Source: Candidatus Eiseniibacteriota bacterium (GTDB taxonomy: Bacteria > Joyebacterota > Joyebacteria > Joyebacterales > Joyebacteraceae). From it: a stretch of 64,000 nt of DNA. Shown here piece after piece: positions 1-64,000 of this stretch. Location of the stretch: NCBI GenBank assembly GCA_043815815.1, contig JBDRIO010000029.1:13650-77649 (forward strand), written 5' to 3'. The notes under the pieces were generated by a model that did not search any database, was not told the DNA's origin, and saw only the letters and a list, made by a program, of their open reading frames with translations. A program made the translations under genes and the position numbers. How positions within the stretch are numbered: the first letter of the stretch is position 1; the number at the start of each line of letters is the position of its first letter.

Positions 1-321
1 ACCGAAGATGGCCATCAGGAGAACCGCAATGAACTCTGTCCGGTGCTTGCGGCGGGCGTCTCCGTCAGCGGCGGGTACCAGCAGTTGGCGCCAGACGCTC
101 TCCGTTGAGAGCTTCGCGAACTCGTGGTGCAGGGTCTCGGCGTCACCCATCCGACGGATGGATACAATGAAGGCCTCCTCGACGCTCACGCCACGCCCGG
201 TGAGTTCGTCGATGCTGTCCCGAAGGTGAGACTCCAACTCCTCCACATCCTGAGCTCCGAGCGAGCCGGCTGACTGGACGTGCCGGCGCCACTTCCGGAT
301 CTGTGATTCCAGCTCAAACAT
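1..321 (-). CDS. PadR-associated membrane/sensor-type protein, N-terminal part (gene continues beyond window start)
   Basis: Own translation of minus strand. ATG near 321 overlaps the padR stop (ATGTTTGA) and reads MFELESQIRKWRRHVQSAGSLGAQDVEELESHLRDSIDELTGRGVSVEEAFIVSIRRMGDAETLHHEF... with no stop through position 1. An N-terminus of this type is common in the DUF/permease genes co-transcribed after PadR regulators. It is absent from the ORF track because it is truncated. Confidence 0.45.
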   Translation of the reverse strand, partial: MFELESQIRKWRRHVQSAGSLGAQDVEELESHLRDSIDELTGRGVSVEEAFIVSIRRMGDAETLHHEFAKLSTESVWRQLLVPAADGDARRKHRTEFIAVLLMAIFG

Positions 322-664
322 CCTCCGCTCCCGTCTTTCCGGGTTCCGCAAGGCGCTGAAGGGCACTGTGGACGACATCCCACTGCTCCTTGAGACGCGC
401 AAGCTCAACCTCGCCCTGACGTGTGATGCGGTAGTACTTCCTGCGCCGTCCGCTGTCGGCGGTCTTCCATGTCGATCTCACGAAGCCGGCTGCCTCCAGC
501 CGGTGCAGCACCGGGTAGAGCATGCCGTCGGTCCACGCGATGCGCTCTCCGGAGACCTCCCGCACCCTTCTGATGATGGCGTACCCGTAGCTGTCACCCT
601 GTCGCAGGAGGGACAGCACGATCGGCGTCGCCGACGCCGCCACCAGGTCCTTCTGGATGTCCAC
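314..664 (-). CDS. padR: PadR family transcriptional regulator
   Basis: 116 aa. Winged-HTH PadR signature: YGYAIIRRVREVSGERIAWTDGMLYPVLHRLEAAGFV...RRKYYRITRQGEVELARLKEQW. Confidence 0.9.
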   Translation of the reverse strand: MDIQKDLVAASATPIVLSLLRQGDSYGYAIIRRVREVSGERIAWTDGMLYPVLHRLEAAGFVRSTWKTADSGRRRKYYRITRQGEVELARLKEQWDVVHSALQRLAEPGKTGAEDV

Positions 665-737
665 GGGTGCGCCTCTCCCTGCCTGCGTCCGCCCACTGGG
701 GGACTGCTGTTATCATCACGCTGCTACCATAGCATAT

Positions 738-747
738 CTATGCATAG
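738..747. promoter_or_regulatory. Perfect 10-bp palindrome CTATGCATAG in the AT-rich padR/esterase divergent intergenic region (candidate PadR operator)
   Basis: The sequence ctaccatagcatatCTATGCATAGtagtgc sits in an AT-rich island within a 68% GC background, between divergent genes. Confidence 0.3.
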
Positions 748-788
748 TAGTGCAAGGTATTTCTACATGCCGTCTCCAGCCGACCGGC

Positions 789-818
789 ATTGAACACCAT
801 TCATGCCGTGTTGTAGAA
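789..818 (+). promoter_or_regulatory. Candidate sigma70 promoter for the esterase gene (TTGAAC, 18-nt spacer, TAGAAT)
   Basis: Hexamers lie ~45 nt upstream of the ATG at 865. A GGAGGG Shine-Dalgarno precedes the ATG. Confidence 0.35.
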
Positions 819-864
819 TAGTGAAGATAGCAGGCGTTGAATCCCCCCACGCGGAGGGCCACCC

Positions 865-2397
865 ATGTTTGCGAACCGCGCCCGGCATCGCTGTCTTCCA
901 GTGCCCGCTCTCGCTCTTCTTGCCCTGTGCCCGGTCGGAGCCGGCACGTTCTCGGCCCGAGCATCCGAGTACCAGCGCGACACGGCTCCGGTCACGTTCC
1001 AGGTGACCGCTCCCACCACGACGCCCCCAGGCGATCCGGTCTACATCGCGGGCGACTTCCAGGGCTGGGACCCCGGCGCTCCAGCCTATCAGCTCACCGA
1101 CCTCGGAGGGCTGCTCTACGAGATCACGCTCGACCTGACAGTCGGAGGCACGATTCAGTTCAAGTTTACGCGCGGGACCTGGGGCAAGGTGGAAAAGGGG
1201 CCGAACGGGGAGGAGATCGCCAACCGGACCCACGCGGTCACCGTTGCTGAGACCCTCGAGCTGACGGTGGCGAACTGGGCCGACCTGCCGGTCAGCACGA
1301 TCACAGGTGACGTGACGACTCACACGGTTCCGGGGTTCTTGAGCGGACGCCGCGTGTGGGTCTACCTGCCGCCGGGCTACCACGTGCGGGCGGACCAGCG
1401 CTATCCCGTGCTCTACATGCTCGACGGACAGAACCTCTTCGACCAGGCCACGAGCTACGCCGGCGAGTGGGAGGTAGACGAGACCTGCGAGAGTCTCATT
1501 CCCGCGGGTTTGATGTCCCCGATCATCGTCGTCGGCGTGGACAACGGAGGTCTCAGCCGCATCTACGAGTACACCCCCTGGTACGATCCGGGCTACGGTA
1601 ATGGGGGTGGCGGCGAGGCCCACCTCCAGGAGCTCATCACAGTCCTCATGCCCTGGGTCGACGCGAACTACCGCACGCTCACCGGGCCACGCGCCACGGG
1701 ACTTGCGGGCTCATCGCTCGGCGGCCTCATGTCGCTGTATGCCGCCTACGCTCATCCCGAGGTGTTCGGTCTCCCTGGAGCTCTGTCCCCGTCTATCTGG
1801 TGGAACGACGACGAACTGCTCAGCTACGCCGGAGGACAGCCAAAGCCGGCCTCGACCGTCTACATGGACATGGGGACGATCGAGTCAGGATCGATGGTGG
1901 ACGAGGACGGGAACGGCGTCGACGACTACATCGATGACCTGCGCGCCATGCGCGACATCATGGTCGGGCAGGGGTTCGTCCTTGATGAGGACCTGATGGT
2001 GGTCGAGGACGAGGGCGGCGTGCACAACGAGTGGCACTGGGCGCAGAGGTTCCCGGGGACTCTCCAGTTCCTGTTCCCGCCGCCGCCGGAGACAGGAGTA
2101 CAGACGAACGCGACGCCGGGACTCGCGATGCTCCGCCCCAACGCGCCGAACCCGTTCAGCGACCGGACCACGCTGCGCTTCGACCTGCCGGATCCCGTCG
2201 ACGTGAGGCTCATGGTCTACGACGTGGCCGGCCGACGGGTACGCGAGCTCACCACGGGACGGTTGCCGGCCGGCCCGCATGAGGTGGTCTGGGACGGACG
2301 GGACGAGCGCGGAGTCCGCGTGGCCAGTGGGATCTACCTGTACCGGATCCACGCGGGGGAGCTCGTCGAGCAGCGGCGGATGGTCGTGCTGAAGTAG
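865..2397 (+). CDS. Secreted esterase (putative-esterase / esterase D / enterochelin-esterase fold) with N-terminal starch/glycogen-binding-type CBM and C-terminal T9SS-type sorting domain
   Basis: Signal peptide MFANRARHRCLPVPALALLALCPVGAG. CBM20/25/48-like region VTFQVTAPTTTPPGDPVYIAGDFQGWDPG...FKFTRGTWGKVE. Esterase core WVYLPPGY...YPVLYMLDGQNLF...GSSLGGLMSLYAAYAHPEVFG. CTD NAPNPFSDRTTLRFDLP...VYDVAGRRVREL...SGIYLYRIHAGE...MVVLK. Confidence 0.8.
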   Translation: MFANRARHRCLPVPALALLALCPVGAGTFSARASEYQRDTAPVTFQVTAPTTTPPGDPVYIAGDFQGWDPGAPAYQLTDLGGLLYEITLDLTVGGTIQFKFTRGTWGKVEKGPNGEEIANRTHAVTVAETLELTVANWADLPVSTITGDVTTHTVPGFLSGRRVWVYLPPGYHVRADQRYPVLYMLDGQNLFDQATSYAGEWEVDETCESLIPAGLMSPIIVVGVDNGGLSRIYEYTPWYDPGYGNGGGGEAHLQELITVLMPWVDANYRTLTGPRATGLAGSSLGGLMSLYAAYAHPEVFGLPGALSPSIWWNDDELLSYAGGQPKPASTVYMDMGTIESGSMVDEDGNGVDDYIDDLRAMRDIMVGQGFVLDEDLMVVEDEGGVHNEWHWAQRFPGTLQFLFPPPPETGVQTNATPGLAMLRPNAPNPFSDRTTLRFDLPDPVDVRLMVYDVAGRRVRELTTGRLPAGPHEVVWDGRDERGVRVASGIYLYRIHAGELVEQRRMVVLK

Positions 2398-2423
2398 TCC
2401 AGGGTCCACATCATTGACACACG

Positions 2424-2458
2424 AGAGGCGGGGGAGACGTCCCCCCGCCTCTTCATGT
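2424..2458 (+). terminator. Rho-independent terminator after the esterase gene
   Basis: Hairpin AGAGGCGGGGG-agacgt-CCCCCCGCCTCT followed by a CTTCAT U-rich stretch. Confidence 0.5.
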
Positions 2459-2580
2459 CCGCGCCTGGTCGACGAATCGAATGGCGTCCGTCGCGGGGAG
2501 CCAACATTCGCGAGCCCGGTCCGCTGCGGCCGGACTCGTGCCTGTTTGCGGGGCCTGGAGGGGGCCGTCCACGATTAACC

Positions 2581-2887
2581 TTGACCTGGACGAGACGGGC
2601 GACTATGCTGTCAGCTAGCAGATGCGACCACGTTGGTATGGTGACATATCCGGAATCTCTAAGGAGGGGCCTGGCGCGCGAGCCGGTCCCTTTTTGCGTT
2701 TCAAGTGCGCCATGAGGCGCCAGCGGGTGTGAAGCCATACCGGCGGTCGGTGAGGACGCCACCTGCAGGGGCGGACAGGCCCCGTCATTGAGGATGTCGG
2801 CGGATCGGGCAAACCGGTTCCCGACAAGACGATCGCAGGTGCAGGGGTCCATCCCCACACCGCGAGAACAAGAGAGGTAGTGTCATA
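2581..2887 (+). promoter_or_regulatory. cspA-1 promoter (TTGACC-17-TATGCT) plus ~270-nt conserved 5' leader with attenuator-like hairpin (2666-2696)
   Basis: -35 TTGACC 2581-2586, 17-nt spacer, -10 TATGCT 2604-2609. Conserved block GCGACCACGTTGGTATGGTGACATATCCGGAATCTCTAAGGAGGGGCCTGGCGCGCGAGCCGGTCCCTTTTTG is shared with the two other csp leaders. Hairpin GGGGCC...GGTCCC followed by a T5 tract. Confidence 0.6.
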
Positions 2888-3106
2888 GTGGGTACGACCG
2901 GAACCGTGAAGTGGTTCAACGACAGCAAGGGCTTCGGATTCATCTCGCTCGAGGACGGGTCGAAGGACGTCTTCGTCCATCACTCGGCGATTCAGAGTGC
3001 TGACGAGTACAAGTCGCTTACCGAAGGCGATCACGTGCAGTTCGACGTCGTCGACGGCGAGAAGGGCCCTGCGGCAGAGAACGTGACGAAGGTCACGGCA
3101 GAGTAG
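2888..3106 (+). CDS. cspA: Cold-shock protein (CspA family, S1-like cold-shock domain)
   Basis: 72 aa; [12 protein letters not shown] and [11 protein letters not shown] motifs; GTG start. Confidence 0.95.
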
Positions 3107-3139
3107 CCGACCTTCTTGAGCTGCAAGCTAGCTTAGATC

Positions 3140-3172
3140 GCGGGGCCGCCTCTCGACAGAGGAGCGGCCCCG
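3140..3172 (+). terminator. GC-rich hairpin after cspA-1 lacking a U-tract (partial terminator / RNA stability element)
   Basis: GCGGGGCCGCctctcgacagaggaGCGGCCCCG. The next gene starts 25 nt downstream with an AAGGAG RBS. Confidence 0.35.
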
Positions 3173-3197
3173 TTGCACTAGAGGCCAAGGAGTCCCA

Positions 3198-4703
3198 GTG
3201 AACACCCTTCTGATATACCCCGAGTGTCCGGAAACGTTCTGGAGCCTCACGCACGCGCTCCGGCTCATCAGCAGGAAGGCCGCGGCGCCCCCGCTGGGGC
3301 TGCTGACGGTCGCCGCCATGCTTCCCGGCGATTGGAGGGTCCGTCTGGTCGACCTGAACGTGACCAAGCTCTCCCAGGCCGACCTCGACTGGGGTGACTG
3401 TGCCATGGTAAGCGGCATGATCGTTCAGAGGGAGTCCGCGCGCAAGGTCATCGCTCGCTGCAAGGAGGCAGGCCTCACCGTCATCGCCGGCGGTCCGCTC
3501 TTCTCCACGGAGCACGAGCACTTCGACGGCGTCGATCACTTCGTGCTGGGAGAGGCGGAGGTGACCCTTCGGCCGTTCCTCGCGGATCTCGAGCGGGGGG
3601 AGGCGCGCCGCGTCTATCGTGCGGACGAGTTCGCCGACATGACGACGAGTCCCGTACCTCGCTGGGAGCTCGTGGACCCCAGGCACTACATCTCACGCGG
3701 GATTCAGTTCTCCCGAGGGTGCCCCCGGGACTGCGACTTCTGCGAGGTAACGGAGCTCTTCGGCCATCGCTGGCGAACCAAGACGTCCGCGCAGATCATC
3801 GACGAGCTTGACACCCTCTACCGGCTCGGATGGCGGGGAGTGGTTCCGTTCGTCGACGACAACATCAACGGGAGCCGCAGGCTCCTGCGAGAGACTCTGC
3901 TCCCCGCGCTGATCGAGTGGCGGAAGGGGAAGAGAGGAGTCAGCTTCAGCGCGCAAGCGACGATCGACCTCGCGGATGATCAGGAACTCATGGACATGAT
4001 GGTCCGAGCCGGGTTCGACACGGTGTTCATCGGCATCGAGACGCTTGAGGAAGCGGGCCTGGCGGAGTGCAACAAGCGCCAGAACCGGAACCGCGACCTC
4101 CTGGCCGACGTAAAGAGGATCCAGAGGTCAGGCCTGCAGGTGCAGGGAGGCTTCATCGTAGGGTTCGACAGCGACACTCCTCAGGTCTTCGAGCGGATGG
4201 CGCGCTTCATACAGTCGAGCGGCATCGCGACGGCCATGGTCGGCATGCTTCAGGCTCCCAACGGAACGCCGCTCTACAAGCGACTTGCCCGGGAGGGCAG
4301 GATCCGCCTTCTCGTATCCGGCGACAACTCTGACGGCACGACGAACGTGGTTCCGAGGATGGGCCTCGTGGCGCTCCAGGAGGGCCACAGGAGACTGCTG
4401 CGCGACCTGTACTCCCCGGCGAACTACTATGAGCGTCTGAAGACGTTCCTCCGCGAGTACAGGCCACCACGGACCAGCCCGCGCCTGACCGGTCAGCACG
4501 TTCTCGCGCTCCTGCGGTCCATCTACTCCCTTGCCCTGGCCGGTCGAGAGCACTGGCGCTATCCCGATCTTCTCATGTGGACGCTCTTCCGGAATCCCCG
4601 CGCACTACCCACGGCAGTTGCCCTCGCCATATACGGCTACCACTACCGCCTGCACTACGAACTGGTGACGGGTGCGCCGCTGGTCTCGACGCGCCGCTCC
4701 TAG
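3198..4703 (+). CDS. B12-binding domain-containing radical SAM protein (class B, DUF4070 family)
   Basis: N-terminal cobalamin-binding-like domain; radical SAM CxxxCxxC motif SRGCPRDCDFCEV; C-terminal DUF4070-like region; 501 aa. Confidence 0.85.
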   Translation: MNTLLIYPECPETFWSLTHALRLISRKAAAPPLGLLTVAAMLPGDWRVRLVDLNVTKLSQADLDWGDCAMVSGMIVQRESARKVIARCKEAGLTVIAGGPLFSTEHEHFDGVDHFVLGEAEVTLRPFLADLERGEARRVYRADEFADMTTSPVPRWELVDPRHYISRGIQFSRGCPRDCDFCEVTELFGHRWRTKTSAQIIDELDTLYRLGWRGVVPFVDDNINGSRRLLRETLLPALIEWRKGKRGVSFSAQATIDLADDQELMDMMVRAGFDTVFIGIETLEEAGLAECNKRQNRNRDLLADVKRIQRSGLQVQGGFIVGFDSDTPQVFERMARFIQSSGIATAMVGMLQAPNGTPLYKRLAREGRIRLLVSGDNSDGTTNVVPRMGLVALQEGHRRLLRDLYSPANYYERLKTFLREYRPPRTSPRLTGQHVLALLRSIYSLALAGREHWRYPDLLMWTLFRNPRALPTAVALAIYGYHYRLHYELVTGAPLVSTRRS

Positions 4704-4816
4704 TCGTGTCCCTGGCGACGTCCGGACCCGGTAGTGGATGGTCGCCCGCACGGGCCTCGAGTGCTATAGTGAATTCCAGACACTTGACGCCAGGCGACCC
4801 CCTTGGAGGTGTGTCC

Positions 4817-5545
4817 ATGCCACGCACGCTGCGGCGCTTGATGCGCGTCGCCCTCGCCGCGCTCGCTCCTGTCGTACTGGGCTCACTGGTCTTGGGCTGC
4901 ACACTCGGGATAGACGACTCGGTGCAGGAGTGCTCCGTGACTCCCTCCAGCCTGAGCTTCGGGGCGGTCTCGATAGGGGCCACCGCCGATCAGTCCTTCA
5001 TCCTGGAGAACCTGGGGATAGGCCCGCTGACCGGGTTCATCAGCGAGGACTCCGTCCACTACTCGATCGTCGTAGGCGGAGGGGACTTCAGTCTTCCGTC
5101 CGGTCAGACGACCATCGTAAGCGTGCGTTTCGAGCCGCTGTCCGGCGGCACGAAGACCTGCGAGGTCGACCTGGGGACGGGGCGCTGCTCCGGCGTCACC
5201 TGCACGGGTTCGGGCGGCACCGGGCCGATCTGCGAGATCAATCCGGACAGCCTCGACTTCGGGAGCGTCCCTGTCGGGTCGCACTTCGGCCGGAGCTTCA
5301 GCGTGAGGAACGTGGGCGACGGCACGCTCACTGGAGCCGTGAGCGAGAGCGATCCGCACTTCTCGATCACGGAGGGCGAAGGGACCTACGCCCTGACTCG
5401 GGGGCAGATCCTGCTCGTGGGGGTGCGTTTCGAGCCGACCTCCGAAGGGACGAAGACGGCGGTCATTCAGTTGGGCGGGCAGTGCGCGTCCGTCGCGTGC
5501 GAGGGTGTTGGAGGCCCGCCGCCGGGCGCGTCCGCCAAGCCGTGA
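4817..5545 (+). CDS. Lipoprotein with two tandem ASH / choice-of-anchor-D-like beta-sandwich repeats
   Basis: Lipobox LVLGC after MPRTLRRLMRVALAALAPVVLGS. Two ~105-aa repeats (LSFGAVSIGATADQSFILENLG...VRFEP / LDFGSVPVGSHFGRSFSVRNVG...VRFEP). The ORF track starts earlier at 4577, but the signal peptide supports the ATG at 4817. Confidence 0.6.
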   Translation: MPRTLRRLMRVALAALAPVVLGSLVLGCTLGIDDSVQECSVTPSSLSFGAVSIGATADQSFILENLGIGPLTGFISEDSVHYSIVVGGGDFSLPSGQTTIVSVRFEPLSGGTKTCEVDLGTGRCSGVTCTGSGGTGPICEINPDSLDFGSVPVGSHFGRSFSVRNVGDGTLTGAVSESDPHFSITEGEGTYALTRGQILLVGVRFEPTSEGTKTAVIQLGGQCASVACEGVGGPPPGASAKP

Positions 5546-5703
5546 AGCGTCCTGCGACGGCTCGGGGGCCCTCCCAAGGGACTCCTGCGCGCTCATGTGG
5601 AGGACGTGCTGTCTCAGTAGGGTTCGTGCGGAAGGGACCACCGGAGGGGACGGGCGGATCTCGCAGTCCTGTCCGCCTCCTCACAACCTCGATCGTGGTG
5701 ACA

Positions 5704-7953
5704 CTATTTCACGAGCGTCACCTTGGACGTCCTCGTCTCGCCCGCGGCCTCCAGGCGCACGAAGTACATCCCCGCGCCTAGAGTCAGCCCCTCGCTTCCC
5801 GCGCCGTTCCAGAGCGCTTCGTGCGGCCCACCGGACTTCACACCGTCCTCTATCACCGCCACCTGACGGCCTGCGACGTCGTAGATGCCAAGCCGGACGT
5901 GGGAACGGGCAGGGAGCGAGTAGCGGATGGTCGTCGAGGGTGTGAACGGATTGGGATAGCCCTGCTCGAGGCGCAGACCGGTCTTCGGCGGGTCGCCGCC
6001 GTCGTCCACACCGGTCGAATCCGCGAACTCGTAGATGGCCACCTCGTGCCCCCCGAGGTTCAGGCCCGTGATCTCGTACGCCGGCGTCACCGTGATGTCC
6101 AGGGTGTCGCCGGGGTCGAGCAGGTTCACGAGCGAGTGTTCCCCCGGCTCGAGGTCGGCGGCTGTGCCCGTGACCGCGATGTTGCCCTTGGAGCTGGACG
6201 ACGTGTTGATGAGACACAGCACCGTCTGCGTCTCGTGGCTTCGCACGAACGCCATGACGGCGGAATCCGAGCTCTCGAGCCTGCCGTGCGTGCCCCGCTT
6301 GAGGGCTGGCGACTCGTTCCGCACGTGGATGAGCTTCTTGTACCACTCGAGAAGCGAGCCCTGGTCCTGCTCCTCGTCCTCAACGTTGTAGGTCGTGTAG
6401 TTGCTGTTGACCGAGCGCCAAGGAGAGCCCGTCGTGAACCCTGCGTTCGTTCCGTCGGTCCACTGCATCGGCGTGCGGATGTTGAGGTGGTCGCCGCTCC
6501 CGGTCATGCCGATCTCTTCGCCATAGTAGAGGAACGGAACACCTGGCAGCGTCAGGTAGATGCCCGCGGCCGTCTTCGCCTTCCCCTCGTTCTCGCCCAG
6601 CACCGTGAACGAGCGGTCCTGGTCGTGGTTGGTGAGGAACGTGCAGTACTGGAGATACGGATACAGGTGGTAGACCTCGTTGGCCTTCTGGCTCACCCAG
6701 TCGGCGTAACCATCGTTCGCGGCACCCACCGTCGCGTACGAGAGGTCGAACTCGAAGCAGGTGTCGAGGCGGTCCCCGGTGACGTACTGGAGCACGGTGC
6801 TTGTATTGGTCCATGCCTCGCCGACGGAGAAAGACGTCGGCTTCACGGACTTCACGTGCGCCGTGTAGTCCTCCCAGAACGCGAACGTGGCGGGCACGTT
6901 CTGCAGCTGGCTCCCGTCCTCGTGGACATAGAGGATGGCGTCCAGCCTGAATCCGTCCACACCGATCGTGTCGAGCCAGTACGTCGCGGTCTGGAACATC
7001 GAATCCTTGACGGCCTGCGTCTCGTAGTTCAGGTCCGGCATGCCGCTCGTGAAGAGCCCGTAGTACCAGTCGGAGCCGTCCCGATGCCAGACGTCCTGGC
7101 CCCACGGGCCTGTCTGACCCGGGTTGCTCTCCTCCCACCGGAAGAAGTCGCGATAGAGCGGGTCCGCTTCCGCCGAATCCACGAACCACGGATGCTGGTT
7201 CGAGCAGTGATTCATGACGTAGTCGATGATGACCTTGATGCCGCGGGCGTGCGCCGCCGCGAGGAAGGCCTGGAAGTCCGCCATCGTCCCGTAGTCGGGG
7301 TTGATGGAGCGGTAGTCGACGCCGTCGTAGCCGTGATAGCTGGGGGAGTCGCTGATAGGCATGAGCCAGATCCCGGTGATCCCGAGGTCGTCGTCGGTGG
7401 ACGGGTTCCCGTCGTTCAGGTAGTCGAGCTTCTGCGTCAGCCCCTGGAAGTCGCCGATCCCGTCCCCGTCGCTGTCGTAGAAGCTGCGTACGAAGATCTC
7501 GTAGAAGACCGAGTCGTTCCACCAGTCGAGCTGGCTCGGGTCGTAGCCGCCGCCGGGCTCGAGGTCGTTGTACCAGACGAGGATGGTGTCGTCACTGGCC
7601 GGAACAGTATACACGCGGTTGTTGCCGGCGCCCGGGAACTCCTCGCTCCCGTCCCACTGGCCGTTCTGGCGGAACTTGTACTCGATGTACTCGGAGGTGG
7701 AGAAGCCCGAGAGCGTGACCTCGTAGATCGTGTCTCCGCCGGCGTCGGCGAGAGGCGTGAGGGGGTCGGAGCCCCATCCGTTGAAGGTGCCCGCGAGGTC
7801 GACGAACTCGGTCTGCGGGTCGAAGTTCCCGAGCTCGACCTGGTAGGCCATGCGGACCTGGAACGTGACGTCCACCGCCAGAGCGCTCGAGGCGTTGACG
7901 AGCGCTGTGACGACTACACCGAGCGCGAGCGCTCTCTTGATGCTGCGATTCAT
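5704..7953 (-). CDS. Secreted GH13 alpha-amylase family enzyme with N-terminal starch-binding CBM and C-terminal T9SS-type sorting domain
   Basis: Signal peptide, then CBM region VTFQVRMAYQV...YKFRQNGQWDG. GH13 conserved regions IWLMPI, DYVMNHCS, GFRLDAILYV, VGEAW, FLTNHDQDR. CTD YPNPFTPSTTIRYSLPARSHVRLGIYDVAGRQV...MYFVRLEA...KVTLVK. Confidence 0.9.
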   Translation of the reverse strand: MNRSIKRALALGVVVTALVNASSALAVDVTFQVRMAYQVELGNFDPQTEFVDLAGTFNGWGSDPLTPLADAGGDTIYEVTLSGFSTSEYIEYKFRQNGQWDGSEEFPGAGNNRVYTVPASDDTILVWYNDLEPGGGYDPSQLDWWNDSVFYEIFVRSFYDSDGDGIGDFQGLTQKLDYLNDGNPSTDDDLGITGIWLMPISDSPSYHGYDGVDYRSINPDYGTMADFQAFLAAAHARGIKVIIDYVMNHCSNQHPWFVDSAEADPLYRDFFRWEESNPGQTGPWGQDVWHRDGSDWYYGLFTSGMPDLNYETQAVKDSMFQTATYWLDTIGVDGFRLDAILYVHEDGSQLQNVPATFAFWEDYTAHVKSVKPTSFSVGEAWTNTSTVLQYVTGDRLDTCFEFDLSYATVGAANDGYADWVSQKANEVYHLYPYLQYCTFLTNHDQDRSFTVLGENEGKAKTAAGIYLTLPGVPFLYYGEEIGMTGSGDHLNIRTPMQWTDGTNAGFTTGSPWRSVNSNYTTYNVEDEEQDQGSLLEWYKKLIHVRNESPALKRGTHGRLESSDSAVMAFVRSHETQTVLCLINTSSSSKGNIAVTGTAADLEPGEHSLVNLLDPGDTLDITVTPAYEITGLNLGGHEVAIYEFADSTGVDDGGDPPKTGLRLEQGYPNPFTPSTTIRYSLPARSHVRLGIYDVAGRQVAVIEDGVKSGGPHEALWNGAGSEGLTLGAGMYFVRLEAAGETRTSKVTLVK

Positions 7954-8298
7954 GGCTGACCTTCACCTTCCAGAGGGGGACTCAAGGATGAGTGGCGAAG
8001 CTCCATTCAATTATACCACGTCCTCCCGGTCGACTCCATGACATACCACAGGCGCCCCATGGACAGGCCGCTCTCGAGCGTCTAACTCCGGCCGTTGACC
8101 GGGTAGTCGGCCTCCTGCTACGCTCCCTCCGATTCGGGTCGGCCATCACTCAGTAGCCATCATCGCGCGCCGACGGCAAGGGCTCGTTCATTGGACGCCA
8201 GGGGACGTGGCGTCCCGCGCGTATCCACTCCGGAAACCTGCAGTCCGGCGGGCTCGGATTCGCGGAAACCAGTCCTGCCGAAGCCAGGGGGACCGAAG

Positions 8299-9009
8299 TT
8301 GGAGGAAAGCAGGGTACCCAGGGAACAGGTCGCCCGGTTCTACGAACAGCATCACAGCGGCAAGAGGAAGTACGATCACATCTTCGGTGACGCCGAGCGC
8401 CGGGAGACGCTCGTCCGCCTCGTAGGCCGTGGGGGGCGAGTTCTGGACATCGGCTGTCGCTCGGGCAGCCTTACCAGGTACTACGTCGAAGGCAATGATG
8501 TCGTGGGTGTGGACGTCGACCGCGACGCCGTCAGGCTCCTCCGGGAACGCCTGGGCCTCGAGGCGCACTGGCTTGACGTCGATCACGACCCGCTGCCCTT
8601 CCCCGACGCCTCGTTCGACGTCGTCGCCTGCACCGAGGTCCTGGAGCACCTGCGCTTCCCGGCGCTCGCGCTCGCGGAGATCCGGCGTGTGCTCAAACCG
8701 GACGGACGACTCGTTGGGTCGGTGCCGAACGGGACCAGGCTCCGCAACCGGTGGCGCTTTCTCACCAGGACGCTCAACGAGGACCCGACTCACCTGCGCA
8801 TGTATTCGCCAGACACACTTCGGGATGATCTGGCGGCAGCGTTTCAGTCGGTCGACATAATGCCTGTGTCGGGACATCTCCTCGGAGGTGGCAAGCACGG
8901 GGTCCCCATCTTCCACTGGCTGCCGAGTGGATTCAGGCGCCTGATGTGTGAGAATCTGATGTTCGTCTGCCGGGGTTCGGAGTCATCCGGGATGGCCGGG
9001 TCCGCGTAG
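8299..9009 (+). CDS. Class I SAM-dependent methyltransferase (Methyltransf_11-like)
   Basis: VLDIGCRSGSLTRYY...VVGVDVDRDAV...FDVVACTEVLEHLRFP...LKPDGRLV. The ORF track opens at 8191 (TTG). An RBS-preceded TTG at ~8299 (agggggaccgaagTTG) is the likelier start. Confidence 0.75.
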   Translation: MEESRVPREQVARFYEQHHSGKRKYDHIFGDAERRETLVRLVGRGGRVLDIGCRSGSLTRYYVEGNDVVGVDVDRDAVRLLRERLGLEAHWLDVDHDPLPFPDASFDVVACTEVLEHLRFPALALAEIRRVLKPDGRLVGSVPNGTRLRNRWRFLTRTLNEDPTHLRMYSPDTLRDDLAAAFQSVDIMPVSGHLLGGGKHGVPIFHWLPSGFRRLMCENLMFVCRGSESSGMAGSA

Positions 9010-9077
9010 CGTCCGTCGGGATGGCCGGGTCCGCGCAGCGACCGTTGGGATAGCCGGGGTCCGCGTAGCGTCCGTCC
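8989..9077. repeat. 29-bp tandem repeat x3 straddling the methyltransferase stop codon
   Basis: Units gggatggccgggtccgcgtagcgtccgtc / gggatggccgggtccgcgcagcgaccgtt / gggatagccggggtccgcgtagcgtccgtcc. The TAG stop at 9007-9009 lies in unit 1. Confidence 0.7.
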
Positions 9078-9092
9078 CGGGCCCGCCAAGAG

Positions 9093-9130
9093 AAGGCCCG
9101 GTCCGAGTGGACCGGGCCTTCTCTCTTCTG
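9093..9130. terminator. Bidirectional Rho-independent terminator between the methyltransferase (+) and the OmpA-family gene (-)
   Basis: Perfect hairpin GAAGGCCCGGTCC-gagt-GGACCGGGCCTTC with T-rich tails on both strands (TCTCTTCTG on the plus strand). Confidence 0.7.
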
Positions 9131-9210
9131 ATACTCCCACCGCATCGGGACGCGGAGAGACTCGCTCGCGTCAGGGGTCTCCTCGACGCGTTGCACCGTC
9201 CGTCCCCTCG

Positions 9211-10713
9211 CTAGGGTACCATCGACTCCAGGTCGGGCGTTATGACGACGTCGATGCGCCGGTTGCGGGCGCGTCCCTCTCTGGTTTCGTTGTTCGCGAT
9301 CGGCTGCGTCTCGCCCCGGCCGACGGCCGATACGCGCGCCCTGTCGATGCGCATGTTGGCGATCAGGTACTCGCGCACGGCGTCCGCACGCGACTGCGAG
9401 AGCTCCATGTTCATCTCGTCGGTCCCGTGCGAGTCCGTGTGGCCCTCGACCTGGATGTGAGAACCGGGGAAGAGGTTGATGGCATCCTGGACCTTCGTCA
9501 GGAGCGAGAAGTACTCGGGCTGGATGACGGCCTTGCCGACGTCGAACTGAAGCCCCACGACGCGAACGATGACGTCGTCGTCCTCGCGCATCACGCGTGC
9601 TTCCTCGCGTCCGAACATCTTCTGAATGCTGTCGAACCGCTCCCGGATCTCCGCCTCAGCCTCCAGCCGTCGCTGGAGCGCGACGTGCTCCTCGGACGCC
9701 CCTCCAAGCTCGCCCTCGAGGGCTGCGATCTGCGCTTCAAGCTCGTCCAGGGCGCGGCCTCTGTCTGCCAGGTCCTGAGCCAGCGTCTCGTTCTCCATCT
9801 GGAGCGACTCGATGAACTGGACGATCTGCCGAGCGGTCTCGTCCTGGCCTCTGTCGAACCTCGGGACGAGGTCGACCGCGTCGGCGATCGAAGCGAGCGG
9901 CCGCTCCGATTCCAGTACGAGGTGCTCGATCGTCAGCTCGTCGTCGTTGATCATCCGGGCGAGGTCGGCGATGTAGAACGCGTGGTTGGCCTCGTACTTC
10001 GCCTCTCCCGCCAGCGTGCGAGGAAGGTCGGTGTCGTAGCGGTCTCTCTCGAGCGCGGCCTCGGCCTCCTCGAGCAGCTCCCGCGACCTCTCGAGCGTGT
10101 CAGGGGCGTAGCGGGTGATGAACTTCTTCTTCGCGCTCTTGAGAAGCTCCTGCGTCTCGTCGAAGAAGTTGGTCTTGATGGCCTCGAGTTCCGCCTCGCG
10201 GAAGAGCGCCGTCGCCTCGCCACCCCGGCTGCGTGCCTTGTCGACGTTGCCGTCCTCGAGCGCCCGCGCGGCTTGTCCGAATTTCTCGTCAGCCTGTTTC
10301 CAGAGGCGCGGCGCGTAGCGGGCGGCGTCCGCACCCTCCGCGTCGTCCCTCGCGCTCAGCGGGGAGGCGAGCGCCATGCCGGCCAGCTCCGTGACCTCCA
10401 GTGCCTTCTCGAGATGCTCGATGGCCTTCTCGAGGTCGCGGCGAATGCTCTCGAGACTGCGCTCGTTGTCGAGCTTGGTCTCGGCGCGCTCGTGGAGTCT
10501 CTTCGCCTCCGCGAAGTTCGTGGGAGCGAGGACCTCGGCTCTCGCCTCGGTCGCGGCCGCCATGAGGCGGTCGACCTTCTGGAAGAGGTCGGAGCGGAGC
10601 CCCTGGCCGTGGAGAGGCGCGGCCGAAGCGAGGGTCAGAACTGCAAGTACTGCGAGCATTGCCGGTCTGAGGCCCATGGTGGGCGCGGTCCCGGCGGATC
10701 GGATCGAGAACAT
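9211..10713 (-). CDS. OmpA/MotB-family protein with long N-terminal coiled-coil region
   Basis: C-terminal OmpA domain VVGLQFDVGKAVIQPEYFSLLTKVQDAINLFPGSHIQVEGHTDSHG...SQSRADAVREYL...RRIDVVI. Signal peptide MFSIRSAGTAPTMGLRPAMLAVLAVLTLASA. AGGAGG RBS 9 nt upstream of the internal ATG at ~10713; the ORF track starts at 10806. Confidence 0.8.
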   Translation of the reverse strand: MFSIRSAGTAPTMGLRPAMLAVLAVLTLASAAPLHGQGLRSDLFQKVDRLMAAATEARAEVLAPTNFAEAKRLHERAETKLDNERSLESIRRDLEKAIEHLEKALEVTELAGMALASPLSARDDAEGADAARYAPRLWKQADEKFGQAARALEDGNVDKARSRGGEATALFREAELEAIKTNFFDETQELLKSAKKKFITRYAPDTLERSRELLEEAEAALERDRYDTDLPRTLAGEAKYEANHAFYIADLARMINDDELTIEHLVLESERPLASIADAVDLVPRFDRGQDETARQIVQFIESLQMENETLAQDLADRGRALDELEAQIAALEGELGGASEEHVALQRRLEAEAEIRERFDSIQKMFGREEARVMREDDDVIVRVVGLQFDVGKAVIQPEYFSLLTKVQDAINLFPGSHIQVEGHTDSHGTDEMNMELSQSRADAVREYLIANMRIDRARVSAVGRGETQPIANNETREGRARNRRIDVVITPDLESMVP

Positions 10714-10923
10714 GGTGCTACCTCCTGCGTGAGAGCTGCTGACAGGCTCTGATCGTGCCAGTGCATTCTGGGTGTGGGAGAGCCTCCGCGCAAGGGGAAT
10801 CCGCAAGTGGCTCCCGCACGGAGCGTCGGTCGTTGAGCGATGCGGCCGCGAGTGCTAGATTGGCCTGTGGAGTGTACGTTCTTCCGAGCGATTCACTGTG
10901 GTCCGGGATCCAGAGGGGCCCTG

Positions 10924-12284
10924 ACGTGCGACGATTCCCGACAGCAGTTCTCCTCGCAGCGGTCATGGCGTTGGCGCCCGTGTCGCTCGACGGCTGCGCA
11001 TCGCGGGCTCCCGTCGGCCAGGACAGAGGCGCGTCGGTCGTCGAGCTGACGCCCGACGGGGCGTGGAGCTGGTTCTCGGAACCGCGGGCGTTCTGTGTGG
11101 GGGAGACGCTCGTCGCGGGGTGGGTGACGAGCGCGGGTCGGCTGCAGGCCGGCACGTGCGACCTCGGCACGCACCGCGTCTCGGTCTTCGACGTCGTCCC
11201 GGAGTTCGACGGCGACGACCACTCGCACCCGGTGCTCGTCAGGACGAGCGACGGGCGGTACTCGGCCTTCTACTCGATACACGCCGGGGCAAGCACGTAT
11301 CTCAAGTATCGCGTGACCGCGAGGCCCTTCGACCTGAGCTCGTGGTACGGCGAGCGGGAGATCGCGACGAACACTCCTGGGTTCGGCGGGGCGACGTACC
11401 CGAACCCGGTGCCGCTCTCGGGCGCCGTCGACACGCTGCTCGTCTTCTGGCGCGGGGGCAACTGGAATCCGACGTGCGTGAGGGTCAGCTACGATCCCCT
11501 GTGGACCGACTGGCAGTTCGGCGATGCCGAAGCGCTCGTCCTCCGTCCCTCCGAGAGACCCTACGCGAAGTACGCCGTCGACGGCACCGGCCGGGTCGGC
11601 ATCGCGTTCACCGACGGACACCCGAGGGAGACGAAGAACAACCTGTACTTCATCGCGGCCGATCCGCGTGACGTCTCGGGCACGTCTCTCCGGGGGGCGG
11701 ACGGGCGTAAGCTGGGGTCGCCGGCCGACCTGCCGCTCACGGCGGCCGACGCGGACCTCGTGTTCGACAGGACCAGCGCGACCGAAGAGACGGGCGACAA
11801 CTGCTGGATCTGGGACGTGGCCTTCGACGCGTCGGACAACGCCGTCGTGGCATACTCCACGTTCGTGTCCCGGGGCGAGCACCAGTACCACGTGGCGAGG
11901 CACGACGGCGTTCGATGGGAGGACCAGCTGCTCGTCGGTGCGGCCGGCGGCTCCATCGCCGACACGACGAGGGGGTACCACGAGTACTACTACTCGGGAG
12001 GCATGGCGCTCGACCCGGCGGATCCGGGGACGGTCTACATGTCGCTCCCCAATGCCGCCGGCGGCTGGGACATCGCCCAGTGGAAGACCGCGGACGGAGG
12101 AAGGTCGTGGGCCGCGACCGCGGTCACGAGCGGCGCCACCGAGAAGAACGTGCGCCCCGTCGTCCCTCGCGACCACCCGCCCGGGCTCGACATCGTCCTG
12201 TGGATGAGCGGGCGGTACGAGCACTACACGGACTACGAGACGGCCGTGAGGCTCTGGATGCGGCCCTCCTCAGGGACCCGGTGA
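10924..12284 (+). CDS. BNR-repeat (BNR_4-like) lipoprotein, sialidase/glycosidase-like beta-propeller
   Basis: Lipoprotein signal VRRFPTAVLLAAVMALAPVSLDGCAS, with start GTG at ~10924 (ORF track 10755). Body matches BNR_4-family proteins: YSAFYSIHAGAS...WNPTCVRVSYDP...NNLYFIAADP. Confidence 0.6.
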
Positions 12285-12474
12285 CGGGCGGGGCACCATG
12301 GGCGCCTGCGCCGACGCTGCGGGCTGCGGGCCCTGCTACTCGACCGTGAGCCACACGTCCCGGGGAGCCATCAAAGCCCTGTACAGCAGGCATTTCTGAG
12401 CGGCCGCCCGAGCTGTTCTCGGCCGCCCCGAGCCCTCCGGGAGCTGCGCGGCCGGCCATGCGCTGCGATTAGGT

Positions 12475-12781
12475 TTGACTCAGCGGCACCGGGCGGTTAT
12501 GATATTACCCAGCAGAGGCGACCACGTCGGTATGGTGACATATCCGAAGACTCCTTAAGAGGGACCTGGCGCACACGCCGGGCCCTTTTTGTATGTCTGA
12601 GGGCGCCATGAGGCGCCCGAGAGTGTGAAGCGGTACAGACGATCGGTGGTGGCGTCACCTGTGGGGACCGTTTGTCCCCGTTATTGAGGAAGTCGGCGGT
12701 CCGGATGGTCCGGCCCCGACAGGACCGTCGTCGGAGTGAGGGGTTCGCCCTGTCCGATGACAACACGAGAGGTAGTACACA
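12475..12781 (+). promoter_or_regulatory. cspA-2 promoter (TTGACT-17-TATGAT) plus conserved ~270-nt leader with attenuator-like hairpin (12561-12591)
   Basis: Same architecture and conserved box (GCGACCACGTCGGTATGGTGACATATCCGAAGACTCCTTAAGAGGGACCTGGCGC...CCCTTTTTG) as the cspA-1 and cspA-3 leaders. Confidence 0.6.
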
Positions 12782-12991
12782 GTGAGCACGACCGGAACAG
12801 TGAAGTGGTTCAACGACACCAAGGGCTTCGGATTCATCTCCCTTGAGGACGGGTCGAAGGACGTCTTCGTCCACCATTCGGCGATCCAGAGTGCCGACGA
12901 GTTCAAGACGCTGAACGAAGGCGATCGCGTGCAGTTCGACGTCGTCCAGGGCGAGAAGGGCCCGGCGGCGGAGAACGTCACGAAGATCTAA
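12782..12991 (+). CDS. cspA: Cold-shock protein (CspA family)
   Basis: 69 aa; [62 protein letters not shown]. Confidence 0.95.
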
Positions 12992-13040
12992 CTCGAAAGC
13001 GAGACTGCGGCCGCCAGGCCGCTGATCGACGTAACTCAGA

Positions 13041-13078
13041 AGCGCCGCCCCACACACGTGGGGCGGCGCTTTCTTGTG
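13041..13078 (+). terminator. Rho-independent terminator after cspA-2
   Basis: Perfect 13-bp stem AGCGCCGCCCCAC-acac-GTGGGGCGGCGCT followed by TTCTTGT. Confidence 0.7.
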
Positions 13079-13124
13079 GGGCGTGTCAGTTGTGGAGTCG
13101 CTTAGTTCTGGCTGGTCGGGGATC

Positions 13125-13208
13125 GCGGCCCGCTACCGGCGACTCAGAAGTTGCGGCCGGCAGCCGGTGACTCAGGGGATGTGGCCCGCTACCGGCGACT
13201 CAGAGTAT
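13125..13208. repeat. 28-bp tandem repeat x3 straddling the stop codon of sulfatase-like gene 1
   Basis: Units gcggcccgctaccggcgactcagaagtt / gcggccggcagccggtgactcaggggat / gtggcccgctaccggcgactcagagtat. The minus-strand stop (TCA on plus, 13200-13202) lies in unit 3. Confidence 0.65.
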
Positions 13209-14606
13209 GTAACCCAGGGCCCGCAGCCACTCCTCCATCCGCTCGTCGACCTCGGGGTTCGACTCGTCCCGCTCCGTCACGAGCGGGAGATGTCGCATCA
13301 GGCTCTCCACCGTCTCGGGGGCGGTGGAGGCCACGTCGTTGCTCTGGCCGGGGTCTGCGGCCACGTCGTGCAGGACGACGCTCCCGTCGCTTCCCACCGT
13401 CAGCCTCATGCTGCCCACACGCACGGTCCCGTAGGCCGGCCTCAAGAGACCCAGGTCGAGCGCGGGGTTCAGTCCCGCCATGTACTCGATGAGTGGCGTG
13501 TAGGCGCCCGCGTACTCGGCGATGAGGGGCCGGTCCGCGGGGGCAGCGTCCCCCAGGAGCGAACGGCTGTGTGTGGGCGTCTCTTCGACGGTCGCGTCGG
13601 CAAGCTCCGCCACCGTCGCGAAGAGGTCGGTGAGCATCACGGGATCCTCACGCTCGCCGGGGGACAGGCGACCGGGCGCCCTGATGACGAGCGGCACGGC
13701 CAGGAGCGTCTCGAACACCCCGAACTGGTGGTCGATCAACCCGTGGTCGCCCAGGTTCTCACCGTGGTCGGAGGTGACGATGACCACGGTGTCGTCGGCG
13801 AGTCCTCGTGCGTCGAGCAGCGCCAGGATGCGCCCGAGCAGCTCGTCGGACGTGGCAACGTCCCCGGAGTACAGATAGCTCACGCGTTCCCAGTCGACAT
13901 CGTCACTCGGATGCAGCCTCGCGTTGAACTCGTGCGCCCAGAGCGACGTGATCGCGTCGTCCCGAGGGAGGTCCGACGGATGGGACTCCCGGTACTCGGG
14001 CGGGGGCGCGTACGGGAGATGCGCCTCCAGCAGGTTCACGAACGCGAGGAAGGGTCTCCCGCCGTCCCGCTCCGAGAGCCACCGCGAGAGGTTCTCAACC
14101 GTACCGGGGCCGCCCTGCTCACGCCACGTCAGGATGTCGAGGAGTTCCAGGTCCTGGGGCCCGGAGACGCTCTGGAGTTCGAACCCCCGGAGCATGCCCG
14201 TGACCCAGTCCGTGAGCCACGGGTTGCTGTAGAACGCCGCGGTCTCGTATCCCGCATCCGCCAGGACCTCGGCCATCGTCACGGGGTCCGGGCTGAACTT
14301 GTGGTTCTTGCTCGTGCAGCCGTGCTCGGAGGGGAGGAGACCGGTGAACATCGACACGTGGGACGGCGTGGTCCAGGGCGCGGTGGCCCACGCGTGCGTG
14401 AAGTTCGTTCCCTGTCGCGCGAGTCCGTCGAGGTTCGGCGTGACGCCCGGTCGCTTCGCGCCCGCGCCGGTGTAGTCGTCTCTCACCGTGTCGAGCACGA
14501 CGATGACGATGTTCGGAGGAGGCTTGCGCGAGCAGCCGACGGCCACCGCGAGGACGGCCGCTGCGATGAGCGCCATGAGACACGCGATCCTGAGGTGTCT
14601 GTTCAT
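13200..14606 (-). CDS. Sulfatase-like hydrolase/transferase (alkaline-phosphatase superfamily) lipoprotein
   Basis: Lipobox AVGCS. N-terminal metal-binding block NIVIVVLDTVRDDY; the nucleophile region reads TAPWTTPSHVSMFTG (Thr, not the C/S-x-P-x-R formylglycine motif); SDHGENLGDHG near the C-terminus. Confidence 0.85.
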   Translation of the reverse strand: MNRHLRIACLMALIAAAVLAVAVGCSRKPPPNIVIVVLDTVRDDYTGAGAKRPGVTPNLDGLARQGTNFTHAWATAPWTTPSHVSMFTGLLPSEHGCTSKNHKFSPDPVTMAEVLADAGYETAAFYSNPWLTDWVTGMLRGFELQSVSGPQDLELLDILTWREQGGPGTVENLSRWLSERDGGRPFLAFVNLLEAHLPYAPPPEYRESHPSDLPRDDAITSLWAHEFNARLHPSDDVDWERVSYLYSGDVATSDELLGRILALLDARGLADDTVVIVTSDHGENLGDHGLIDHQFGVFETLLAVPLVIRAPGRLSPGEREDPVMLTDLFATVAELADATVEETPTHSRSLLGDAAPADRPLIAEYAGAYTPLIEYMAGLNPALDLGLLRPAYGTVRVGSMRLTVGSDGSVVLHDVAADPGQSNDVASTAPETVESLMRHLPLVTERDESNPEVDERMEEWLRALGYIL

Positions 14607-14634
14607 GTCGATGAGTATACAGGGGAGGGTCTGT

Positions 14635-14712
14635 TCACGCTACATGACGTACCCGAGCACCCGCGGCCACTCACGCTACATGACGTACCCGAGCGCCCGG
14701 AGCCACTCACGC
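14635..14712. repeat. 36-bp tandem repeat (two full units plus a partial) straddling the stop codon of sulfatase-like gene 2
   Basis: tcacgctacatgacgtacccgagcacccgcggccac / tcacgctacatgacgtacccgagcgcccggagccac / tcacgc... Unit length is a multiple of 3 and each copy carries an in-frame CTA (TAG) stop. Confidence 0.7.
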
Positions 14713-16088
14713 ATGCGCTCGTCGATCTCGGGAGCCTGACCGCTGCGGTTGGAGAGCATGGGGATGTGCTCCAGGAGGGCCTCGACGTCGTCGGGCCTGT
14801 CCGCGGCGACGTTCGTCATCTGCGTCGGGTCCGACGACAGGTCGTGCAGCGCGACGCTTCCATCGCTTCCCACGGTGAGTCTCAGGTTCCCCACGCGCAC
14901 GGTCCCGTACGCGGGCGTGAGCGGCCCTACGTCGAGCGCGGGGTTCAGGCCTGCGAGCGTTTCCAGGAGCGGTTCGTTGGCGCCTCCGTACTCGGCGATG
15001 AGCGGTCTGTCGGCAGGACCGGGTTGCCACAGGAGCGAGCGGCTGTGTTCGGGCGCGCCCTCGAGGTCGACGTGCGCCAGCTCGAGCGTCGTCGCGAAGA
15101 TGTCCGTGAGCATGACGGGGTCGCTGCGCTCGCCCGGCTCGAGCCTCCCCGGCGCCCGCACGACGAGAGGGACGGCGAGGAGCGTCTCGAAGACCCCGAA
15201 CTGGTGGTCGACGAACCCGTGGTCGCCAAGGTTCTCCCCGTGGTCCGACGTCACGATGACGACGGTGTCATCGGTGAACCCCTGCTCCTCCAGGAGTTCG
15301 AGGAGCCAACCGAGGAGCCGGTCGGACGTCGCCACGTCCCCCGCGTACAGGTACTCCACGCGCTCCCAGTCGACCTCTCCGGGCGCGTGCAGGCCCGCGT
15401 TGAACTCCTGCGCCCATCGCGCGGTCACGACGTCGTCCGGCGGGAGTTCGGCCGGATGCGACGCCCGGTAATCGGGTGGCGGGGCGTAAGGCAGATGCGC
15501 CTCCAGCAGGTTCACGAAGAGCAGGAACGGCCGCCCTTCGTCCCTGCGCGACAGCCACTCCGAGACGTTCCGCACCGTCTCCGGCCCGCCCTGAGCGCGC
15601 GTGCTCAGGAGGCCTACCTGTCGCGCATCGTTCGGGCCGGCGATCACCTGTGTCTCGAAGCCGCGCATCATGCCCGTCATCTGGTCTGTGAGCCACGGGT
15701 TGCTGTAGAAGGCGGCGGTCTCGTATCCCACGGACCCGAGTATCTCGGCCGCCGTCGGTATCCCGTCGGCGAACCGTGGGTTCCTGCCGGTGCACCCGTG
15801 CTCCGAGGGCAGGAGCCCGGTGAAGATGGAGACGTGGGAGGGCGGCGTCCACGGGGCCGTGGCCCACGCGTGCGTGAACGTCGTGCCCTTGAGGGCGAGG
15901 GCGTCGAGGTTGGGTGTCACGGAGGCCCCTGTCCCTCGCTCTCCGGCGTAGTCGTCGCGCACCGTGTCGAGGACGACGATCACGACGTTCGGAGGCCGCT
16001 CCGGCGCGCGTGCGCACCCGGCAACGAGGGCCAGCGCCGCGAGGCACGCAAGAACGGTCGACCGTGTGTGATCTCTGAGTCCGCGCAT
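14676..16088 (-). CDS. Sulfatase-like hydrolase/transferase lipoprotein (tandem paralog of 13200-14606)
   Basis: About 60% identical to the neighbour over its full length; same NVVIVVLDTVRDDY / TAPWTPPSHVSIFTG / SDHGENLGDHG blocks; lipobox LVAGCA. Confidence 0.85.
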   Translation of the reverse strand: MRGLRDHTRSTVLACLAALALVAGCARAPERPPNVVIVVLDTVRDDYAGERGTGASVTPNLDALALKGTTFTHAWATAPWTPPSHVSIFTGLLPSEHGCTGRNPRFADGIPTAAEILGSVGYETAAFYSNPWLTDQMTGMMRGFETQVIAGPNDARQVGLLSTRAQGGPETVRNVSEWLSRRDEGRPFLLFVNLLEAHLPYAPPPDYRASHPAELPPDDVVTARWAQEFNAGLHAPGEVDWERVEYLYAGDVATSDRLLGWLLELLEEQGFTDDTVVIVTSDHGENLGDHGFVDHQFGVFETLLAVPLVVRAPGRLEPGERSDPVMLTDIFATTLELAHVDLEGAPEHSRSLLWQPGPADRPLIAEYGGANEPLLETLAGLNPALDVGPLTPAYGTVRVGNLRLTVGSDGSVALHDLSSDPTQMTNVAADRPDDVEALLEHIPMLSNRSGQAPEIDERMREWLRALGYVM

Positions 16089-16208
16089 GGCATGAGTCTA
16101 CATCGCCGCGCGTGGCCGTGGCTACCGGCGCGAGGCAGGGCCGAGCGGAATGCCGTCCTCTCGCGAAACTGAATTGCCGTTCAACGCCAGGCGCGAGTGT
16201 CGCTCGCC

Positions 16209-16305
16209 GAGAACGACGCCTGCCACGAACGACGCTTGACGAGAACGACGATTGACGCGAACGACACTTGTCGCGGACGACGCTTGACGAGGATGGCGCG
16301 AATGG
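16209..16305. repeat. Array of five to six imperfect ~16-bp direct repeats (consensus GaGAACGACGcTTGAC) in the sulfatase/lipoprotein divergent intergenic region
   Basis: gagaacgacgcctgccac / gaacgacgcttgac / gagaacgacgattgac / gcgaacgacacttgtc / gcggacgacgcttgac / gaggatggcgcgaatgg. Confidence 0.6.
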
Positions 16306-16404
16306 TGTGGCCGCAGGGTCGCGCCAGGTGTTACGATGCTCACAATTGGCAATGGTCGCTCAGGGCGCGACGCCCGGCATCGGGGTCGCAACAAGGGGTA
16401 TGCG

Positions 16405-17088
16405 ATGAGGAAGATCATTCTGCTGGCGACGATCATCGTGTTCGCGCTCGTCGTGGCGGGCTGCCCTCAGGCTGAGAAGCCTCCGGAGAAGCCGAAGTCG
16501 GTCATACCCAGGGGCAAGGTCCTCGTGAGCGAGGAACTGCTGAGGTCGTTCTCGGACCAGCCGGGGACGCACATGAAGCTCGCGCGGGACGCCGCCCGCA
16601 GGGGTGACAAGAAGACATCGGCGCAAGAGGCGAGTCTCGCGGCCAGCTTCATGAAGCTCGAACGCATTCGAGCCAAGGGCCCCGGCAAGGCCGCTCTCAA
16701 GGTGGCGATCGATGAGATGATGGCGCTGGCGCGGGACCTCGAGCAGAACACGGCCGCGAGCAACGCAAGTCCGAGTCCCATACTCGCCCGCGCGCACCAC
16801 GCTCTCGCCGTGCATCACTATCACGTGGCCGCAGCGGCGTGGAAGGCCAAGGCCCCGAAGAGGGCCGGCCACGACCTGGCGGCAGCCGCGGGAGATGCCG
16901 AGGCGATCTTCAAGTGGATCAGGCGGGCGGCCACGACCGACGAGAAGGCCGCCGTGGCGGCGGCCAGGGACCTGGCCTCGAAGATAACCGCCGGCACGCC
17001 GCTGGCGGCGGACGAGGCGGCGACGGGGCTCGCCGCTCTCAAGGCCCACATCGACGCCCTTGCCGCCGACGTGGCACCCGCTCCGTAG
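16405..17088 (+). CDS. Hypothetical lipoprotein (Ala/Lys-rich, helical)
   Basis: MRKIILLATIIVFALVVAGC lipoprotein signal. No recognisable domain. The ORF track starts at 16336. Confidence 0.5.
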   Translation: MRKIILLATIIVFALVVAGCPQAEKPPEKPKSVIPRGKVLVSEELLRSFSDQPGTHMKLARDAARRGDKKTSAQEASLAASFMKLERIRAKGPGKAALKVAIDEMMALARDLEQNTAASNASPSPILARAHHALAVHHYHVAAAAWKAKAPKRAGHDLAAAAGDAEAIFKWIRRAATTDEKAAVAAARDLASKITAGTPLAADEAATGLAALKAHIDALAADVAPAP

Positions 17089-17194
17089 GTCGACCGGGCC
17101 CGGCGGCATCGAGTCCGGCCGCGGGTTCGCCCGGCTCAGCAGCATCAGGCGCGCTCCGCAGGTTCACGGCGCGGAGCCGCGTCGAGCGCAGACA

Positions 17195-17245
17195 GAAGAA
17201 GAGGGCGCAGGATGAGCGATGGCTCCCTGCGCCCTCGGTCTTTGG
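17195..17245. terminator. Bidirectional terminator between the convergent lipoprotein and M1 peptidase genes
   Basis: 11-bp perfect stem GAGGGCGCAGG...CCTGCGCCCTC with T-rich flanks on both strands. Confidence 0.55.
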
Positions 17246-17269
17246 CGTTCGCTTCTGTCGGCCGGGTCT

Positions 17270-19318
17270 CTACCTGAGCAGGACGAGCCTGTTCGTGGCC
17301 GCTCCGCGCTCGGACGTGAGCCTCACGAAGTAGACGCCCGATGCGGCGCGCGCTCCGTCCGAACTCACCCCGTCCCAAGTGACGCCGTGAACGCCGGCCG
17401 CGACCCCTCCGTTCACGAGCGTTCGCACGAGTCGTCCGGAGACGTCGTACACCCTGAGATCGACGTGGCCCGCGGCGGGGATCGAGTACGACAGGCGCGC
17501 GTCGGCGCCCGTGGGGTTCGTGGGGACGTGCAGCGCCACGGACGAGGCCTCGCCGTTCACGCCGGTCGACGACTGCGTCAGGTACTTGAGGATCCAGTTG
17601 CCGGGGTCCAGGTTCACGTCCGACGGCGGGTCGTTGACGGCGAAGAAGAAGTCTTGGCTCCACTCGTCGTTCCAGACGGTGATGAGCGTGTCGGCGCCCG
17701 TCGTCTGCACCTCGATGTCTACGGGCATCGTGAAGAGCCCGGCGTTCGTCTGGACCTGCTCGATGTGGAGCATGATCTCATACGGAGGGCCGTCGTAGCT
17801 CGCGATCCACGAGAACTCGTAGTGGGGGCGGTTCGCTCCGTAGACCCACGGCAGGAAGAACCAGTCCATGTCTCCGCCGTAGCTCGCCTCGCAGAACGTC
17901 TGGAACTCCGACGTGAGGGCGGTGTCGTACGCGTTCGCCGCGGAGTACGACGCCAGGACCGCCTGCAGAGCGTCGATGGGATAGTGCGCGACCGTCCCGT
18001 TCCCTAGTTCGAGGACGCGGCGCAGCATGTGGAGCACGAGCGCGCCCTTGTCGTAGACGGTCCGGTTGAACGTGGAGTCCGGGTCGTAGATCGGGCCGTT
18101 GAAGTAGCCGTACGAGTCGTACGCGTCTATGTAGTCGTCGTAGTCCGTCTCACCGCCCAGGCTCTCGAACCACAGCGCCTCGGAGTAGGTCGCGAACCCT
18201 TCGTTCAGCCAGATGTCGTTCCACGTCTCGCACGTTACCCAGTCGCCCCACCACTGGTGAGCCAGCTCGTGAACGAGGATCCAGTCGTAGTAGTGGTCGC
18301 CGCGGATGAGCACACGCCCGTAGCTCGTGCACGTCTGATGCTCCATCGCGCCGCCCCACGGGAAGACGGCGTGGCCGTACCTCTCGTCGATGAACGGATA
18401 CTCGCCGAAATAGCCCGAGAGGACGCCGATGGCCTGAGCCGTGATGTTCAGGTCCTCCTGGGCGTTGGAGAGATGCTCCGGATAGACGTAGTTCTCGATG
18501 GGCATCGAGCCCCTGGCGTAGTTGTAGTAGTCGGTCCAGGTCGAGTAGTCGGAGATGGCGACCGAGACGAGGTAGGTGGTGATGGGATAGGTCTCGAACC
18601 ACTCGTAGGTCTTGGTGGTTCCGTTGTCGACCTCGGAGATGAGCATGCCGTTCGAGACGGCGATGAGCGCGTCGTCGACCGTGAGCGCTACCCTCACGGA
18701 GTCGGCCTTGTCCGCCGGCGTGTCCTTGCACGGCCACCACTGCCTGGCTCCGCTCGGCTCCGAGAGGCTCGAGATGATGGGGCCGCCGGCGCCGTGCGTG
18801 GAGAAGTTCAGGGCGTCGTCGACTGGAGCGCCGTGGTAGGTGACCTTGACCTCGAACGTCCCGCCCGTGTTCACGGTGCTGTTCAGGGTGACGGTGATGA
18901 GGTCGCCGTTGTGCGTGTAGGACGCCGCGCTGCCGCCGTGCTCGACCGCGTCGACCGTCATGTTGCCGTAGAGGTCCATGATGACGGTCGTGAGCCCGTC
19001 GACGTTGCTCGTCGCGCGCATGATCACGTACCCATCGACCGTCTCCGGCCCCTCGTCGACCTCGATGTCGAGGTCGTAGTAGTAGACGTCGTAGTCCGCC
19101 TGCGATGCCCGGACCGCGTCCACCGGCGCCGCAAGCGCGGCCTGGAGCTTCTCGAAGGCTGCCTGCTTGGGCTCCCAGAGAATGCTCCGGGGGTCGGGGA
19201 GTCCCGGGCCCCTGTCATCTATGTAGACGGGCCGGGCGCCGGCCGTGGGGGCGATGAACGCCGCGGTCAGGAGCGCTACGATCGTGAGGCTCAGGGCAAC
19301 GCGTGTGGTCGATGGCAT
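17270..19318 (-). CDS. Secreted M1-family zinc aminopeptidase with C-terminal T9SS-type sorting domain
   Basis: GAMEH (GAMEN-like) motif, HELAHQWWGD...WLNEGFATY zinc-binding HExxH-E motif. CTD NPTGADARLSYSIPAAGHVDLRVYDVSGRLV...VYFVRLTSERG..RLVLLR. Likely start MPSTTRV (ORF track 19351). Confidence 0.85.
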   Translation of the reverse strand: MPSTTRVALSLTIVALLTAAFIAPTAGARPVYIDDRGPGLPDPRSILWEPKQAAFEKLQAALAAPVDAVRASQADYDVYYYDLDIEVDEGPETVDGYVIMRATSNVDGLTTVIMDLYGNMTVDAVEHGGSAASYTHNGDLITVTLNSTVNTGGTFEVKVTYHGAPVDDALNFSTHGAGGPIISSLSEPSGARQWWPCKDTPADKADSVRVALTVDDALIAVSNGMLISEVDNGTTKTYEWFETYPITTYLVSVAISDYSTWTDYYNYARGSMPIENYVYPEHLSNAQEDLNITAQAIGVLSGYFGEYPFIDERYGHAVFPWGGAMEHQTCTSYGRVLIRGDHYYDWILVHELAHQWWGDWVTCETWNDIWLNEGFATYSEALWFESLGGETDYDDYIDAYDSYGYFNGPIYDPDSTFNRTVYDKGALVLHMLRRVLELGNGTVAHYPIDALQAVLASYSAANAYDTALTSEFQTFCEASYGGDMDWFFLPWVYGANRPHYEFSWIASYDGPPYEIMLHIEQVQTNAGLFTMPVDIEVQTTGADTLITVWNDEWSQDFFFAVNDPPSDVNLDPGNWILKYLTQSSTGVNGEASSVALHVPTNPTGADARLSYSIPAAGHVDLRVYDVSGRLVRTLVNGGVAAGVHGVTWDGVSSDGARAASGVYFVRLTSERGAATNRLVLLR

Positions 19319-19465
19319 TCCGTCCTCCCGTGACTCCGGGGGAGGAGCCACCTCGTGGTCGGGGAGCGTTCAGATGCGATATGCTCTCAAACCTCATTAT
19401 ACCGCAACATGCGCGCTCAGTCAAGAACAAGCGCCCCCGGCGAGAGGCCGAGGGCGCAGGAGGTG

Positions 19466-21076
19466 CTACCGACCCGTGAGCGTGAGCCTCCCGTCCGGGG
19501 CCCCGGGGTTCAGGACCCCCTCGTTCCCCGCTATCTCCGCCAGGATCGAGTAGAACGTGGAGTAGGTGTTCTCGAGTTCGGCGCCGTACTGCTTGAACCA
19601 GAAGTAGCCGTCGCCTTCGTGCTTCACGAGGAAGCTGTTGCTCAGGACTCGATACATCCGGTCGGGGTCCAGAGGCTCCCAGCTCCCATCCTCCGCCGCC
19701 ACCTGGACGTCGGTCACCCTGTCACCGGGGACGTCGATCGTCCACGCGCCCGCGTCGTCCTTGCTGACCACCTGCGCCGTTCTCGAGACGTCCACGGTGT
19801 ATCGCAAGCCCGATGCGTGCAGGAGCCCGCCGCCTCCGAGGCTCGCCGCGCTCCGCTCCAGGATCTCCCGTATGTGCTTCCCGTCCAGCGTCATCGAGTA
19901 GGCGTAGTTGCTGAACTCGTCGATCTCCCGGAGCATCTCGTCGGTGACCGGGCCGGGCTGGTACACCTGCTTCCCGCGGAACGCGCCGGCGTTGTTGAGC
20001 ACGATCTCCACGCCGAACTTGCCGCGCATCCGGTCGTTGACGAGGTTCGCCACCGGGGACTCGCCCTGCCTCAGGGACTCCTTCGTCATGTCCCAGGGAA
20101 CGTCGGTCCTGCCGAGGACGATAGCGTCGGGGAACGACCCGCGGTAGGCGGCCAGGCGCTCCTCAACGTCCGGTGCGAGGAGGACGTCGCCCGTCACCGG
20201 GACGAGCGAGAACCTGGCGCTCTCAGCGTCGAGGCGTCCGTCGGGACCCGTCGCGACGTCGAGACGGGCGAGGTAGGGACCCTTCTCGCCTCCGTTCACG
20301 ATGACGGTCTGCCCCACGCGGACGAGCTCGCTCGTGTAGTCGTGCGAGTGACCTCCGAAGATGATGTCGATGCCGGGGACCGAGGCGGCAAGCTCGCTGT
20401 CGCGTTCGAGACCCAGGTGGGTGAGTCCGACGACGAGCTGCGCGCCGCGCTCGCGGAGTTCCGCCACGGCCGAGCCGGCCGTCTCGAGGTTCGTGCCGGA
20501 CAGCTTGACGCCCTTCCCGCTCGTCACGTACGGGAACCCCTCGGTCATGAGGGAGAAGAACCCTACGGTGAGCCCGTCGTAGTCCTTGAGGAGCAGACGA
20601 GAGCACGTTCCGTCCATCGGCGTGCCCTCGACCACGAGGTCCGTGCAGACGCACTCGAACCTGGCGGGCTCGAGCGCGGCCGCGAGAACCTCCGGCCCCT
20701 TGTCGAACTCGTGGTTGCCGAACGCGTAGATCTCGTATCCAGCCGCAGACATGAGTTCGAAGATCGCCTTCCCCTTGAAGGTGTGGAAGTACCTGTTCAT
20801 GAGGTCGTCGCCCACCGAGACAACGGCCACGGCCCCCGGACGCTCGTCCTCGACCTGTCTTATGAGCGTTGCGATGCGGGAGATTCCGCCGGCCTCGATC
20901 TCCTCCTGGACGCCGTCCCCGTCGGCGTCGACCTCCATGACGTAGGGTTCCAGCTGGCCCTGGAGATCGGCCGTCCCCAGTATCGTCAGCTCGTGGCCCC
21001 TGGGCGCGGTCGAGCAGGACGAGAGGAGGACGGCGGCAAGGAGAAGGGCCGCGGCGGGCGCTGATCTCGCGTTCAT
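19466..21076 (-). CDS. Bifunctional metallophosphatase / 5'-nucleotidase (UshA-like) lipoprotein
   Basis: Lipobox LLSSCS. Calcineurin-like metallophosphatase motifs (GNHEFD, GGHSHD) followed by a 5'-nucleotidase C-terminal domain. Likely start MNARSAP (ORF track 21109). Confidence 0.85.
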   Translation of the reverse strand: MNARSAPAAALLLAAVLLSSCSTAPRGHELTILGTADLQGQLEPYVMEVDADGDGVQEEIEAGGISRIATLIRQVEDERPGAVAVVSVGDDLMNRYFHTFKGKAIFELMSAAGYEIYAFGNHEFDKGPEVLAAALEPARFECVCTDLVVEGTPMDGTCSRLLLKDYDGLTVGFFSLMTEGFPYVTSGKGVKLSGTNLETAGSAVAELRERGAQLVVGLTHLGLERDSELAASVPGIDIIFGGHSHDYTSELVRVGQTVIVNGGEKGPYLARLDVATGPDGRLDAESARFSLVPVTGDVLLAPDVEERLAAYRGSFPDAIVLGRTDVPWDMTKESLRQGESPVANLVNDRMRGKFGVEIVLNNAGAFRGKQVYQPGPVTDEMLREIDEFSNYAYSMTLDGKHIREILERSAASLGGGGLLHASGLRYTVDVSRTAQVVSKDDAGAWTIDVPGDRVTDVQVAAEDGSWEPLDPDRMYRVLSNSFLVKHEGDGYFWFKQYGAELENTYSTFYSILAEIAGNEGVLNPGAPDGRLTLTGR

Positions 21077-21159
21077 GAGCAACTCCTTTCGTTGTGGCAA
21101 GTGTCTCACTGCGCTAGACTAGATGGTGTGCGGAGGTCATGCAAGGAGGTCGAACGCCC

Positions 21160-21732
21160 ATGGAACTGACGCTGACTATTCTGATCGGACTGGGACTCGC
21201 GGCCGCGTGCGGCTACCGCGTCTTCGTGCCGTTCCTGGTCCTGAGCATCGCCGCCATGTCCGGCCACGTGACGCTGGCCGAGGGGTTCGCGTGGATAGGG
21301 ACCCCGTACGCGCTCGTGGCGTTCGCGCTCGCGACGCTGCTCGAGGTGCTGGCGTACTACGTCCCCTGGTTCGACAATCTCCTCGACACGATATCGACTC
21401 CGGCGGCAGTCGTGGCCGGCGTCATCGTGACGGCATCCGTCGTCGGCGACATGTCGCCGTTCCTCAAGTGGACGCTTGCCGTTATTGCCGGAGGGGGAAT
21501 GGCCGCGGCGGTTCAGACGGCCACGGTGGCGGTACGCGGGACCTCGACGGTGACGACGGGCGGTACCGCGAACCCTCTGGTGTCGACCGGCGAGCTCGGC
21601 GGCTCGATCGTCACGTCGGTCCTGGCGGTCGTTCTGCCGATCGTCGCGGTGGCGATCGTGATCGTCACGCTCGTAGTGAGCGCGCGGATCGTCGGGAGGT
21701 TCAGGAGGCGGAGGTGCGAAGCGCCTTCCTGA
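21160..21732 (+). CDS. DUF4126-like integral membrane protein
   Basis: MELTLTILIGLGLAAACGYRVFVPFLVLSIAAMSGH...; multiple TM helices with Gly/Ala/Val-rich segments. Confidence 0.55.
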   Translation: MELTLTILIGLGLAAACGYRVFVPFLVLSIAAMSGHVTLAEGFAWIGTPYALVAFALATLLEVLAYYVPWFDNLLDTISTPAAVVAGVIVTASVVGDMSPFLKWTLAVIAGGGMAAAVQTATVAVRGTSTVTTGGTANPLVSTGELGGSIVTSVLAVVLPIVAVAIVIVTLVVSARIVGRFRRRRCEAPS

Positions 21733-22591
21733 GCGCGCGCGTGTGCTCGGGCGTCGTGCCGCAACAGCCGCCTATGACCTCGACCCCGAGGTCCAGGAGC
21801 TCCAGGGCCTTCCGCGCCATGAACTCGGGCGTCTCGTTGTAGGTCACCTGTCCGTCGACGAGCTCCGGGAGGCCCGCGTTCGACTGGATGAGCATCGGTC
21901 CGTTGGTGTGCGCGCGGAACTCCCTCGCTATCTCGACCATCTTCTCGATGCCGTTCCCGCAGTTCGAGCCCACGAGGTCCGCGCCGGCGTCTCTGAGTCC
22001 CTCGGCCGCGCTCGGGACGTCGACACCCATGATCGTGTAGAACCCTCTGGGCGTGGCGTCGAACGTCATCGTCGCCATGATCGGGACGTCGGACGAGACG
22101 CCGCGCGCCGCCTCGATGGCGAGCCGCGCCTCCGCGAGGTCCGTCATGGTCTCCACGCAGAGCACGTCCACGCCCGCCTCGACCAGAGCCACCATCTGCC
22201 GCCGGAAGCTCTCGCGCACGTCGTCGGGTGCCGCGTAACCGTACGGTTCGAGCGTCCGGCCGCACGGCCCGCACGAGCCGGACACGTAGGCGCCGTCGCC
22301 CACGACCTCGCGCACCGCGAGGACGGCGGCGCGGTTGATCCCCTCCGTGCTGCCATCGAGTCCGTACGCCGCGAGCTTGAGCGCCGACCCTCCGAACGTG
22401 TTCGTCTGGACGATCTCCGCGCCCGCCTCGAAGTACCGGCCCGCCACGTCGCGCAGGACCTCGGGCCGCAACAGGTTGAACGACTCGGGGCATGCGCCGG
22501 GCTCGAGCCCGTGCGCCATGAGAAAGCTGCCCATCGCCCCGTCGCCGACGAGGACCGGCCCCTCTCTCACGCGTTCCATGAACGGCTGCAT
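21701..22591 (-). CDS. Homocysteine S-methyltransferase domain protein (MetH N-terminal / BHMT-like, zinc-dependent)
   Basis: Pfam S-methyl_trans hallmarks: VGDGAMGS, VQTNTFG, zinc-ligand Cys in GSCGP and IGGCCGTTPEH. Confidence 0.8.
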   Translation of the reverse strand: MQPFMERVREGPVLVGDGAMGSFLMAHGLEPGACPESFNLLRPEVLRDVAGRYFEAGAEIVQTNTFGGSALKLAAYGLDGSTEGINRAAVLAVREVVGDGAYVSGSCGPCGRTLEPYGYAAPDDVRESFRRQMVALVEAGVDVLCVETMTDLAEARLAIEAARGVSSDVPIMATMTFDATPRGFYTIMGVDVPSAAEGLRDAGADLVGSNCGNGIEKMVEIAREFRAHTNGPMLIQSNAGLPELVDGQVTYNETPEFMARKALELLDLGVEVIGGCCGTTPEHTRALRKALRTSAS

Positions 22592-22593
22592 GG

Positions 22594-23226
22594 CTACTCC
22601 ACGAGCGCCTTGACGCGCTCGACGGCGTTCGCGGCGTCGAACCCGTATCCGTCCGCGCCGATCTCCCTGGCGTACTCCTCGGTCACCGGAGCGCCCCCGA
22701 TGATCGTCCTGACCGAACCGTCGAGTCCGTCCTTCTTGAGCAGCTCGACGACCTTCTTCATCGTGGGCATCGTGGTCGTCAGGAGCGCCGACATGCCGAT
22801 GACGTTCGCGCCCGACTCGCGCGCGGCGTCGACGAACTGCTCGGGCGCGACGTCCTTCCCGAGATCGATGACCTCGAATCCCGCGCCGGCCAGCATGATG
22901 CCGACCAGGTTCTTGCCGATGTCGTGGAGGTCCCCCTGAACGGTACCGATGACGACCTTGCCCCTGCTCCGCACGTCGGCCTCGCCAAGGTGCGGCTCGA
23001 GCACCGCCAGCCCGGCGTTCATCGCCCTCGCTGCCAGGAGAACCTCCGGAAGGAAGATCTCGTGCACGCGGAAGCGGTCGCCCACGACCTGCATCCCCGC
23101 GATGAGACCCTCCTCGAGTATCGTCGCGGCCGCGAGCGACTGGTCGAGCGCCGCCTTCGTGAGGGAACGGACCTCGTCGTCCTCGCCCTGCTGCAACCGC
23201 TTGGCTATCTGTGACAGTATCTCCAT
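22594..23226 (-). CDS. Cobalamin-binding corrinoid protein (B12-binding helical cap plus Rossmann domain)
   Basis: DxHxxG motif in GTVQGDLHDIGKN; SxL (MSALLTT); GG (IIGGAP). 210 aa. Confidence 0.85.
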   Translation of the reverse strand: MEILSQIAKRLQQGEDDEVRSLTKAALDQSLAAATILEEGLIAGMQVVGDRFRVHEIFLPEVLLAARAMNAGLAVLEPHLGEADVRSRGKVVIGTVQGDLHDIGKNLVGIMLAGAGFEVIDLGKDVAPEQFVDAARESGANVIGMSALLTTTMPTMKKVVELLKKDGLDGSVRTIIGGAPVTEEYAREIGADGYGFDAANAVERVKALVE

Positions 23227-23269
23227 CGATTCTCCTTCCGGCTGAAACGTGCCGCTCGCGCCGTCCCGC

Positions 23270-24001
23270 TCAGCAGACCCCGGGTGGGTCGTCTCTCATG
23301 GCGCGGATGCGCGCCCGACAGTCCTTCGTCCGGCAGTCCTCGCAGAAGCCGAAGTCGCTCGGGAAGTCGTGTATCGCGGCCGGCCCCATCACCATGACGC
23401 CGGAGATCGACTTCAGGGGCTCCATGAGACAGCTCGCGTTCAGGGAGATGCCTATCTCGCCCGGCTCGAGCGCCGCGAAGAGCGCGCGCTGGCCCGTGAT
23501 GTTCCACCCGCAGTAGCCGGGGCTGTAGCGGAGCAGGCGGGTCCCGGCGCCGGCGACCCCTTCGCCCCTGGCGTCCTCGAGCGCCGCGCGGTCCAGATAC
23601 ATCCCGGCGAGCTCGGTCGCCTCGGACGCGGCCGCGTCGAGCGCCGCTCCGAGAGCGAGCTGCCCCTCGTCGAAGAGAGCGGGTATCCGCTCGGACACGT
23701 CCGCCCCGACCGTCGCCGCGAAGAGGGCCAGTCGCTCGGCCCCGGGGAATACCGCGCGCAGGGGAGAGGGGACCTCGTTGTCTCCGTCGCCCTCGTAGAC
23801 GCGTGTGAACGCGTCCGCGTCGGTCTCAGCGAACATCCCCACCGGCCTGGCTCTGTCCCGGAACTCGTCGAGCGCGCGCGAGAGCACTTCGAGCACACGC
23901 TCTCCGGGCGCGCGGTCGGCCGGAACGCCCATGGCCCTCAAGAGGGCCGCCTCCGAGGGTTCGATGTCCGACGGGGCTATCTCTATGATCCGCTTCTGCA
24001 T
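23270..24001 (-). CDS. Methionine-synthase activation-domain-like protein (AdoMet-dependent reductive reactivation module)
   Basis: RxxxGY AdoMet-binding motif (RYSPGY) as in the MetH C-terminal activation domain. Likely start MQKRIIEIAPSD (ORF track 24055). Confidence 0.55.
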   Translation of the reverse strand: MQKRIIEIAPSDIEPSEAALLRAMGVPADRAPGERVLEVLSRALDEFRDRARPVGMFAETDADAFTRVYEGDGDNEVPSPLRAVFPGAERLALFAATVGADVSERIPALFDEGQLALGAALDAAASEATELAGMYLDRAALEDARGEGVAGAGTRLLRYSPGYCGWNITGQRALFAALEPGEIGISLNASCLMEPLKSISGVMVMGPAAIHDFPSDFGFCEDCRTKDCRARIRAMRDDPPGVC

Positions 24002-24079
24002 CCCTGGGTCTCCGCGGAGCGAGTGGATCGTCTCGCGTCCCGGGCCGCGTCTCACGCAAGAGCCGAGCGCCCGATTCGC

Positions 24080-25537
24080 CTAATCCCGCTCCGGCAGCCT
24101 GTCCATCCCGTGCTTCCGGGCCTCCGCGCTCATTATGTCGCCGAGCTCCTTCTTCGCGTCGTCCGGCAGGCGGGACGGCTCGTACTCGGAGAGGTGGCGC
24201 TTGACCTCGCTCCGCGCTCTCTCTCCGAGCGTGGAGCGGCCCTCTTCCCTCCAGCGCGAGAGGTTCGCGCGCTCGATGACCGGGCCGGGGAAGTAGTGCT
24301 CGCTCTTCAGGTGCTTGCGCGTGTGCTTCGATATGAGCAGGTGCCCGTCCTCGAGCATCTCCACGAAGTGCGGGAGCGCGGGGAAGTCGTCCCTGGGCTC
24401 GATGCCTCGCGCCATGCGCTGGACGAGTCCCGCGATCTCGTTGTCGACGACGAGCTTCTCGGGGCTTATGCAGCTCTCGAAGTCCAGCATGCCTGGGCCC
24501 GACACGCTGTTGATGCCGGAGAGCGCAGCGAGCGTCGCGCCCATCGAACTCTCGAGCCCGGCCTGCGCGTCCAGCGCCTTCGCGTCGGAGAGCCCGATGT
24601 ACGCCTGCGTCGGGAGCCCCAGGTGCTTCCCGATCTCCGCGTAGGCGCAGTCGATCATCTGCGTCTCCACGGCTCCCATCGGGGTCGTCTCGTACCGGAT
24701 GTCGAACGACGCCGGCGAGCCCCCGTAGAGGACCGGACATCCTGGGTTCGCGAGCTGGCTCAGGACGACGCCCGAGAGCGTCTCGGCGGTGTGCTGCACG
24801 AGGCTTCCGACGAGTGTCACCGGCCCCATGAACCCCGAGAGCGGCATCGAGATGTACTCGACGGGGACCGAGTCGGCGGCGCAGTCGAGCAGATTCTGCG
24901 CGGTGACGTCGCTCCACTTCAGGGGCGCGGTGGGACAGGCGGAGAAGATGGTGAGCGGCTTCTGCTTCAGGGCCTCGGCCGAACCGCGGACCGCGAGCTG
25001 CATGTCGCGCATGGCGCCGTACGACTCGATCGTGAACGCGCCCGTGACGACCGGCTTCTCACCCAAGAGCAGGCACAGGAAGAGGCGGTAGCTGTCCTGC
25101 ACGGGCTCCGGAACGTCCCGGCAGATGAAGGCCGTGCTCTGTGCCTCGATGTACTTCATCCTGCTCGTGAGCTTCGTGAAGTCCACGAAATCGCGCGTAA
25201 CCGGCGTGCGCATCTCTCCGGACTCGGGGTCGAGAACGGTGATGCCCGACGACCCGGGCGTGAAGTGAACGTTGTCGCCGGAGAGGTCGTGCGTCTGCTC
25301 GCCGAGGACGTCGTAGAGCGCGAAGCCGGACGGCGCCTTCTTCACCGCGTCCATCACGAGCGACTCGGGGAGCGTGATGCGCCTCGTCGCCTTGTCGATC
25401 CCGGCGCCGTTGTCGGTGAGGAGCGTGGCGGCGTTCTCGTTCTGGACCTTGAGCCCGAGTGTGGCCAGGAGGTGCAACGCCTCGTGCAGGATGCGCTCTT
25501 TGAGAGCGTCGTCAAGGAACTGCAGTCTTGGTCTCAT
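24080..25537 (-). CDS. MttB-superfamily (trimethylamine methyltransferase family, non-pyrrolysine) substrate:corrinoid methyltransferase
   Basis: Full-length similarity to the MttB/MtgB family (PF06253-like; TIM barrel) from MRPRLQFLDDALKERILHEALHLL... onward. No in-frame amber codon. Start ATG at ~25537 (the ORF track's longer 25828 start is unlikely). Confidence 0.8.
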   Translation of the reverse strand: MRPRLQFLDDALKERILHEALHLLATLGLKVQNENAATLLTDNGAGIDKATRRITLPESLVMDAVKKAPSGFALYDVLGEQTHDLSGDNVHFTPGSSGITVLDPESGEMRTPVTRDFVDFTKLTSRMKYIEAQSTAFICRDVPEPVQDSYRLFLCLLLGEKPVVTGAFTIESYGAMRDMQLAVRGSAEALKQKPLTIFSACPTAPLKWSDVTAQNLLDCAADSVPVEYISMPLSGFMGPVTLVGSLVQHTAETLSGVVLSQLANPGCPVLYGGSPASFDIRYETTPMGAVETQMIDCAYAEIGKHLGLPTQAYIGLSDAKALDAQAGLESSMGATLAALSGINSVSGPGMLDFESCISPEKLVVDNEIAGLVQRMARGIEPRDDFPALPHFVEMLEDGHLLISKHTRKHLKSEHYFPGPVIERANLSRWREEGRSTLGERARSEVKRHLSEYEPSRLPDDAKKELGDIMSAEARKHGMDRLPERD

Positions 25538-25745
25538 TGATGGGCTCCTGAAGGTCGGCTCTTCCGCCCCGTTCCCGGGCGCCGCAGCTGGGTCAGAGAA
25601 TTGTCGCACAGTTCCGGTGGGCAATCCAGAGGCGGCATCCTGCCGCCCGTGGATGACCGGACGCCCGATGTCTGCTAGAATCCCACACGTAACGAGCGCG
25701 CGGCAGGGGAAGCGCGCGCTCCCAACCTCCGCAGGGGAGTCACAC

Positions 25746-26645
25746 GTGTTCCCGCACACACTACACGCCGCCCGCCTCCTAGCAGTTGTGGCGCTCACAC
25801 TCATGCTCTGCCCGCCCGACGCCGCCATGGCCCTTCCGGACTACGCCGTCGAGACAGGGCTCGCCTGCGCCGGCTGTCACGAGGACGGCGCCGACGCCGG
25901 CCCTCTGACAGAGCAGGGCATCGCGTTCCTGGCCGCCGGGCACGTTCTTCCGGAAGAGGTTCAGGGTCCCTCGGAACTCGAACTCTGGGTCCGGGGGCTC
26001 GTCAGGTACCTGCACCTGGTGGCGGGGGTCGTCTGGTTCGGGGCGATCGCCTACATCCACCTCTTCACGAAACCGAAGAGCCTGGTCAAGGGACTCCCGC
26101 GCGCCGAGATGCGCCTCGGCTGGGGCTCCATCATCGTCATGGCGAGCACGGGAACGCTCCTGACGGTCTGGAAGGTCGGTTCGGCCGAGGAGCTGTGGAC
26201 GACGTTCTTCGGCGCCGTGTGGATGGTCAAGGTCGCCACGTTCCTCGCGCTCGTCGTGATCGCGACGGTGGCAACGACGGCGCTGAACCGCAGGATGCGA
26301 AGGGACGCAAGCGAAGAAGGTGGTCCCGGAGCGTGCGGCCACATCAGGTTCGCCTTTGAGGGGACCCTGTACGACGCGACCGACAGCAGGTGGTGGAAGG
26401 AAGGCGTCCACGGCGGGAAGCACCGCGCGGGCACCGACCTCACGGCGGCGATGGCAGACGCGCCCCACGGGCCGGAGGTGCTCGACCGAGTGACCGCCGT
26501 GGGCCGCGTTCCCCACGGGTGCTGCGCCACGGCGCCGAGAGCCGCGCGCGCGTTCATCGTGCTCGCCTACGTGAACCTCGCCCTCATAGCCATCGTTCTC
26601 TTCTGCGTCTCGTTCTGGACGTGGGGGCCGGCGGTCGTGGGATAG
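25746..26645 (+). CDS. Membrane protein with signal peptide, CxxCH haem-c-type motif (CAGCH) and several TM helices
   Basis: VFPHTLHAARLLAVVALTLMLCPPDAAMA signal, then GLACAGCHEDGA, then hydrophobic helices (YLHLVAGVVWFGAIAYIHLF...). No clear family assignment. Confidence 0.4.
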   Translation: MFPHTLHAARLLAVVALTLMLCPPDAAMALPDYAVETGLACAGCHEDGADAGPLTEQGIAFLAAGHVLPEEVQGPSELELWVRGLVRYLHLVAGVVWFGAIAYIHLFTKPKSLVKGLPRAEMRLGWGSIIVMASTGTLLTVWKVGSAEELWTTFFGAVWMVKVATFLALVVIATVATTALNRRMRRDASEEGGPGACGHIRFAFEGTLYDATDSRWWKEGVHGGKHRAGTDLTAAMADAPHGPEVLDRVTAVGRVPHGCCATAPRAARAFIVLAYVNLALIAIVLFCVSFWTWGPAVVG

Positions 26646-26716
26646 TCCAACGGGTCCCGAACTCACCTCCTCGCGCTGCCGGACGTCCCCTCCTGTCCAC
26701 ACGTGCTACATTGTGG

Positions 26717-26722
26717 TATAAT
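26717..26722 (+). promoter_or_regulatory. Extended -10 element TGgTATAAT upstream of the nuclease gene
   Basis: ttgtggTATAATggcag lies 77 nt upstream of ATG 26799. GGAAGGAG RBS at 26782-26789. Confidence 0.4.
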
Positions 26723-26798
26723 GGCAGAACGGACTGCACCCGGTGACGGGAACCGGACGTCAAGCATGCGACCTGCCCTGCGGAAGGAGCTGCCTCCC

Positions 26799-29546
26799 AT
26801 GAGACCTGCCCGAGTTCCCCTGTCGCTCGCCGCGATACTCCTGCTCATCGCCGCGGCGACATGCTCGCACGCCAACGTGCTCATCTCGGAGATGTGCGAC
26901 CCGCACCTGAACTACCTCACGGACAGGTTCATCGAGGTCTACAACGCGGGTGGTGCTGCGGTCGACCTCACGGACTGGACGCTCGTCGCGGTCGGGAACG
27001 GGGGAGACGTCTTCACGTGGAACCTGTCAGGCACCATCGACCCGGGCGAGGCGCTCGTCGCGGGCGACCACACGACGGTGATCCCGTTCCAGGTCGACTT
27101 CCCGGATGAGGCGTGGTCGAACAACAACAGCCTGTGGAACGGGAAGGTGGGCGACGGCGCCAAGCTCGTGAACGCGAGCGCCATCGTCGTCGACTACGCC
27201 GTCGTCGACGGAACGGCCTTCGAGAACGAGGACTACGTACGCAACTACGGGGTCGTGCTGCCGAGCACCACCTACGACCCACTGGAGTGGACCGCAACGC
27301 CGGTGGAGTATCCGACCGACGGGACTCCCGGAAGCCACCTCTCGGCGCCGCCCACTCCCGGCCCGACCGTCTCGAGCATCGTCACCGACCCGGCGGCTCC
27401 TCTCGCGGGTGAGACCGTCGACGTCTACGCGGACGTGACCGACACGGTCGCCGTGTCCTCCGTGTCGCTCTTCTGGGGCACGTCGCAGTTCTCGCTCCCG
27501 AACGAGATCGGCATGTCCCTCTCCGCGGGCGACACGTACGTCACCGACTCGTCGATACCCGCGCAGTCTGCGGGCACCACGATCTACTACGAGATTCACG
27601 CCACGAACAGCCTGCCCGGCACGACCATCACCGACATCGAGAGCTACTCTCTTCCGTTCGTCGCGTCCGTCAGCGACATCCAGGGCGTGGGTGCTGCCTC
27701 TCCGTACGACGGCTACGCTGTCATCACTCACGGCGTCGTGACCGCCAGCTACGGGACGTACTTCACCATCCAGGACGGGACCGGCGCCCGGTCGGGCCTG
27801 TGGGCGAGGGCCCTGGCGGCGCCGTCCGTCGGCGACTCGGTGACCGTCCGCGGCATGGTTGACGAGAACGACAGCGTCGTGAACGCGGGGAACACGCTCA
27901 TCGCCGGCGCAACGGTCGAGAGTTCGCTTCCCGGTGCCGTGGTGCCCGCCGCTGCTGCCGTCTCGACCGCGGTCTCGTCGACCGAAGACTACGAGGGCGT
28001 GCTCGTCACGGTGGAAGACGCCGCGTGCACGAACTCGGAACTCGGCTCGGGGGAGTGGGAGGTGGACGATGGGAGCGGGGCCGGGCGCGTCGACGACCTC
28101 GGATACGTCTTCGAGCCGTCGCTCGGAACGACCTACAACGTCACGGGACCCGTGACGTTCACCTACGGCACCTTCAAGCTCGAGCCGCGGGACGCGGCCG
28201 ACGTCGTCTGGGTGGGGGACGACTCCGCGCCCTCGCTCTATCAGGTCTACGCGCTCTCTGAGACCGAGGTCGTTCTCACGTTCTCCGAGGATGTCGACGA
28301 GACCACCGCGGAGACGGTGGGCAACTACTCGATAGGCGGGCTGGTCGTCTACGTCGCGGCGAGAGACGCTGTGCACTTCGATCAGGTGCTGCTCACGGTG
28401 TCCGCGATGTCTCCCATCGAGTACACACTCGTCGTGGACGGCGTGGAGGACCTCTACTCGAACGCCATGGACAACGTCGTTCAGACCTACGACTACATAG
28501 ACATCACGATCCCGGCCGGCTACTACGACGCCGCGGAGGGCCTCGCGGGCGACGACCTGAGGCTCGCACTCCACAACATCATCGACGATCACACAGCGCA
28601 GACCTACACGTACTCGTGGACGGCGTTCTACACGACCGACGACAAGCCGAACGGGAAGGTCTGGGACATGTACTCCGACGTTCCGGGCGGGACCCCGCCA
28701 TACGAGTACACGTTCGGGGTCGACCAGGGCGGCATCGGCGGCGTCGAGGGCACCGGGTACAACCGGGAGCACGCGTGGCCGTCCAGCTGGTCCGGCGGCG
28801 AACTGCTGCCTAAGTACTCGGACCTCTACACGATCTATCCGACCGACAACTTCGTCAACAACCAGCGCGGCTCCGAGCCGTTCGGCGAGGTGCCGTCGCC
28901 GACGTGGACGTCGCTGAACGGGAGCAAGAGGGGCAACTGCGCGTATCCCGGGTACTCCGGCATCGCGTTCGAGCCGATCGACGAGTACAAGGGCGACTTC
29001 GCGCGCACGTTCTTCTACGTCACCGTCCGGTACTACACGGAGGACGCCGCGTGGTCGACGAGCGCCATGACCGACGGCGCCGACATCCTTCCGTGGGCCG
29101 TGAACATGCTTCTTGAGTGGCACGAGGAAGACCCCGTCGACCGCAAGGAGCTGGAGCGGAACGGCACCGTCTACGTGATCCAGAACAACCGTAATCCGTT
29201 CATCGACAGGCCCGGGTTCGCCGACCTCATGTACCAGGCGGCGGGCGTCGAGGACGAGCCGGAGACGCTCGCGTTCGCGCTCCGTCAGAGTGCTCCCAAT
29301 CCGGCGAGTTCGGGCGCCTCGATACAGTTCGCGCTTCCGGTGAAGTCTGACGTGCGGATCGCCGTCTATGACGTGGCAGGCCGCGTGGTGCGGGTGCTTA
29401 CCGACGCCCCGTGGACGCCCGGCGAGCACGAGGTCGTCTGGGACGGGCTCGACGGCAGTGGCCGCGAGGTCGCGACCGGCGTCTACTTCTATTCCATGAG
29501 GACGGAGCAGTTCGAGGACAGAAGGAAGATGGTGCTCTTGAGGTAG
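26799..29546 (+). CDS. Secreted extracellular nuclease: lamin-tail domain (LTD) plus endonuclease I (EndA/Vvn family) plus T9SS-type C-terminal domain
   Basis: Signal MRPARVPLSLAAILLLIAAATCSHA. LTD NVLISEMCDPHLNYLTDRFIEVYNAGGAAVDLTDWTLV. Endonuclease-I motif YNREHAWPSSW. CTD APNPASSGASIQFALPVKSDVRIAVYDVAGRVV...VYFYSMRTEQFEDRRKMVLLR. Confidence 0.8.
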   Translation: MRPARVPLSLAAILLLIAAATCSHANVLISEMCDPHLNYLTDRFIEVYNAGGAAVDLTDWTLVAVGNGGDVFTWNLSGTIDPGEALVAGDHTTVIPFQVDFPDEAWSNNNSLWNGKVGDGAKLVNASAIVVDYAVVDGTAFENEDYVRNYGVVLPSTTYDPLEWTATPVEYPTDGTPGSHLSAPPTPGPTVSSIVTDPAAPLAGETVDVYADVTDTVAVSSVSLFWGTSQFSLPNEIGMSLSAGDTYVTDSSIPAQSAGTTIYYEIHATNSLPGTTITDIESYSLPFVASVSDIQGVGAASPYDGYAVITHGVVTASYGTYFTIQDGTGARSGLWARALAAPSVGDSVTVRGMVDENDSVVNAGNTLIAGATVESSLPGAVVPAAAAVSTAVSSTEDYEGVLVTVEDAACTNSELGSGEWEVDDGSGAGRVDDLGYVFEPSLGTTYNVTGPVTFTYGTFKLEPRDAADVVWVGDDSAPSLYQVYALSETEVVLTFSEDVDETTAETVGNYSIGGLVVYVAARDAVHFDQVLLTVSAMSPIEYTLVVDGVEDLYSNAMDNVVQTYDYIDITIPAGYYDAAEGLAGDDLRLALHNIIDDHTAQTYTYSWTAFYTTDDKPNGKVWDMYSDVPGGTPPYEYTFGVDQGGIGGVEGTGYNREHAWPSSWSGGELLPKYSDLYTIYPTDNFVNNQRGSEPFGEVPSPTWTSLNGSKRGNCAYPGYSGIAFEPIDEYKGDFARTFFYVTVRYYTEDAAWSTSAMTDGADILPWAVNMLLEWHEEDPVDRKELERNGTVYVIQNNRNPFIDRPGFADLMYQAAGVEDEPETLAFALRQSAPNPASSGASIQFALPVKSDVRIAVYDVAGRVVRVLTDAPWTPGEHEVVWDGLDGSGREVATGVYFYSMRTEQFEDRRKMVLLR

Positions 29547-29571
29547 ACCCCTCCACGAGGTGAGATGATCC

Positions 29572-30537
29572 ATGCGTTCAGAGGCAACGAGAGCGGTCTC
29601 GGCGACGCTCGCGATCGTGGTCGCGCTCTCCGCGGTGCCACTCGCTCCCGCGCCGGCGGCGTCCGAGGAGCCAGGGGGGTTGGTCGCTGAGGCGTCAGGC
29701 GAACCAGGGTCCGACGTTCCGCCCCAGTACATGGTGATCCCCGAGGCGACGGTCGAGGGCACACAGCGACTCGTCGACATCGAGTGGCGCAAGCTCTCGT
29801 CCACGGTCTACGGGAGCGGCGCTCCGACCGTCATACTCCTGAGTGGATTGAACGCCCCACAGGAGTACTGGAACGCCATCGTCCCTGCGCTCGCCGCCGA
29901 GACCACGGTGCTGACGTACGACAGGGCCGGCCACGGTGAGAGCACCCTTGGGACGGAGCCCGTCACCGGGGAGAACGCGGGCCTCGACCTGTACATGCTT
30001 CTGGGCGAGCTGGGGGTCCCCGGCCCGTTCATCGTCGTGGGGCACTCGTACGGCGCGAGCGTCGCACGGCTCTTCGCCTCGCGGTTCCCGGAGGACATAG
30101 GCGGGATCGTGCTCATCGATGGTCAGCACGAGAGCGTGCTCGATGAGCAGCGGAAGCTTCTCACCGGAGACGGCCTGGCGAAGCTCGAGGAGATGGTCGT
30201 GCGGATGAAGGAGATGGCCCCCGTCGGCTCCGAGGCGGCGTCACAGCAGGAGACCGCCGAGCAGCTTCGCAGGAGCGCCCCGCTTCCCGATGTACCGTAT
30301 GTCGTTGTCACCGCCGGAGACAGATCGAAGGCGATGCCGCCGTTGTTCAGCGATGAGGCGCAGGCACGGCTCGCCGAGCTCGGCATCGCGCTCCAGGAGC
30401 GGCTCGTCTCGCTCGTTCCCGGGGGGAAGCATGTCGTCCTCGAGGGCGTAGGGCACAACATCCACGTCGAGCAGCCGGAAGCCATCACCGCGCCGATACT
30501 CGAGATGGTCCAGCAGGTTCGGGCGGGCGGCAGGTAG
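29572..30537 (+). CDS. Secreted alpha/beta-hydrolase fold protein
   Basis: Signal peptide; nucleophile elbow GHSYGAS; catalytic-His region near the C-terminus (GVGHNIHVEQPE). Confidence 0.75.
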   Translation: MRSEATRAVSATLAIVVALSAVPLAPAPAASEEPGGLVAEASGEPGSDVPPQYMVIPEATVEGTQRLVDIEWRKLSSTVYGSGAPTVILLSGLNAPQEYWNAIVPALAAETTVLTYDRAGHGESTLGTEPVTGENAGLDLYMLLGELGVPGPFIVVGHSYGASVARLFASRFPEDIGGIVLIDGQHESVLDEQRKLLTGDGLAKLEEMVVRMKEMAPVGSEAASQQETAEQLRRSAPLPDVPYVVVTAGDRSKAMPPLFSDEAQARLAELGIALQERLVSLVPGGKHVVLEGVGHNIHVEQPEAITAPILEMVQQVRAGGR

Positions 30538-30639
30538 CGCAGCCATCCGCCACGTCTCCGGCCATCTGCGGCGATCCTCCTCTCCGGGAGGACTTCCGCA
30601 GCGACCTGCTTCCTCGCGCGAGACTTCCATACGGATCCG

Positions 30640-30676
30640 TGAAGAAGGGGCCCCGCTCGCGGGGCCCCTCTCTCAT
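30640..30676. terminator. Bidirectional terminator between the convergent hydrolase and Cys-rich protein genes
   Basis: AGGGGCCCCGC-tcgc-GGGGCCCCT hairpin flanked by cttcttcac / ctctcatg. Confidence 0.55.
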
Positions 30677-30703
30677 GCGCTACCTGTCTGCAGCACAACA
30701 ACG

Positions 30704-31729
30704 TCAGCGGTGCATCGCCTTGATCGTTCCCCAGCTCGTCTCCTGAACCGGTACGCCGGACTCCGGGACATGGACGCGGTATCCGTATCCGTCAGGCCTG
30801 TCAGGGAAGTCCCAGGAGCTGTGGCTCGTGCCCGTGTACGGGTCACAGTTGTGGCCCTGAGCGCCCGCGGTCTGGGTCCAGTGTCCCCAGGTCGCGAGGT
30901 TCGGGTTGTCGAACCGGAACCACGTGTAGCCGAACTCCGGCGTGTGGAAGTCCAGGGTCTCGCGCCAGGCGACCCAGTACTCGTCGCCTACCCGGACGAT
31001 CGAGTCGCAGTGCGTCCATCCGTAGGGGTCGACCCAGTTCGTGTAGTTCTCGAAGTCGGGATCGAAGACCTGAACGTGGAAGCCGTGCATGTACTCCGCG
31101 TAGTCGGGGCAGGCCCTGTACCAGTACGTCGGAGGGTGCGTCGGGTTCCCGCTGCCCTGAGGCTCGCATCCGACGTCTGTCTGGATGAAGTAGTTGCAGT
31201 CGCAGTCCTGGTCTCCGGGCGGAGGCGTCATGCCGATCCCGCCGTTCGCCGCGATGCAGTAGTAGTCCGCCGCGAAGTTGCAGTCCGTGACGAGCGTTCC
31301 GTCGATCGGGTTCGGGCTCAGCGTGATGGTCCCGGGGCCGACAACGAAGTACGGCTGAAGCAGGACGACGACGATGCCGCACTCGTTCGGGTAAACGCAC
31401 TCGTTGCCGCTGATCACCCATCCAACGGCCTGATCGTCCGGCCCACCGATCGCCTGCGCGCCCGGGAGATAGTACGTCGGGGCGAGCGGAATGCCGAACC
31501 AGGTCGTCGTCCACGTGAGGGAGACCTGGCGCATTCCTCCGCTCACACTGAAACAGTCGAGGATGAGGTAGCTGTTTAGAATACCGGATGTGAGGGATAC
31601 CTCGTGCACGTACGGCCCGGTGTCGCAGCTCGCATCGAAGCTCACGAACGCCCGGATGTTTGGATTCTGTCCGGCGAGGGCGCCGGCGGCCACCGCGAGC
31701 ACCATCAATACGATCACAAACGTCCTCAT
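30704..31729 (-). CDS. Secreted Cys/Trp/Tyr-rich hypothetical protein
   Basis: Signal MRTFVIVLMVLAVAAGALAG. About 12 Cys (including DCDCNY) and many aromatic residues. No identifiable domain. Confidence 0.45.
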   Translation of the reverse strand: MRTFVIVLMVLAVAAGALAGQNPNIRAFVSFDASCDTGPYVHEVSLTSGILNSYLILDCFSVSGGMRQVSLTWTTTWFGIPLAPTYYLPGAQAIGGPDDQAVGWVISGNECVYPNECGIVVVLLQPYFVVGPGTITLSPNPIDGTLVTDCNFAADYYCIAANGGIGMTPPPGDQDCDCNYFIQTDVGCEPQGSGNPTHPPTYWYRACPDYAEYMHGFHVQVFDPDFENYTNWVDPYGWTHCDSIVRVGDEYWVAWRETLDFHTPEFGYTWFRFDNPNLATWGHWTQTAGAQGHNCDPYTGTSHSSWDFPDRPDGYGYRVHVPESGVPVQETSWGTIKAMHR

Positions 31730-31824
31730 GCATGCCCCCTCTCCTCCCGGGACAAGCGTATCTTGATTACACTACGCCATTATACCACACACGGCACAGG
31801 CGAGCAACGGGGAAGGCGCATTCG

Positions 31825-32427
31825 TCATCTGGCGCGCCTGCCAGGGCGAGCGAGACGCACGAGCGCGGCGGTGAGCGAGAAGGCCTCGGTCACGCCTGCG
31901 TCGTCGCGTTCCGCCATGAACTCGGCCACGTCCTGGAGCATCTTCCTCGCCCTCGCGGCGTCGGCGGGCTTCAGGCGCGACGTCAGCCTCAGCAGCGACA
32001 CGGACTCGGCAGGGGGGACCTTCCTGGTCCGCGCAGGCGCCAGTGCGGCGGCGAGCTCGCGCTCGGCCGTCCGGAGAGCGGCCCGGTTGAGGTCGGCCAC
32101 GGCCTCGACGAACGCCTTCGAGGTTTCCCCCCTGTCCAGCACGATCCTCTCTGCCGTCGGACCGTATACGGCCTCGGTGCGCCGCCCCGCGTCCCGTCTC
32201 CCGAGCTCCTCGATGAGCCCGACTTCCTCAAGCTCGTGGATGTGGTAGTAGAGCGACGCCGGCGCCCGTCCCAGCTCCGCAGCGACGTCCTTTACGGACC
32301 CAGCGCCCAGCCGCTCGAATGCGCCGAGGATCTCCTGTCTGACCGGCGTTCTGAGGGCGCGGACGGTGCGCGCGTCCTTTATGACCAACGTACGCGGCTT
32401 CTTCCCGCGCTTCGCGTGTCGCGCCAT
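31825..32427 (-). CDS. ArsR/winged-HTH family transcriptional regulator
   Basis: N-terminal HTH_20-like segment PVRQEILGAFERLGAGSVKDVAAELGRAPASLYYHIHELEEVGLIEE. Confidence 0.7.
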   Translation of the reverse strand: MARHAKRGKKPRTLVIKDARTVRALRTPVRQEILGAFERLGAGSVKDVAAELGRAPASLYYHIHELEEVGLIEELGRRDAGRRTEAVYGPTAERIVLDRGETSKAFVEAVADLNRAALRTAERELAAALAPARTRKVPPAESVSLLRLTSRLKPADAARARKMLQDVAEFMAERDDAGVTEAFSLTAALVRLARPGRRAR

Positions 32428-32480
32428 CGGTGGCCTCCCGAAGAGACTGTCATTTGTATTTCAACCAATATTCTAAGAGA

Positions 32481-32493
32481 ATGGTCTCACGGG
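32481..32493. promoter_or_regulatory. Inverted repeat ATTCT-aag-AGAAT in the AT-rich ArsR / TPR-protease divergent promoter region (candidate operator)
   Basis: gtcatttgtatttcaaccaatATTCTaagAGAATggtctcac. Confidence 0.3.
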
Positions 32494-32614
32494 TGCAAGC
32501 ACTGATGAGGCTTCGGTGGCCGGACGAACGACTACCGCGCCGCCTGCAGGCGGACCCCGGGCCACCGGCCTGAACGCCAAGTGATGTTCCACCTCGCACA
32601 CGGGGGATGGCAGG

Positions 32615-34006
32615 ATGCGAATCGACGGCATGACGGTACTTATCTGGGCGACCGCGCTGCTGGTCGCGGCCGTCCCGGCTGCCAGAGGGCAGGTGCCGCA
32701 GGGGACGCCGCCGGGGGACGAAGGTCACAGGGGCGACCTCCTTAGCGAGCTCGCACGCGCGGCGGCGGCCTTCGAGGCTGACTCCGGAGACGCGACACGG
32801 TACGAGTACGCGAGCCTGCTCTTCGAGGCCGGGCTGTTCGAGGAGGCGCGGGCGACCGTTGCTCCGCTCGTTGCTGTCGACGAGCCGTCGGCCGAAGTCG
32901 CGCGTTTGGCCGGGCGACTCGCGTACTACCTGGGCGACTACGGCGCGGCGGAGCGGATATTCGCGGGGTCGCTCGAGCGCGATCCCGAGAACGCGCGGGC
33001 CCTCACCGGACTCGTGTTCACCCACTACCAGACGAACAGCTTCTCTCGGTGCTCGGAACTCGCCGGGAAGGGGGGAGACGACGTCCGGCTTCCTCATCTC
33101 GACCTTATGCTCGCGTTCGGCGACGACGCGCCGTACCGAATGGAATGGAGAGGACCGACGTCGACGGAGGTTCCCTTCATCTCTGTTGATCCTCTGCCCG
33201 TCGTCGAGGTGGAGATCGAGGGGCGAAAGATCTCGGCCATCATTGACACCGGCGGCGACCTCTTCATCCTGGACACAGACATAGCCGCGGAGCTCGGGAT
33301 CGAGCCCGTGGCGTCGATGACGGGCATGTTCGCGGGAGGCATGCAGGCGGAGATCGGTTTCGCCAAAGCCTCGTCGCTCAAGCTCGGCGGTGTGACCATG
33401 CGCTCGGTGCCCATCTCGCTCCTGCCCACGAAGCCGTTGTCGTTCGGGGAACTCGAGATCGGCGGCATAATCGGCACGAGCGTGCTCCGGCAGTTCCTCT
33501 CGACGATAGACTACCCTAACGGCCGTCTCGTCCTTCGCGAGCGGACCGAGGGCGCGTCGGACGCGTTCCTCGCGGAGTCGACCGGACACGTCGTCGAAGA
33601 GACTCCCTTCTACCTGCAGGGCACGCACTTCCTGCTGGCTCACGGCAGCCTGAACGGCCACGGAGGGCTTCTGTTCCACGTCGACTCCGGGTTGGCGGGC
33701 CTTCCCGCGTTCGCCACGACCGAGCAGACGCTCGAGTACGTCGGCATCCCGGTTCCCGAGGTGGCCGTGCACGAGGGCGTGATCGGGGGCGGCGGCGGCG
33801 GGTTCGCTGTCGGCGAGTTTCCGATAGCCAGTCTGGGTCTGGGGCGGCTCGAACAGCCGAATCTCGTGGGTTCGTTCGGGGCGCAGCCGCCGGGAAGCTA
33901 CAGGATGCTCGGCTTCATCGTCGACGGACTGATCTCGCACAACTTCCTGCGCCGGTACGCGTGGACGCTCGACTTCGACAGGATGAGGATGGTGTTCGCG
34001 CAGTAG
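32615..34006 (+). CDS. Secreted TPR-repeat protein fused to two retropepsin-like aspartic-protease lobes
   Basis: Signal peptide; TPR-like helical N-terminus; catalytic motifs IIDTGGDLFILD and LFHVDSGLAGL (D-T/S-G). Confidence 0.6.
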   Translation: MRIDGMTVLIWATALLVAAVPAARGQVPQGTPPGDEGHRGDLLSELARAAAAFEADSGDATRYEYASLLFEAGLFEEARATVAPLVAVDEPSAEVARLAGRLAYYLGDYGAAERIFAGSLERDPENARALTGLVFTHYQTNSFSRCSELAGKGGDDVRLPHLDLMLAFGDDAPYRMEWRGPTSTEVPFISVDPLPVVEVEIEGRKISAIIDTGGDLFILDTDIAAELGIEPVASMTGMFAGGMQAEIGFAKASSLKLGGVTMRSVPISLLPTKPLSFGELEIGGIIGTSVLRQFLSTIDYPNGRLVLRERTEGASDAFLAESTGHVVEETPFYLQGTHFLLAHGSLNGHGGLLFHVDSGLAGLPAFATTEQTLEYVGIPVPEVAVHEGVIGGGGGGFAVGEFPIASLGLGRLEQPNLVGSFGAQPPGSYRMLGFIVDGLISHNFLRRYAWTLDFDRMRMVFAQ

Positions 34007-34095
34007 GCGGCGACACGCCCGGAAGGACGGCCGAGCTCGCGTGATCGGGTCCACTCGCGCCCGATGTGGAAGAGGCCACCTGGGGACAGGCCAGC

Positions 34096-35532
34096 CTAGT
34101 CGGGCGTATCGTGGTCGGACCAGCGGTTCTTGCAGCCCCAGACGAGCGGGACAGTTGAGACCACGTGGCGCACCTTGCCGAGGGCGGACCGCGGTATCTC
34201 GTCGACGCGCTCGACCCGCACGCGCGCGTTCGGGCCGAGTCTCCGAGAGAACCAGTCGAGGATGCTGGCACGCTCCGTGTCCGTGATCGGGCCGTCCTTC
34301 AGGATCTTCATGTGAAACTCGTCGGGGCTCTCCTGAACGAGCTGCCACTGCTTCACGCCCGCCGTGTCCTTGATCGCCCAGCTCACCATGGTCGGTGGGA
34401 TCATCCGCCCGTCCGCCTTCACTATCACGTCGCCGATGCGCGACGTGAGCCCCTCCATCATCGGGAGCGAGCGGCCGCAGGAACAGGTCCTCTCCGACAG
34501 AGCCCCCACGTCCCCGCAGGTGTAGCGGATCAACGGCGTGCCCATATTGTGCAGGGTCGTACCGGCGATAAGCCCCGGGACCCCCGGGGGTTGAGGGTTC
34601 CCGTCCTCATCGACGATCTCCGTGATCCCGAACTCCGAGTACAGGTGATGGCCGTCGTGCTCCTCGCACTCGCTCGAGAACGTCACCCTCTCGGCGGTGC
34701 TGTAGGCGTCGAATGCCTTCGTCCGGAAGCGCTCCTCGATGACGCCGCGCTCGGTCGGGAGGAGAGGCTCTCCAGTGGTCGTGAGCCCGTCCAGCGGAAG
34801 GTACTCGTCTCTGTTCTCGAGGTACCTGGCGATGATGAAGGCGCACGACGGGAAGGCCTCGAGCGCGCGCGCACCGAACTCCTTCATCTTATCCACGTAC
34901 AGCCCGATGTTCGCGTCGCTCAGATGTACGGTCGAGAGGATGAGCTGGTTCCACCTCGGGTTGTGGCGCCAGAACGGGGGCCTCGTCTGCCTGTCCGGCA
35001 CGACCAGCCTGCCCTGGATCGTCGCGTACGGCGTCCCGAACGGGAACCCGGCCCACCGCCGAAGGCGCATGTAGCAGGCGTGGTTCATCATCGAGACGGG
35101 TCTGTCGCGATAGACCGGGAGCGGCGTCCCGCTGGTGGCGGACGTGGCCGCCGCCCATAGCGCCGACCGCGGCACCGCCTTCGAGCGAAGTCCGTCTCCG
35201 AGTCTTCGAGCGTCGCTCTTCTGCAGCACGGGGAGCTTGGCGAGGTCGGCCACGCGCGTGATGTCGGAGGGCTTCAACCTGCGCTCGTCCATCACGTCCC
35301 TGTAGTGCGGGACCGTCTCGTACGCGTGAGCGACGATCTCGCGGAGCCTCGCTTCCTGGTACTCCCGGAGTCTCTCCGGATCCCAGCGTTCTGACTCCTC
35401 GAGGAACCGCGCGAGCATCTGCTGCTCGGGTCCGAACCGCTCTCTGTGTATGAGCCGACCGTACAGGGCGACGAAGCCCTTCTGGAGAGGAAGGGGAAGG
35501 TACCTGTAGACCTTTCTCGCGCTGTGCCACAT
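34096..35532 (-). CDS. Phenylacetate-CoA ligase family adenylate-forming enzyme (PaaK / CapK / F390-synthetase-like)
   Basis: ATSGTSGTPL-like P-loop (TSATSGTPLPVY), adenylation-domain core, C-terminal lid with conserved Lys (ALGKVRHV). Start ATG at ~35532 (MWHSARKVY); ORF track 35760. Confidence 0.75.
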   Translation of the reverse strand: MWHSARKVYRYLPLPLQKGFVALYGRLIHRERFGPEQQMLARFLEESERWDPERLREYQEARLREIVAHAYETVPHYRDVMDERRLKPSDITRVADLAKLPVLQKSDARRLGDGLRSKAVPRSALWAAATSATSGTPLPVYRDRPVSMMNHACYMRLRRWAGFPFGTPYATIQGRLVVPDRQTRPPFWRHNPRWNQLILSTVHLSDANIGLYVDKMKEFGARALEAFPSCAFIIARYLENRDEYLPLDGLTTTGEPLLPTERGVIEERFRTKAFDAYSTAERVTFSSECEEHDGHHLYSEFGITEIVDEDGNPQPPGVPGLIAGTTLHNMGTPLIRYTCGDVGALSERTCSCGRSLPMMEGLTSRIGDVIVKADGRMIPPTMVSWAIKDTAGVKQWQLVQESPDEFHMKILKDGPITDTERASILDWFSRRLGPNARVRVERVDEIPRSALGKVRHVVSTVPLVWGCKNRWSDHDTPD

Positions 35533-35811
35533 GGCTCGGTCGAGTCTCCGGCAAGTGACGTCGGGCAACAGTGAGAGACCGTCGCCGGGGGGCCACCGCT
35601 CGTCGGGCCGCGCCGGCACCCGCGCGGCGGCAGCGCCAACGCAACGGTAAGGGATGGCGGACGCGGAAGCAAGAGCGCGGGACGTTCTTCCACGGGGTCC
35701 GCCCGAGGTCTTGTGTCCTCGCTTGCCCCCGGCGTCGAGCGGGGCTACGTTCGTCGACATGCCGCGCAGCTTCTCGGCCAGTCACCAAGCACGAGTCGGA
35801 AGGAGACCAAC

Positions 35812-36378
35812 ATGAAGGTCCTGACGCTAATGGGAAGCCCCAGACACGAGGGGAACACCGCCGCCATCCTCAGGATGTTCGAAGAGAGGATGTCGTCGCA
35901 CGGGCACGACGTTCAGCGGGTGAACCTGTCCGACCTGGACGTGACGGGTTGCCGGGCGTGCTACGCGTGCAGGGGCAACACGGAGGCGCACGGGTGTGTG
36001 CTGCAGGACGACGCGCTCAAGCTGCTCGACAGGCTCATCTCTGCCGACGCGATCGTCTACGCGACGCCGCTCTACATGTGGGGGATCGCCTCTGACCTCC
36101 GCGCACTCATGGAGCGGCACGTGTCCCTCGTCAAGGGTTACATGACGCCGGACTACAAGTCCCTCGTTGACGGGAAGAAGGCGGCGCTTCTCGTCGCCTG
36201 CGCCGGGTCCATAGAGGGCAACGCCGATGTCGTGCAGGACGTCTTCGACCGCTTCTCGACCTACGCCAGGTTCGACGTCACCGGCACGTACGTGCAACCG
36301 GGCTGCACCGAGCCGAACGCCCTCGGGGACGAAGCCGGGGCGCTCGCCGAGCGCATGGCCGACGACATGAACGCATAG
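35812..36378 (+). CDS. Iron-sulfur flavoprotein (Isf-like) / NAD(P)H-dependent FMN reductase, flavodoxin-like fold
   Basis: MKVLTLMGSPRHEGNT flavodoxin-like N-terminus; compact Cys cluster CRACYACRGNTEAHGC (Cx2Cx2Cx7C) as in Isf. AGGAG RBS. Confidence 0.75.
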   Translation: MKVLTLMGSPRHEGNTAAILRMFEERMSSHGHDVQRVNLSDLDVTGCRACYACRGNTEAHGCVLQDDALKLLDRLISADAIVYATPLYMWGIASDLRALMERHVSLVKGYMTPDYKSLVDGKKAALLVACAGSIEGNADVVQDVFDRFSTYARFDVTGTYVQPGCTEPNALGDEAGALAERMADDMNA

Positions 36379-36475
36379 CAGATCACACGGCGGGCGACCA
36401 CGCCCTTCTGCTGCCCCGCCAACAGGGGGGACAGCTTCTTCTACAGCGCCGGCGGGCTCATGTAGGATGGCCGAA

Positions 36476-36510
36476 GGGGCTCAGGGCCCGGGAGTTATGC
36501 CCTCCTGGGC
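36476..36510 (+). terminator. GC-rich hairpin downstream of the Isf gene (terminator-like, no U-tract)
   Basis: GGGCCCGGGAG-ttatgcc-CTCCTGGGCCC. Confidence 0.3.
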
Positions 36511-36529
36511 CCGCCCCTGACAGTTCTGC

Positions 36530-36836
36530 TTGACACACTGGGCGGCACTGGCTACACTTTCACTTGAGCGGAGGCAGCCACGTCGGTATGCGTTATGACC
36601 GAAGACTCTGAGAAGGGACCTGGCGCGCGAGCCGGTCCCTCTTTGTTTGTCCGCCGTCATGGGCAGTACCGGAGCAGAAGGACGCACTGGTGATCGGCAG
36701 TGGCGAGACCCGCAGGGGCGGAGTGCCGTCCCGAGGGAGCAGTAGTCGGAAGGCACGGCAGAACCGGCCTCCGACAGTGGCAGTGCCGGCAAGGGCGGAA
36801 CATCCGCTCACCGGCGGAACGAGAGGGGTTGTAGAA
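36530..36836 (+). promoter_or_regulatory. cspA-3 promoter (TTGACA-17-TACACT) plus conserved ~270-nt leader with attenuator-like hairpin (36613-36648)
   Basis: Conserved box GCAGCCACGTCGGTATGCGTTATGACCGAAGACTCTGAGAAGGGACCTGGCGCGCGAGCCGGTCCCTCTTTGTTTG. Confidence 0.6.
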
Positions 36837-37052
36837 GTGAGCACGACCGGAAGAGTGAAGTGGTTCAACGATGCAAAGGGCTTCGGGTTCATCACGCCCG
36901 ACGACGGCTCGAAGGATGTGTTCGTGCACTTCTCCGCCATCCAGAGCGGTGGCGATTTCAAGACGCTCGCTGAGGGCGACCACGTGCAGTTCGAGGTCGT
37001 TCAGGGCGAGAAGGGTCCGGCCGCGGAGAACGTGACCAAGCTCGACGACTAG
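36837..37052 (+). CDS. cspA: Cold-shock protein (CspA family)
   Basis: [74 protein letters not shown] start with GAGAGGGG RBS. The ORF track's 36690 start lies in the leader. Confidence 0.9.
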
Positions 37053-37089
37053 CGCCGCTTCCACTCGCGATAAGAAGCGATTGCTGTCA

Positions 37090-37129
37090 GGGGCCACCCC
37101 GGGAAACCGGGGTGGCCCCGTTTCTTTGC
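37090..37129 (+). terminator. Rho-independent terminator after cspA-3
   Basis: Perfect 13-bp stem GGGGCCACCCCGG-gaaa-CCGGGGTGGCCCC followed by GTTTCTTTG. Confidence 0.75.
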
Positions 37130-37155
37130 GCGGGAACACGTGCTATAATTGATTC

Positions 37156-38685
37156 ATGGATGCACAGCTCGGCACGATCCCATCGGCCCGCGCGCTCGCT
37201 GTCCTGGTCGCGCTCGTCGCGCTCATCGCCCCGTCGTACGGGGCGAGAGCCGACATCGTCTCCGGTCCGGGTCGCGGCGCTCGTGGCGCGGATCCCGCGG
37301 CTTCGGCTCTCTCCGGGGCGGGTCCGTCCGGGCCCCGCGCTGCCAGGGTCGTGGGGGCCGATCTCTCGTTCGTCCCTGAGCTCCAGTCGCTCGGCGCCGA
37401 GTTCCGCGTGGGAGGGGAGCCGGTCGATCCTCTCGAGGCCTTCCACGACCACGGCCACCGACTCGTGCGGCTCCGCTTGTGGCACACACCCGACGAGCCC
37501 TGGCAGGGGCTCGACGCCACGGTGGCGCACGCTGTCGCCGCGAAGCTCGCCGGCCACGAGATCATGCTCGACATCCACTACTCGGACACGTGGGCCGACC
37601 CGGCGCATCAGACGAAGCCCGCGGCGTGGCAGTCGCTCGCGTTCCCTGCTCTCGTCGACTCGGTCTACGCGTACACGAACGCGGTGATCAGGCGCTTCCG
37701 TGACGAGGGCGTTGTTCCTTCGTACGTCCAGATCGGCAACGAGATCAGCAGCGGACTCCTGTGGAGTGACGGACGAGTGGGCGGCGCGTGGGACACTCCC
37801 GGGCAGTGGGACAAGCTCGGGACGCTTCTGTCGACGGGTGCCGCCGCGGTCCGGGACAGCCTCGACCCGTCGGAACGCCCGCTCATCGTCATCCACGTCG
37901 ACAACGGCGGCAGCAACGGTCTCTGTCGCTGGTTCTTCGACAACGTGGTGGCGGAGGGAGTCGACTTCGACATCATCGCGGTTTCGTTCTACCCGTGGTG
38001 GCACGGGACGCTCCCGGAACTCGAGTACAACCTGCACGACCTCGCGGCGACCTACGGGAAGGGCCTCATGGTCGTCGAGACGGCCTACCCGTGGACGCTC
38101 GACTGGTACGACGGCGTCCACAACTTCGTGGGTTCCGCAGACCAGCTCCACCCGGGCTATCCGGCGTCGCCGGAAGGCCAGCTGGCGTTCCTCGAGGATC
38201 TTCTCGATGTCGTCGAGGGCGTTCCGGGAGATCTCGGATTGGGCGTGATCTACTGGGAGCCCGGTTTCCTCTCGGTGCCTGGAGGCCCCGGCAACCCCTA
38301 CGAGAACCTGACGCTCTTCGACTTCGACGGCGATGCGTTGCCCGGCCTCTCGTACGCGCTGTTCTGGGGCACCGACGTGCCGGGCGGCGACGACGGCCAC
38401 GGCCTGGCGCCTCTGCTCTCTCCCGGCGTTCCGAACCCGTTCGCGTTCTCGACGAGTCTGGCGTTCACTGTCCCGTCGGGCGGAGCCGAAGTGGACGTCG
38501 GAGTGTACGACGTCTCCGGGAGGCAGGTGGCGAGTCTGGCGAGCGGCCATCGTGCAGAGGGAGTGCACCGGCTTGCGTGGTCGGGAAGGGCAGACGGCGG
38601 AAGCGATTTGTCCACCGGGGTCTACTTCTGCAGAGCGGAGGTCGGCGGCCGTTCGGAGATGACGAAACTCGTGCTCATCAGGTAG
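37156..38685 (+). CDS. Secreted GH53 endo-beta-1,4-galactanase (arabinogalactanase) with T9SS-type C-terminal domain
   Basis: Signal peptide; GH53 blocks GADLSFVPELQSLG, YVQIGNEISSG, IYWEPGF. CTD VPNPFAFSTSLAFTVPSGGAEVDVGVYDVSGRQVASL...VYFCRAEVGGRSEMTKLVLIR. Confidence 0.85.
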   Translation: MDAQLGTIPSARALAVLVALVALIAPSYGARADIVSGPGRGARGADPAASALSGAGPSGPRAARVVGADLSFVPELQSLGAEFRVGGEPVDPLEAFHDHGHRLVRLRLWHTPDEPWQGLDATVAHAVAAKLAGHEIMLDIHYSDTWADPAHQTKPAAWQSLAFPALVDSVYAYTNAVIRRFRDEGVVPSYVQIGNEISSGLLWSDGRVGGAWDTPGQWDKLGTLLSTGAAAVRDSLDPSERPLIVIHVDNGGSNGLCRWFFDNVVAEGVDFDIIAVSFYPWWHGTLPELEYNLHDLAATYGKGLMVVETAYPWTLDWYDGVHNFVGSADQLHPGYPASPEGQLAFLEDLLDVVEGVPGDLGLGVIYWEPGFLSVPGGPGNPYENLTLFDFDGDALPGLSYALFWGTDVPGGDDGHGLAPLLSPGVPNPFAFSTSLAFTVPSGGAEVDVGVYDVSGRQVASLASGHRAEGVHRLAWSGRADGGSDLSTGVYFCRAEVGGRSEMTKLVLIR

Positions 38686-38706
38686 CGCGGGGACGCCAAG
38701 GGTGCG

Positions 38707-40096
38707 CTATCGAAGAAGGACCAGCTTGGCGGTGGAGTGGAGCCCGCCCAGCGCGAGTCTCGCGAAGTACACGCCGGACGCCACGCGGCTTCCGGCGTCG
38801 CTGCGTCCGTCCCACGCGAAGAGGGCCGGGCCGGCGGAGAGACGCCCGCTGGCGAGCGCTGCGACCTGGCGACCTCGGGCGTCGTAGACCAGAAGGTCCA
38901 CCTGCGAGCCTCCAGGAGGGACGACGAACGTGAAGGTCGTCCACTCGTGAAGCGGATTCGGCGCGGCACCGAGCGCGAGCGTCCCGGAGTCCTCCGGGAT
39001 CCCGGAAGAGCTTCCGCAGAGACACCCGATGCCCCACGCCCCGATGTCTCCACCGCCCTGGCCGGCTCCAAGGCACGGCGAGCAGTCCTCGAGCGTCAGC
39101 ACGCCCTCGGTCGACGCGCAGAGGAGCGGGTCCTCGAAGATGTTGTCGCTCGCGTTGCCGCACGGCTCGTCGCCGCCCTCGTTCCCGTACACGCAGCAGT
39201 GGTCGATCGTGAAGACGCTCGTACCGGGGCAGTAGAACGCGGTTCCCTCGGTCGAATGCGCGACGATGCAGTTCGTGAAGGTGGGCGTCGCGTCGAAGCC
39301 GTACGCCGCGCCGCCCTGTGATGCCGCGTTGTACGCGAGAGTGCAGTTCCTGAAGACCGGCGACGAGTAGCAGAAGTAGACGCCGCCGCCGTATGTCGGC
39401 GCGGTGTTGCCCGCGAAGGTGCACCGCGTGATCGTGCCGCCGTTGTAGAGGATCCTGAGGCCGCCCCCGCCGTTCGTGGCGACGTTGTCAACGAAGCTGG
39501 TTCCCCTCACGGTCGACACCGAGTTCCTGGCGAACATGCCCGCCCCGTCGTCCGCGGTGTTGTCCCTGAAGAGACAGTCCTGGACGACGACCTGCGACTG
39601 CTCCACGTAGACGGCACCACCCAGCCCGCCGCTCCCGGCGGTGCCGGCCGCGTTCCAGACGAACCGACACTCCGCGAGCTTGGGCGAGGACCCGTAGCAG
39701 TAGACGGCTCCGCCCGACGTGCCGTCGTATCCGTACGCGATCGTGAATCCGCGCACGACGGACGTCGTGTCCTCGCCTGACGTGAAGGAGAACGCGCGTG
39801 CGGCTCCCTGGCAGTCTATCGCGGTCGAGGCGGCGCCGCCCTCCGAGAGCAGCGTCACGCCCTTGCCGGCGAAGTCCAGATTGGTGTTCGGTCCGCCCGA
39901 ATACGTGCCTGCCGCGACGAGGACCGTGTCGCCGGGGGCGGCCGCGGTGAGCGCGGCCTGGATCGACGCGTGATCGCCGGCGGGCCCGACGGTGAGCGTC
40001 GCGGCGTTCAGGGTGGCGCAGGCGAGCGTGAGAGCGGCAGCCGTTGACGGGACGAGCGCGAGCCAGCCCCGCGTGCGCAAGCGGCAGGCCTTCAAT
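38707..40096 (-). CDS. Secreted right-handed parallel beta-helix repeat protein (pectate-lyase-like fold) with T9SS-type C-terminal domain
   Basis: Repeated NxxAxxGGG beta-helix rungs. CTD APNPLHEWTTFTFVVPPGGSQVDLLVYDARGRQVAAL...VYFARLALGGLHSTAKLVLLR. Probable TTG start at ~40096 preceded by GGAGG (signal LKACRLRTRGWLALVPSTAAALTLACA). The ORF track's 40554 start is upstream non-coding. Confidence 0.6.
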
Positions 40097-40389
40097 GCGG
40101 CCTCCTGTCCGTGACGGCGGGAGCGGCCTCCAGGGGGCCGCTTCTCACTCAGGATACCCCCGTTTCTTCGATGCGTCAAGAAGTCACAGAGAGGGGTGTA
40201 CACGCAGTTGGCATTCTGTGAGTTCACGGCGCGTTCTCTGTGCGTCCTCATTACCGGCTGCGCGTTCCGCGTTCCGGGGCATCTTGAAGAGGGCAAGAGA
40301 CTTGCGGTGCTGAGCACATAGCCGGCTAGCGTCTCTGGCACGCCAAATGCATTGGACGGGTCCAGTTGCGCTGTGATCTGGAGGTGGAC

Positions 40390-40966
40390 CGTGAACCGGA
40401 CCGCGATCATAGCGACCTCGGTAGCACTCCTCTTCGCCACCTGTGGACATGCCGCCCGCGAGGGCGGCATAGCGGGGGACCTGAGCCCCGGCGTCCGCGC
40501 CAGCTTCAAGCACAGGATCATAGTCGAACAGGAAACGTGGCCCTCGTCTCTCATGGAGACTCGCGAGGGCCGCGTCGCTTTGGAGCTCGAGGCGCGGGGA
40601 GGGTTCCGTCTTCACGTCCGCGTGCGCGAGAACCCGGGCGACTATGTGGTCTGCATCGTCTACGTCGAGGGCGGAGGGAGGGTCGTGCTCGACGAGGCCT
40701 CGAGCTTCATCTTCCACTACGAAGACCGCTCGGTCGAGAGCACCGAGATCCTGCTGACCGATTCCATCGAAGAGCGGAGCGTGTGGAGCACGAGCGATAG
40801 CGCGGTCGTTCTGAGGGACGACTCCAGCATGTACGCGAAGGTACGAAGCGGCGGTTATCTGACTATTGTTCGTTTTCCCAGGGGCTCGCTTCCGGGAGGC
40901 GGAGGCTGGGTCCCCGGCTCGTTCGAGCTGAGAGGAGGTGAATGCGATGCGTACGCTCAAGGGTAG
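40390..40966 (+). CDS. Hypothetical lipoprotein
   Basis: VNRTAIIATSVALLFATCGHAA lipobox signal. No recognisable domain. ORF track start 40352. Confidence 0.4.
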
Positions 40967-41102
40967 GCTTCTTCTCGTCGTGGGGCTGATCATGACGTCG
41001 CCTGTGGCGGCGCTGGCCGGTGATCCTGACACCCAGGAGACAGCATGGGACTGGCTGGTCCGTTTCCTGAGCTGGGCGGCAGGAGGGTGGCACATCTTCT
41101 AG
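40947..41102 (+). CDS. Small secreted/membrane peptide (51 aa), not in ORF track
   Basis: AGGAGG 9 nt upstream of the ATG. MRTLKGRLLLVVGLIMTSPVAALAGDPDTQETAWDWLVRFLSWAAGGWHIF. Followed by the strong terminator at 41203-41240. Confidence 0.3.
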   Translation: MRTLKGRLLLVVGLIMTSPVAALAGDPDTQETAWDWLVRFLSWAAGGWHIF

Positions 41103-41202
41103 CGGAGGACCGAAAGGAGCCCACAGCTAACGAATCGCCGGGCCGGCAGGCCCCAGGCAGGGCCTGAGAGAGAGCCTGGCAGACAGGCGTACAGCCATAT
41201 GA

Positions 41203-41240
41203 GCACGAGGCCACACCCGACGTGGCCCCGTGCTTTTTTC
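41203..41240 (+). terminator. Rho-independent terminator
   Basis: GCACGAGGCCAC-acccgac-GTGGCCCCGTGC followed by a TTTTTT tract. Confidence 0.7.
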
Positions 41241-41438
41241 ACGCCCGGGACAACTAGTTCTGCAACGTGACTGCCCTCTGGCCCGGGTCTTGCTTTATGC
41301 CTGCCTTCAATAGGCTGGTTGCGCCAGCAGGGGAGGGGGGCCCCGGGATCCATCTGGAGGGGACCGCCTCCTTTGGTCATACACAGGCCGCCCGCGCTGC
41401 GCGACTCGTTCCGACTCGACTCACAAGGGAGGTAGGAC

Positions 41439-42029
41439 ATGCACCGCTTCATCGCGTTCGTTCTCAGTTGTCTCATCATGTTGGGCGTCTTCGCCGCCGC
41501 GGCGCCGGCGGCCACGACTGCTACCTGGGCGCCGAACATGAAGGCGGGTGGGATGCTGGCCCCCCAGTCGTCCGCCGGTCCGAGCGACCTTGCACAGGAG
41601 CAGGGCGTGAGTCGAACGGCGACGCGCGGTCTCGCGTTCCTGAGGTCGTCGGCGTATCCGACCTGGCTCGTGGACGTCATGCGCGAGCTCATCCCGTGGC
41701 GGCTGGGCGGAAGCGCCACGCACTCGGCGGCCGTCGCCGAACGCCCGATCACGTGGGTCTCGAGAGACGGCGGAACCTCGAACCGCGTTGGCGGCTCGGC
41801 CGCGAACACCGACGGTTCGACGTCGGTCGACGACTACTCCGATCTCTGGACGGGTTCGAAGGCGGCGGAACCGCGAGGCGGGGAACTCGAGCTGGCATAC
41901 CCGGCAACAGGTACGGACGACGTGGCCGTCGCGTACGGCGGACGCTTCAGGGAGTACGATCGCGGGGACCTTCCGCTTCAGGAGCCGCACGACGACCGGG
42001 CCGACGACAGGTATCACGACGGCCGCTAG
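41439..42029 (+). CDS. Secreted hypothetical protein
   Basis: AAGGGAGG RBS; signal MHRFIAFVLSCLIMLGVFAAAAPAA. No identifiable domain. Confidence 0.45.
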   Translation: MHRFIAFVLSCLIMLGVFAAAAPAATTATWAPNMKAGGMLAPQSSAGPSDLAQEQGVSRTATRGLAFLRSSAYPTWLVDVMRELIPWRLGGSATHSAAVAERPITWVSRDGGTSNRVGGSAANTDGSTSVDDYSDLWTGSKAAEPRGGELELAYPATGTDDVAVAYGGRFREYDRGDLPLQEPHDDRADDRYHDGR

Positions 42030-42060
42030 CGCCGCGGAGCGGGGCGCGCGACGCGGAATC

Positions 42061-42110
42061 GATGAAAGAGAACCCGGGGCCGGCGGTCGGCCCCGGGTTC
42101 GCCTCGTTGC
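42061..42110. terminator. Bidirectional terminator between convergent genes
   Basis: Perfect 12-bp stem AACCCGGGGCCG-gcggt-CGGCCCCGGGTT; T-rich on the minus-strand side. Confidence 0.55.
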
Positions 42111-42129
42111 AGCGTGATCCCGGGTGCTT

Positions 42130-42891
42130 CTAGACAGCCGCGCGTCCGGTGTCGCCCGTTCTCACGGTCACGCTGCCGATGCCGGCGTCGACGCGTATCC
42201 TGATGTTGACCTCGGCGTCTCCGTACTCGGGGCTGACGTAGCGACCGTTGCGCTTGGTGAGCCCCGGGGCCGTGAACGAGCCCAGCCCCATGTCGGCGTC
42301 GACCTCTACGCCAACGCCTTCCGGAAGCGTCAGGACGATCTCGCCGATGCCTCCGTCTACATTGAGATCGGCGTCCCGTTCGACATCGGAGCCGAGATCG
42401 ATCTCGATGCTGCCGACGCCCTGGTCGACGTCGAGCCTCTCGATCGAGATGCCCTCGAGGTCCATCCGGACATCTCCCACAGCGGAGTCGAGGTAGATGC
42501 TCATGGGGACGCCTGCCGCGAGGCGGACGTCCCACCTGTTCTTCGCGCCGTTGGGGACGTTCTTGGAGTTGAGGTCGGGCTGTCGTATGGTCAGGACGCC
42601 CCTCGTGCCCGATTCCTTGTATTCGACGGTGGGCTTCCACTCCGCGATGTTGTACGTGAAATCGGCCTCCATGAGACCGGAGGCGCCTCCCCGTACTTCG
42701 AAATCTCCTATGCTCGTGTCCAGGAAGACCTCGACCGTCTCGGCCTCTCCGAGCTCAACGGCCCTGCTCTCGGTGACCAGGTCTGTCAGATCGACGCTCC
42801 CTCCCGGCACCATGCAGCCGCTCGAGACTAGCAGTGCCGAGGCGGCCAGAGTGACGAGCGTCCCGTTTGCCAGTGTCCGGTTCAAAGGCAT
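42130..42891 (-). CDS. DUF4097 / toast-rack (LiaG/YvlB-like putative adhesin) lipoprotein
   Basis: Lipobox LVSSGC after MPLNRTLANGTLVTLAASA. Repeated beta-strand units VDxGxGxIxL (VDQGVGSIEI, VDGGIGEIVL, VDAGIGSVTV). The ORF track's 43350 start is in the upstream region. Confidence 0.55.
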   Translation of the reverse strand: MPLNRTLANGTLVTLAASALLVSSGCMVPGGSVDLTDLVTESRAVELGEAETVEVFLDTSIGDFEVRGGASGLMEADFTYNIAEWKPTVEYKESGTRGVLTIRQPDLNSKNVPNGAKNRWDVRLAAGVPMSIYLDSAVGDVRMDLEGISIERLDVDQGVGSIEIDLGSDVERDADLNVDGGIGEIVLTLPEGVGVEVDADMGLGSFTAPGLTKRNGRYVSPEYGDAEVNIRIRVDAGIGSVTVRTGDTGRAAV

Positions 42892-43159
42892 ACCTCCATA
42901 CCAGCGGGTCAGCGGACCTTGTTGTCCTGTGTTCCGTCCTCCTCTGTTGGTCTTAGACACCCGGCGCGGCCCCGGCGTTTCATCGCTGGAACTCGCGCCC
43001 TTTCCTTGACGATTCGTGACCCATTGCTCTACAATCGTCTTGGGGAGTACCGTGGCGCCGGTGGTTGACACCTGTTCAGGTCTGTTTCCGCCGATGCCGC
43101 GAGAGTCCCCGCTTGCTTGCATGGAGCCGTCCTGCCCGCCATCGCGCCGGAGAACCGAC

Positions 43160-43471
43160 ATGGCCGACAAGGTCCGCAGCACTCCCCGAAGCGCCTCGCC
43201 GAAGTATTGGAGGAAGCCGCTCGACGCCGACAAGATCAAGGTGCCGCACGGCGAACTCCACATACTGGTCGAACGCTGCAAGGGGTGCCAGTTCTGTGTC
43301 GAGTACTGCCCGAGGGACGTCCTCGACATGTCAGAGGACTTCAACCACAAGGGTTATCATTACCCCATCGCCGGGAACGAGAACGGCTGCGTGAACTGCC
43401 GGCTGTGCGAAATGCTCTGCCCGGAGTTCGCCATCTTTTGCCTCGAGGTGGAGGAGGAGGGTAGCGGATGA
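43160..43471 (+). CDS. korD: 2-oxoacid:ferredoxin oxidoreductase delta subunit (2x[4Fe-4S] ferredoxin)
   Basis: CKGCQFCVEYCP and CVNCRLCEMLCP motifs. Stop overlaps the alpha-subunit start (ATGA). Confidence 0.8.
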   Translation: MADKVRSTPRSASPKYWRKPLDADKIKVPHGELHILVERCKGCQFCVEYCPRDVLDMSEDFNHKGYHYPIAGNENGCVNCRLCEMLCPEFAIFCLEVEEEGSG

Positions 43472-44628
43472 GGACGGCTGATCCCAGGGGGGTCTTGACG
43501 GGCGAGCACTACCTCGACGGCGACCACGCGGCGGCGGAAGGCGCGCTCGCCGCCGGCTGTCGCTTCTTCGCAGGCTACCCCATCACACCTTCCACTGAAG
43601 TCGCAGAGAGGATCGCGGCCAGGTTCCCCCGAGTAGGGGGACTTTTCGTGCAGATGGAGGACGAGCTGGCTTCGATGGCGGCGATCCTGGGCGGCGCCTG
43701 GGCCGGCGCCAAGTCGATGACGGTGACGTCGGGTCCGGGGTTCTCGCTCATGATGGAGAACCTGGGGCTGGGGATCATGATGGAGGTCCCGACGGTGATC
43801 GTTAACGTGCAGCGCGGCGGTCCGTCGACCGGTCTTCCGACGCTTCCAGGGCAGGCGGACATGATGCAAGCGCGGTGGGGTTCGCACGGCGACTACGAGA
43901 TCATCGCCGTCTCTCCAAGTTCGCCGCAGGAGGCGTTCGACCACACGATCATGGCGTTCAACTTCGCCGAGAAGTACCGCGTTCCCACGCTCGTAATGAT
44001 GGACGAGTGCGTGGGACACATGACCGAGAAGGTCGTCATCCCCGAGGCGGAGGACATCGAGATCGTCCCCCGCAAGTGGTACGAGGGGAAGAAGGGCGAT
44101 TACCTGCCGTACAAGGCCGACGACGACATGATCCCCTGGATGGTGAAGGCCGGGGACGGGCACAGGTTCCACACGACCGGACTCACGCACGACGAGAGGG
44201 GTTATCCGGTCATGACCGCCGAGTGCCAGGAGGAGTGCGTCGGTCGACTCGTCAACAAGATCCGATCGAGGGTCGACGAGATCGTCGTCCTCGAGGAAGA
44301 GGGGATCGACGGCGCCGACGTGGTCGTCGTGTCGTACGGCATCACGGCCCGGGTCTCGATACCCGCGGTCGAGAAGGCCAGGGCGGACGGCGTCAAGGTG
44401 GGGAGCCTCCGGCTCGTGACGGTGTGGCCGTTCCCGGAGAACCGCATCCGCGAGCTCGCCGGGAAGGTGAAGTCCTTCGTGATCCCGGAGATCAACTACG
44501 GCCAGATCTACTACGAGCTCGAGCGCTGCGCCGGCGGGAAGGCAAGGACCATCCTCGTACCGCACGGCGGCGGGTGGGTGCACGACGAGAAAGACATCTA
44601 CGACGCCATCAAGGAGGGGGCGAAATGA
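43468..44628 (+). CDS. korA: 2-oxoacid:ferredoxin oxidoreductase alpha subunit
   Basis: POR/KOR alpha N-terminal domain: GAxxAGCRFFAGYPITPSTEV, MEDELASMAAILGGAWAG, GPGFSLMMENLG. Confidence 0.9.
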   Translation: MRTADPRGVLTGEHYLDGDHAAAEGALAAGCRFFAGYPITPSTEVAERIAARFPRVGGLFVQMEDELASMAAILGGAWAGAKSMTVTSGPGFSLMMENLGLGIMMEVPTVIVNVQRGGPSTGLPTLPGQADMMQARWGSHGDYEIIAVSPSSPQEAFDHTIMAFNFAEKYRVPTLVMMDECVGHMTEKVVIPEAEDIEIVPRKWYEGKKGDYLPYKADDDMIPWMVKAGDGHRFHTTGLTHDERGYPVMTAECQEECVGRLVNKIRSRVDEIVVLEEEGIDGADVVVVSYGITARVSIPAVEKARADGVKVGSLRLVTVWPFPENRIRELAGKVKSFVIPEINYGQIYYELERCAGGKARTILVPHGGGWVHDEKDIYDAIKEGAK

Positions 44629-45503
44629 AAACCAGGACCCCTGTCGCTCCCGGCCCGCCGCACCCGATGGAAGAACTGCTGCGGATGGACCGCATCCCGC
44701 ACATCTGGTGTCCGACCTGCGGGCTGGGCACGGTCGTCACGGCGTTCGCGGCGGCCTTGGAGAAGCTCGAGATGTCGCTCGATGACGTCGTCGTCGTGTC
44801 CGGCATCGGTTGCACCGGCCGCGTCGCGGGGTACGTCAAGATCGATTCATTCCACACGACCCACGGTCGCGCGATACCCTTCGCGACAGGTATTCATCTC
44901 ACCAACCCGAAGCTCAAGGTCGTCGTCATAAGCGGCGACGGGGACCTCATCTCCATCGGAGGGAACCACTTCATTCACGCGGCGCGCAGGAACGTCGACA
45001 TCACCGTCATATGCGTCAACAACTTCATCTACGCGATGACGGGAGGGCAGGTTGCGCCCACGACGCCGCTGACGGCGAACGCCTCCACGATGCCGTACGG
45101 GAACTTCGAGCGTCCCTTCAACATCCCGTATCTCGCTGAGTCATCGGGCGCGGTCTACGTGGCACGGTGGTCGGCCCTTCACGTGCGGCGACTCACGGCC
45201 GCGATGGCCGAGGCCGTGCAGAAGCCCGGCTTCTCTGTCGTCGAGGTGATCAGTCCCTGCTCCACGCTGTACTCCCGGCGCAACAGACTTGGGACAGGCC
45301 TGGACCTCATGAGGTTCTATCACGACAATTGCGTCATCAAGCACGGCGCCGACACGCGCGGCCTGGACATCGGCTTCCAGGAGGAGATCACCGTCGGCAA
45401 GTTCGTTGATATCGAGCGTCCGACGTACGTGGACGCGATGAACACGTGGTACGGAGAGGTCTTCGGGGACGACTACGAACTCTACGAGGGGTCGGCCAAG
45501 TGA
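44625..45503 (+). CDS. korB: 2-oxoacid:ferredoxin oxidoreductase beta subunit (TPP-binding)
   Basis: WCPTCGLGT, SGIGCTGR, GDGDLISIGGNHFIHAARRNVDITVICVNNFIYAMTGGQ TPP-binding fold. Confidence 0.9.
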   Translation: MKTRTPVAPGPPHPMEELLRMDRIPHIWCPTCGLGTVVTAFAAALEKLEMSLDDVVVVSGIGCTGRVAGYVKIDSFHTTHGRAIPFATGIHLTNPKLKVVVISGDGDLISIGGNHFIHAARRNVDITVICVNNFIYAMTGGQVAPTTPLTANASTMPYGNFERPFNIPYLAESSGAVYVARWSALHVRRLTAAMAEAVQKPGFSVVEVISPCSTLYSRRNRLGTGLDLMRFYHDNCVIKHGADTRGLDIGFQEEITVGKFVDIERPTYVDAMNTWYGEVFGDDYELYEGSAK

Positions 45504-46498
45504 ACGAGATAAGGATCTCCGGATTCGGCGGACAGGGCGTGATCAGATGCGGCTACATCGTGGGCAAGACGGCCGCCATCTTCGACAACAAGCACGCTAC
45601 GTTGACGCAGAGCTTCGGCCCCGAGGCCAGAGGCAGCGCGTGCAGCGCGCAGATCATCGTGGACGACGTTCCGATCCGATACCCGTACCTCACGAAGCCG
45701 GACACGGTGGTCGCGATGTCGCAGGAGGCGTTCGACAAGTTCGGTTCCGACATCACCCCGGGCGGAACGCTGATGATCGACGACGACCTCGTCAAGCCCG
45801 AGAGTCCTCCGAAGGGCTGCAAGGTCTACGCGATCCCGGCAACGAGGATAGCCGAGGGTCTGGGCAACAGGATCGCGGCGAACATCGTGATGCTCGGCTT
45901 CTTCACCGCCGTCACCGACATCATCTCCGTGGAGGCCGCGCGGGACGCCCTCCCGAGTTCGGTGCCTTCCCGCTTCATCGAGCTCAACGAGAAGGCCTTC
46001 GAGGAAGGCTACAGGTTCGGCTCCGAGCTTCTGGGCAAGGAACCCGTGCCGCCGCCGGCCGAGCGCTCCTCGAAGGGCGGCGAGTACAGGGCGTCCAAGG
46101 TCACGACGGCCAAGGCCGGCCGTCGGGCCACGACGCTCGCGCGGGTGAACGTGATGGACGGGGACGCGAGGAAGGGCGCCGCCGGGAAGAGCGCCGCGAA
46201 GTCGGCCGCAAAGGAAGCTGCAGGGGCGGCAATCCCTTCGACCGCGAAGAGGGTCGGGAAGAGGGCGTCCTCGGCGAAGCCCGCGAAGAGGGCCGGGAAG
46301 ACCGCGGCGAAGAAGAAGGCCGGAAAGAGGGCGTCCGCGGCAAAGAAGAAGGCCGGAAAGAGGGCGTCCGCGGCAAAGCCCGGGAAGAAGGCGCCCGCGA
46401 AGAAGGCCGGGAAGACCGCGGCCAGGAAGAAGGCCAAGTCCCCGGCGCGCAAACCTGCCAGGAAGACCGGCAAGAAGAAGTCCCCCGCTAGGAAGTGA
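45500..46498 (+). CDS. korC: 2-oxoacid:ferredoxin oxidoreductase gamma subunit with ~140-aa Lys/Ala-rich histone-H1-like C-terminal tail
   Basis: GTG start overlapping korB stop. Gamma-subunit core [24 protein letters not shown]...[11 protein letters not shown]. Tail ...[12 protein letters not shown]...[62 protein letters not shown]. Confidence 0.8.
46309..46374 (+). repeat. Perfect 33-bp tandem duplication inside the korC tail-coding region
   Basis: gaagaaggccggaaagagggcgtccgcggcaaa x2, encoding [11 protein letters not shown] twice. Confidence 0.8.
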
Positions 46499-46519
46499 GC
46501 GCACGTGTCAGGGGGTACG

Positions 46520-49500
46520 GATGGACAGGGGCGTTCTCGTCATCGGAGGCGGCATAGCAGGCATTCAGGCCGCCCTCGATCTGGCGGACGCGCAGTTCAA
46601 GGTCTATCTCGTCGAACGCGAACCGTCGATCGGCGGGAAGATGGCCCAGCTCGACAAGACGTTCCCGAGCATGGACTGCGCCATCTGAATACTCGGTCCC
46701 AAGATGATGGATGTCGGTCGGCATCCGAACATCGAGCTCTGGACCAACAGCGAGGTTGTTAAGGTCAAGGGCAAGGCCGGGGATTTCAAGGTCAGCGTGC
46801 TCCGCAGAGCGCGGTGCGTCGACGTCGACGAGTGCACCGCGTGCGGGGAGTGCGCCAAGTCGTGCCCCATTGCCGTGCCCAACGAGTTCGACCTGGGATT
46901 GGGCACCCGCAAGGCCATCTACCAGCCGTTCCCTCAGGCGGTGCCGTCCGCCTACATCCGCGACATCGAAACCTGTCTTGGGCACTTCCCGCTGGCCTGC
47001 GGAAGGTGCGCCAAGGCCTGCGAGAAGGGGTGCATCGACTACGACGAGCAGGACGTCGTGGAGGACGTAGCCGTGGGGTCGATCGTCGTGACCACGGGCT
47101 TCGATTTCTACGACCCGGGCGAGGCGAGCGAGTACGGCTACAAGCGCTTCCACAACGTCGTGTCGAGCCTCGAACTCGAGAGGCTCCTCTCCGCGAGCGG
47201 ACCCACGAGGGGCTTCCTCACGCGCTTCACGGATGGCGAGTCCCCCAAGAGGATCGCCTTCATCCAGTGCGTCGGCTCCAGGTGCGTGAAGCGTGACATC
47301 CTCTACTGCAGCCGCATCTGCTGCATGAACGCCGTCAAGGACGCCCTCCTGATCGAGGAGCTCTTCCCGGGCGCAGAGCTGCTCATCTTCAACATCGACG
47401 TGCGCGCCTTCGGGAAGGGCTTCGAGGCCTTCTACCGCCGGTCGCAGGGCAACGCTCAGCTCCGCTATGTGAAGGGCAAGCCCTCCAAGGTGTCCGAGGA
47501 CCCGGACACCGGCCATCTCTTGCTTCACTACGAAGACTCGGTGACCGGCACGATCGAGCACTCCGAGGTCGACATGGTCGTGCTCTCGTCCGCGCTCGTG
47601 CCCTCCGAGGGGACCGCCGGGCTCGCCGAGGTGCTGGGAGTGGGCGTCGCTTCCGACGGGTACATAGAGAGTCGCGACGCCTCGGCCTACCCCCTCGACA
47701 CGACGCGCCCGGGCGTGTACGTGGCAGGTTGTGCGGCCGGGCCCAAGGACATCACCGATTCCGTGGCGGAGGCTTCGGGCGCCGCCGCGCTTGCCGCGTC
47801 GCACGTGCTCAAACACAAGCTCGAAGACACGAAAGTGGAGGTCGAGCAGAGAGACGTCAGCGGTCCTCCGCGCGTTGGGGTCTTCGTCTGTCACTGCGGC
47901 ATCAACATCGGGGGAGTGGTCGACGTCTCCAAGCTGTCCGAGTACGCCGGCACGCTGCCCGACGTGGTCTTCGCCGAGCATCTCCTCTTCGCCTGCGCGG
48001 AGAGCACGCAGAGACAGATACAGGAGCGTGTCGCCGAGCACGACCTGAACAGGGTCGTCGTCGCCGCGTGCACGCCGAGGACGCACGAGCCCGTTTTCAG
48101 GCAGGCGGTGGCCGCGGTCGGCCTGAACCCGTATCTCGTTGAGATGGTCAACATCCGCGACCAGTGCTCGTGGGTCCACGCCAAGGAGCCGGTGGCGGCC
48201 ACCGAGAAGTCGCGCGACCTCGTTCGCATGGCCGTGGCCCGTTCGCGACTCCTCACGCCCCTGTCCGAGAAGGAGCTGGACGTCGGTCACGAGGTGCTCG
48301 TCGTCGGAGGCGGCATCGCGGGCATCGAGACCGCCATAGACCTCTCTCGGAGAGGGTTCTCCGTGCACCTCATCGAGCGCGAGGACGCGCTCGGCGGGCG
48401 GGTGGCAGGCCTGGCGGGAACGTATCCGAGCGGGCGGAGCGGCAGGTCGCTGGTCGACGAGAAGGTCGAGGCTCTGACCGCGACCAAGGTCGACGTCAGG
48501 ACGGGCACCGTCCTCAAGAGCGTCACCGGCTTTGTCGGGAACTTCGAGGCGACGCTGGCGCCGGCGGGCGGCGGCCCGACCGAAACACTGTCCGTCGGCG
48601 CCATCGTCCTCGCCATCGGCGCCGACCTCTACGAGCCCGGACCCGACGACTTCGGCGCCGGTGTCGTGCCGGGCGTCATCCCCAACACCGAGGTCGAAGG
48701 TCTCCTCGAGGGGAAGGGCGCTCCCAAGCTCGGAGGCAAGAAGGTCGAGACGGCCGTCTTCATCCAGTGCGTCGGGTCGCGAGGGGAGAAGGGGAATCCG
48801 GAGTGCTCCCGCTACTGCTGCCAGTCCGCCATCCGTCAGGCGATCGAGCTTCGGAAGCGCGGCGTCGACGTCGTCGTTCTGCACCGTGACGTCCGCGTCT
48901 ACGGCCGCGGGGCCGAGGAGATGTACCGGCGCGCCCGGGGGATGGGCGTGACGTTCCTGGGCTACGACCCGGCCGAGCCGCCCGTCGTCGACCGCGACGG
49001 CGACTCGCTGCGCGTGAGCCTCGCCGTGCCGTCGCGCAACATGACGATCGAGATACCCGCCGACGTCGTGGCCCTCTCGCTGGGCATGGTGCCCAGGAAG
49101 CACGACACGACGGCGATGCAGGAGATGCTCAAGGTCCCGATCGGGAGCGACGGCTTTCTCCTCGAGCGGCACCCCAAGTTCGGCCCCGTCGAGACGAACA
49201 CCGAGGGCGTCTTCCTGTGTGGATGCAGCCAGGCGCCCAAGGACATCGGTGACTCGATATCCCAGGCGTCGGCGGTCGCCTCGAAGATCGGCGCGCTCCT
49301 CGCTCGCGACACGATCACGCTGGAACCGATCGTCTCGGTCGTGAGCGACAGGCTCTGCCGCGCATGCTCGGAGTGCGTGATCGTCTGTGAGTTCAACGCG
49401 ATAGAGATAGGCGAGCTTCCGGACGGGCGGCGCGTGGCGATCGTGAACGAGGCGCTCTGCAAGGGGTGCGGGACGTGCGCCGTGGCATGTCCTAGCGGGG

Positions 49501-49622
49501 CCATCTCGATACGGCACTTCACCGACGAGATGATCGAGACGATGATGGAGGCCTACCTGAGGCCGACCGCTGAGCACGGGTCCGAAGCGTGGCCGGAGAC
49601 GGACGTTGGCGAAACGGGCTGA
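46520..49622 (+). CDS. hdrA: HdrA-like flavoprotein, selenocysteine-containing (in-frame TGA near 46685-46687), double-HdrA fusion with C-terminal 2x[4Fe-4S] ferredoxin
   Basis: N-terminus [22 protein letters not shown]...[10 protein letters not shown]-[TGA][13 protein letters not shown] matches the HdrA DCSMC(I/L)LSPK site, where the second Cys is Sec in known selenoprotein HdrAs. Then a Cys-rich FAD domain, an inserted Fe-S domain ([14 protein letters not shown]...[10 protein letters not shown]), a second FAD domain ([17 protein letters not shown]), then [12 protein letters not shown] / [12 protein letters not shown]. The ORF track only shows the portion after the TGA (46704..49622). Confidence 0.75.
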
Positions 49623-50187
49623 CAGCACGGAGACCGGGCGTGCCTCCGCGAAGGGGACGCGTGCCGGGAGCGCCTCGGGCGGCGCCGGGTCCTCGAACTC
49701 CGGGCGCGGCGCGTTCGAGCCGAGGGTCGTCGCCTTCGCGTGCAACTGGTGCAGCTACCCGGCAGCGGACGCCGCAGGCATCAACAAGATGCAGTATCCG
49801 CCGAACGCGCGGATCATACGCGTCATGTGCGCCGGGCGCATCCACCCCGCGTTCGTTCTGAAGGCTCTCGAGCTCGGCGCAGATGGCGTCCTCGTGTCCG
49901 GCTGCCACTTCGCCGACTGCCACTATCTGTTCGGCGCCAAGCGGGCGGCAGAGCAGTTCGAGAAGACGGCGGAGCTTGTCAGGCTGCTCGGCCTTCCGAA
50001 GGAGAGGGTCCGCTTCGAGCAGATATCCGCCGCCGAGGCGCCGGAGTTCGTGCGCGTGATGCACGAGTTCGTCGAGGACCTGAAGCGACTCGGCCCGAGC
50101 CAGCTCGGCGGGCCCGTTGACGGCGGGAGCCGACCGGGCGACCGCGGGATCGACCTGCCCGGAGTTGTGGGAGAGGAGCGCACGTAG
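49606..50187 (+). CDS. mvhD: MvhD-like protein (methyl-viologen-reducing hydrogenase delta subunit family, [2Fe-2S])
   Basis: [67 protein letters not shown]. Confidence 0.8.
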   Translation: MAKRADSTETGRASAKGTRAGSASGGAGSSNSGRGAFEPRVVAFACNWCSYPAADAAGINKMQYPPNARIIRVMCAGRIHPAFVLKALELGADGVLVSGCHFADCHYLFGAKRAAEQFEKTAELVRLLGLPKERVRFEQISAAEAPEFVRVMHEFVEDLKRLGPSQLGGPVDGGSRPGDRGIDLPGVVGEERT

Positions 50188-50189
50188 CC

Positions 50190-51338
50190 ATGAAGGACCT
50201 GACGGAGGCGATCAGGGTCTCACGCGCGCAGTTCTGCTACGAGTGCGGGAAGTGCACGGGCGTCTGCCCGGTCGCGCGGTACGACAGCGGATTCTCACCC
50301 AGGTCGCTGCTCGTGCGCGCTGTGCGCGGGGAGGAAGGGAAGCTCGTTCAGGACGTGAACGTCTGGTCGTGTCTGACGTGCGGGCTGTGCGACACCCGCT
50401 GCCCGGCGGGCATCGACTACGGGGTCCTGACCAAGGCCGTGAGGGCGGTCGTGCGGCGCGAGGGCGGCGAGGGGACCTGCACTCACGGAGGGGCGGTCCA
50501 GTCGCTCACGAAGATAATGACGAGGCCCAAACTCGAGCAGGACAGGCTCGGCTGGGTCGACGGGACGATGAAGACAAAGGCCAGGGGAGACACGGTCTTC
50601 TTCGTCGGGTGCGCGCCGTACTTCGAGGTCCTCTTCGAAGAGACGGGCGCCAGGTCGCTCGAGACCTCGCGGGCGTCGGTCCGTCTCCTGAACGCGGCCG
50701 GCGTCGTGCCCGCGCTCCTTCCGAACGAGCGCTGCTGCGGCCACGACCTCCTCTGGAACGGCGACGTCGAGAACTTCCGGATGCTCGCGAGGCAGAATCT
50801 CAAGATGCTCGAGGAGGCGGGCGCCAAGCGCGTCGTCGTCGCGTGTCCCGAGGGGTACGCCACACTGAGGAACGATTACCCCGCTCACTTCGGCGAGCTT
50901 CCGTTCGAGGTCGTTCACCTCACGGAGTTCCTCGCGGAGTCAATCGAGGACGGAAGGCTCACGTTCGGAAGTAACGGCGAGGAGACCGTCGTCACCTACC
51001 AGGACCCGTGCAGGCTGGGGCGCCACCTCGGCGTCTACGACGCTCCGAGGCGAGTCATCGAGGCGCTGCCTGGCGTCACGCTGGTCGAGATGGCCCACTC
51101 CCGAGAGAGGGCCATATGCTGCGGGGTGGGGGGATTCCAGAACTGCACGTCGTTCAGCAAGATGATTCAGGCCGCCCGCCTCCGCGAGGCGAAGGCGACG
51201 GGCGCCGACACGCTCGTCACGGCCTGCCCCAAGTGTGAGATACATCTCGGATGCGCGCTCAAGGACCCGGTGCTCGAGGACGAGCTCGGGCTGCGCATCG
51301 TGGACGTAGCGGCCCTGGCCGCGTCGCGTCTCGCGTAG
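50190..51338 (+). CDS. HdrD-like fused HdrC/HdrB protein (2x[4Fe-4S] plus two CCG domains)
   Basis: CYECGKCTGVCP and CLTCGLCDTRCP, then CCG motifs NERCCGHD and AICCGVGG...CPKC. Confidence 0.75.
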   Translation: MKDLTEAIRVSRAQFCYECGKCTGVCPVARYDSGFSPRSLLVRAVRGEEGKLVQDVNVWSCLTCGLCDTRCPAGIDYGVLTKAVRAVVRREGGEGTCTHGGAVQSLTKIMTRPKLEQDRLGWVDGTMKTKARGDTVFFVGCAPYFEVLFEETGARSLETSRASVRLLNAAGVVPALLPNERCCGHDLLWNGDVENFRMLARQNLKMLEEAGAKRVVVACPEGYATLRNDYPAHFGELPFEVVHLTEFLAESIEDGRLTFGSNGEETVVTYQDPCRLGRHLGVYDAPRRVIEALPGVTLVEMAHSRERAICCGVGGFQNCTSFSKMIQAARLREAKATGADTLVTACPKCEIHLGCALKDPVLEDELGLRIVDVAALAASRLA

Positions 51339-51392
51339 CGGAGCGTGTCTCGTGCTGTGAGTCGTACCTCGCGTAGTGAACGGAGGAGCGTG

Positions 51393-53831
51393 ATGGCAAC
51401 GAGGGATGACGGTGACGGGAAGCTCCGGGTAGGCGTGTTCGTCTGCCAGTGCGGTCTGAACATCGCCGGAACCGTGGACTGCGCGGCTGTCGCCGAGTTC
51501 GCTGAAGGCTTGGACGACGTCGCCATCGTGTACAACAACAAGTACACGTGTTCCGAGCCCGGACAACTCGAGCTTCAGAAGGCCATCGAAGAGCACGACC
51601 TGAACCGAGTGGTCGTCGCGTCGTGCTCGCCGCGCATGCACGAGCCCACGTTCAGGGCGGCACTCGAGGGGGCGGGGCTGAATCCCTACCTACTGGAGAT
51701 GGCCAACCTCCGCGAGCACTGCAGCTGGGTGCACATGGGGGAGCCCGACGCAGCAACGGAGAAGGCCAAGGATCTCGTGAAGATGGCCGTCGCCAGAGCC
51801 CGCGCGCTCGCGGCTCAGACGGAGATGGTCGTCCCCATCACGCAGACGGCCCTGGTCGTCGGAGGAGGCGTAGCAGGAATCCAGGCTTCGCTCGACCTCG
51901 CCGACGCCGGTTATCAGGTCTACCTGGTCGAGAAGGAACCCTCCATCGGTGGGATCATGGCTCAGATCGACAAGACCTTTCCCACCATGGACTGCTCCAT
52001 ATGAATTCTCGGCCCCAAGATGGCGGATGTCGGTCGGCATCCGAAGATCGAGCTCCTGGCCTACAGCGAAGTTGAGGACGTCAAAGGGTACGTGGGCAAC
52101 TTCACGGTCACGGTCCGCAAGAAGGCGCGGTACGTGGACGCGAGCGAGTGCACGGCGTGCGGTGACTGTAAGGACGTCTGTCCGGTGACCGCCCCGGACG
52201 AGTTCGAGATAGGCCTGGCCACGAGGAAGGCGATCTACCAGCCGTTCCCGCAGGCCGTTCCGTCGGCGTACGTTCTGAACATCGACGAGTGCCTCGGAAA
52301 CAACCCCATCGCGTGCGGGAAGTGCCTCGAGGTCTGCGACAAGAAGTGCATCGACTACGACGATGAGGACGAGCTGGTTCAGATCGAAGTGGGAACGGTC
52401 ATCGTCTGCGTCGGCATGGACGTCTACGACCCGACGATCATGGACGAGTTCGGGTACACGAGGTTCGAGAACGTCATCACGTCGATGGAGTTCGAGCGCC
52501 TCATCAACTCCGGAGGTCCGACCGAAGGCCACCTGGTCAAGCTCACCGACGGAGAGCAGCCTGGTACGGTGGCGTTCATCCAGTGCGTGGGCTCGAGGGA
52601 CGCGACCCGCGGCAACCCGTACTGCAGCAACTTCTGCTGCATGAACACGGTGAAGGATTGCCTCCTCATCAAGGACCACTACCCCGGCGTCGACATCAAG
52701 GTCTTCTACATCGACATCCGCGCCTTCGGCAAGGGGTTCGAGGACCTCTTCCAGAGGAGCAAGGAGGCGGGGACCCAGTACATCCGCGGCATCCCCGGCG
52801 AGATCGAGGAGGACCCCGAGACGAAGGGTTTGAGGCTTTTCGTCGAGAACACGACCGACGGCGGGGTCGAGCGCCACGACGTCGACATGGTCGTGCTCTC
52901 GGTCGGCGCCATTCCCAGGAAAGACAGCGACGTCATCCAGCGGCTCCTGACGCTCCAGCGGAGCCAGGACGGGTTCTTCCTCGAGGCGCACCCGAAGCTC
53001 AAGCCGGTCGACGCGGCCACGCAAGGCGTCTTCTTCGCCGGCTGTGCCGAGAGCCCGAAGGACATCAAGGACTCCGTGACGCAGGCGAGCGCGGCCGTCG
53101 CGCGCGCCAACCGCCTCATGATGCAGGGGAAGGTGAAGGTCGAGGCCATCACGTCGACCGTGATCCCGGAGCTCTGCAAGTCGTGCGGCATATGCGTCAA
53201 GGTCTGTCCGTATCACGCGATCTCGTGTGACACGAAGGCCAAAGCGGCCGCGGTCGTCGTCGAGGCCGCGTGCGCAGGCTGCGGAGCCTGCAGCGCGGAG
53301 TGTCCGTTCGGCGCCATAACGATGAAGCACTTCACCGACGACCAGATCGAGGCGCAGATCGACGCGATGCTCGACACCGATCCACAGGACAAGGTGCTAG
53401 CGTTCGCGTGCAACTGGTGCTCGTACTCGGGCGGGGACCTCGCGGGGACGAACAGGCTCCAGTACCCGGCGAACGTCCGGCTCATCAGGACGATGTGCTC
53501 CGGGCGCGTCGACAAGAAGTTCGTGCAGAGGGCGTTCGCCAGAGGCGCACCGGTCGTGCTCGTGTCCGGTTGCCACTTCGCGGACTGCCACTACATCAAC
53601 GCCGTGCACTGGACGCAGCGGAGGGTCGAGAAGCTCTGGGACGAGCTGGAGAAGAAGGGCGTCCGTCCCGAGCGGCTGCAGCTCGAGTGGATCTCGGCGG
53701 CCGAGGGTCAGAAGTTCGCGACCGTCATGCGCGCCATGGAGGAACTGCGGCAGACGGTCACGCCCGCTGAGATCGAGAAATCCAGGAAGGCATATGCCAG
53801 TGCCCTCGAGCCCACCGAGGTCACCGCCTAG
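51393..53831 (+). CDS. hdrA: HdrA-like flavoprotein, selenocysteine-containing (in-frame TGA 52002-52004), fused C-terminally to an MvhD domain
   Basis: GGAGGAG RBS; N-terminal Fe-S domain [14 protein letters not shown]...[10 protein letters not shown]; FAD domain ...[10 protein letters not shown]-[TGA][13 protein letters not shown]...; ferredoxin [12 protein letters not shown] / [12 protein letters not shown]; C-terminal Mvh[18 protein letters not shown]...GCHFADCHY. The ORF track splits it into 51345..52004 and 52020..53831, consistent with one TGA-interrupted frame. Confidence 0.8.
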
Positions 53832-53844
53832 AGGAGCGCCGCCC

Positions 53845-53979
53845 ATGGCCGACCAGGCCAGGTTCGTCTGTCTGCGCTGCGGAGCCGAGTTCCTCCTGCC
53901 CTACACGCCCGGAGTGACGGAGGAGCGCACGTGCCCCTCCTGTTCCAGCAACAGCGTCAGGCGCAAGAAGGACAGCTAG
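53845..53979 (+). CDS. FmdB-family zinc-ribbon small protein (44 aa)
   Basis: AGAGGAG RBS. MADQARFVCLRCGAEFLLPYTPGVTEERTCPSCSS (CxxC...CxxC). Confidence 0.45.
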   Translation: MADQARFVCLRCGAEFLLPYTPGVTEERTCPSCSSNSVRRKKDS

Positions 53980-54116
53980 CGCCGCCCCTTTGCGCATGAA
54001 GTGAAGAGCGACGGCCGGGAGCCGGCCGGGGTCATCCCGGCGGGCCCAGGTCCACGCGCGCCGCGAGCAGCCACTGCCGGTCGGGCGGCGCGAACGCACG
54101 ACCCGGGGGAGCGAAG

Positions 54117-57100
54117 ATGCGCAAGCCCTTCGTCATTCTCGAAGACGAGGCCAGGACGCTCGCGAACTACCACGTTCGCTACGTCGACGCTGCCCGCCGG
54201 CACCACGAATCCCTCGTGGAGAAGCTCGAAGCCAAGGGTCTGTACGACAGGGCCCACCTCTGGCAGCTCGCGGCCGAGCCGGCGACGGAGTTCCGCATCG
54301 TCGAGCAGGCGGCCGACTCGTTCGAGGAGAAGCTCGCCTTCCTCGGCTGCTACTACTGCCTGCAGCTTCTCCGAATGAACCTCGACGCCGTCGACTCGCT
54401 GCGGCTGAGCCTCATCTCGCCGGTCGACAGGACCGGCACCGAGCGCGACTTCATGCTCGGAATGGGCGCCGGGTTCCGGGCGCTGTCCGGCGCCTACATG
54501 GAGAGACTACTCTCTCTCTTCATCGCCGACCGCGAGACGCCGGCGTACGTCCTGATCGGCGTCGGCACGCGCGCCGACCAGGACGACATCGACGTCGGCG
54601 TGATCGACGACGGCGGCGAGGGCGGGGAGGCGCTCGATACGGCCATAGCGCGCATGAGCGTTCAGATGCTCAAGTACGCCACGAGCCTCCACTTCCACCT
54701 CTCGGAACACGTGGGCGAGCGCAGCTACAGCGCGACCATCCCCGAGTACAGGAGCACGCTCGACAAAGGGGTAAGGGACTTCGTCATCGTCAATGAGCTG
54801 GTCGGAAGCGCGCCCATCCTGGGTGACACGAGGCTCTTCGCGGAGTTTCAGAACGAGGTCGTGTCCCGCTACTACCACCGGCCCGGCGAGGACCCGAAGT
54901 GGCACGTCGGATACCTGCGCGGACTGCTCGGCGAGATCCAGTCTCTCATCGGACGCCCCCTCGGCCGTGACCACATCAATCCCAAGGACGACGGTCTCCG
55001 CATGACGAAGGGGCTCCTCGCGGTCCTCCGGACGATCCACGGGGTCGAGGAGGTCAACGCCTGGAGGATCATCGACTCGCTTCGCAGGGTCTCGCCGGAG
55101 GACGCCGGGCTCTACGACGACCTCGAGCGGTCGCTGAGCTTCCTCGAGGTCTTCCGCTCCGTCTATCAGCTCCTGGTGGCCCAGGACGAGGAGATCTACC
55201 TCGACGACGCGGTGATGCAGGCGAACCTGGCCCGCGTCGGGGAGGTCATGGGCTACAGGACGGTGGGTCTCATCGGTCCCGAGACGCACCTTCTCGTCGA
55301 GTACTACGAGCACGTGGGGCACGTGCGGAGGATCGTGAGCGAACTGACCGAGCGCTGCACGCAGCACTTGAGGGAGACGACCGTCTTCGCCGACATGGTT
55401 CTCCCCGAGTATCGTGGCAACACGGCGGTCGACTTCGCGGAGCGCAGCGCGTTCTTCCGCGGAACGACGTTCTGGCAGGACCTCCTCGAGCTCCTGGAGC
55501 AGGACGACTGCAGGCTCCTCTGCAGATACCTTGATGACCTGAACGAGCTCCCGCCGGGGGCGCGCGCGAAGGTCGTCGACGCCCTGAGCGCGTGCGCCGA
55601 GTACGCTCCCGGCACCGTGATGACGCTCATCGTCATCCTGGCCCGCAACCCGCACTGCGAGGGAGCGCTCGAGCTCTTCGAGGAGCTGGAAGCGGCATTC
55701 AGGTCGAGGCTGACGAGCGTGCCGTACGCCGCGCTCCCCGCCATCGAGCTCTTCTACCGGCGTCCGAGGCTCGTCAACCGCTATCTCATGAGCATCGGTA
55801 CGGCGGCCACGCTCGAGTTCGCCGACCTGCTCCGCCGGGAGCTGTGGGACCCCGACGTCGCGTTCTGGTGCGGCAAACTCGTTCTGCTCGCTGACCTGCA
55901 CGGGCGCGCGAGCAGGTACTTCAGGCAGTACCTGGATCGTGCGGGGGAGAAATATCCGTCGTGCCTGACGCTCCTGGATGACACGGCGTCGCTGCGGGAC
56001 ATGTCGCGCGGCGTCCTGGCGGGCGTCGAGCGCAAGCCGTCCTCACGAGAGAAGATGGAGAGGCTCGGCGACTTCTACGACCTGGAGTTTCTGCGGATAG
56101 GCTTGAAGACGCTGAACGGAGTTCCGGCGGCGCGCACAGACGGCGAGTTCACCGCCGCCGCCGACACCTACATTCAGGATCTCTTCGACCTGTGCAAGCG
56201 CGAGGTCGACGAGGCGGTCCACTTCCGCGTGGCCACGCACGACCTCCTCGCCGTCTACGCCACGGGAGGGCTTGGACGAGAGCAGGCGTACGACGACGAC
56301 TTCGACCTGCTCGTGCTCGTCAACACGAACCACGAGGACGTGCGCGCCTACGCGGACGCGATCGTGGCCAAGATGAACGCGGAGATCATCAAGCGCGGGA
56401 CTCTGCCCCACTACAGGCTCGCCGACCACATCGGGCACTACGTGGCCACCCTGGACGAGTTGCAGAGCGTGCTCTCGACCGAGCGGTCGGACACCTTCGT
56501 CGACCAGTCGCAGGTTCTAGAGGCGCGCATGATCGTGGGGACGAGCCGGTTCGAGAACGAGTTCCGCAGGAAGATCGTGGGGCGCCATGTCTTCGACGAG
56601 CGGTGTCGGTACGTGAGCAGGATGCGTGAGGAGATCGAGTCGCGTCACCGCGATGCTCGGGCCATGGGGCGCGAGCTCTCCAGCGTCAAGGACGGCGTGG
56701 GGAGTCTGCGCGACATCATCATGCTTCTGCTCATGTACAAGGCGGCCTACAGGCTGCATCGTCCGGTGAACGCGCAGCTTCTCACGGACCTGGCGAGGCT
56801 CGAGCCGACTCATCAGCGCGAGTTCCGCTTCCTGAGCGGGGCGCTCGAGTTCTTCAAGAACCTGCGCAACGCCTATCGCATGTCCGTCGGGGCGGAGGAC
56901 AAGCTCAGGCGCGAGTACTTCCACGTCGTGGCGCAGTCGATGGGGCTCTCGCTGGGTGACGACGAGGAGGCCCGGGAACTCCTGATGCGCGCGTATCGCG
57001 GATGCACGGTCCAGGTTGGCGAGGTCGTCGCGGCGCTGGCCCTCGAGCTCGAGCGGAGCTGCCTGGAACTCTCGGTTGAATCTGCGGACGCGTCGCCTCG

Positions 57101-57410
57101 TCCGTTGAGCGCCATGCCGCCCGGGGTCGGCCCCACGTGGCGGGGAGTGCCGAGGCGCGACGTTCCGTGGTACCCCACGATCGACGAAGGCGCATGCGAG
57201 GGCTGCGGAGCGTGTGAGGACCTCTGTTCATTCGGCGTGCTCGAACGGACGCGCGACGCCTCGACGGTTCGCGTTCGCCGCCGCTACGCGTGCGTCGTCG
57301 GATGCGTTCTCTGTTCCTCGGTCTGCCGGAGCAACGCGATCTCGTTCCCGGGGCTGTCTGTGCTGGAAGGGCTTTCGCAGAGCGGCGGGGCGGACGGCGG
57401 CGGTTCGTAG
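54117..57410 (+). CDS. GlnE-like protein with two nucleotidyltransferase (Pol-beta superfamily) modules and a fused C-terminal 2x[4Fe-4S] ferredoxin domain
   Basis: NTase motifs YVLIGVGTRADQDDIDVGVI and AVYATGGLGREQAYDDDFDLLVLV (compare GlnE GKLGGRELNYSSDLDLVFL). Each is followed by a GlnE-type helical domain. C-terminus CEGCGACEDLC...CVVGCVLCSSVC. 1097 aa. Confidence 0.65.
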   Translation: MRKPFVILEDEARTLANYHVRYVDAARRHHESLVEKLEAKGLYDRAHLWQLAAEPATEFRIVEQAADSFEEKLAFLGCYYCLQLLRMNLDAVDSLRLSLISPVDRTGTERDFMLGMGAGFRALSGAYMERLLSLFIADRETPAYVLIGVGTRADQDDIDVGVIDDGGEGGEALDTAIARMSVQMLKYATSLHFHLSEHVGERSYSATIPEYRSTLDKGVRDFVIVNELVGSAPILGDTRLFAEFQNEVVSRYYHRPGEDPKWHVGYLRGLLGEIQSLIGRPLGRDHINPKDDGLRMTKGLLAVLRTIHGVEEVNAWRIIDSLRRVSPEDAGLYDDLERSLSFLEVFRSVYQLLVAQDEEIYLDDAVMQANLARVGEVMGYRTVGLIGPETHLLVEYYEHVGHVRRIVSELTERCTQHLRETTVFADMVLPEYRGNTAVDFAERSAFFRGTTFWQDLLELLEQDDCRLLCRYLDDLNELPPGARAKVVDALSACAEYAPGTVMTLIVILARNPHCEGALELFEELEAAFRSRLTSVPYAALPAIELFYRRPRLVNRYLMSIGTAATLEFADLLRRELWDPDVAFWCGKLVLLADLHGRASRYFRQYLDRAGEKYPSCLTLLDDTASLRDMSRGVLAGVERKPSSREKMERLGDFYDLEFLRIGLKTLNGVPAARTDGEFTAAADTYIQDLFDLCKREVDEAVHFRVATHDLLAVYATGGLGREQAYDDDFDLLVLVNTNHEDVRAYADAIVAKMNAEIIKRGTLPHYRLADHIGHYVATLDELQSVLSTERSDTFVDQSQVLEARMIVGTSRFENEFRRKIVGRHVFDERCRYVSRMREEIESRHRDARAMGRELSSVKDGVGSLRDIIMLLLMYKAAYRLHRPVNAQLLTDLARLEPTHQREFRFLSGALEFFKNLRNAYRMSVGAEDKLRREYFHVVAQSMGLSLGDDEEARELLMRAYRGCTVQVGEVVAALALELERSCLELSVESADASPRPLSAMPPGVGPTWRGVPRRDVPWYPTIDEGACEGCGACEDLCSFGVLERTRDASTVRVRRRYACVVGCVLCSSVCRSNAISFPGLSVLEGLSQSGGADGGGS

Positions 57411-57476
57411 GCGCCTGGCGCGTCGGACCGGCGGCGAGTCACGAAGCGGGAGCGCCGAGGCGGGCCGGGGGCTGTC

Positions 57477-58358
57477 TCAGGACGCGGGAGCACCGAGGCG
57501 GGCGACGATGTCGTCCGCCTTCACCTTGTGCAGGTCGAGTCCCAGCTCCTCACGGGAGAACCCCTGCGCGAGACCGAGCAGTTGGAAGTAGTAGATGATG
57601 GGGATCTCGAACTTCGTCCCCTTCTTCCGCCCGACCGTTATCTGGCCCAGGTCGAACGACGAGAAGCACGTCGGACAGATGAGCCCCATGCAGTCGGCGC
57701 CCGAGTCGGCTATCGACGTGAAGATGCTGTAGACCATCTCGACAGGCATGTCGTCGTCGAGGCATCCCTTCCCGCAACACAGGAGTTCCTCGGGGTGCGA
57801 CACGGGCGTCGCGCCGACGGCCGTCACCAGCTCCTCGAGGATGGACGGGTAGTCCGCGTCATCGACGTGCATGATCTGGGACGGCTTCAGGAGATGGCAT
57901 CCGTAGTGGATGGCCACCTTCACACCATCGAGAGGACGAGTGACCGACTCCCTGACGGCGTCCATCCCGAGTTCGTCGCGGATGAGAACGACCGCGTGTT
58001 CGACCTTCGCGGTCCCCTTGTACGTCTTGCCGACCTTCGCCAGCCTCTTGTTGATCTTCTTGCGGAGGCTCTCGTCCTCGGCGAGCAGGAAGCGCGCCTC
58101 CTTGAGCGTGGCCGTGCATCCGCTGCACAGCGTCACCAGATCGACCCCCGCTTCCTCCGCAAGAGCGAGGTTCCTCGCGGCGATCGTGAGCCATCCCAGC
58201 GCGTCCTTCGCCTTGAAGTAGATGGGGTCGGGACAACACGTGAAGCCGTCGATGTCGACGAGCTCGAACCCGAGCCTGGGCATCGTGAGACGGAAGGCCG
58301 CCTCCATCTGGGGGTACTTGATCGGGATCATGCAGCCGAGGAAAGGCGCGAGCTTCAC
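57477..58358 (-). CDS. hdrB: Heterodisulfide reductase subunit B (two CCG domains)
   Basis: GTG start with GGAGG RBS (VKLAPFLGCMIPIKYP). CCG motifs FTCCPDP...CSGC and LLCCGKGC...CPTC. The ORF track's longer 58928 start overlaps hdrC. Confidence 0.85.
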   Translation of the reverse strand: MKLAPFLGCMIPIKYPQMEAAFRLTMPRLGFELVDIDGFTCCPDPIYFKAKDALGWLTIAARNLALAEEAGVDLVTLCSGCTATLKEARFLLAEDESLRKKINKRLAKVGKTYKGTAKVEHAVVLIRDELGMDAVRESVTRPLDGVKVAIHYGCHLLKPSQIMHVDDADYPSILEELVTAVGATPVSHPEELLCCGKGCLDDDMPVEMVYSIFTSIADSGADCMGLICPTCFSSFDLGQITVGRKKGTKFEIPIIYYFQLLGLAQGFSREELGLDLHKVKADDIVARLGAPAS

Positions 58359-58867
58359 TTGTCGGTCGCCTCCAGGAGTTTTCTCATCTCGTCGACCGGG
58401 ACGTCCTTGAGGGGCTTGAGTCCCAGCCTCTCGCGCGTCTTGTGAACGACGGGCGTCACGACTCCGGCGACGCCCGTCTTCAGGATGTTCTTCGTGAGCA
58501 CGTTGACCGCGTCCGGCGCCACGCCCTTGCGGTCGGCGAGGTTCTTGAGCGCCACGATTACCTCGATAGGGCGAACGTCCTGGGGGCATCGCTCGTAGCA
58601 GCTGTAGCAGTTCGTGCACAGCCAGATGGGCGAATCGGGGGAGAGGAGCGCGTCGCCCCGGCCCAGCAGTACGTCGAGCAGGATGAGTCTGGGGTTGAAA
58701 CGCTCGGAGTAGCGGGCCGCCGGGCACTGCGCGACGCAGGCGCCGCACTGGTAGCAGTAGTTGTGGTGGTCCCCGCCCAGCACCCCGTCGAGTTCGCGTC
58801 GGAGGTCGAAGCTGAGTTCCACGTGGAGGCTCTTGTCGGCCCGGCTCTTGTCGTCTTTGTCCGGCAC
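58355..58867 (-). CDS. hdrC: Heterodisulfide reductase subunit C (2x[4Fe-4S])
   Basis: CYQCGACVAQCP and CTNCYSCYERCP. 4-nt overlap with the hdrB start. Confidence 0.85.
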   Translation of the reverse strand: MPDKDDKSRADKSLHVELSFDLRRELDGVLGGDHHNYCYQCGACVAQCPAARYSERFNPRLILLDVLLGRGDALLSPDSPIWLCTNCYSCYERCPQDVRPIEVIVALKNLADRKGVAPDAVNVLTKNILKTGVAGVVTPVVHKTRERLGLKPLKDVPVDEMRKLLEATDK

Positions 58868-59013
58868 GGTTCCGCGGTCCCCGAAGGATGGGCGGTCCGG
58901 AAGGAATGGCGACTGAACTCACTCGCACGGCGGGGGGCTCACACGCCCCCTGTCACCTCAAGAGTACGGCAGAACCCGCGACGAGTCAAGATGAGGCGAG
59001 GGGAGCGAAGGTC

Positions 59014-59631
59014 TCACGCCTTCCACGGTTCGACCGAGGCCCGTCCGTTCGTGATTCCGGCCAGGGCCTCCGCGAACGCACCGGCGCGCTCGGCGGGCAG
59101 CCTCAGGTGAAACGTCGCGTCGGTGGCGTAGGTCTCGTCCAGCACCTCCGCCTCGAACGCCGGAAGCGCGTTCTTGAGCTGCGTCACCGCGTTGTACGGA
59201 ACCACGGCCCGCATCTCCACCGTCTCTACGAACTCGACGAGCGGCAGCCCTTCGAGGGCCAGCTTGACTCCGCCGCCGTACGCCCGCACGAGACCGCCCT
59301 TCCCGAGCTTCGTCCCTCCGTAGTAGCGCGTCACGACGGCCGCGACGTCTCCCACGCCGCTCCCGAGGAGGACGTTCAGCATGGGTCTCCCGGCGGTGCT
59401 GTGGGGCTCCCCGTCGTCGGTCATGCCGACGCGGCTCGTGTCGCCCGGCGGGCCCACGACGTACGCCCAGCAGTTGTGCGTGGCGTCCCGGAACTCCTCG
59501 GACACGCCGGCGATGAACTCGCGCGCCTCCTCGACGGTCGCGGCTCTCCCCAGCGTGGTGACGAAGCGGCTCCGCTCGCGCGTCTCCTCGACGCGGTGAA
59601 CGGTAGCCGGTGTCGGATAGCGTCCCTTCAC
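59014..59631 (-). CDS. yigZ: YigZ / IMPACT-family protein (UPF0029)
   Basis: GTG start with AGGAGGAG RBS. ...KSRFVTTLGRAATVEEAREFIAGVSEEFRDATHNCWAYVVG.... The ORF track's longer 60402 start is spurious and overlaps znuB. Confidence 0.8.
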   Translation of the reverse strand: MKGRYPTPATVHRVEETRERSRFVTTLGRAATVEEAREFIAGVSEEFRDATHNCWAYVVGPPGDTSRVGMTDDGEPHSTAGRPMLNVLLGSGVGDVAAVVTRYYGGTKLGKGGLVRAYGGGVKLALEGLPLVEFVETVEMRAVVPYNAVTQLKNALPAFEAEVLDETYATDATFHLRLPAERAGAFAEALAGITNGRASVEPWKA

Positions 59632-60482
59632 GCGGTGCTCCTCCTCTGTCTCAGCGTGCGCGAGACGAGAACTGCGAGCACGTAGGCGACGCCCGCCAGC
59701 ATGACGATCGTCGCGCCGGTCGGGGCGTTGACCTGATAGCTCAGGGCGAGTCCCCCCGTCGTCACGGCGGCGCTCGCCGCGATGGCGAGTCCCATCATCT
59801 GGAGGAGCCTGCCCGAGAAGCGTCCGGCGATGGCCGCGGGGATCGTCAGGAGTGCGATGACGAGAACGACACCGACGACGGTCACGAGCAGCACGACCGT
59901 GAGCGCCACCAGAACGAGCAGGGCCATGTGGTAGAACGTCACGTTGACCCCTCTCGCCCTGGCGTAGTCCTCGTCGAACGATATGGCGAGGAACTGGTTG
60001 CGGAACGCGAGCACGACGCCGAGGATGACGGCGTCCATGACCGCGATCATTTGGACGTCGCGTGCCGACACGAGCAGAATGTTGCCGAAGAGGTAGCTCA
60101 TGAGGTCCTGCGCGTAGCCCGGGGTCCGCGCGAGGAAGAGGACTCCGGCGGCCATCCCGATCGCCCACACCGCGCCTATCGCGGTGTCGATCCGCTCCCT
60201 GGCCCTGACGCTCACGACGCCGATCGTGAGAGCAGCGACCAGGGCCGCGACGAGCGCTCCGTGAATGGGGTCTACGAACGTCCAGCCGTGCGCGCGCTCG
60301 AGATAGACGGCCGCCCCGATCCCACCCAGCACGCAGTGCGCGATGCCGCCGGCGATGTAGGTCATTCTGCGGACCACGACGTACGTTCCCATCGCCCCGC
60401 ACGCGACGCTCACGAGGAGGCCGGTCAAGAGGGCGTTCCGAAGGAACGCGTGCTCCAGGAGCGCGCCTGCGAAACCGCTCAC
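59628..60482 (-). CDS. znuB: Metal (Zn/Mn) ABC transporter permease (ABC-3 family)
   Basis: GTG start (VSGFAGALLEHAFLRNALLTGLLVSVACGAMGTYVV...). 4-nt overlaps with both neighbours. Confidence 0.85.
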   Translation of the reverse strand: MSGFAGALLEHAFLRNALLTGLLVSVACGAMGTYVVVRRMTYIAGGIAHCVLGGIGAAVYLERAHGWTFVDPIHGALVAALVAALTIGVVSVRARERIDTAIGAVWAIGMAAGVLFLARTPGYAQDLMSYLFGNILLVSARDVQMIAVMDAVILGVVLAFRNQFLAISFDEDYARARGVNVTFYHMALLVLVALTVVLLVTVVGVVLVIALLTIPAAIAGRFSGRLLQMMGLAIAASAAVTTGGLALSYQVNAPTGATIVMLAGVAYVLAVLVSRTLRQRRSTA

Positions 60483-61237
60483 GTGCGCCCTCCTTCCGTA
60501 TGGTCGTCGTGGTCGTGGATGACAGCGCGCACGTCGTGGCCGTACATTGCGCCTATCATCTCTCCGGTGAGTTCGCCCGTCTCGTGGCACGCCAGCGTCT
60601 GCTTCATGCAGACGACCGTCTTCGTGCGGTCCGACACGAACCCCATGTCGTGCGTCACGAGAAGGATGGTCATCCGTTCGTTAAGTCTTCCGAGCAGGTC
60701 GTAGAGCCCGCGCTCCATGGCGACGTCCAGGTTCGACGTCGGCTCGTCGAGGAGCAAAAGCTCCGGCTCCGATGTCAGGGCGCGCGCGATCAGGACCCTC
60801 TGCTGTTCGCCACCGGAGAGGGCCGAGAACGATCGTAGCGCCTGGTCGGCCAGCGCAACGTCACGCAGGGCCTCGGCGGCCGCCTCCCTGTCTGCCGCGG
60901 AGTAAGCCCCGAACGCGTGCACGCCGGGCAGTCTGCCCGTGAGCACGACGTCGAGCACGCGCGCGGGGAAGTCCCGGTCGACTCCGGATCGTTGGGGGAG
61001 GTAGCCGATGCGTGAGCGCGCCGCCGCGGGCGTGGTCCCGAGAACCCGCACCGTTCCCCGCGTCGGCCGCAGGAGCCCGAGCGCGAGCCTGAGGAACGTC
61101 GTCTTGCCTCCGCCGTTGGGACCGACGATCGACACGAAGTCGCCGCTCTCGATTGCGATGGTGACGTTCCGCAGGACGTCGCGTCCGTCGTAGGAGAGCG
61201 AGACGTTTCTGAAATCGACCGCCGCCGTACCGCTCAT
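60479..61237 (-). CDS. znuC: Metal ABC transporter ATP-binding protein
   Basis: Walker A GPNGGGKTT, signature LSGGEQQR, Walker B LLLDEP. Confidence 0.85.
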   Translation of the reverse strand: MSGTAAVDFRNVSLSYDGRDVLRNVTIAIESGDFVSIVGPNGGGKTTFLRLALGLLRPTRGTVRVLGTTPAAARSRIGYLPQRSGVDRDFPARVLDVVLTGRLPGVHAFGAYSAADREAAAEALRDVALADQALRSFSALSGGEQQRVLIARALTSEPELLLLDEPTSNLDVAMERGLYDLLGRLNERMTILLVTHDMGFVSDRTKTVVCMKQTLACHETGELTGEMIGAMYGHDVRAVIHDHDDHTEGGRT

Positions 61238-61301
61238 GTCGTCCTCACCTCTGCCGTCCCGCGTGCTCACCCGGACCTCGCTTCAGTCGCGCTTCGGTCG
61301 C

Positions 61302-62432
61302 TCACTGCCCGGTGTCATCGTCGTCGCGCTCTGCTCCCTCGCGGCTCAGGGCCCAGGCGATAGCGCGTCCCGTCTCCCTGAGATTGTCCGCGTAGTCATA
61401 GGCGAGAGGATCGAGCGTCACCAGCTCAGCGCCTATCTCGCGGGCCACGGTCTCCGCTATGCCGGAAGGATGCTGGGGCTGGACGAAGATGGTCCGCACT
61501 CCCTCCGCTCGAGCCTTCGACACGACCGCTGCCAGGTCTCGCGCTCCCGGCTCCTTCCCGTCGATCTCGATCGCGACCTGCCTGAGCCCGTACGCCTCGG
61601 CGAAATACCCGAACGCCGGGTGGAAGACGTAGAAGTTCTCGCCCGCGAACGGTCCCAGCAGGGCCTCGAGTTCGCCGTCGAGCCGGTCCAGCTCCTCGAG
61701 GAGGGCGGTCAGGTTCGAGTCGTAGTCGTGGGCTCCCGCCGGGTCGACCGAGACCAGTCCGTCGCGCACGTTCGCGGCGATGACGGCGGCGGCCTTCGGG
61801 GACAGCCACACGTGCGGGTCGGAGGACTCGTCGTGGGAGTGCCCGCCGCCCGGCGGCGATTCGGGCCGCCGGGTGGACTCGACGTGCGCGTCGTATCCGG
61901 ACTCAGCCGAAGCCGGTCCGGCCTGCTCATCACTGCCTGCGGTTTCCTCCGGCCCGCCCGTCCCGTGTCTGTAGACGCCGACGGCCGAGTCGACCACGAT
62001 GAGCCCGGGATTGACCCGCTTGACGTCCCTGAGCACGGTCTCCTCGAACGGCAGCCCGATCGAGAAGCAGACGCGGCTCGAGGCGAGCGCGGCCACGAGG
62101 ACTGGAGTCGGTTCGAACATGTGAGGGGACTGGCCCGCCTTCGTCAGAGAAATCACGGCCACCCTGTCTCCTCCAACGCGGTCGACGAGGAAGGCCTGGG
62201 GCAGAACGCTCACGCAGACGCGCACGGGGAGATCCCCTTCGCGTGCGGCCACCGGCACGAGGGCGGGCGGAGCCACGGCCACCGGCACGAGGGCGAGCGG
62301 AGCCACGGCCACCGGCACAAGGGCGGGCAGAGCCAAGGCCAGCGTCGCGAGGGCGAGCAGCGGCACGACCGGCGGCACGAGGGCGAGCAGCGGGGCAGGC
62401 CGTGCGGCTTCTGCGGGTCCTGGGGATCTCAT
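61302..62432 (-). CDS. znuA: Metal ABC transporter substrate-binding protein (TroA/ZnuA-like) with repetitive hydrophobic N-terminus and His/Asp/Glu-rich loop
   Basis: TroA-like body (HVWLSPKAA...DPHVW). N-terminus carries 10-aa ALVPVAVAP-type repeats. Start ATG at ~62432 (ORF track 62576). Confidence 0.75.
   Translation of the reverse strand: MRSPGPAEAARPAPLLALVPPVVPLLALATLALALPALVPVAVAPLALVPVAVAPPALVPVAAREGDLPVRVCVSVLPQAFLVDRVGGDRVAVISLTKAGQSPHMFEPTPVLVAALASSRVCFSIGLPFEETVLRDVKRVNPGLIVVDSAVGVYRHGTGGPEETAGSDEQAGPASAESGYDAHVESTRRPESPPGGGHSHDESSDPHVWLSPKAAAVIAANVRDGLVSVDPAGAHDYDSNLTALLEELDRLDGELEALLGPFAGENFYVFHPAFGYFAEAYGLRQVAIEIDGKEPGARDLAAVVSKARAEGVRTIFVQPQHPSGIAETVAREIGAELVTLDPLAYDYADNLRETGRAIAWALSREGAERDDDDTGQ
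62247..62400 (-). repeat. 30-bp tandem repeat (about 5 units) in the znuA 5' coding region
   Basis: ggcc accggcacga gggcgggcgg agccac repeated with period 30 (62251, 62281, 62311, 62341, 62371). Encodes (P/L)ALVPVAVAP repeats. Confidence 0.75.
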
Positions 62433-62457
62433 CGTTCCTCCCTCGCGCAACGTCCTC

Positions 62458-62724
62458 TCATTCGCTGGGTCTGCGCGAGCAGACGAGGCGGACCTCGCTG
62501 CAGTCCTCGCACTCCTCGAGCGAGTGGTCGTCGTCGAGTTCCCGCCAGTGCCGCATCTGGTTCGGTGAGAGGACACCTCTTCCGCCGCAGAGCGGGCAGC
62601 TGCTGTCGAGCGCCGACATGATCGCCGCCCGGATGAAGTTCGAGCGGTTCTCGACTCCCTTGAGGGCGGAGAGCAGGCTCTCGTCCGCCTTGAACGTGAT
62701 GATCTCGCTCTTTCTGGCAGGCAC
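62458..62724 (-). CDS. Ribbon-helix-helix (CopG/Arc/MetJ-like) DNA-binding protein with C-terminal Cys4 zinc-ribbon
   Basis: SEIITFKADESLLSALKGVENRSNFIRAAI (RHH) then CPLCGG...CEDC. First gene of the znuACB-yigZ transcription unit (the 26-nt gap to znuA includes a GGGAGG RBS). Confidence 0.55.
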   Translation of the reverse strand: MPARKSEIITFKADESLLSALKGVENRSNFIRAAIMSALDSSCPLCGGRGVLSPNQMRHWRELDDDHSLEECEDCSEVRLVCSRRPSE

Positions 62725-62845
62725 GGGCGACCTCCGTCGAGATGGCAGCTCCTCCGCCTTCCTACGCGATTATTACTATGTACTACTGCTGACTGGAAGT
62801 CAAGCTACCAGCGCGAAACCTTTGCGGGCGAGCCGCATCTATGGT

Positions 62846-62858
62846 AATGAGAATCATT
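62846..62858. promoter_or_regulatory. Fur-family-box-like inverted repeat AATGAG-a-ATCATT in the divergent RHH/znu and fur-rbr promoter region
   Basis: ...tatggtAATGAGAATCATTcccac... lies 20 nt upstream of the Fur-family gene start; AT-rich. Confidence 0.35.
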
Positions 62859-62876
62859 CCCACACATGAGGACACC

Positions 62877-63296
62877 ATGACAGCGCAGGGCGTGAGGATG
62901 ACCGGCAGCAGGCGAGCCATCCTCAGCGAACTCAGGCTGAACGGCTCTCACCCCACGGCCGACGAGCTTCATGAGCGGCTGAGGGAGAGGTTCCCGAGGA
63001 TCAGTCTGGGGACCGTGTACAGGAACCTCGAGTATCTCTCGGGTCACGGGCTCGTGAGGGCCCTGAGGGAGCCGGGTGGAAGGCGAAGGTATGACGCGGC
63101 CCAGGACGAGCACTACCACGTGTGGTGCACGTCGTGTGGCGAGGTGCAGGACGTGCGGCTCGTGCCGACCGCGTGCGTGGAGGGGCTGGTCGAAGATGAC
63201 CAGGGCTACCGGATCGACGGTCACAGCCTGAGCTTCCTCGGCACGTGCCCGGAGTGCGACGGGCGGCGCGACTCACGGAACGAGCAGGGGAGGTAA
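62877..63296 (+). CDS. Fur-family transcriptional regulator (PerR/Zur-like)
   Basis: MTGSRRAILSELRLNGSHPTADELHERLRERFPRISLGTVYRNLEYL (wHTH); HYHVWCTSCGEV...CPEC structural-zinc CxxC pairs. Confidence 0.8.
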   Translation: MTAQGVRMTGSRRAILSELRLNGSHPTADELHERLRERFPRISLGTVYRNLEYLSGHGLVRALREPGGRRRYDAAQDEHYHVWCTSCGEVQDVRLVPTACVEGLVEDDQGYRIDGHSLSFLGTCPECDGRRDSRNEQGR

Positions 63297-63297
63297 C

Positions 63298-63870
63298 ATG
63301 CAGCTCAAGGGTTCGAAGACCGAGAAGAATCTCCTCACGGCGTTCGCCGGGGAGTCACAGGCGAGGAACAGGTACACGTACTTCGCGAGCAAGGCGAAGA
63401 AGGAGGGACTGGTTCAGGTCTCTCTCATCTTCGAGGAGACTGCGAACCAAGAGAAGGAGCACGCCAAGCGGCTGTTCAAGTTCCTCGAGGGCGGCGAGGT
63501 CGAGGTGCAGGCGAGTTTCCCGGCAGGCGTGATAGGCGAGACGACCGACAATCTGAGCGCCGGCGCCGGCGGCGAGCACTACGAGTGGACCGAGATGTAC
63601 CCGTCGTTCGCGAAGGTTGCGCGCGAGGAGGGCTTCGAGGACATCGCGTGCGTCTTCGAGGCTATTGCGGTGGCTGAGAAGCAGCACGAGAAGCGCTACC
63701 TGGGCCTCAAGGCCAACATCGACGGCGGGCGCGTCTTCAAGCGCGAGAAGCCCGTCGTGTGGCGCTGTCTCAACTGCGGCTACCTTCACGAGGGACCCGA
63801 GCCGTCGGAGAAGTGCCCGGCGTGCGCACACCCCAAGGCCTATTTCGAGCTTCTTGGGGAGAACTGGTAG
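63298..63870 (+). CDS. rbr: Rubrerythrin (diiron ferritin-like domain plus C-terminal rubredoxin CxxC...CxxC)
   Basis: EKNLLTAFAGESQARNRYTYFA, EKEHAKRL, CLNCGYLHEG...CPACAHP. Confidence 0.9.
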   Translation: MQLKGSKTEKNLLTAFAGESQARNRYTYFASKAKKEGLVQVSLIFEETANQEKEHAKRLFKFLEGGEVEVQASFPAGVIGETTDNLSAGAGGEHYEWTEMYPSFAKVAREEGFEDIACVFEAIAVAEKQHEKRYLGLKANIDGGRVFKREKPVVWRCLNCGYLHEGPEPSEKCPACAHPKAYFELLGENW

Positions 63871-63906
63871 ACGCGCCTCCGAGGCGCGTCGGCGAGAGGA
63901 GAACAG

Positions 63907-64000
63907 ATGAACGAGCGCAAGGGAGCGGCGACCGCGGGGGGCAACCCGCTGACGCTGCTCGGGAACGAACTCAAGGTCGGCGACAAGGCTCCTGGCTTCG
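63907..64000 (+). CDS. tpx: Thiol peroxidase (Tpx), N-terminal fragment; gene continues beyond window end
   Basis: MNERKGAATAGGNPLTLLGNELKVGDKAPGF matches the Tpx N-terminus. Confidence 0.65.
   Translation, partial: MNERKGAATAGGNPLTLLGNELKVGDKAPGF

Follow-up and report, generated by a model that had tools for sequence, protein, structure and literature searches.

Cold-shock proteins (Csp) are abundant RNA chaperones, and how the leaders of their mRNAs control their synthesis is understood for a handful of model bacteria only, namely E. coli, Listeria and Staphylococcus. Where csp genes are known to be autoregulated, the regulation is negative. The leader of E. coli cspA has been implicated both in autoregulation by Csp and in temperature-dependent folding; a hairpin followed by a U-run is, to our knowledge, not one of its features. 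This leader (RF01766 in Rfam) is long (about 160 nt) and structured, and it carries a conserved 5'-proximal box that is common to the paralogs. In S. aureus, the 5'UTR of the cspA mRNA forms a hairpin with a U-rich right arm, to which CspA itself binds. CspA thereby melts the hairpin, and it antagonizes RNase III, of which this hairpin is a target; no role in termination has been proposed for it (PMC5815144). The paralogous S. aureus genes cspB and cspC share a lineage-restricted leader with alternative pairings, which adopts an open form and a form in which the ribosome-binding site is locked, and csp leaders, with lengths of 110-160 nt, are described as lacking sequence similarity between taxa (PMC8034633). 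As to the proteins themselves, the preferred site of B. subtilis CspB is GTCTTTG/T (PMC1904285), one report describes members of the Csp family as lowering termination at intrinsic terminators (PMC1636342), and cspD has been discussed in the context of antitermination (PMC9765468).

The leader described here extends csp leader control to an uncultured phylum and to a different and much longer architecture. Compared with the known csp leaders, it is nearly twice as long, combines a hairpin and U-run (P2) with a helix that closes the 5' end (P0), and shows no visible lock on the ribosome-binding site; P2 is apparently more widely shared than the rest of the leader. The window in which it was found is a stretch of 64,000 nt (about 66% G+C) from a Candidatus Eiseniibacteriota bacterium. 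Region 2581-2887 of this window is most likely the promoter and the ~271-nt cis-regulatory leader RNA of a cold-shock protein mRNA, and one of three paralogous copies (Table 1). The whole window contains exactly three csp genes, all of them ORFs with a GTG start, and the leader lies upstream of every one. The initial annotation had stated that the three paralogs have the same upstream design, and we can confirm this, as the three upstream regions are alignable from the promoter to the start codon, over about 290 nt, with a mean column identity of 78%. The middle part of the leader in copy 3 belongs to a diverged subfamily. Protein look-ups returned no record for the exact sequences of the csp1 and csp2 products. 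On one side csp1 is flanked by the gene for an esterase/FlgD_ig protein, on the other by that for a B12-binding radical SAM DUF4070 protein, and the csp gene of L143, one of the related loci, lies between neighbors of the same kinds.

Table 1. Coordinates of the csp1 promoter, of the predicted elements of its leader, and of the two further copies in the window
Feature	Position	Strand	Remarks
CGATT motif	2572..2576	+	few nt 5' of the -35 hexamer; kept in the majority of orthologous promoters (alignment); candidate UP-like element or factor site
csp1 promoter	2581..2609	+	sigma-70-like, TTGACC-17-TATGCT; hexamers kept in orthologs
Inferred csp1 leader, 271 nt	2617..2887	+	first base is the A of AGCAG; ends directly 5' of GTG
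P0, 5' strand	2618..2626	+	GCAG..GCG; pairs with 2757-2766, closes the 5' domain
25-nt box	2628..2652	+	3' two-thirds form P1
P1 hairpin	2633..2653	+	8 bp, one bulged U; GUGA tetraloop 2641-2644; 98.5% of cells paired
P2 hairpin	2662..2695	+	core GGGGCC-U-GGC / GCC-GGUCCC, loop 2676-2681, U-run 2691-2695; base extended by AGGAG:UUUU pairs
P3 hairpin	2707..2720	+	GCGCC-AUGA-GGCGC; deleted in the L112-L121 clade
Region complementary to box/P1	2725..2745	+	20 bp, -33.5 kcal/mol in copy 1; alternative long-range partner in a leader subfamily
P0, 3' strand	2757..2766	+	CGC-CAC-CUGC; just 5' of P5
P5 hairpin	2768..2783	+	GGGGC-GGACAG-GCCCC; 93% paired, compensatory changes
P6 long hairpin	2796..2825	+	GUCGG...CCGAC, inner stem; both-side changes in 7/12 pairs
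P7 long hairpin	2833..2865	+	directly 5' of the Shine-Dalgarno region; both-side changes in 11/12 pairs
Purine-rich ribosome-binding region	2866..2887	+	75% identity; unpaired in consensus folds
Shine-Dalgarno GAGAGG	2872-2877	+	10 nt before GTG
csp1 coding sequence	2888..3106	+	72 aa, cold-shock domain; GTG start
Copy 2	12475..12781	+	leader from ~12511, box 12522-12546, P2 and U-run ~12557-12589; ahead of csp2
csp2 promoter	12475-12503	+	sigma-70-like, TTGACT-17-TATGAT
csp2 coding sequence	12782-12991	+	GTG start
Copy 3	36530..36836	+	leader from ~36567, P2 and U-run ~36611-36643; ahead of csp3
csp3 promoter	36530-36558	+	sigma-70-like, TTGACA-17-TACACT
Copy 3 partial box	36578	+	first 13 nt of the box
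csp3 coding sequence	36837-37055	+	GTG start

The promoter and the length of the leader also agree with what had been annotated. Exactly one sigma-70-like site is found ahead of each csp gene, compared with 0.1-0.2 per region in shuffled sequences, and the near-consensus hexamers with their 17-nt spacer are present in all three copies and kept in the orthologs. Across the 33 leaders of our alignment (see below), the spacer and the discriminator are essentially random, with 36% and 30% identity, respectively, and conservation resumes abruptly at AGCAG, 7-8 nt past the -10 hexamer (7 nt in copies 1 and 2, and 8 nt in copy 3). Because conservation resumes so abruptly after a freely varying discriminator, this boundary argues for a transcription start at or beside position 2617 (position 2 of the nhmmer profile) and for a leader of 271 nt, where about 270 nt had been proposed.

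Relatives of the leader were collected in two ways. Genomes, with each species represented by one of them, were scanned for the 12 nt with which the box begins, located 254-284 nt 5' of AARTGGTTYAA, and this yielded 20 loci; 18 are true homologs, and the metagenome-assembled genomes (MAGs) from which they come bear the labels Candidatus Eisenbacteria, Candidatus Effluviviaceae or "uncultured bacterium". The other two, L004 (Omnitrophica) and L005 (Calditrichales), are chance matches. A pattern scan of viral contigs gave a single match, likewise attributable to chance. Diverged leaders were added by a protein search for close Csp relatives, followed by a search of their contigs with an nhmmer profile; about 120 close relatives are known from the protein search, and leaders were drawn from the contigs of a subset of them. 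The resulting non-redundant set (alignment A3) comprises 33 leaders, i.e. the three of the window and 30 further copies upstream of csp genes from Candidatus Eisenbacteria/Effluviviacota and from unclassified MAGs. In 80 csp loci from a metagenome protein scan (protein identity of 77% or less) nhmmer detected no copy of the leader, even at E < 100 and with the filters switched off, and no leader homology is detectable at csp genes of other lineages that are 80-84% identical (L132-L139, labelled Acidobacteria, and L150-L153). Since csp loci of the other sampled lineages show no detectable homology, the leader family looks restricted, within the loci sampled, to Candidatus Eisenbacteria/Effluviviacota-like bacteria.

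The mean pairwise identity across the 33 leaders, which we used as the measure of conservation, amounts to 0.85 in the first 47 nt of the leader, 0.78 in P2 with its U-run, 0.75 in the Shine-Dalgarno region, 0.63 in the middle of the leader and 0.60 in P5-P7. The csp coding sequence reaches 0.81 overall and 0.67 at third codon positions, so that the 5' part of the leader is more constrained at the nucleotide level than the synonymous sites of csp (0.85 vs 0.67). Csp itself ranks among the best-conserved proteins of bacteria.

The first 47 nt are thus the most conserved part of the locus, and the segment to which they belong ends with a hairpin and a U-tail, as many small RNAs do. It could be envisaged that the promoter-proximal ~80 nt, ended by P2, constitute a trans-acting small RNA, and that the csp mRNA is its read-through product. 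GACCAC near the 5' end of this segment is complementary to GUGGUU, which is part of the KWFN codons of csp, and RNAalifold suggests that the two pair. However, this pairing amounts to 6 bp only and carries no covariation information, because both of its sides had been fixed by the search pattern, and we rejected it. Moreover, the element is always joined to a csp gene, P0 ties its 5' end to the downstream leader, and neither the window nor the loci searched contain a copy that stands on its own. We regard a small RNA of this kind as very improbable.

The structure model of the leader was built from RNAalifold, folds of the individual sequences, and pair counting. For the whole structure, 87.4% of the cells of alignment A3 are standard pairs, compared with 39-49% in controls in which the pairing partners were slid by 1-3 columns. 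An analysis of covariation, which the initial annotation had put forward as a check, favors the model as judged by pair counting across the 33 leaders: the observed structure exceeds 500 of 500 shuffles on every covariation measure, and the number of pairs changed on both sides (27, against 17.2 +/- 2.6 in shuffles) was reached in 0 of the 500. The minimum free energy (MFE) of the copy 1 leader is -133.7 kcal/mol (z = -4.25 against shuffles). In the model, P0 encloses a 5' domain with P1, P2 and P3, after which come P5-P7 and the open ribosome-binding region. The covariation support comes from P0, P3 and P5-P7, whereas P1 and P2 are nearly invariant yet pair-compatible, and their support consists of this compatibility and of one-sided changes, not of strong covariation. 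P0, whose family form is GCAG..GGCG with CGCC-AC-CUGC, has a mean duplex energy of -15.4 kcal/mol, compared with -9.3 +/- 3.4 kcal/mol in shuffles. Its compensatory changes occurred independently in L143 (GCAGUUC/GAACUGC), in L017 and L019 (GCAGUC/GGCUGC), in L003 (GCGGGCG/CGCCUGC), and in copy 3 and L016 (GCGG/CCGC). At the other end of the leader, the ribosome-binding region (GAGAACAAGAGAGGUAG) is conserved and stays unpaired in the consensus folds.

In one group of leaders, the L112-L121 clade, about 50 nt that lie between two GGCGCC repeats are missing. The deletion has taken away P3 as well as the stretch to which the box is complementary, but P0, P1, P2, P5-P7 and the ribosome-binding region are retained. 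P3 is dispensable, and because the deletion spares P0-P1-P2 and the 3' hairpins, these form the conserved core of the family. That we are dealing with a genuine, conserved and structured csp leader, specific to one clade and not represented in Rfam, is well supported. The leader clearly qualifies as a candidate for a new family of Rfam, and it could possibly serve as a marker for csp regulation in metagenomes.

A comparison of the whole window with Rfam revealed no family at the gathering threshold, and the hits to 2500-2960 at E < 10 are noise only. In particular, the cspA thermoregulator (RF01766), for which a search had been recommended, reaches 28.8 bits where the threshold is 78, and the match (2780-3138) is due to the coding sequence only and does not include 2617-2780. 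The analogy between the 25-nt box and the cold box of E. coli cspA holds by position but not by sequence: the E. coli-type cold box, the consensus of which we take to be TGACGTACAGA, has no match with up to two mismatches in the three leaders of the window. What the two systems have in common is a long structured leader of a csp mRNA, with a conserved 5'-proximal box common to paralogs. The Eisenbacteria leader, with 271 nt instead of about 160 nt, differs by its hairpin and U-run and by a ribosome-binding site that is not visibly sequestered, and there is no homology between the two.

The box had been annotated as a conserved 25-nt element of the leaders. It is complete in copies 1 and 2, while copy 3 shares its first 13 nt (CCACGTCGGTATG) and then diverges. 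The loop of P1 is of the GNRA type (GUGA, GCAA or GCGA) in 31 of the 33 leaders and UUCG in L140; copy 3 (win3) has an altered P1 with a different, irregular loop, and two clades have acquired an insertion precisely opposite the bulged U of P1. These swaps of the P1 tetraloop and the insertions opposite the bulge indicate that the box is a hairpin and not a purely linear element.

In copy 1, the box can also engage in a long-range helix with the complementary region further downstream. The two pairings are mutually exclusive (-5.3 kcal/mol for P1 and -33.5 kcal/mol for the long-range helix), and the MFE structure takes the long-range helix in place of P1. According to this folding model, copy 1 could switch between P1 and the long-range helix. 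The two pairings would be the candidate pair for a translational RNA thermoswitch of the type described for E. coli cspA, L. monocytogenes cspA and S. aureus cspB/C, in which mutually exclusive folds, favored at different temperatures, expose or occlude the ribosome-binding site. Alternative folds of the 5'UTR are indeed what published csp thermoswitches use (PMC8034633), and in the copy-3 subfamily there are compensatory changes that fit the long-range helix. However, the strength of this helix depends on the leader: it is high in the csp1-type subfamily and intermediate in others, copy 3, L016, L102 and L125 can form the helix weakly or not at all, and in the L112 clade its partner is deleted. 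Since it is weak, absent or deleted in many leaders, we regard it as a feature of a subfamily and hence not as the core mechanism of the family. In addition, the consensus folds leave the Shine-Dalgarno region free of pairing, and in a test for sequestration of the ribosome-binding site the best and sole candidate for an anti-Shine-Dalgarno strand performed no better than chance (mean z = -0.94). CUCU at 2657-2660 would provide only 4 bp and shows no CUCU:AGAG covariation, and pairing of the Shine-Dalgarno sequence with the 3' strand of P0, seen in the MFE structure of copy 1, is not general among the leaders; both candidates were rejected. Compared with the S. aureus cspB/cspC leaders of 110-160 nt, with their open and locked forms (PMC8034633), the Eisenbacteria leader of about 270 nt has no conserved pairing that locks the ribosome-binding site, and its alternative pairing is limited to a subfamily. 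A translational thermoswitch as the mechanism of this family seems to us decidedly improbable.

The hairpin pattern of P2, GGRCCTGGCGC-N4-GCCGGNCCCTNTTTG, has exactly three matches (at 2667, 12562 and 36616), where 0 are expected by chance, and the three copies of the window fold with -19 to -22 kcal/mol. The hairpin is predicted in all 33 leaders (-16 to -26 kcal/mol); across the family its core reads GGGACC-(bulged U)-GGC / GCC-GGUCCC, and in 32 of the 33 four to six U come next, with L012 as the exception (a poor U-run, UUGUG). The initial annotation had described a GGGACC/GGTCCC stem followed by T4-T5. The stem and the U-run are there, but the details had to be revised: the run is T5 in copies 1 and 2 and TCTTT in copy 3, and the actual stem is GGGRCC-(bulged U)-GGC / GCC-GGNCCC, extended by AGGAG:UUUU(U). 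Of the cells of P2, 90% are paired, and most of the changes are one-sided (G-C to G-U and A-U to G-U); two-sided changes are found in L111 and L109 (C-G to U-A), and in L140 the stem has been rebuilt (GACCUGG/CCAGGUC). P2 lies 46-79 nt past the inferred start and about 190 nt before the GTG, and it is kept in the L112-L121 clade despite the deletion of ~50 nt downstream of it. The 3' terminators proper of csp2 and csp3 have longer stems, with U-tails no better than that of P2. We rejected an ORF starting from CTG after the Shine-Dalgarno-like AAGGAGG inside P2, as on reading the sequences its frame differs between copies 1 and 2. The view of the inverted repeat as a DNA operator was likewise rejected: because the spacing of the half-sites varies between lineages, an RNA hairpin fits better.

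A GC-rich stem-loop followed by a U-run and sited between the inferred start and csp has the features of an intrinsic terminator. The frequent hairpins with the arm of P2 and a U-run in csp leaders of other lineages, which are otherwise without detectable homology (see below), also speak for this reading. The hairpin and the U-run are both kept while their surroundings change, which suggests that termination, or at least a function that needs both elements, has been under selection; this is the best argument that we can offer, and attenuation is the best available mechanism that we infer. P2 would act as a leaky intrinsic terminator some 75-80 nt into the transcript, and read-through would set the output of csp. 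Its 3' arm and tail (GGUCCCUUUUUG; GGUCUUUUUU in L140) are pyrimidine/U-rich and might present the kind of single-stranded site that Csp binds, as they resemble both the preferred site of B. subtilis CspB (PMC1904285) and the U-rich arm at which CspA melts the hairpin of its own leader in S. aureus (PMC5815144). Because the 3' arm and tail are of the type preferred by Csp, the protein, temperature, or both would be expected to alter the formation of P2 and thereby bring about autoregulation; the consequence of Csp binding at P2 may be more read-through, altered processing, or both. Once the polymerase has read through, P0 would sequester the 5' end and may stabilize the full-length mRNA, while the ribosome-binding site would stay open. 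Taken as a whole, a Csp- or temperature-responsive attenuator combined with an autoregulatory leader is the best explanation of the data, and we give it an about even chance of being correct. If P2 is a Csp-responsive attenuator, it would offer a simple, testable system for autoregulation of an RNA chaperone at the level of transcription. A terminator that is melted by Csp would mean positive feedback, which counts against the attenuator view.

Like the classical attenuators based on intrinsic terminators, the Eisenbacteria leader has a promoter-proximal GC-rich hairpin and a U-run ahead of the coding sequence, but unlike them it has no statistically supported antiterminator, no leader peptide and no aptamer recognized by Rfam. 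The only candidate antiterminator, in which the box pairs with the 5' arm of P2, forms in all folds of the nascent RNA; the duplex is no stronger than those obtained with shuffled boxes (z = -0.6), and P2 is more stable by about 12.7 kcal/mol. The 6-codon upstream ORF claimed to be common to leaders 1 and 2 exists in these two copies only, and it corresponds to the loop of P3 and not to a coding unit. Its ATG (2712-2714), which sits in this AUGA loop, is present in 25 of the 33 leaders, and the ORFs that start there are 6-102 codons long. Attenuation by a leader peptide is ruled out by this variable length, by the loss of the ATG, by the lack of a Shine-Dalgarno sequence, and by the deletion of the region in the L112-L121 clade.

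The U-run of P2 is predicted to pair in part with the upstream AGGAG, and for this reason it may be kept as a strand of a helix and not as a termination signal. P2 would then be no terminator but a hairpin for Csp binding and RNase processing, similar to that of S. aureus cspA: its U-rich right arm would be the Csp site, melting would alter the processing or stability of the mRNA and produce negative feedback, and P0 together with the other hairpins would set the half-life. The lengthening of the stem by the U-run is in keeping with this possibility, as are the sequestration of the 5' end by P0, which is typical of stability elements, and the stem shared between lineages, GGACC-U-GG / CCGGUCC, which would be expected of a site of specific recognition more than of a terminator of the ordinary kind. 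Furthermore, P2 and the S. aureus hairpin are both stem-loops in the gene's own leader with a right arm that is U-rich, and CspA, which binds this arm, antagonizes RNase III (PMC5815144). However, a hairpin with an immediate U-run is also the signature of an intrinsic terminator, and it recurs in unrelated csp leaders, where the runs after P2-like hairpins reach U8. The staphylococcal leader has no sequence homology to that of Eisenbacteria, and while the former is a target of RNase III with no termination proposed, in the latter the U-run follows a GC-rich stem directly. A processing hairpin remains, in our judgment, a possible but rather doubtful explanation.

The most promising lead is the wider distribution of P2. 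It is tempting to speculate, although we consider it unlikely, that P2, with its RGGACC/GGUCCY outer stem, its bulged U, an inner stem that varies and the U-run, represents an ancient, cross-phylum, Csp-responsive attenuator of csp and rpsU-csp leaders in several poorly studied phyla, and that the Eisenbacteria leader is its elaborated version with an added 5' domain. If this were true, there would be a widespread, uncatalogued class of protein-dependent riboregulators acting on one of the most abundant RNA chaperones. The csp leaders of other lineages often contain, 110-290 nt before the start, a hairpin with the outer arm of P2, a variable inner stem and a U-run (e.g. in L021, L023, L027, L038, L042, L045, L046, L132 and L150). 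Terminator-like hairpins were found upstream of csp genes of other lineages in 23 of 70 cases on the sense strand, compared with 5 of 70 on the antisense strand, and the GGACCYGR arm is present upstream in 11 of 80 such loci, where 2.6 are expected. A covariance model of the 5' module (R1) finds only weak matches in other lineages (E-values from 1e-3 to 1e-2), and all of them are P2-like hairpins.

The leader of the csp genes travels along with the expansion of the csp paralogs in related genomes, as it does in the window. In the L125-L128 loci two csp genes form a tandem pair, each preceded by its own diverged copy of the leader; likewise, L011 and L014 lie on a single contig, as do L015 and L018. 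A natural deletion variant was found in the clade L112-L121, in which about 50 nt between two GGCGCC repeats have been lost, removing hairpin P3 and the pairing partner of the conserved box; P0, the helix that closes the 5' domain, the box-derived hairpin P1, the terminator-like P2, hairpins P5-P7 and the Shine-Dalgarno sequence are nonetheless retained, which makes this leader useful as a natural minimal version.

The only leader feature that csp loci of other lineages have in common with this family is a P2-like hairpin followed by a U-run, with an outer GGACC/GGUCC stem, often a bulged U, and a variable inner stem. Many of these leaders also contain a GUCGG...CCGAC hairpin near the Shine-Dalgarno sequence, and this pattern may be a trace of a deeper, wider family. 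At the 5' end, the csp leader starts of L028 (UAGCAGGCGCACCAG) and L026 (GGACCACGAGCG) resemble that of the Eisenbacteria family, and this sequence likeness hints at remote homology; profile searches picked up no 5'-end homology in non-Eisenbacteria csp leaders such as these. In L045, and apparently likewise in L046, a short ORF separates the P2-like hairpin from csp. Judged by eye from its translation (MEVKVDETERLESVLKKFRRQITKAGLFQDMKRKRFYESP...), the L045 ORF is a putative homolog of ribosomal protein S21 (rpsU); if this is true, the P2-like hairpin would head an rpsU-csp operon.

Upstream of the promoter, the CGATT motif is kept near the -35 hexamer in most orthologous csp promoters (L002, L006, L007, L010, L154 and others), whereas its flanking sequence is not conserved; the motif may serve as an UP-like element or as half of a transcription-factor site. 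Among close csp relatives, several gene calls in the databases run to 89-104 aa, which we take to be N-terminal over-extension into the leader. The FlgD_ig-like domain of the secreted-type enzymes that adjoin csp genes of the window recurs beside csp in related contigs.

Coordinates of csp genes, leader elements and neighbouring features
Feature	Location	Remark
csp1, csp2, csp3	window 2888-3106, 12782-12991, 36837-37055	GTG start codon in 3/3
CGATT motif	window 2572-2576, ~12466-12470	few nt upstream of -35 hexamer
Esterase (secreted type)	window 865-2397	FlgD_ig-like domain at end
GH53 galactanase (secreted type)	window 37156-38685	FlgD_ig-like domain at end
FlgD_ig-like domain	L143/L144 184-435	beside csp
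Tandem csp pair	L125-L128, at 801 and 1418	
Deletion leader	e.g. L112:582-803	
P2-like hairpin, other lineages	L021, L023, L027, L038, L042, L045, L046, L132-L139, L150-L153	110-290 nt upstream of csp
Leader start	L028 ~990-1060	
Leader start	L026 ~690-760	
Short ORF	L045 ~960-1200

Follow-up and report, generated by a model that had tools for sequence, protein, structure and literature searches.

Full-length MetH combines Hcy, pterin (PF00809), B12 and activation modules in one polypeptide. In T. maritima the activation protein stands alone, and TM0269 is said, by Huang et al. in 2007, to reactivate T. maritima MetH in trans. In Phaeobacter, stand-alone PF02574, corrinoid and pterin proteins make up a working methionine synthase (PMC5764234). 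The related shared-corrinoid system MtgBCDE of Ruegeria pomeroyi was shown genetically in 2025, its corrinoid protein MtgC being needed both to demethylate glycine betaine and to make methionine (PMC12478193). Williams et al. (2022, Environ Microbiol, PMC9324843) have reported, from Electryoneota MAGs and 'diverse bacteria', a cluster with the same four components as the operon described here. Its MttB homologue likewise falls neither within MtgB nor within MttB, and they put forward the same hypothesis, namely corrinoid-dependent methionine synthesis from a methyl donor left unspecified. The idea is therefore not new.

Gene content of the operon

The window, the whole 64-kb stretch of DNA that was analysed, contains four tightly packed minus-strand ORFs at 21701-25537, with the following features:

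25545..25548, minus strand: GGAG Shine-Dalgarno-like element, 7 nt spacing to the MT1 ATG (read directly from the sequence)
24080..25537, minus strand: MT1, non-pyrrolysine MttB-superfamily methyltransferase, 485 aa, predicted methyl-donor:corrinoid methyltransferase (PF06253)
24590..24592, minus strand: CTC codon, Leu316, aligned with pyrrolysine 334 of M. barkeri MttB (alignment to 7XCL, codon check)
23270..24001, minus strand: Act, stand-alone MetH activation (AdoMet-binding) domain protein, TM0269-like, 243 aa (PF02965, 1J6R, Foldseek)
23513..23530, minus strand: RYSPGY (RxxxGY AdoMet motif), Act residues 158-163 (sequence motif)
23318..23344, minus strand: C220-x2-C223-x4-C228 tail motif of Act, candidate metal/Fe-S ligands together with C164 (invariant in alignment A2)
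22594..23226, minus strand: CoP, corrinoid protein, B12-binding cap and Rossmann domain, 210 aa (PF02607, PF02310)
22915..22932, minus strand: DLHDIG (DxHxxG), CoP residues 99-104, His101 being the lower axial ligand motif (sequence motif)
21701..22591, minus strand: MT2 (HcyMT), zinc-type homocysteine S-methyltransferase domain protein, 296 aa, MetH-N-terminal-like (PF02574)

The intergenic gaps, in the gene order MttB-Act-CoP-HcyMT, measure 78, 43 and 2 nt. Inside the four-gene cluster no terminator-like site was found. The operon proposed in a preliminary description of this DNA is upheld, and the linkage, as reported below, is conserved across phyla. The four gene identities given there also stood, with Pfam matches for all four proteins and intact motifs. 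No SAM or cobalamin riboswitch was found upstream of the operon, either in the window or in nine related loci, so regulation lends no support to a methionine-biosynthetic role.

MT1 matched the PF06253 MTTB profile over residues 3-470 with 271.5 bits (cutoff 25), which places it in the superfamily. A protein of a Candidatus Eisenbacteria MAG, listed at NCBI as 'trimethylamine methyltransferase family protein', has the same sequence (100% identity). The 485-aa start is consistent with the NCBI gene call and with homologues. By alignment, MT1 is about equally distant from M. barkeri MttB (31% identity) and D. hafniense MtgB (28%). Assignment as pyrrolysine MttB (TIGR02369) was rejected, as the score of 357.7 bits lay below the cutoff of 525. 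The Pyl334 position is occupied by a sense codon, with no in-frame UAG, and the Leu is invariant in the orthogroup (alignment A1). The pyrrolysine-supporting residues G110 and Y364 of MttB aligned with S96 and S346, neither being conserved.

Act scored 26 bits against PF02965, marginally over the cutoff of 25. A phmmer search matched residues 6-199 to TM0269 (PDB 1J6R, E = 2e-8), and with the AlphaFold2 model (pLDDT 93) the top 19 Foldseek matches in the PDB were all MetH activation domains (TMt 0.85 to 1J6R). The proposal that gene 23270-24001 is a MetH-activation homologue is thus borne out at the level of sequence and modelled fold, with AdoMet binding as a prediction only. Cys164 (23510-23512, minus strand) directly follows RYSPGY and is invariant; SPGxCGW was present in 71/71 Act homologues of related loci, and the C220/C223/C228 tail motif, invariant in alignment A2, in 70/71. 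TM0269 has Gly at the C164 position, and its phmmer alignment ends at Act residue 199, before the tail cysteines. The four cysteines C164, C220, C223 and C228 could form a metal or Fe-S site.

CoP matched PF02607 and PF02310 with 74 and 101 bits, respectively, as a methyltransferase-type corrinoid protein. Among solved structures it scored 187 bits with Moorella 1Y80, 162 with MttC (7XCN_M) and 110 with the MetH B12 domain, and it is thus nearer to methylotrophic corrinoid proteins, of the MttC/MtgC type, than to MetH. The top NCBIfam match was MtgC_2, at 221 bits (cutoff 370). As CoP fell under the cutoffs of all specific NCBIfam corrinoid-protein models, no named subtype was assigned.

MT2 scored 219.8 bits against PF02574. 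Its motifs NCG (Cys211) and GGCCGTTPEH (Cys276/277) aligned with Cys207/272/273 of T. maritima MetH, the zinc ligands of that enzyme, and E147 aligned with E146 of the same protein. The T. maritima MetH Hcy domain (1Q7M) gave 166.8 bits, compared with 71 for BHMT and 43 for YagD. Assignments as BHMT (NF005718, 212 bits, cutoff 338) and MmuM/YagD (NF007020, 84 bits, cutoff 215) were both rejected as below cutoff. As judged from these scores, MT2 is a MetH-type Hcy domain, closest to MetH N-terminal domains.

Full-length MetH (TIGR02082 / PRK09490) was rejected as a description of the locus, since three separate proteins match their own segments only, far below the cutoff of 1010. The label 'MetH with its methyl-donor module swapped', used in the preliminary description, does not hold for CoP, which is of MttC/MtgC type. 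The module is a chimera, rather than MetH with one module swapped.

Conserved linkage across phyla

The cluster is real and widespread. A search for MT1 orthologues, by scan of species-representative genomes, confirmed at least 578 matching stretches. From about ten phyla 80 loci were kept, of which 64 had enough downstream sequence to be informative; MT1 orthologues were 62-86% identical. The order MttB-Act-CoP-HcyMT, on the same strand, was found in 54 of the 64, from Eisenbacteria, Phycisphaerae/Planctomycetota, Gemmatimonadota, Acidobacteriota, Zixibacteria, Fibrobacteraceae-labelled MAGs, Aegiribacteria, Ignavibacteriaceae, Elusimicrobiota, Cloacimonadota and Deltaproteobacteria. Because order and strand recur to this extent, the four-gene set is not a chance grouping. 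The ten deviating loci comprised four without HcyMT, three with Act only, two without detectable Act and one with CoP only. No other gene family recurred beside the cluster, the commonest real neighbour family occurring in 6/80 loci.

More distant MttB relatives were also instructive. For one of them (46% identity) the genes are arranged differently, yet HcyMT and Act are again linked to it, indicating that the linkage survives rearrangement. Another (44% identity) lies in a locus CoP-MttB-nitroreductase-URO-D. URO-D is the family of MtaA/MtbA-type MT2 enzymes, and its presence there suggests that HcyMT fills the MT2 slot of a modular system.

Methyl donor and proposed methyl transfer

An N-methyl donor is used by every characterised PF06253 member (PMC13080624, PMC9842639). 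In MtgB, glycine betaine is held by Y97 and F356 through cation-pi contacts and by R312 and H348 through its carboxylate; R312, the contact for the acidic substrate group, is shared by MtcB, MtpB, MthB and MtyB (PMC13080624). The preliminary description had placed the MttB homologue in the glycine-betaine, proline-betaine and carnitine family, and the active-site residues speak against this. In the alignment, Y97/R312/H348/F356 are replaced by S96/Q311/gap/E354, so that none of the four betaine-binding residues is kept, and with 28% identity assignment as MtgB was rejected. Q311 is invariant in the MT1 orthogroup, and most wider relatives have Q or H at this position. Its replacement of the conserved Arg led us to reject, by residue comparison, the MtpB/MtcB/MtyB/MthB quaternary-amine type. 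As neither MttB- nor MtgB-type active-site residues are conserved, the donor is probably not a carboxylate betaine. The aligned pocket contains an invariant acidic pair, D352/E354, and a cationic N-methyl compound lacking carboxylate and phosphate groups is the most likely donor.

We consider it reasonably probable that the operon specifies a cobalamin-dependent methyl-transfer system, complete in its three components and accompanied by a repair factor, that would make methionine from a methylated compound without folate. MT1 would bind a small methylated compound and hand one methyl group on to CoP, at its Co(I) corrinoid, giving CH3-Co(III). Methyl-CoP would then dock on MT2, where a zinc-activated homocysteine thiolate would take the methyl group to yield methionine and Co(I). 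When the cofactor is oxidised to Co(II), Act would bind S-adenosylmethionine and remethylate the cobalt reductively in trans, with one electron from flavodoxin or ferredoxin, possibly via its own Cys4 metal site. The net reaction would convert methyl donor and homocysteine to demethylated donor and methionine, with no folate intermediate.

Folate may not really be bypassed if CoP is shared, and this is the foremost of the alternatives, though an unlikely one. An unlinked pterin methyltransferase would shuttle methyl groups between CH3-THF and CoP, methionine would normally come from CH3-THF, and the MttB homologue would mainly feed folate-linked C1 metabolism. This would agree with R. pomeroyi, where mutation of mtgC or mtgD causes methionine auxotrophy and inability to grow by glycine betaine use, and where mtgC lies apart from mtgD and mtgE (PMC12478193). 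It would also agree with the four loci that have no HcyMT in the cluster and the four more that have Act only or CoP only, and inspection of the source genome covered 64 kb. However, no PF00809 pterin-binding gene was found in the cluster or in that 64-kb window, nor did one recur within 7 kb of the cluster in the 80 loci, and the four-gene set is kept as a compact unit across phyla. Reactivation would proceed via a MetH-type SAM domain, as opposed to the RamA/DUF1638 pair of the Ruegeria/Phaeobacter system; no RamA/DUF4445 gene was found in the 64-kb window or as a recurrent neighbour family in the 80 loci.

It is distinctly improbable that the same chemistry serves catabolism, stripping methyl groups from an abundant substrate. 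Homocysteine would then be a sink recycled via the SAM cycle, akin to the role of BHMT in the first step of betaine catabolism, and the methionine would not be for biosynthesis. Canonical full-length MetH was reported in the same MAGs as the cluster of Williams et al. (PMC9324843), so the module need not be the principal methionine synthase, and related MttB enzymes are catabolic (PMC13080624). In one Acidobacteriota locus a dimethylglycine/sarcosine-dehydrogenase-like gene lies right after CoP, but this adjacency is a single case and is convergent. The linked betaine transporter raised in the preliminary description did not emerge, as neither a transporter nor downstream catabolic genes were consistently linked to the cluster in the 80 loci. 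Reductive reactivation at the expense of SAM, moreover, is typical of MetH, a low-flux biosynthetic enzyme, whereas the catabolic systems of MttB type rely on RamA, which is ATP-dependent.

Slightly more doubtful again is a donor other than an N-methyl amine, such as CH3-THF or some other methylated pterin, or else a compound with an O- or S-methyl group. The cluster would then be a split MetH of the ordinary kind, with a donor module that is not homologous. The N-methyl donors of all characterised PF06253 enzymes argue against it, and D352/E354 fit a cationic amine better than an anionic folate. That HcyMT is an incidental neighbour, a corrinoid-independent SAM/S-methylmethionine:homocysteine methyltransferase (YagD/MmuM- or BHMT-like) merely downstream, is very improbable: such enzymes occur among PF02574 proteins, and its top NCBIfam match is the N-terminal domain of YitJ type, for which the donor is only tentatively established, but the gene lies 2 nt from CoP, is linked in 54/64 loci and in the rearranged relative, and scores far higher with MetH Hcy (167 bits) than with BHMT or YagD while under the BHMT and MmuM cutoffs. 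HcyMT thus groups with neither BHMT nor YagD/MmuM, and neither of the two conditions under which the preliminary description would have been rejected was borne out.

Comparison with known systems

The proposed system resembles several described ones in part. T. maritima TM0268 MetH and TM0269 share with it the stand-alone activation protein, Act being homologous to TM0269 in sequence and fold. The T. maritima MetH Hcy domain is the top solved-structure match of HcyMT, and transfer from methyl-Co(III) to a zinc-thiolate would be expected for both. TM0268, however, fuses Hcy, pterin and B12 domains and uses CH3-THF, whereas in the window operon Hcy and B12 are separate, the pterin domain is lacking, an MttB-family gene is linked instead, and Act has four invariant cysteines. 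In the MtgB/C/D/E system of Ruegeria pomeroyi and the three-part MetH of Phaeobacter inhibens, a PF06253 enzyme, a corrinoid protein and a PF02574 enzyme are likewise proposed around one carrier (PMC12478193, PMC5764234). There the pterin protein MtgD is required for methionine, most of the genes lie apart from one another, and a RamA-like protein together with DUF1638 carries out reactivation; the window operon is compact, with no pterin gene and a SAM-type activation protein. Ruegeria MtgB acts on glycine betaine, whereas the window enzyme has a non-MtgB active site.

The same MT1-CoP-MT2 logic is found in Desulfitobacterium hafniense MtgB-MtgC-MtgA (glycine betaine:THF) and Eubacterium limosum MtpB/MtcB/MtyB/MthB, where MT1 is likewise a PF06253 enzyme and the corrinoid protein closely resembles CoP. 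Their MT2, however, is a THF methyltransferase, activation is by RamA, and Y97/R312/H348/F356 are all replaced in the window MT1. In the methanogen system MttB-MttC-MtbA (trimethylamine:coenzyme M), M. barkeri MttB is the closest solved relative of MT1 (196 bits) and MttC the second-best solved match of CoP. The methanogen MT2 is also a zinc thiol methyltransferase, so homocysteine would take the place of coenzyme M in the window system. It belongs to the URO-D family, however, whereas the window MT2 belongs to PF02574; methanogen activation is by RamA, and MttB has pyrrolysine, G110 and Y364 where MT1 has Leu316, S96 and S346. BHMT and the folate-independent 'core' methionine synthases MesA-D reach the same outcome, methionine without CH3-THF as direct donor, with corrinoid proteins as the supposed methyl source of MesA and MesB (PMC7857596). 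Unlike the proposed window system, BHMT is cobalamin-independent and binds betaine itself, and the Mes enzymes are MetE-like, not PF02574, with no MttB partner.

The account by Williams et al. (PMC9324843) contains no biochemistry, active-site analysis or Act cysteine motif. The four invariant Act cysteines are a new detail; otherwise there is no substantive difference from that cluster, of which the window holds an Eisenbacteria instance.

Operon layout and genomic surroundings

Four consecutive open reading frames were read from the sequence on the minus strand at 21701-25537, separated by intergenic gaps of 78, 43 and 2 nt.

Genes of the operon and cysteine sites of the activation protein
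24080-25537, minus strand: MT1, MttB-family methyltransferase, 485 aa; full-length PF06253 (MttB family), 271.5 bits
23270-24001, minus strand: Act, MetH-type activation protein, 243 aa; PF02965 at 26 bits, barely passing the cutoff of 25
23510-23512, minus strand: C164 of Act, directly after the RxxxGY AdoMet motif (RYSPGYCGW)
23318-23344, minus strand: C220-x2-C223-x4-C228 tail of Act, invariant cysteines
22594-23226, minus strand: CoP, corrinoid protein, 210 aa; B12 cap and Rossmann domains with DLHDIG
21701-22591, minus strand: HcyMT, homocysteine methyltransferase (MT2), 296 aa; PF02574, 219.8 bits

A GGAG sequence lies 7 nt ahead of the first ATG, that of MT1. The scan for terminators returned no terminator-like site at all, hence none inside the operon, and the promoter scan returned a single weak promoter-like site, on the plus strand. 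The flanking genes are unrelated to the operon: one flank holds a convergent DUF4126 membrane protein, a 5′-nucleotidase and an M1 peptidase, the other a divergent CopD-like membrane protein, an endonuclease I and a hydrolase. The CopD-like-domain gene (25374-26645, plus strand) has its 5′ intergenic region in common with MT1, encodes an N-terminal CAGCH motif of the CxxCH haem-c-like kind, and was not recurrent in related loci.

Rfam at gathering thresholds identified no riboswitch in the whole window, and a permissive riboswitch scan of the upstream kilobase gave no match. Nine related loci searched with Rfam contained no SAM or B12 riboswitch, just a tRNA and, within a coding region, a match to PYLIS_3, the mttB pyrrolysine insertion sequence. 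When 30 further ORFs of the window were scanned with Pfam, no linked genes for transport or catabolism emerged.

Elsewhere in the 64 kb lie genes for secreted hydrolases with FlgD_ig tails, for a B12-binding radical SAM protein and a 2-oxoacid:ferredoxin oxidoreductase, and for an Hdr/MvhD-like set. The radical SAM protein (3132-4703, plus strand), with B12-binding, Radical_SAM and DUF4070 domains, adds a second cobalamin-dependent enzyme to the window, which fits an organism that uses corrinoids. At 43465-53831 (plus strand), 2-oxoacid:ferredoxin oxidoreductase subunits are followed by HdrA-like (Pyr_redox_2 and Fer4), HdrB/C-like (CCG and Fer4) and MvhD/FlpD-domain proteins, a run that suggests that this Eisenbacteria genome encodes an anaerobic, ferredoxin-based and possibly electron-bifurcating metabolism. 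The greater part of an 1136-aa protein at 54000-57410 (plus strand) is without a Pfam match; only GlnD_UR_UTase (residues 875-1013) and, at the C-terminus, a 4Fe-4S dicluster domain were recognised.

Identity of the four proteins

HcyMT scored 167 bits against the homocysteine domain of T. maritima MetH, 71 against BHMT and 43 against E. coli YagD, and fell under the NCBIfam cutoffs of BHMT and MmuM. The YagD/BHMT type, an alternative raised in the preliminary description, was ruled out by these low scores. Cys211, Cys276 and Cys277 of HcyMT align with Cys207, Cys272 and Cys273 of T. maritima MetH, the zinc ligands of that enzyme. CoP scored higher against the Moorella corrinoid protein 1Y80 (187 bits) and MttC (162 bits) than against the MetH B12 module (110 bits).

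The assignment of Act, whose failure the same description had named as a ground for refutation, stood. Residues 6-199 align with TM0269, which serves T. maritima MetH as a stand-alone activation protein (phmmer, E = 2e-8), and a Foldseek search with the AlphaFold2 model (pLDDT 93) returned exclusively MetH activation domains among the top 19 PDB matches. The module is of chimeric ancestry, combining a methylotroph-type CoP with a MetH-type MT2 and activation protein.

Act has four invariant cysteines. TM0269 has Gly where Act has C164, and the phmmer alignment ends at Act residue 199, ahead of the tail. Among related loci, the C164 motif was present in 71/71 and the C-x2-C-x4-C tail in 70/71. 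[quoted passage not shown] The four cysteines may bind a metal or an Fe-S cluster next to the AdoMet pocket, with structural zinc no less likely than Fe-S. No mention of this Cys4 motif was found in the literature searched.

MT1 scored below the equivalog cutoff of the pyrrolysine MttB (357.7 versus 525 bits), and a sense Leu codon stands where pyrrolysine would be encoded; with no UAG, identity as a pyrrolysine MttB was ruled out. Two relatives have solved structures, MttB of M. barkeri (196 bits, 31% identity) and MtgB of D. hafniense (182 bits, 28% identity). Because these two are themselves just 31% identical, MT1 represents a third lineage, as placed by residue mapping and pairwise scores.

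Structure and mutagenesis have defined the glycine-betaine site of MtgB as Y97 and F356 (cation-pi) with R312 and H348 (carboxylate), R312 being common to MtcB, MtpB, MthB and MtyB (PMC13080624). Y97, F356, R312 and H348 align in MT1 with S96, E354, Q311 and a gap, and an MtgB-type betaine enzyme was ruled out by the absence of these binding residues. In MttB, G110 and Y364 support pyrrolysine (PMC9842639); they correspond to S96 and S346 in MT1, and the sole residue kept is Met249, as M231. Across the orthogroup, residues S96, Q311, L316, S346, D352, F353, E354 and C356 do not vary, and a like pocket signature, in which residue 311 is Q or H, reaches relatives of about 35% identity. The predicted pocket is neither MtgB-like nor MttB-like. 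By inference it has lost both basic residues for an acidic group and gained two acidic ones, which argues for a cationic donor rather than a carboxylate or phosphate betaine.

Conservation and variation of the cluster

In a scan that took one genome per species, at least 578 stretches encoding MT1 orthologues were confirmed; orthologues are 62-86% identical across phyla. The best 80 of these loci, with MT1 copies 62-84% identical to the query, were fetched for context analysis. They came from Eisenbacteria, Phycisphaerae and other Planctomycetota, Gemmatimonadota, Acidobacteriota, Zixibacteria, Fibrobacteraceae-labelled MAGs, Aegiribacteria, Ignavibacteriaceae, Elusimicrobiota, Cloacimonadota and Deltaproteobacteria. 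Gene order was counted in the 64 loci with enough downstream sequence.

Gene order in 64 loci
MttB-Act-CoP-HcyMT, same strand: 54/64 (median gaps 15, 46 and 18 nt)
HcyMT missing: 4/64
Act alone kept: 3/64
Act not detectable: 2/64
CoP alone kept: 1/64

All-against-all clustering of flanking ORFs from the 80 loci revealed no recurrent family beyond the four genes. Genes inserted or substituted in variant loci were unrelated (GNAT/methyltransferase, PMT-like membrane protein, FHA, GH-like), with one exception, a DMGDH-like gene. This occurs in an Acidobacteriota MAG whose cluster lacks HcyMT (locus L061, 10081-12630): a convergent 850-aa dimethylglycine/sarcosine-dehydrogenase-like gene with DAO, FAO_M, GCV_T and GCV_T_C domains directly follows CoP. 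As one case, this adjacency is a weak hint at N-methylglycine metabolism.

The PYLIS_3 match lies within the MttB-homologue coding region of a Deltaproteobacteria MAG (JACQOU010000266; locus L066, 7948-8045) and scored 38.2 bits, where the gathering score is 38. It begins at the pyrrolysine-equivalent codon, a sense Leu, in an ORF without a stop, and probably reflects leftover coding similarity rather than recoding.

More distant relatives, from a search of 1.8 billion cluster representatives, form a continuum from 60% down to 30% identity, along which contexts shift. One relative of 46% identity retains linked HcyMT and Act in a different gene order. Another, of 44% identity and with the same pocket signature, lies in a CoP-MttB-nitroreductase-URO-D arrangement (locus L084, 961-4823, logan:SRR11061214_6850; also locus L083), URO-D being the MtaA/MtbA family of MT2 enzymes. 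The partner in both loci is a thiol methyltransferase of that family, not a homocysteine methyltransferase. Further relatives adjoin a corrinoid protein, an MFS transporter or a Na_H_antiporter-family protein. The changing contexts, with a URO-D partner in a sister clade, indicate a modular MT1-CoP-MT2 system in which HcyMT fills the MT2 position. The four-gene form is confined to a single well-conserved orthogroup together with at least one rearranged sister branch.

At 34% identity, an MttB-family gene occurs in what looks like a phage genome (L086 6001-7431; L087 5925-7355). Dozens of small ORFs on the same strand surround it, along with genes for an AcrVA2-like and a DUF7736 protein, and CoaBC-like flavoprotein/DFP genes precede it.

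Proposed route to methionine and comparison with known systems

In the proposed route, MT1 would transfer a methyl group from the donor to Co(I)-CoP, and HcyMT would pass it from CH3-Co(III)-CoP to zinc-bound homocysteine, yielding methionine. Act, with AdoMet and one electron, would repair Co(II)-CoP. We consider it fairly probable, from the gene content and by analogy with characterised systems, that methyl transfer to methionine proceeds in this way, with no pterin methyltransferase. MetH, MetE, a pterin-binding (PF00809) protein, a RamA-like gene (RamA being the activator in other corrinoid systems) and a betaine-type transporter were absent from the 64-kb window. The main rival is a hub like that of Ruegeria, in which MtgC is needed for both glycine betaine demethylation and methionine synthesis (PMC12478193), here served by an unlinked pterin protein; we regard this as unlikely. 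Canonical MetH has been reported in Electryoneota MAGs carrying the cluster (PMC9324843) and, together with the absence of a SAM or B12 riboswitch, weakens a purely biosynthetic role for the proposed route.

A more detailed reading is speculative, and we would be surprised if all of it held. The operon would form a self-sufficient, folate-independent methionine synthase, in which MT1 demethylates a cationic amine without an acidic group (e.g. choline, protonated trimethylamine or tetramethylammonium), without pyrrolysine, via an acidic Asp352/Glu354 pocket. Act would be a new MetH-type reductive activase with its own Cys4 [4Fe-4S] electron-entry site (C164 and C220-x2-C223-x4-C228) near the AdoMet site.

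If the predicted chemistry is true, many uncultured bacteria, among them Eisenbacteria, Phycisphaerae, Gemmatimonadota, Acidobacteriota and Zixibacteria, can make methionine directly from a methylated compound, environmental or intracellular, and vitamin B12, without methyl-tetrahydrofolate. This would be one more folate-independent methionine synthase, and would broaden what is known of B12 demand in sediments and soils. The 'mttB' genes of MAGs, commonly taken as evidence of trimethylamine use, would need rereading; for those reported in Zixibacteria and Desulfobacterota MAGs, a recent proposal is that they supply methyl groups to mercury methylation (PMC12484752). High orthologue conservation and a complement of just four genes make the cluster a practical target for heterologous reconstitution.

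The finding is real, and the preliminary description, which saw a MetH with its methyl-donor module swapped and folate bypassed, read it well. It is a further member of a kind already described. Cluster and interpretation were published in 2022 as a short genomic hypothesis (PMC9324843), the only work on this cluster in the literature searched, where no experimental study was found. A corrinoid protein common to MttB-family enzymes and methionine synthesis was demonstrated genetically in 2025 (PMC12478193). Specialists who know both papers will not be surprised; the route to methionine is tractable and widespread. Added here are the breadth and strength of synteny, an MT1 pocket unlike those of MtgB and MttB, the chimeric ancestry, alternative MT2 partners in sister clades and the Cys4 motif of Act.

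Each in-trans step has a precedent. TM0269 reportedly reactivates the T. maritima MetH, TM0268, in trans (PMC2203375). In Phaeobacter, separate PF02574, corrinoid and pterin proteins constitute a genetically proven methionine synthase (PMC5764234), and the Ruegeria MtgC supplies the third case. Compared with the Phaeobacter and Ruegeria systems, the present operon has no pterin methyltransferase, a MetH-type activation protein replaces RamA/DUF1638, and MT1 belongs to an uncharacterised clade.

What the first reader, a model, noticed from the sequence alone, without database searches (positions are those of the whole stretch)
43160..58867. Compact Kor-Hdr-Mvh redox island: korDABC, hdrA(Sec)-mvhD-hdrD-like, hdrA(Sec)::mvhD, Zn-ribbon, GlnE-Fd, hdrCB
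A four-subunit 2-oxoacid:ferredoxin oxidoreductase is followed immediately (22-nt gap) by two HdrA paralogs, a standalone MvhD and an HdrC/HdrB fusion. hdrC-hdrB lie convergent a few kb downstream. No hydrogenase or formate dehydrogenase catalytic subunit is present in the window. The arrangement suggests a flavin-based electron bifurcation/confurcation complex that couples reduced ferredoxin from 2-oxoacid oxidation to a heterodisulfide-type (CCG-domain) reduction and a third partner.
Basis: partly seen in the sequence, partly recalled or inferred. Interest (0 to 1): 0.55.

Follow-up and report, generated by a model that had tools for sequence, protein, structure and literature searches.

The report
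Conserved Kor–Hdr redox gene cluster
A candidate-phylum bacterium (Eisenbacteria) carries a real gene cluster, conserved across several phyla, that joins a 2-oxoacid:ferredoxin oxidoreductase to selenium-containing heterodisulfide-reductase-type electron-splitting proteins and to a GlnE-like protein-modifying enzyme; this is a new variant of a coupling already proposed for CO2-fixing symbionts.

Summary
Coordinates 43160-58867 hold korDABC, a 22-nt gap, a 1033-aa Sec-HdrA, MvhD, an HdrC/HdrB-fusion (HdrD-like), a Sec-HdrA::MvhD fusion, a Zn-ribbon and a GlnE-fold nucleotidyltransferase with a C-terminal 2x[4Fe-4S] domain. hdrC-hdrB lie convergent. No hydrogenase, FDH or NADH module is found among the ~45 larger ORFs of the window that I scanned.

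New points:
- The first HdrA is a fused, asymmetric HdrA pseudo-dimer (2 FAD sites, 7 cluster motifs). Its Sec56 aligns with Cys197 of M. wolfeii HdrA. This is the BamE-type design of class II benzoyl-CoA reductase.
- Both TGAs are followed by the same GGUC-loop hairpin. In homologues the position holds only TGA or Cys codons.
- The cluster is conserved with rearrangements in Eisenbacteria, Zixibacteria, Gemmatimonadota, Acidobacteriota and WOR-3. kor-hdrA1 adjacency defines one HdrA subfamily.
- The GlnE-like gene is the tightest partner of kor: a KorC-like gene lies directly upstream in 49 of 64 loci.

Best reading: an HdrA-type flavin-based bifurcation module wired to Kor, probably with Kor as its low-potential partner, plus a dedicated covalent-modification regulator. 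Direction, thiol substrate and mid-potential donor are unknown. Kor-Hdr coupling was proposed before (Endoriftia, Thioflavicoccus), so this is a new variant of a known kind.

The parts
43006..43035 (+). sigma-70-like promoter match (TTGACG-18-TACAAT) about 125 nt upstream of korD
   Evidence: It is the only match in 42000-59800, where 1.0 is expected by chance, so only its position is suggestive.
43160..43471 (+). korD, delta subunit, 2x[4Fe-4S] ferredoxin-like
   Evidence: Fer4_7 6e-11. Start codon as. Its stop overlaps the korA start.
43468..44628 (+). korA, alpha subunit of a 2-oxoacid:ferredoxin oxidoreductase
   Evidence: POR_N 3.8e-70, PFOR_II. (NF006412 at 552 bits, cut-off 411). (best solved relatives 1YD7 and 8YS5, the latter a 2-oxoglutarate synthase alpha subunit).
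44625..45503 (+). korB, beta (TPP) subunit
   Evidence: TPP_enzyme_C 4.9e-33..
45500..46498 (+). korC, gamma subunit, with a ~150-aa Lys/Ala/Pro-rich C-terminal tail (about 46040-46495)
   Evidence: POR 6.7e-33, residues 10-171. for the tail.
46521..49622 (+). hdrA1: fused HdrA pseudo-dimer (1033 aa). Layout: TrxR1 with Sec56 and the inserted Fd domain, then the N-domain, then TrxR2, then the C-terminal Fd domain. 2 FAD motifs and 7 [4Fe-4S] motifs.
   Evidence: mapping onto 5ODC_A: residues 5-379 = 146-515; 449-614 = 3-168; 848-1017 = 487-654. (invariant Cys and K273)..
46686..46688 (+). in-frame TGA, read as Sec56; aligns with Cys197 of M. wolfeii HdrA
46708..46727 (+). SECIS-like hairpin (8-bp stem, GGUC loop)
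49606..50187 (+). mvhD, stand-alone [2Fe-2S] adaptor (FlpD domain)
   Evidence: FlpD 1.3e-49..
50190..51338 (+). HdrD-like protein: HdrC-type 2x[4Fe-4S] fused to an HdrB-type double CCG domain
   Evidence: CCG 2.5e-30 in two stretches; Fer4_8. (HdrC and HdrB chains; 9OJN_A). (TfrB is the best NCBIfam hit, below its cut-off).
51393..53831 (+). hdrA2::mvhD fusion (812 aa) in canonical HdrA domain order plus MvhD; Sec204
   Evidence: NF040770 at 1194.5 bits, cut-off 1100, profile positions 1-777..
52002..52004 (+). in-frame TGA, read as Sec204
52024..52043 (+). SECIS-like hairpin; stem and GGUC loop identical to those of hdrA1
53845..53979 (+). small Zn-ribbon protein (CxxC...CPxC); co-conserved with kor and hdr in other phyla
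   Evidence: Zn_ribbon_8, weak and below its cut-off. (tblastn hits beside kor or hdrA2 in many loci).
54117..57410 (+). GlnE-fold protein with two nucleotidyltransferase domains (1097 aa) and a C-terminal 2x[4Fe-4S] domain (about residues 1018-1080)
   Evidence: GlnD_UR_UTase 1.7e-13; Fer4. (invariant GG..REQ..DDD.D). (model pLDDT 82; best folds GlnE 1V4A and 3K7D, and DrrA 6YX5).
57477..58358 (-). hdrB (two CCG domains)
   Evidence: CCG 6.8e-23. (TIGR03288 at 301.6 bits, cut-off 345).
58355..58867 (-). hdrC (2x[4Fe-4S])
   Evidence: (TIGR03290 at 104 bits, cut-off 160).

Best explanation
The island encodes a conserved 'Kor-Hdr' system. A four-subunit 2-oxoacid (probably 2-oxoglutarate):ferredoxin oxidoreductase is functionally, and probably physically, wired to an HdrA-type flavin-based electron-bifurcation core.

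The core has the composition of the BamDEF module of class II benzoyl-CoA reductase:
- a fused HdrA pseudo-dimer (HdrA1);
- an MvhD adaptor;
- an HdrD-like CCG protein.
A second unit, HdrA2::MvhD with HdrBC, accompanies it in many lineages.

Proposed wiring:
1. Electron pairs enter through the C-terminal Fd domain and MvhD and reach the FAD of TrxR1.
2. The high-potential electron leaves via the adjacent [4Fe-4S] cluster to the non-cubane clusters of HdrD-like (or HdrB). It ends on a thiol/disulfide or another high-potential acceptor.
3. The low-potential electron leaves via the Cys53/Sec56 pair, the N-domain cluster and the inserted Fd domain. It reaches KorD, or free ferredoxin used by Kor, and drives reductive carboxylation of acyl-CoA (2-oxoacid synthase direction).
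4. The GlnE-fold two-domain nucleotidyltransferase, here fused to an Fe-S domain, is a dedicated covalent-modification regulator of Kor that responds to nitrogen/2-oxoglutarate status or to redox state.

Shown: gene content, cofactor motifs, Sec recoding, domain permutation, and cross-phylum co-conservation.
Inferred: the physical complex, the direction of electron flow, the identity of the 2-oxoacid, the thiol and the mid-potential donor, and the target of the nucleotidyltransferase.
For: Conservation of the cluster:
- The same gene set is found with inversions and reorderings in Eisenbacteria (L001/L009, L007, L012), Zixibacteria (L029, L040, L042, L043, L056, L062, L064), Gemmatimonadota (L054), Acidobacteriota (L028) and WOR-3 (L084).
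- In the scan anchored on HdrA1, korDABC lies directly upstream of the fused HdrA in 11 of the 13 best loci. It is found in none of the 67 more distant ones.
- A further locus has only korDABC-hdrA1-mvhD-hdrD, with hdrD truncated.

Operon signals:
- The gap is 22 nt with an SD-like GGGGG. There is no terminator-like site. One promoter-like site lies upstream of korD.

HdrA1 architecture:
- TrxR1 has Sec56 (= Cys197), K273 (= Lys409) and the inserted Fd domain. The second half has the N-domain and the C-terminal Fd domain but lacks Cys197.
- This complementarity is the signature of fused HdrA heterodimers (PMC9012536).
- The cofactor count matches BamE, whose cryo-EM structure shows the bifurcating FAD in TrxR1. 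In that structure the inserted Fd domain feeds the low-potential catalytic module and BamD takes the high-potential electron (bioRxiv 10.64898/2026.04.10.717634).

Precedents:
- Interspersed korABCD and flxABCD-hdrABC genes in Endoriftia, Escarpia symbionts and Thioflavicoccus were proposed to shuttle electrons directly to OGOR. They are co-expressed (PMC6315080; PMC11636981).

GlnE-like link:
- A KorC-like gene lies directly upstream in 49 of 64 loci.
- Kor lies within 10 kb in 23 of 26 fully flanked loci.
- In Eisenbacteria L005 and L008 the same kor orthologue (74-88% identity) abuts the GlnE-like gene with no hdr genes in between.
- The fold matches the protein AMPylators GlnE and DrrA.
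Against: - No mid-potential input module (hydrogenase, FDH, Flx, NuoEF or GltD-like) lies in the window or beside the kor-linked clusters. The bifurcation scheme is therefore incomplete.
- Ferredoxin at about -500 mV can already drive or accept Kor electrons. The need for bifurcation depends on physiology that is not known.
- The organism looks like a polymer-degrading heterotroph, where Kor could be catabolic.
- The HdrB, HdrC and HdrD-like proteins score below the NCBIfam equivalog cut-offs. Their substrate is unknown, and in BCRII the BamD acceptor is an ETF, not a disulfide.
- TrxR2 keeps a basic residue at the Lys409 position (R772), so which FAD bifurcates is not settled.
- There is no evidence that Kor is nucleotidylylated. 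The literature search found nothing on this.
- The GlnE-anchored sample is biased towards kor.
Confidence: 0.5

Rival explanations
1. Kor is the electron input. 2-oxoacid oxidation feeds electrons through KorD, or through ferredoxin, into the HdrA C-terminal Fd/MvhD entry. The electrons then reduce a heterodisulfide at HdrD/HdrB. A further acceptor is reduced as well, or the electrons are confurcated with a second donor. The system would be a sink for ferredoxin in fermenters that lack Rnf or hydrogenase.
For: - It is self-contained. Kor is the only non-Hdr redox enzyme conserved beside the module.
- MvhD normally bridges an input enzyme to HdrA (PMC9012536).
- In paralogues not linked to kor, a GltD/NfnB-like NAD(P)H module is fused to the HdrA. 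An input module can therefore sit where kor sits here.
- The window suggests a heterotroph.
- Zixibacteria RBG-1 was noted to lack Rnf and H2-evolving hydrogenases for re-oxidising ferredoxin (PMC3903129).
Against: - With a donor near -500 mV and a disulfide acceptor, bifurcation would give an electron far below any obvious need. Plain Fd:disulfide reduction would not need a Sec-tuned low-potential branch or an inserted Fd domain, yet both are invariant.
- The solved analogues place the adjacent, upstream-encoded catalytic module on the low-potential output side.
- The association with a GlnE-like regulator fits anabolic 2-oxoglutarate supply at least as well.
Confidence: 0.25
2. There is no bifurcation and no complex. 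The Hdr-like proteins are ferredoxin- or thiol-linked disulfide reductases used for thiol homeostasis or cofactor repair. They are co-regulated with Kor only because both depend on the ferredoxin pool. The GlnE-like enzyme is an ordinary nitrogen-regulation enzyme, modifying glutamine synthetase or PII. It sits near Kor because Kor makes or uses 2-oxoglutarate.
For: - The HdrB, HdrC and HdrD-like scores are below the equivalog cut-offs.
- The hdr block is a removable cassette. L005 and L008 have kor next to the GlnE-like gene without hdr.
- M. acetivorans HdrA2B2C2 also shows a plain ferredoxin-dependent heterodisulfide reductase activity (PMC5296606, title).
- The GlnE fold by itself does not identify a target.
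Against: - kor-hdrA1 adjacency persists through inversions and across phyla, and it defines one HdrA subfamily.
- The bifurcation hallmarks (K273, the Cys/Sec pair, the full set of clusters) are invariant.
- In the clustering of ORFs from the 80 GlnE-anchored loci, the recurrent families examined were Kor, Hdr, MvhD and Zn-ribbon, lineage-specific housekeeping genes, and one unannotated ~250-aa family. No glutamine synthetase or PII family was among them, though neither was searched for by sequence.
Confidence: 0.15
3. The adjacency is inherited synteny or an assembly coincidence and has no functional meaning.
For: All the data come from MAGs and metagenome contigs, and some taxon labels are doubtful. 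Examples are the 'Patescibacteria', 'Cytophagia' and 'Phycisphaerales' titles.
Against: - The same neighbours recur in independent assemblies from different phyla, with different gene orders and strand arrangements.
- Overlapping or tightly spaced start and stop codons link the genes.
Confidence: 0.03

Closest known systems
BamDEF module of class II benzoyl-CoA reductase (Geobacter metallireducens BamBCDEFGHI)
   Same: - A fused HdrA dimer with domain permutation, two FADs and seven [4Fe-4S] clusters.
- A CxxC-type redox pair on the low-potential branch.
- An MvhD-type adaptor.
- An HdrC/HdrB-fusion (HdrD-like) subunit that takes the high-potential electron.
- A catalytic module encoded immediately upstream (bamBC there, korDABC here).
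   Basis: the description in bioRxiv 10.64898/2026.04.10.717634, compared.
   Different: - No tungsten AOR (BamBC) and no HydABC-like BamGHI in the window.
- MvhD here is short (FlpD domain only) and uses Cys. BamF is more than 100 aa longer and carries Sec.
- Sec here sits in the HdrA CxxU pair.
- Gene order is E-F-D rather than D-E-F.
- BamE could not be compared by sequence, because it is not in the PDB copy searched.
korABCD interspersed with flxABCD-hdrABC in the rTCA clusters of Endoriftia and Escarpia symbionts and Thioflavicoccus mobilis
   Same: A four-subunit Kor is genetically embedded in an Hdr-type putative bifurcating system. The proposal there is direct electron delivery to OGOR (PMC6315080; PMC11636981).
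   Different: - Here there is no FlxABCD NADH module, no tfrAB, no aclAB and no other TCA gene nearby.
- HdrA is a Sec-containing fused pseudo-dimer, accompanied by an HdrA::MvhD fusion.
- A GlnE-like gene is present.
- The hosts are FCB-group and Acidobacteriota MAGs that appear heterotrophic.
HdrA2B2C2 of Methanosarcina acetivorans (HdrA::MvhD fusion subclass)
   Same: hdrA2 scores above the NCBIfam HdrA2 cut-off over the full profile. HdrB and HdrC are encoded in the cluster. Bacterial homologues of this subclass were noted before (PMC5296606).
   Different: - Sec replaces Cys at the Cys197 position.
- HdrB and HdrC score below their equivalog cut-offs.
- CoM-S-S-CoB and F420 are not expected in this bacterium. 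This rests on general knowledge and was not tested here.
Fused or tandem HdrA heterodimers of ANME archaea and the Moorella thermoacetica HdrABC-MvhD-MetFV complex
   Same: One half lacks Cys197 and the other lacks the N-domain, all within a single polypeptide (PMC9012536).
   Different: - The order is reversed here: the Cys197/Sec half comes first and the N-domain half second.
- The partner enzyme is Kor, not MetFV or methanogenesis enzymes.
GlnE (glutamine synthetase adenylyltransferase) and other GlnE-fold AMPylators such as DrrA
   Same: - Two nucleotidyltransferase domains in about 990 aa.
- The best fold matches are 1V4A (TM 0.73 over the target), 3K7D and 6YX5.
- The second domain has an invariant G-G-x-x-R-E-Q-x-x-D-D-D-x-D motif.
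   Different: - Sequence similarity to GlnE is marginal: profile against PDB gives E = 1.3e-3.
- Only GlnD models are hit, at about 59 bits against cut-offs of 519 or more.
- The Pfam GlnE domain is not detected.
- It is genomically tied to Kor.
- It is fused to a 2x[4Fe-4S] domain here, or followed by a separate 175-aa Fd gene in relatives.

Membership tests
Four-subunit 2-oxoacid:ferredoxin oxidoreductase (KorDABC/OorDABC type) | alpha (POR_N + PFOR_II), beta (TPP-binding), gamma (POR domain) and delta (2x[4Fe-4S]) subunits encoded together | tested here: met
   (NF006412 at 552 bits, cut-off 411).
Four-subunit 2-oxoacid:ferredoxin oxidoreductase (KorDABC/OorDABC type) | specificity for 2-oxoglutarate | tested here: inconclusive
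   The OGOR-specific NCBIfam models score below their cut-offs (NF007206 375.7 against 579; NF007207 245 against 364). The best solved relatives are 1YD7 and the 2-oxoglutarate synthase 8YS5.
Bifurcating HdrA (M. wolfeii type) | TrxR-like FAD domain with the Lys409 equivalent and the adjacent Cx(12)Cx3CC [4Fe-4S] motif | tested here: met
   HdrA1 K273, C250, C263, C267 and C268 are invariant. HdrA2 aligns over the full length.
Bifurcating HdrA (M. wolfeii type) | Cys197 ligand, N-terminal cluster domain, inserted Fd domain and C-terminal Fd domain | tested here: met
   In HdrA1 each element is present once, in permuted order, with Sec56 = Cys197. HdrA2 has the canonical order.
MvhADG-HdrABC | [NiFe]-hydrogenase subunits MvhA and MvhG | tested here: not met
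   No hydrogenase domain was found among the ORFs scanned in the window.
FlxABCD-HdrABC | FlxA NAD(H)-binding flavoprotein and FlxBCD | tested here: not met
   Absent from the ORFs scanned in the window (same calls). Also absent from the recurrent gene families around related loci.
HdrA2B2C2 (HdrA::MvhD subclass) | HdrA fused to MvhD, scoring above the curated HdrA2 model | tested here: met
   NF040770 at 1194.5 bits, cut-off 1100, profile 1-777. FlpD domain at residues 668-784.
HdrA2B2C2 (HdrA::MvhD subclass) | cognate HdrB and HdrC at equivalog level; F420H2/CoM-S-S-CoB chemistry | tested here: inconclusive
   TIGR03288 scores 301.6 against 345 and TIGR03290 scores 104 against 160. The substrates cannot be tested with these tools.
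Class II benzoyl-CoA reductase (BamBCDEFGHI) | fused HdrA dimer (BamE), MvhD-like adaptor (BamF) and HdrD-like subunit (BamD) | tested here: inconclusive
   The domain composition matches the published description. MvhD here lacks BamF's extra domains and its Sec. No sequence comparison with the Bam proteins was possible.
Class II benzoyl-CoA reductase (BamBCDEFGHI) | tungsten AOR BamBC and HydABC-like BamGHI | tested here: not met
   No AOR or NuoEFG/HydABC-like domains among the ORFs scanned in the window.
GlnE (glutamine synthetase adenylyltransferase) | two GlnE-type nucleotidyltransferase domains in one chain | tested here: met
   Model with pLDDT 81.9 and two beta-sheet NTase cores. Top fold hits are 1V4A, 3K7D and 6YX5. 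Invariant acidic motifs.
GlnE (glutamine synthetase adenylyltransferase) | sequence-level membership (curated GlnE or GlnD models) | tested here: not met
   Only GlnD models are hit, at about 59 bits against cut-offs of 519-1299. Pfam finds PF08335 only. Profile against PDB gives E = 1.3e-3.
GlnE (glutamine synthetase adenylyltransferase) | glutamine synthetase as the target | not testable with these tools
   Genomic partners are Kor, KorC-like, Zn-ribbon and Hdr.
Bacterial selenoprotein HdrA | in-frame UGA aligned with Cys in homologues | tested here: met
   43 TGA and 70 TGC/TGT at the motif position, and nothing else. Gene callers split the homologues at the same residue.
Bacterial selenoprotein HdrA | SECIS hairpin downstream of the UGA | tested here: met
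   An 8-bp stem with a GGUC loop starts 22 nt after the U of each UGA. The overall z-scores are unremarkable, and the hairpin also encodes a conserved peptide.
Bacterial selenoprotein HdrA | Sec machinery (selA, selB, selD, tRNA-Sec) in the genome | not testable with these tools
   There is no tRNA in the window and no SelB-type hit among the proteins scanned. The rest of the genome was not available. selB lies beside hdrA in the related locus L087.

The most novel reading that the evidence does not exclude
The ~990-aa GlnE-fold two-domain nucleotidyltransferase family is widespread in FCB-group phyla and Acidobacteriota and is almost always encoded next to Kor or a stand-alone KorC-like protein. 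It could be a reversible AMPylation/de-AMPylation switch for a 2-oxoacid:ferredoxin oxidoreductase. In Eisenbacteria it would read the ferredoxin redox state through its own Fe-S domain. That would gate an Hdr-driven, bifurcation-powered 2-oxoglutarate synthase according to nitrogen and redox status. I did not find a report of covalent nucleotidylylation control of an OFOR, or of a BCRII-like bifurcating supercomplex built around Kor.
Probability: 0.25. Interest if true: 0.8.

Novelty: new variant of a known kind. Interest (0 to 1): 0.55.

Why it matters
2-oxoacid:ferredoxin oxidoreductases need, or produce, electrons near -500 mV. How bacteria without hydrogenases or photosystems supply or dispose of such electrons is a recurring gap in the metabolic models of uncultured phyla.

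A Kor wired to an HdrA-type bifurcation core would extend a principle already seen in methanogen Hdr-Fmd complexes and in class II benzoyl-CoA reductase. In those, the bifurcating module is plugged directly into a low-potential catalytic module. Here the principle would apply to a central carbon/nitrogen node, 2-oxoglutarate.

The cluster also gives a concrete, genetically defined set of about 12 proteins to express and test.

The GlnE-like partner points to a possible new layer of post-translational control of the ferredoxin-dependent TCA branch.

Tried and rejected
- Exact-sequence look-ups of window proteins (HdrD-like, KorA, and P0001) found no contig on record. Context therefore had to come from homologues.
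- Rfam at gathering thresholds found nothing in the window, and there is no tRNA or tRNA-Sec.
- The terminator scan gave only weak intragenic matches. None lies between korC and hdrA1, or between the GlnE-like gene and hdrB.
- My automated count of korC upstream of HdrA1 in the metagenome loci was confused by tandem HdrA copies. The figures I quote come from reading the layouts.
- Sulfur-oxidising sHdr was rejected. That HdrA is a short flavoprotein (6TJR matched only residues 185-426), and no LbpA or sulfur-transferase genes are present.
- Mvh-Hdr and Flx-Hdr membership was rejected because the defining partner subunits are absent.
- A true GlnE or GlnD orthologue was rejected on curated model scores.
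- Other recurrent neighbours of the GlnE-like gene (NDK, FolE2, PPIases, AI-2E transporter) are lineage-specific housekeeping genes, not part of the system.
- A direct sequence comparison with BamD/E/F was not possible, because those sequences could not be fetched and are not in the PDB copy.
- A literature search for GlnE-type control of ferredoxin oxidoreductases returned nothing.

Full report
**Origin and gene content**

The window has 64-70% G+C. Its 1097-aa ORF is 100% identical to a protein of a 'Candidatus Eisenbacteria bacterium' MAG.

I called genes from stop-to-stop ORFs with third-position GC bias and translated them.
- korD 43160-43471, korA 43468-44628, korB 44625-45503, korC 45500-46498;
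- hdrA1 46521-49622, mvhD 49606-50187, an HdrC/HdrB fusion (HdrD-like) 50190-51338;
- hdrA2::mvhD 51393-53831, a Zn-ribbon 53845-53979;
- a large nucleotidyltransferase with a C-terminal ferredoxin domain 54117-57410;
- on the other strand, hdrB 57477-58358 and hdrC 58355-58867.

Pfam and NCBIfam matches are strong. KorA passes the curated 2-oxoacid:acceptor oxidoreductase alpha model (552 bits against 411). HdrA2 passes the curated HdrA2 model (1194.5 against 1100). MvhD has FlpD at 1e-49. The HdrD-like protein and HdrB each carry two CCG stretches.

The three kor junctions overlap by 4 nt and hdrA1/mvhD by 17 nt. The korC-hdrA1 gap is 22 nt with an SD-like GGGGG. The remaining gaps are small, apart from 137 nt before the nucleotidyltransferase gene.

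**Boundaries**

The flanks are unrelated to the island:
- upstream: a GH53 galactanase, a beta-helix protein and a toast-rack/LiaF-like protein;
- downstream: YigZ (UPF0029), ZnuABC, Fur and rubrerythrin.

The rest of the window encodes secreted hydrolases, sulfatases and an MttB-type corrinoid methyltransferase set. No hydrogenase, formate dehydrogenase, NuoEF/HydBC-like, Flx or GltD-like domain was found among the larger ORFs scanned.

The only sigma-70-like match in 42000-59800 lies at 43006-43035, just upstream of korD. No terminator-like site lies between korC and hdrA1.

**Selenocysteine**

Both hdrA genes have one in-frame TGA (46686-46688 and 52002-52004). Each TGA is followed, 22 nt after the U, by the same 8-bp hairpin with a GGUC loop. 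From my own knowledge, this loop resembles the SelB-binding loop of the E. coli fdhF SECIS. The spacing is also within the range reported for bacterial SECIS elements.

I surveyed the motif DKT[FY]P..DC[AS]I-x-IL.PK in all fetched loci. Position x held 43 TGA and 70 Cys codons, and nothing else. Gene callers split the homologues at exactly this residue. HdrA is a known bacterial selenoprotein family (PMC1794560, listed).

**What HdrA1 is**

I aligned HdrA1 to the solved M. wolfeii HdrA, 5ODC_A:
- residues 5-379 match 146-515 (the TrxR-like FAD domain plus the inserted Fd domain);
- residues 449-614 match 3-168 (the N-terminal cluster domain and the start of a second TrxR domain);
- residues 848-1017 match 487-654 (the C-terminal Fd domain).

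Sec56 falls on Cys197. Invariant K273 falls on Lys409. The second half has its own FAD motif and a Cx11Cx3CC motif, but it has no Cys197 equivalent and no inserted Fd domain.

HdrA1 is therefore a fused, asymmetric HdrA pseudo-dimer with 2 FAD sites and 7 [4Fe-4S] motifs. Complementary loss of Cys197 and of the N-domain is the published signature of fused or tandem HdrA heterodimers in ANME archaea and Moorella (PMC9012536). The order of the halves is reversed here.

A 2026 cryo-EM preprint on class II benzoyl-CoA reductase describes BamE as just such a fused, permuted HdrA dimer:
- the bifurcating FAD is in the N-terminal TrxR1;
- a Cys-x-x-Cys pair lies on the low-potential branch;
- the inserted Fd domain feeds the catalytic BamBC module;
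- the MvhD-like BamF acts as adaptor;
- the HdrD-like BamD takes the high-potential electron, and passes it to an ETF rather than to a disulfide.

HdrA1-MvhD-HdrD has the same composition. Kor occupies the genomic position of BamBC.

**Conservation**

I looked up homologues of the nucleotidyltransferase. I then ran a scan of one genome per species with an alignment of that family and searched the 80 loci with the window proteins by tblastn.

The whole gene set recurs:
- Eisenbacteria (L009, L007, L012, L021, L015): same order as in the window.
- Zixibacteria (L029, L040, L042, L043, L056, L062, L064 and others): korDABC-hdrA1-(mvhD)-hdrD-hdrA2 on one strand, and on the other a KorC-like gene plus the nucleotidyltransferase, followed by hdrBC.
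- Gemmatimonadota (L054).
- Acidobacteriota (L028).
- WOR-3 and relatives (L084, L069, L078): hdrA1-mvhD-hdrD-hdrC-hdrB-hdrA2-zn form one operon, which ties hdrCB to the block.

I ran an independent scan anchored on HdrA1 in metagenome contigs. korDABC lay directly upstream of the fused HdrA in 11 of the 13 best-scoring loci. It lay upstream in none of the other 67, which are tandem arrays of fused HdrA with MvhD and HdrCB. kor-hdrA1 adjacency therefore marks one HdrA subfamily.

One closed genome has only korDABC-hdrA1-mvhD and a truncated hdrD.

**The nucleotidyltransferase**

This ~990-aa family is widespread in FCB-group candidate phyla and Acidobacteriota, and it is the tightest partner of Kor:
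- a KorC-like (POR gamma) gene lies directly upstream in 49 of 64 loci that have at least 1 kb of upstream sequence;
- of the 26 loci with at least 9 kb on both sides, 23 have korA or a KorC-like gene and 15 have hdrA.

In two Eisenbacteria (L005, L008) the same kor orthologue (74-88% identity) abuts this gene with no hdr genes in between. The hdr block therefore behaves as a cassette inserted between kor and its regulator-like partner.

By sequence the family is only remotely GlnE/GlnD-like:
- Pfam finds PF08335 only;
- GlnD models score about 59 bits against cut-offs of 519 or more;
- a profile search of the PDB gives GlnE 1V4A at E = 1.3e-3.

An AlphaFold2 model (pLDDT 81.9, pTM 0.73) shows two nucleotidyltransferase cores. 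The only three significant solved matches are the two halves of E. coli GlnE (1V4A, 3K7D) and the Legionella AMPylator DrrA. The second domain has an invariant GG..REQ..DDD.D motif, and the first has invariant D157 and D159.

The Fe-S domain is fused only in the closest relatives. In others a separate 175-aa ferredoxin gene follows. I found no paper linking GlnE-type enzymes to ferredoxin oxidoreductases.

**Comparison with the literature**

- Rubin-Blum et al. 2019 (PMC6315080) reported conserved interspersing of korABCD and tfrAB with flxABCD-hdrABC in the rTCA clusters of tubeworm symbionts and Thioflavicoccus. They proposed direct electron delivery to OGOR.
- Co-expression was shown later (PMC11636981).
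- The Zixibacteria RBG-1 paper noted a large cluster with Mvh/Hdr, POR and OGOR (PMC3903129).
- HdrA::MvhD fusions with bacterial homologues were described with M. acetivorans HdrA2B2C2 (PMC5296606).

The idea of 'Kor next to Hdr, so bifurcation-coupled Kor' is therefore not new. New here are:
- the architecture: a BamE-like Sec-HdrA pseudo-dimer, MvhD and HdrD-like, plus HdrA2::MvhD-HdrBC;
- the absence of any Flx, hydrogenase or NADH module;
- the breadth across FCB-group phyla;
- the GlnE-fold partner.

**Mechanism**

The best-supported reading is an HdrA-type bifurcation core plugged into Kor. By analogy with BCRII and with the methanogen Hdr-Fmd supercomplexes (abstracts listed), I favour Kor as the low-potential output, working in the 2-oxoacid synthase direction. 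Electrons would reach it through Sec56/Cys53, the N-domain cluster, the inserted Fd domain and KorD. HdrD-like or HdrB would be the high-potential outlet. Entry would be through the C-terminal Fd domain and MvhD.

The weak point is the missing mid-potential donor. Some paralogues carry a fused GltD/NfnB-like NAD(P)H module (P0137, P0221, P0224, P0240). That makes NAD(P)H a candidate, but those paralogues are not linked to kor.

It is self-contained, but it makes poor thermodynamic use of a bifurcating flavin. A non-bifurcating 'co-regulated neighbours' reading and pure coincidence are less likely, given the conserved adjacency and the invariant bifurcation hallmarks.

**Verdict**

The feature is real, well delimited and conserved. 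It is a new variant of a known kind. Interest is moderate, and would be higher if the GlnE-fold enzyme proves to modify Kor.

Noticed in passing
window 46040-46495 (C-terminus of korC): KorC carries a ~150-aa Lys/Ala/Pro-rich, histone-H1-like repeat tail ([13 protein letters not shown]...). The tail is specific to Eisenbacteria and varies in length: 192 aa beyond the end of the aligned KorC core in L009, 39-63 aa in L005, L007 and L008, and no comparable tail in Zixibacteria and the other lineages examined.
   Followed up: partly
window 21701-25828 (-): A cluster of an MttB-family methyltransferase, a corrinoid-binding protein, an S-methyltransferase and a Met_synt_B12-like activation domain. 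It looks like a quaternary-amine or methyl-corrinoid demethylation system.
   Followed up: no
window 865-2397, 5704-7953, 17270-19351, 26703-29546, 37156-38685, 38707-40554: Six hydrolases or surface proteins all end in a FlgD_ig domain: an esterase, an amylase, an M1 peptidase, an endonuclease I, a GH53 enzyme and a beta-helix protein. This is probably a lineage-specific secretion or sorting tag.
   Followed up: no
L086:546-11266; L085:1-4062; L087:2413-9116: Related metagenome loci hold three tandem Sec-containing fused HdrA genes. One of them has an inserted GltD/NfnB-like NAD(P)H module, giving about 1470 aa. In L087 selB sits between an hdrA::mvhD gene and such a fusion.
   Followed up: partly
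L090:2831-8200; L098:3742-8900: Upstream of the fused HdrA the kor operon reads korD-A-B-A-B-C. That is a duplicated alpha/beta pair within one operon.
   Followed up: no
L048:9222-9983; L069:9241-9981: In WOR-3 and Stahlbacteria-type loci, the gene directly upstream of the GlnE-like gene is a ~250-aa protein with no Pfam match, not a KorC-like gene. It is present in 20 loci. It contains a G..x..DIDLL motif that looks like a small nucleotidyltransferase.
   Followed up: partly
window 54005-54050: A G+C-rich inverted repeat (GGCCGGGAGCCGGCCGGGG...CCCGGCGGGCC) lies in the 137-nt spacer before the GlnE-like gene, with no T-run after it. It could be a processing or attenuation element.
   Followed up: no
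window 59014-63870: Immediately downstream of hdrC lie YigZ/UPF0029, ZnuB, ZnuC and ZnuA, a Fur-family regulator and rubrerythrin. YigZ and Znu are also syntenic in L001.
   Followed up: no
L168:13400-13976: In the closed genome CP070707 the hdrD-like gene after korDABC-hdrA1-mvhD stops at residue ~192, so the CCG half is missing. An oppositely oriented aminotransferase gene follows. This is either a truncation or an assembly problem.
   Followed up: partly
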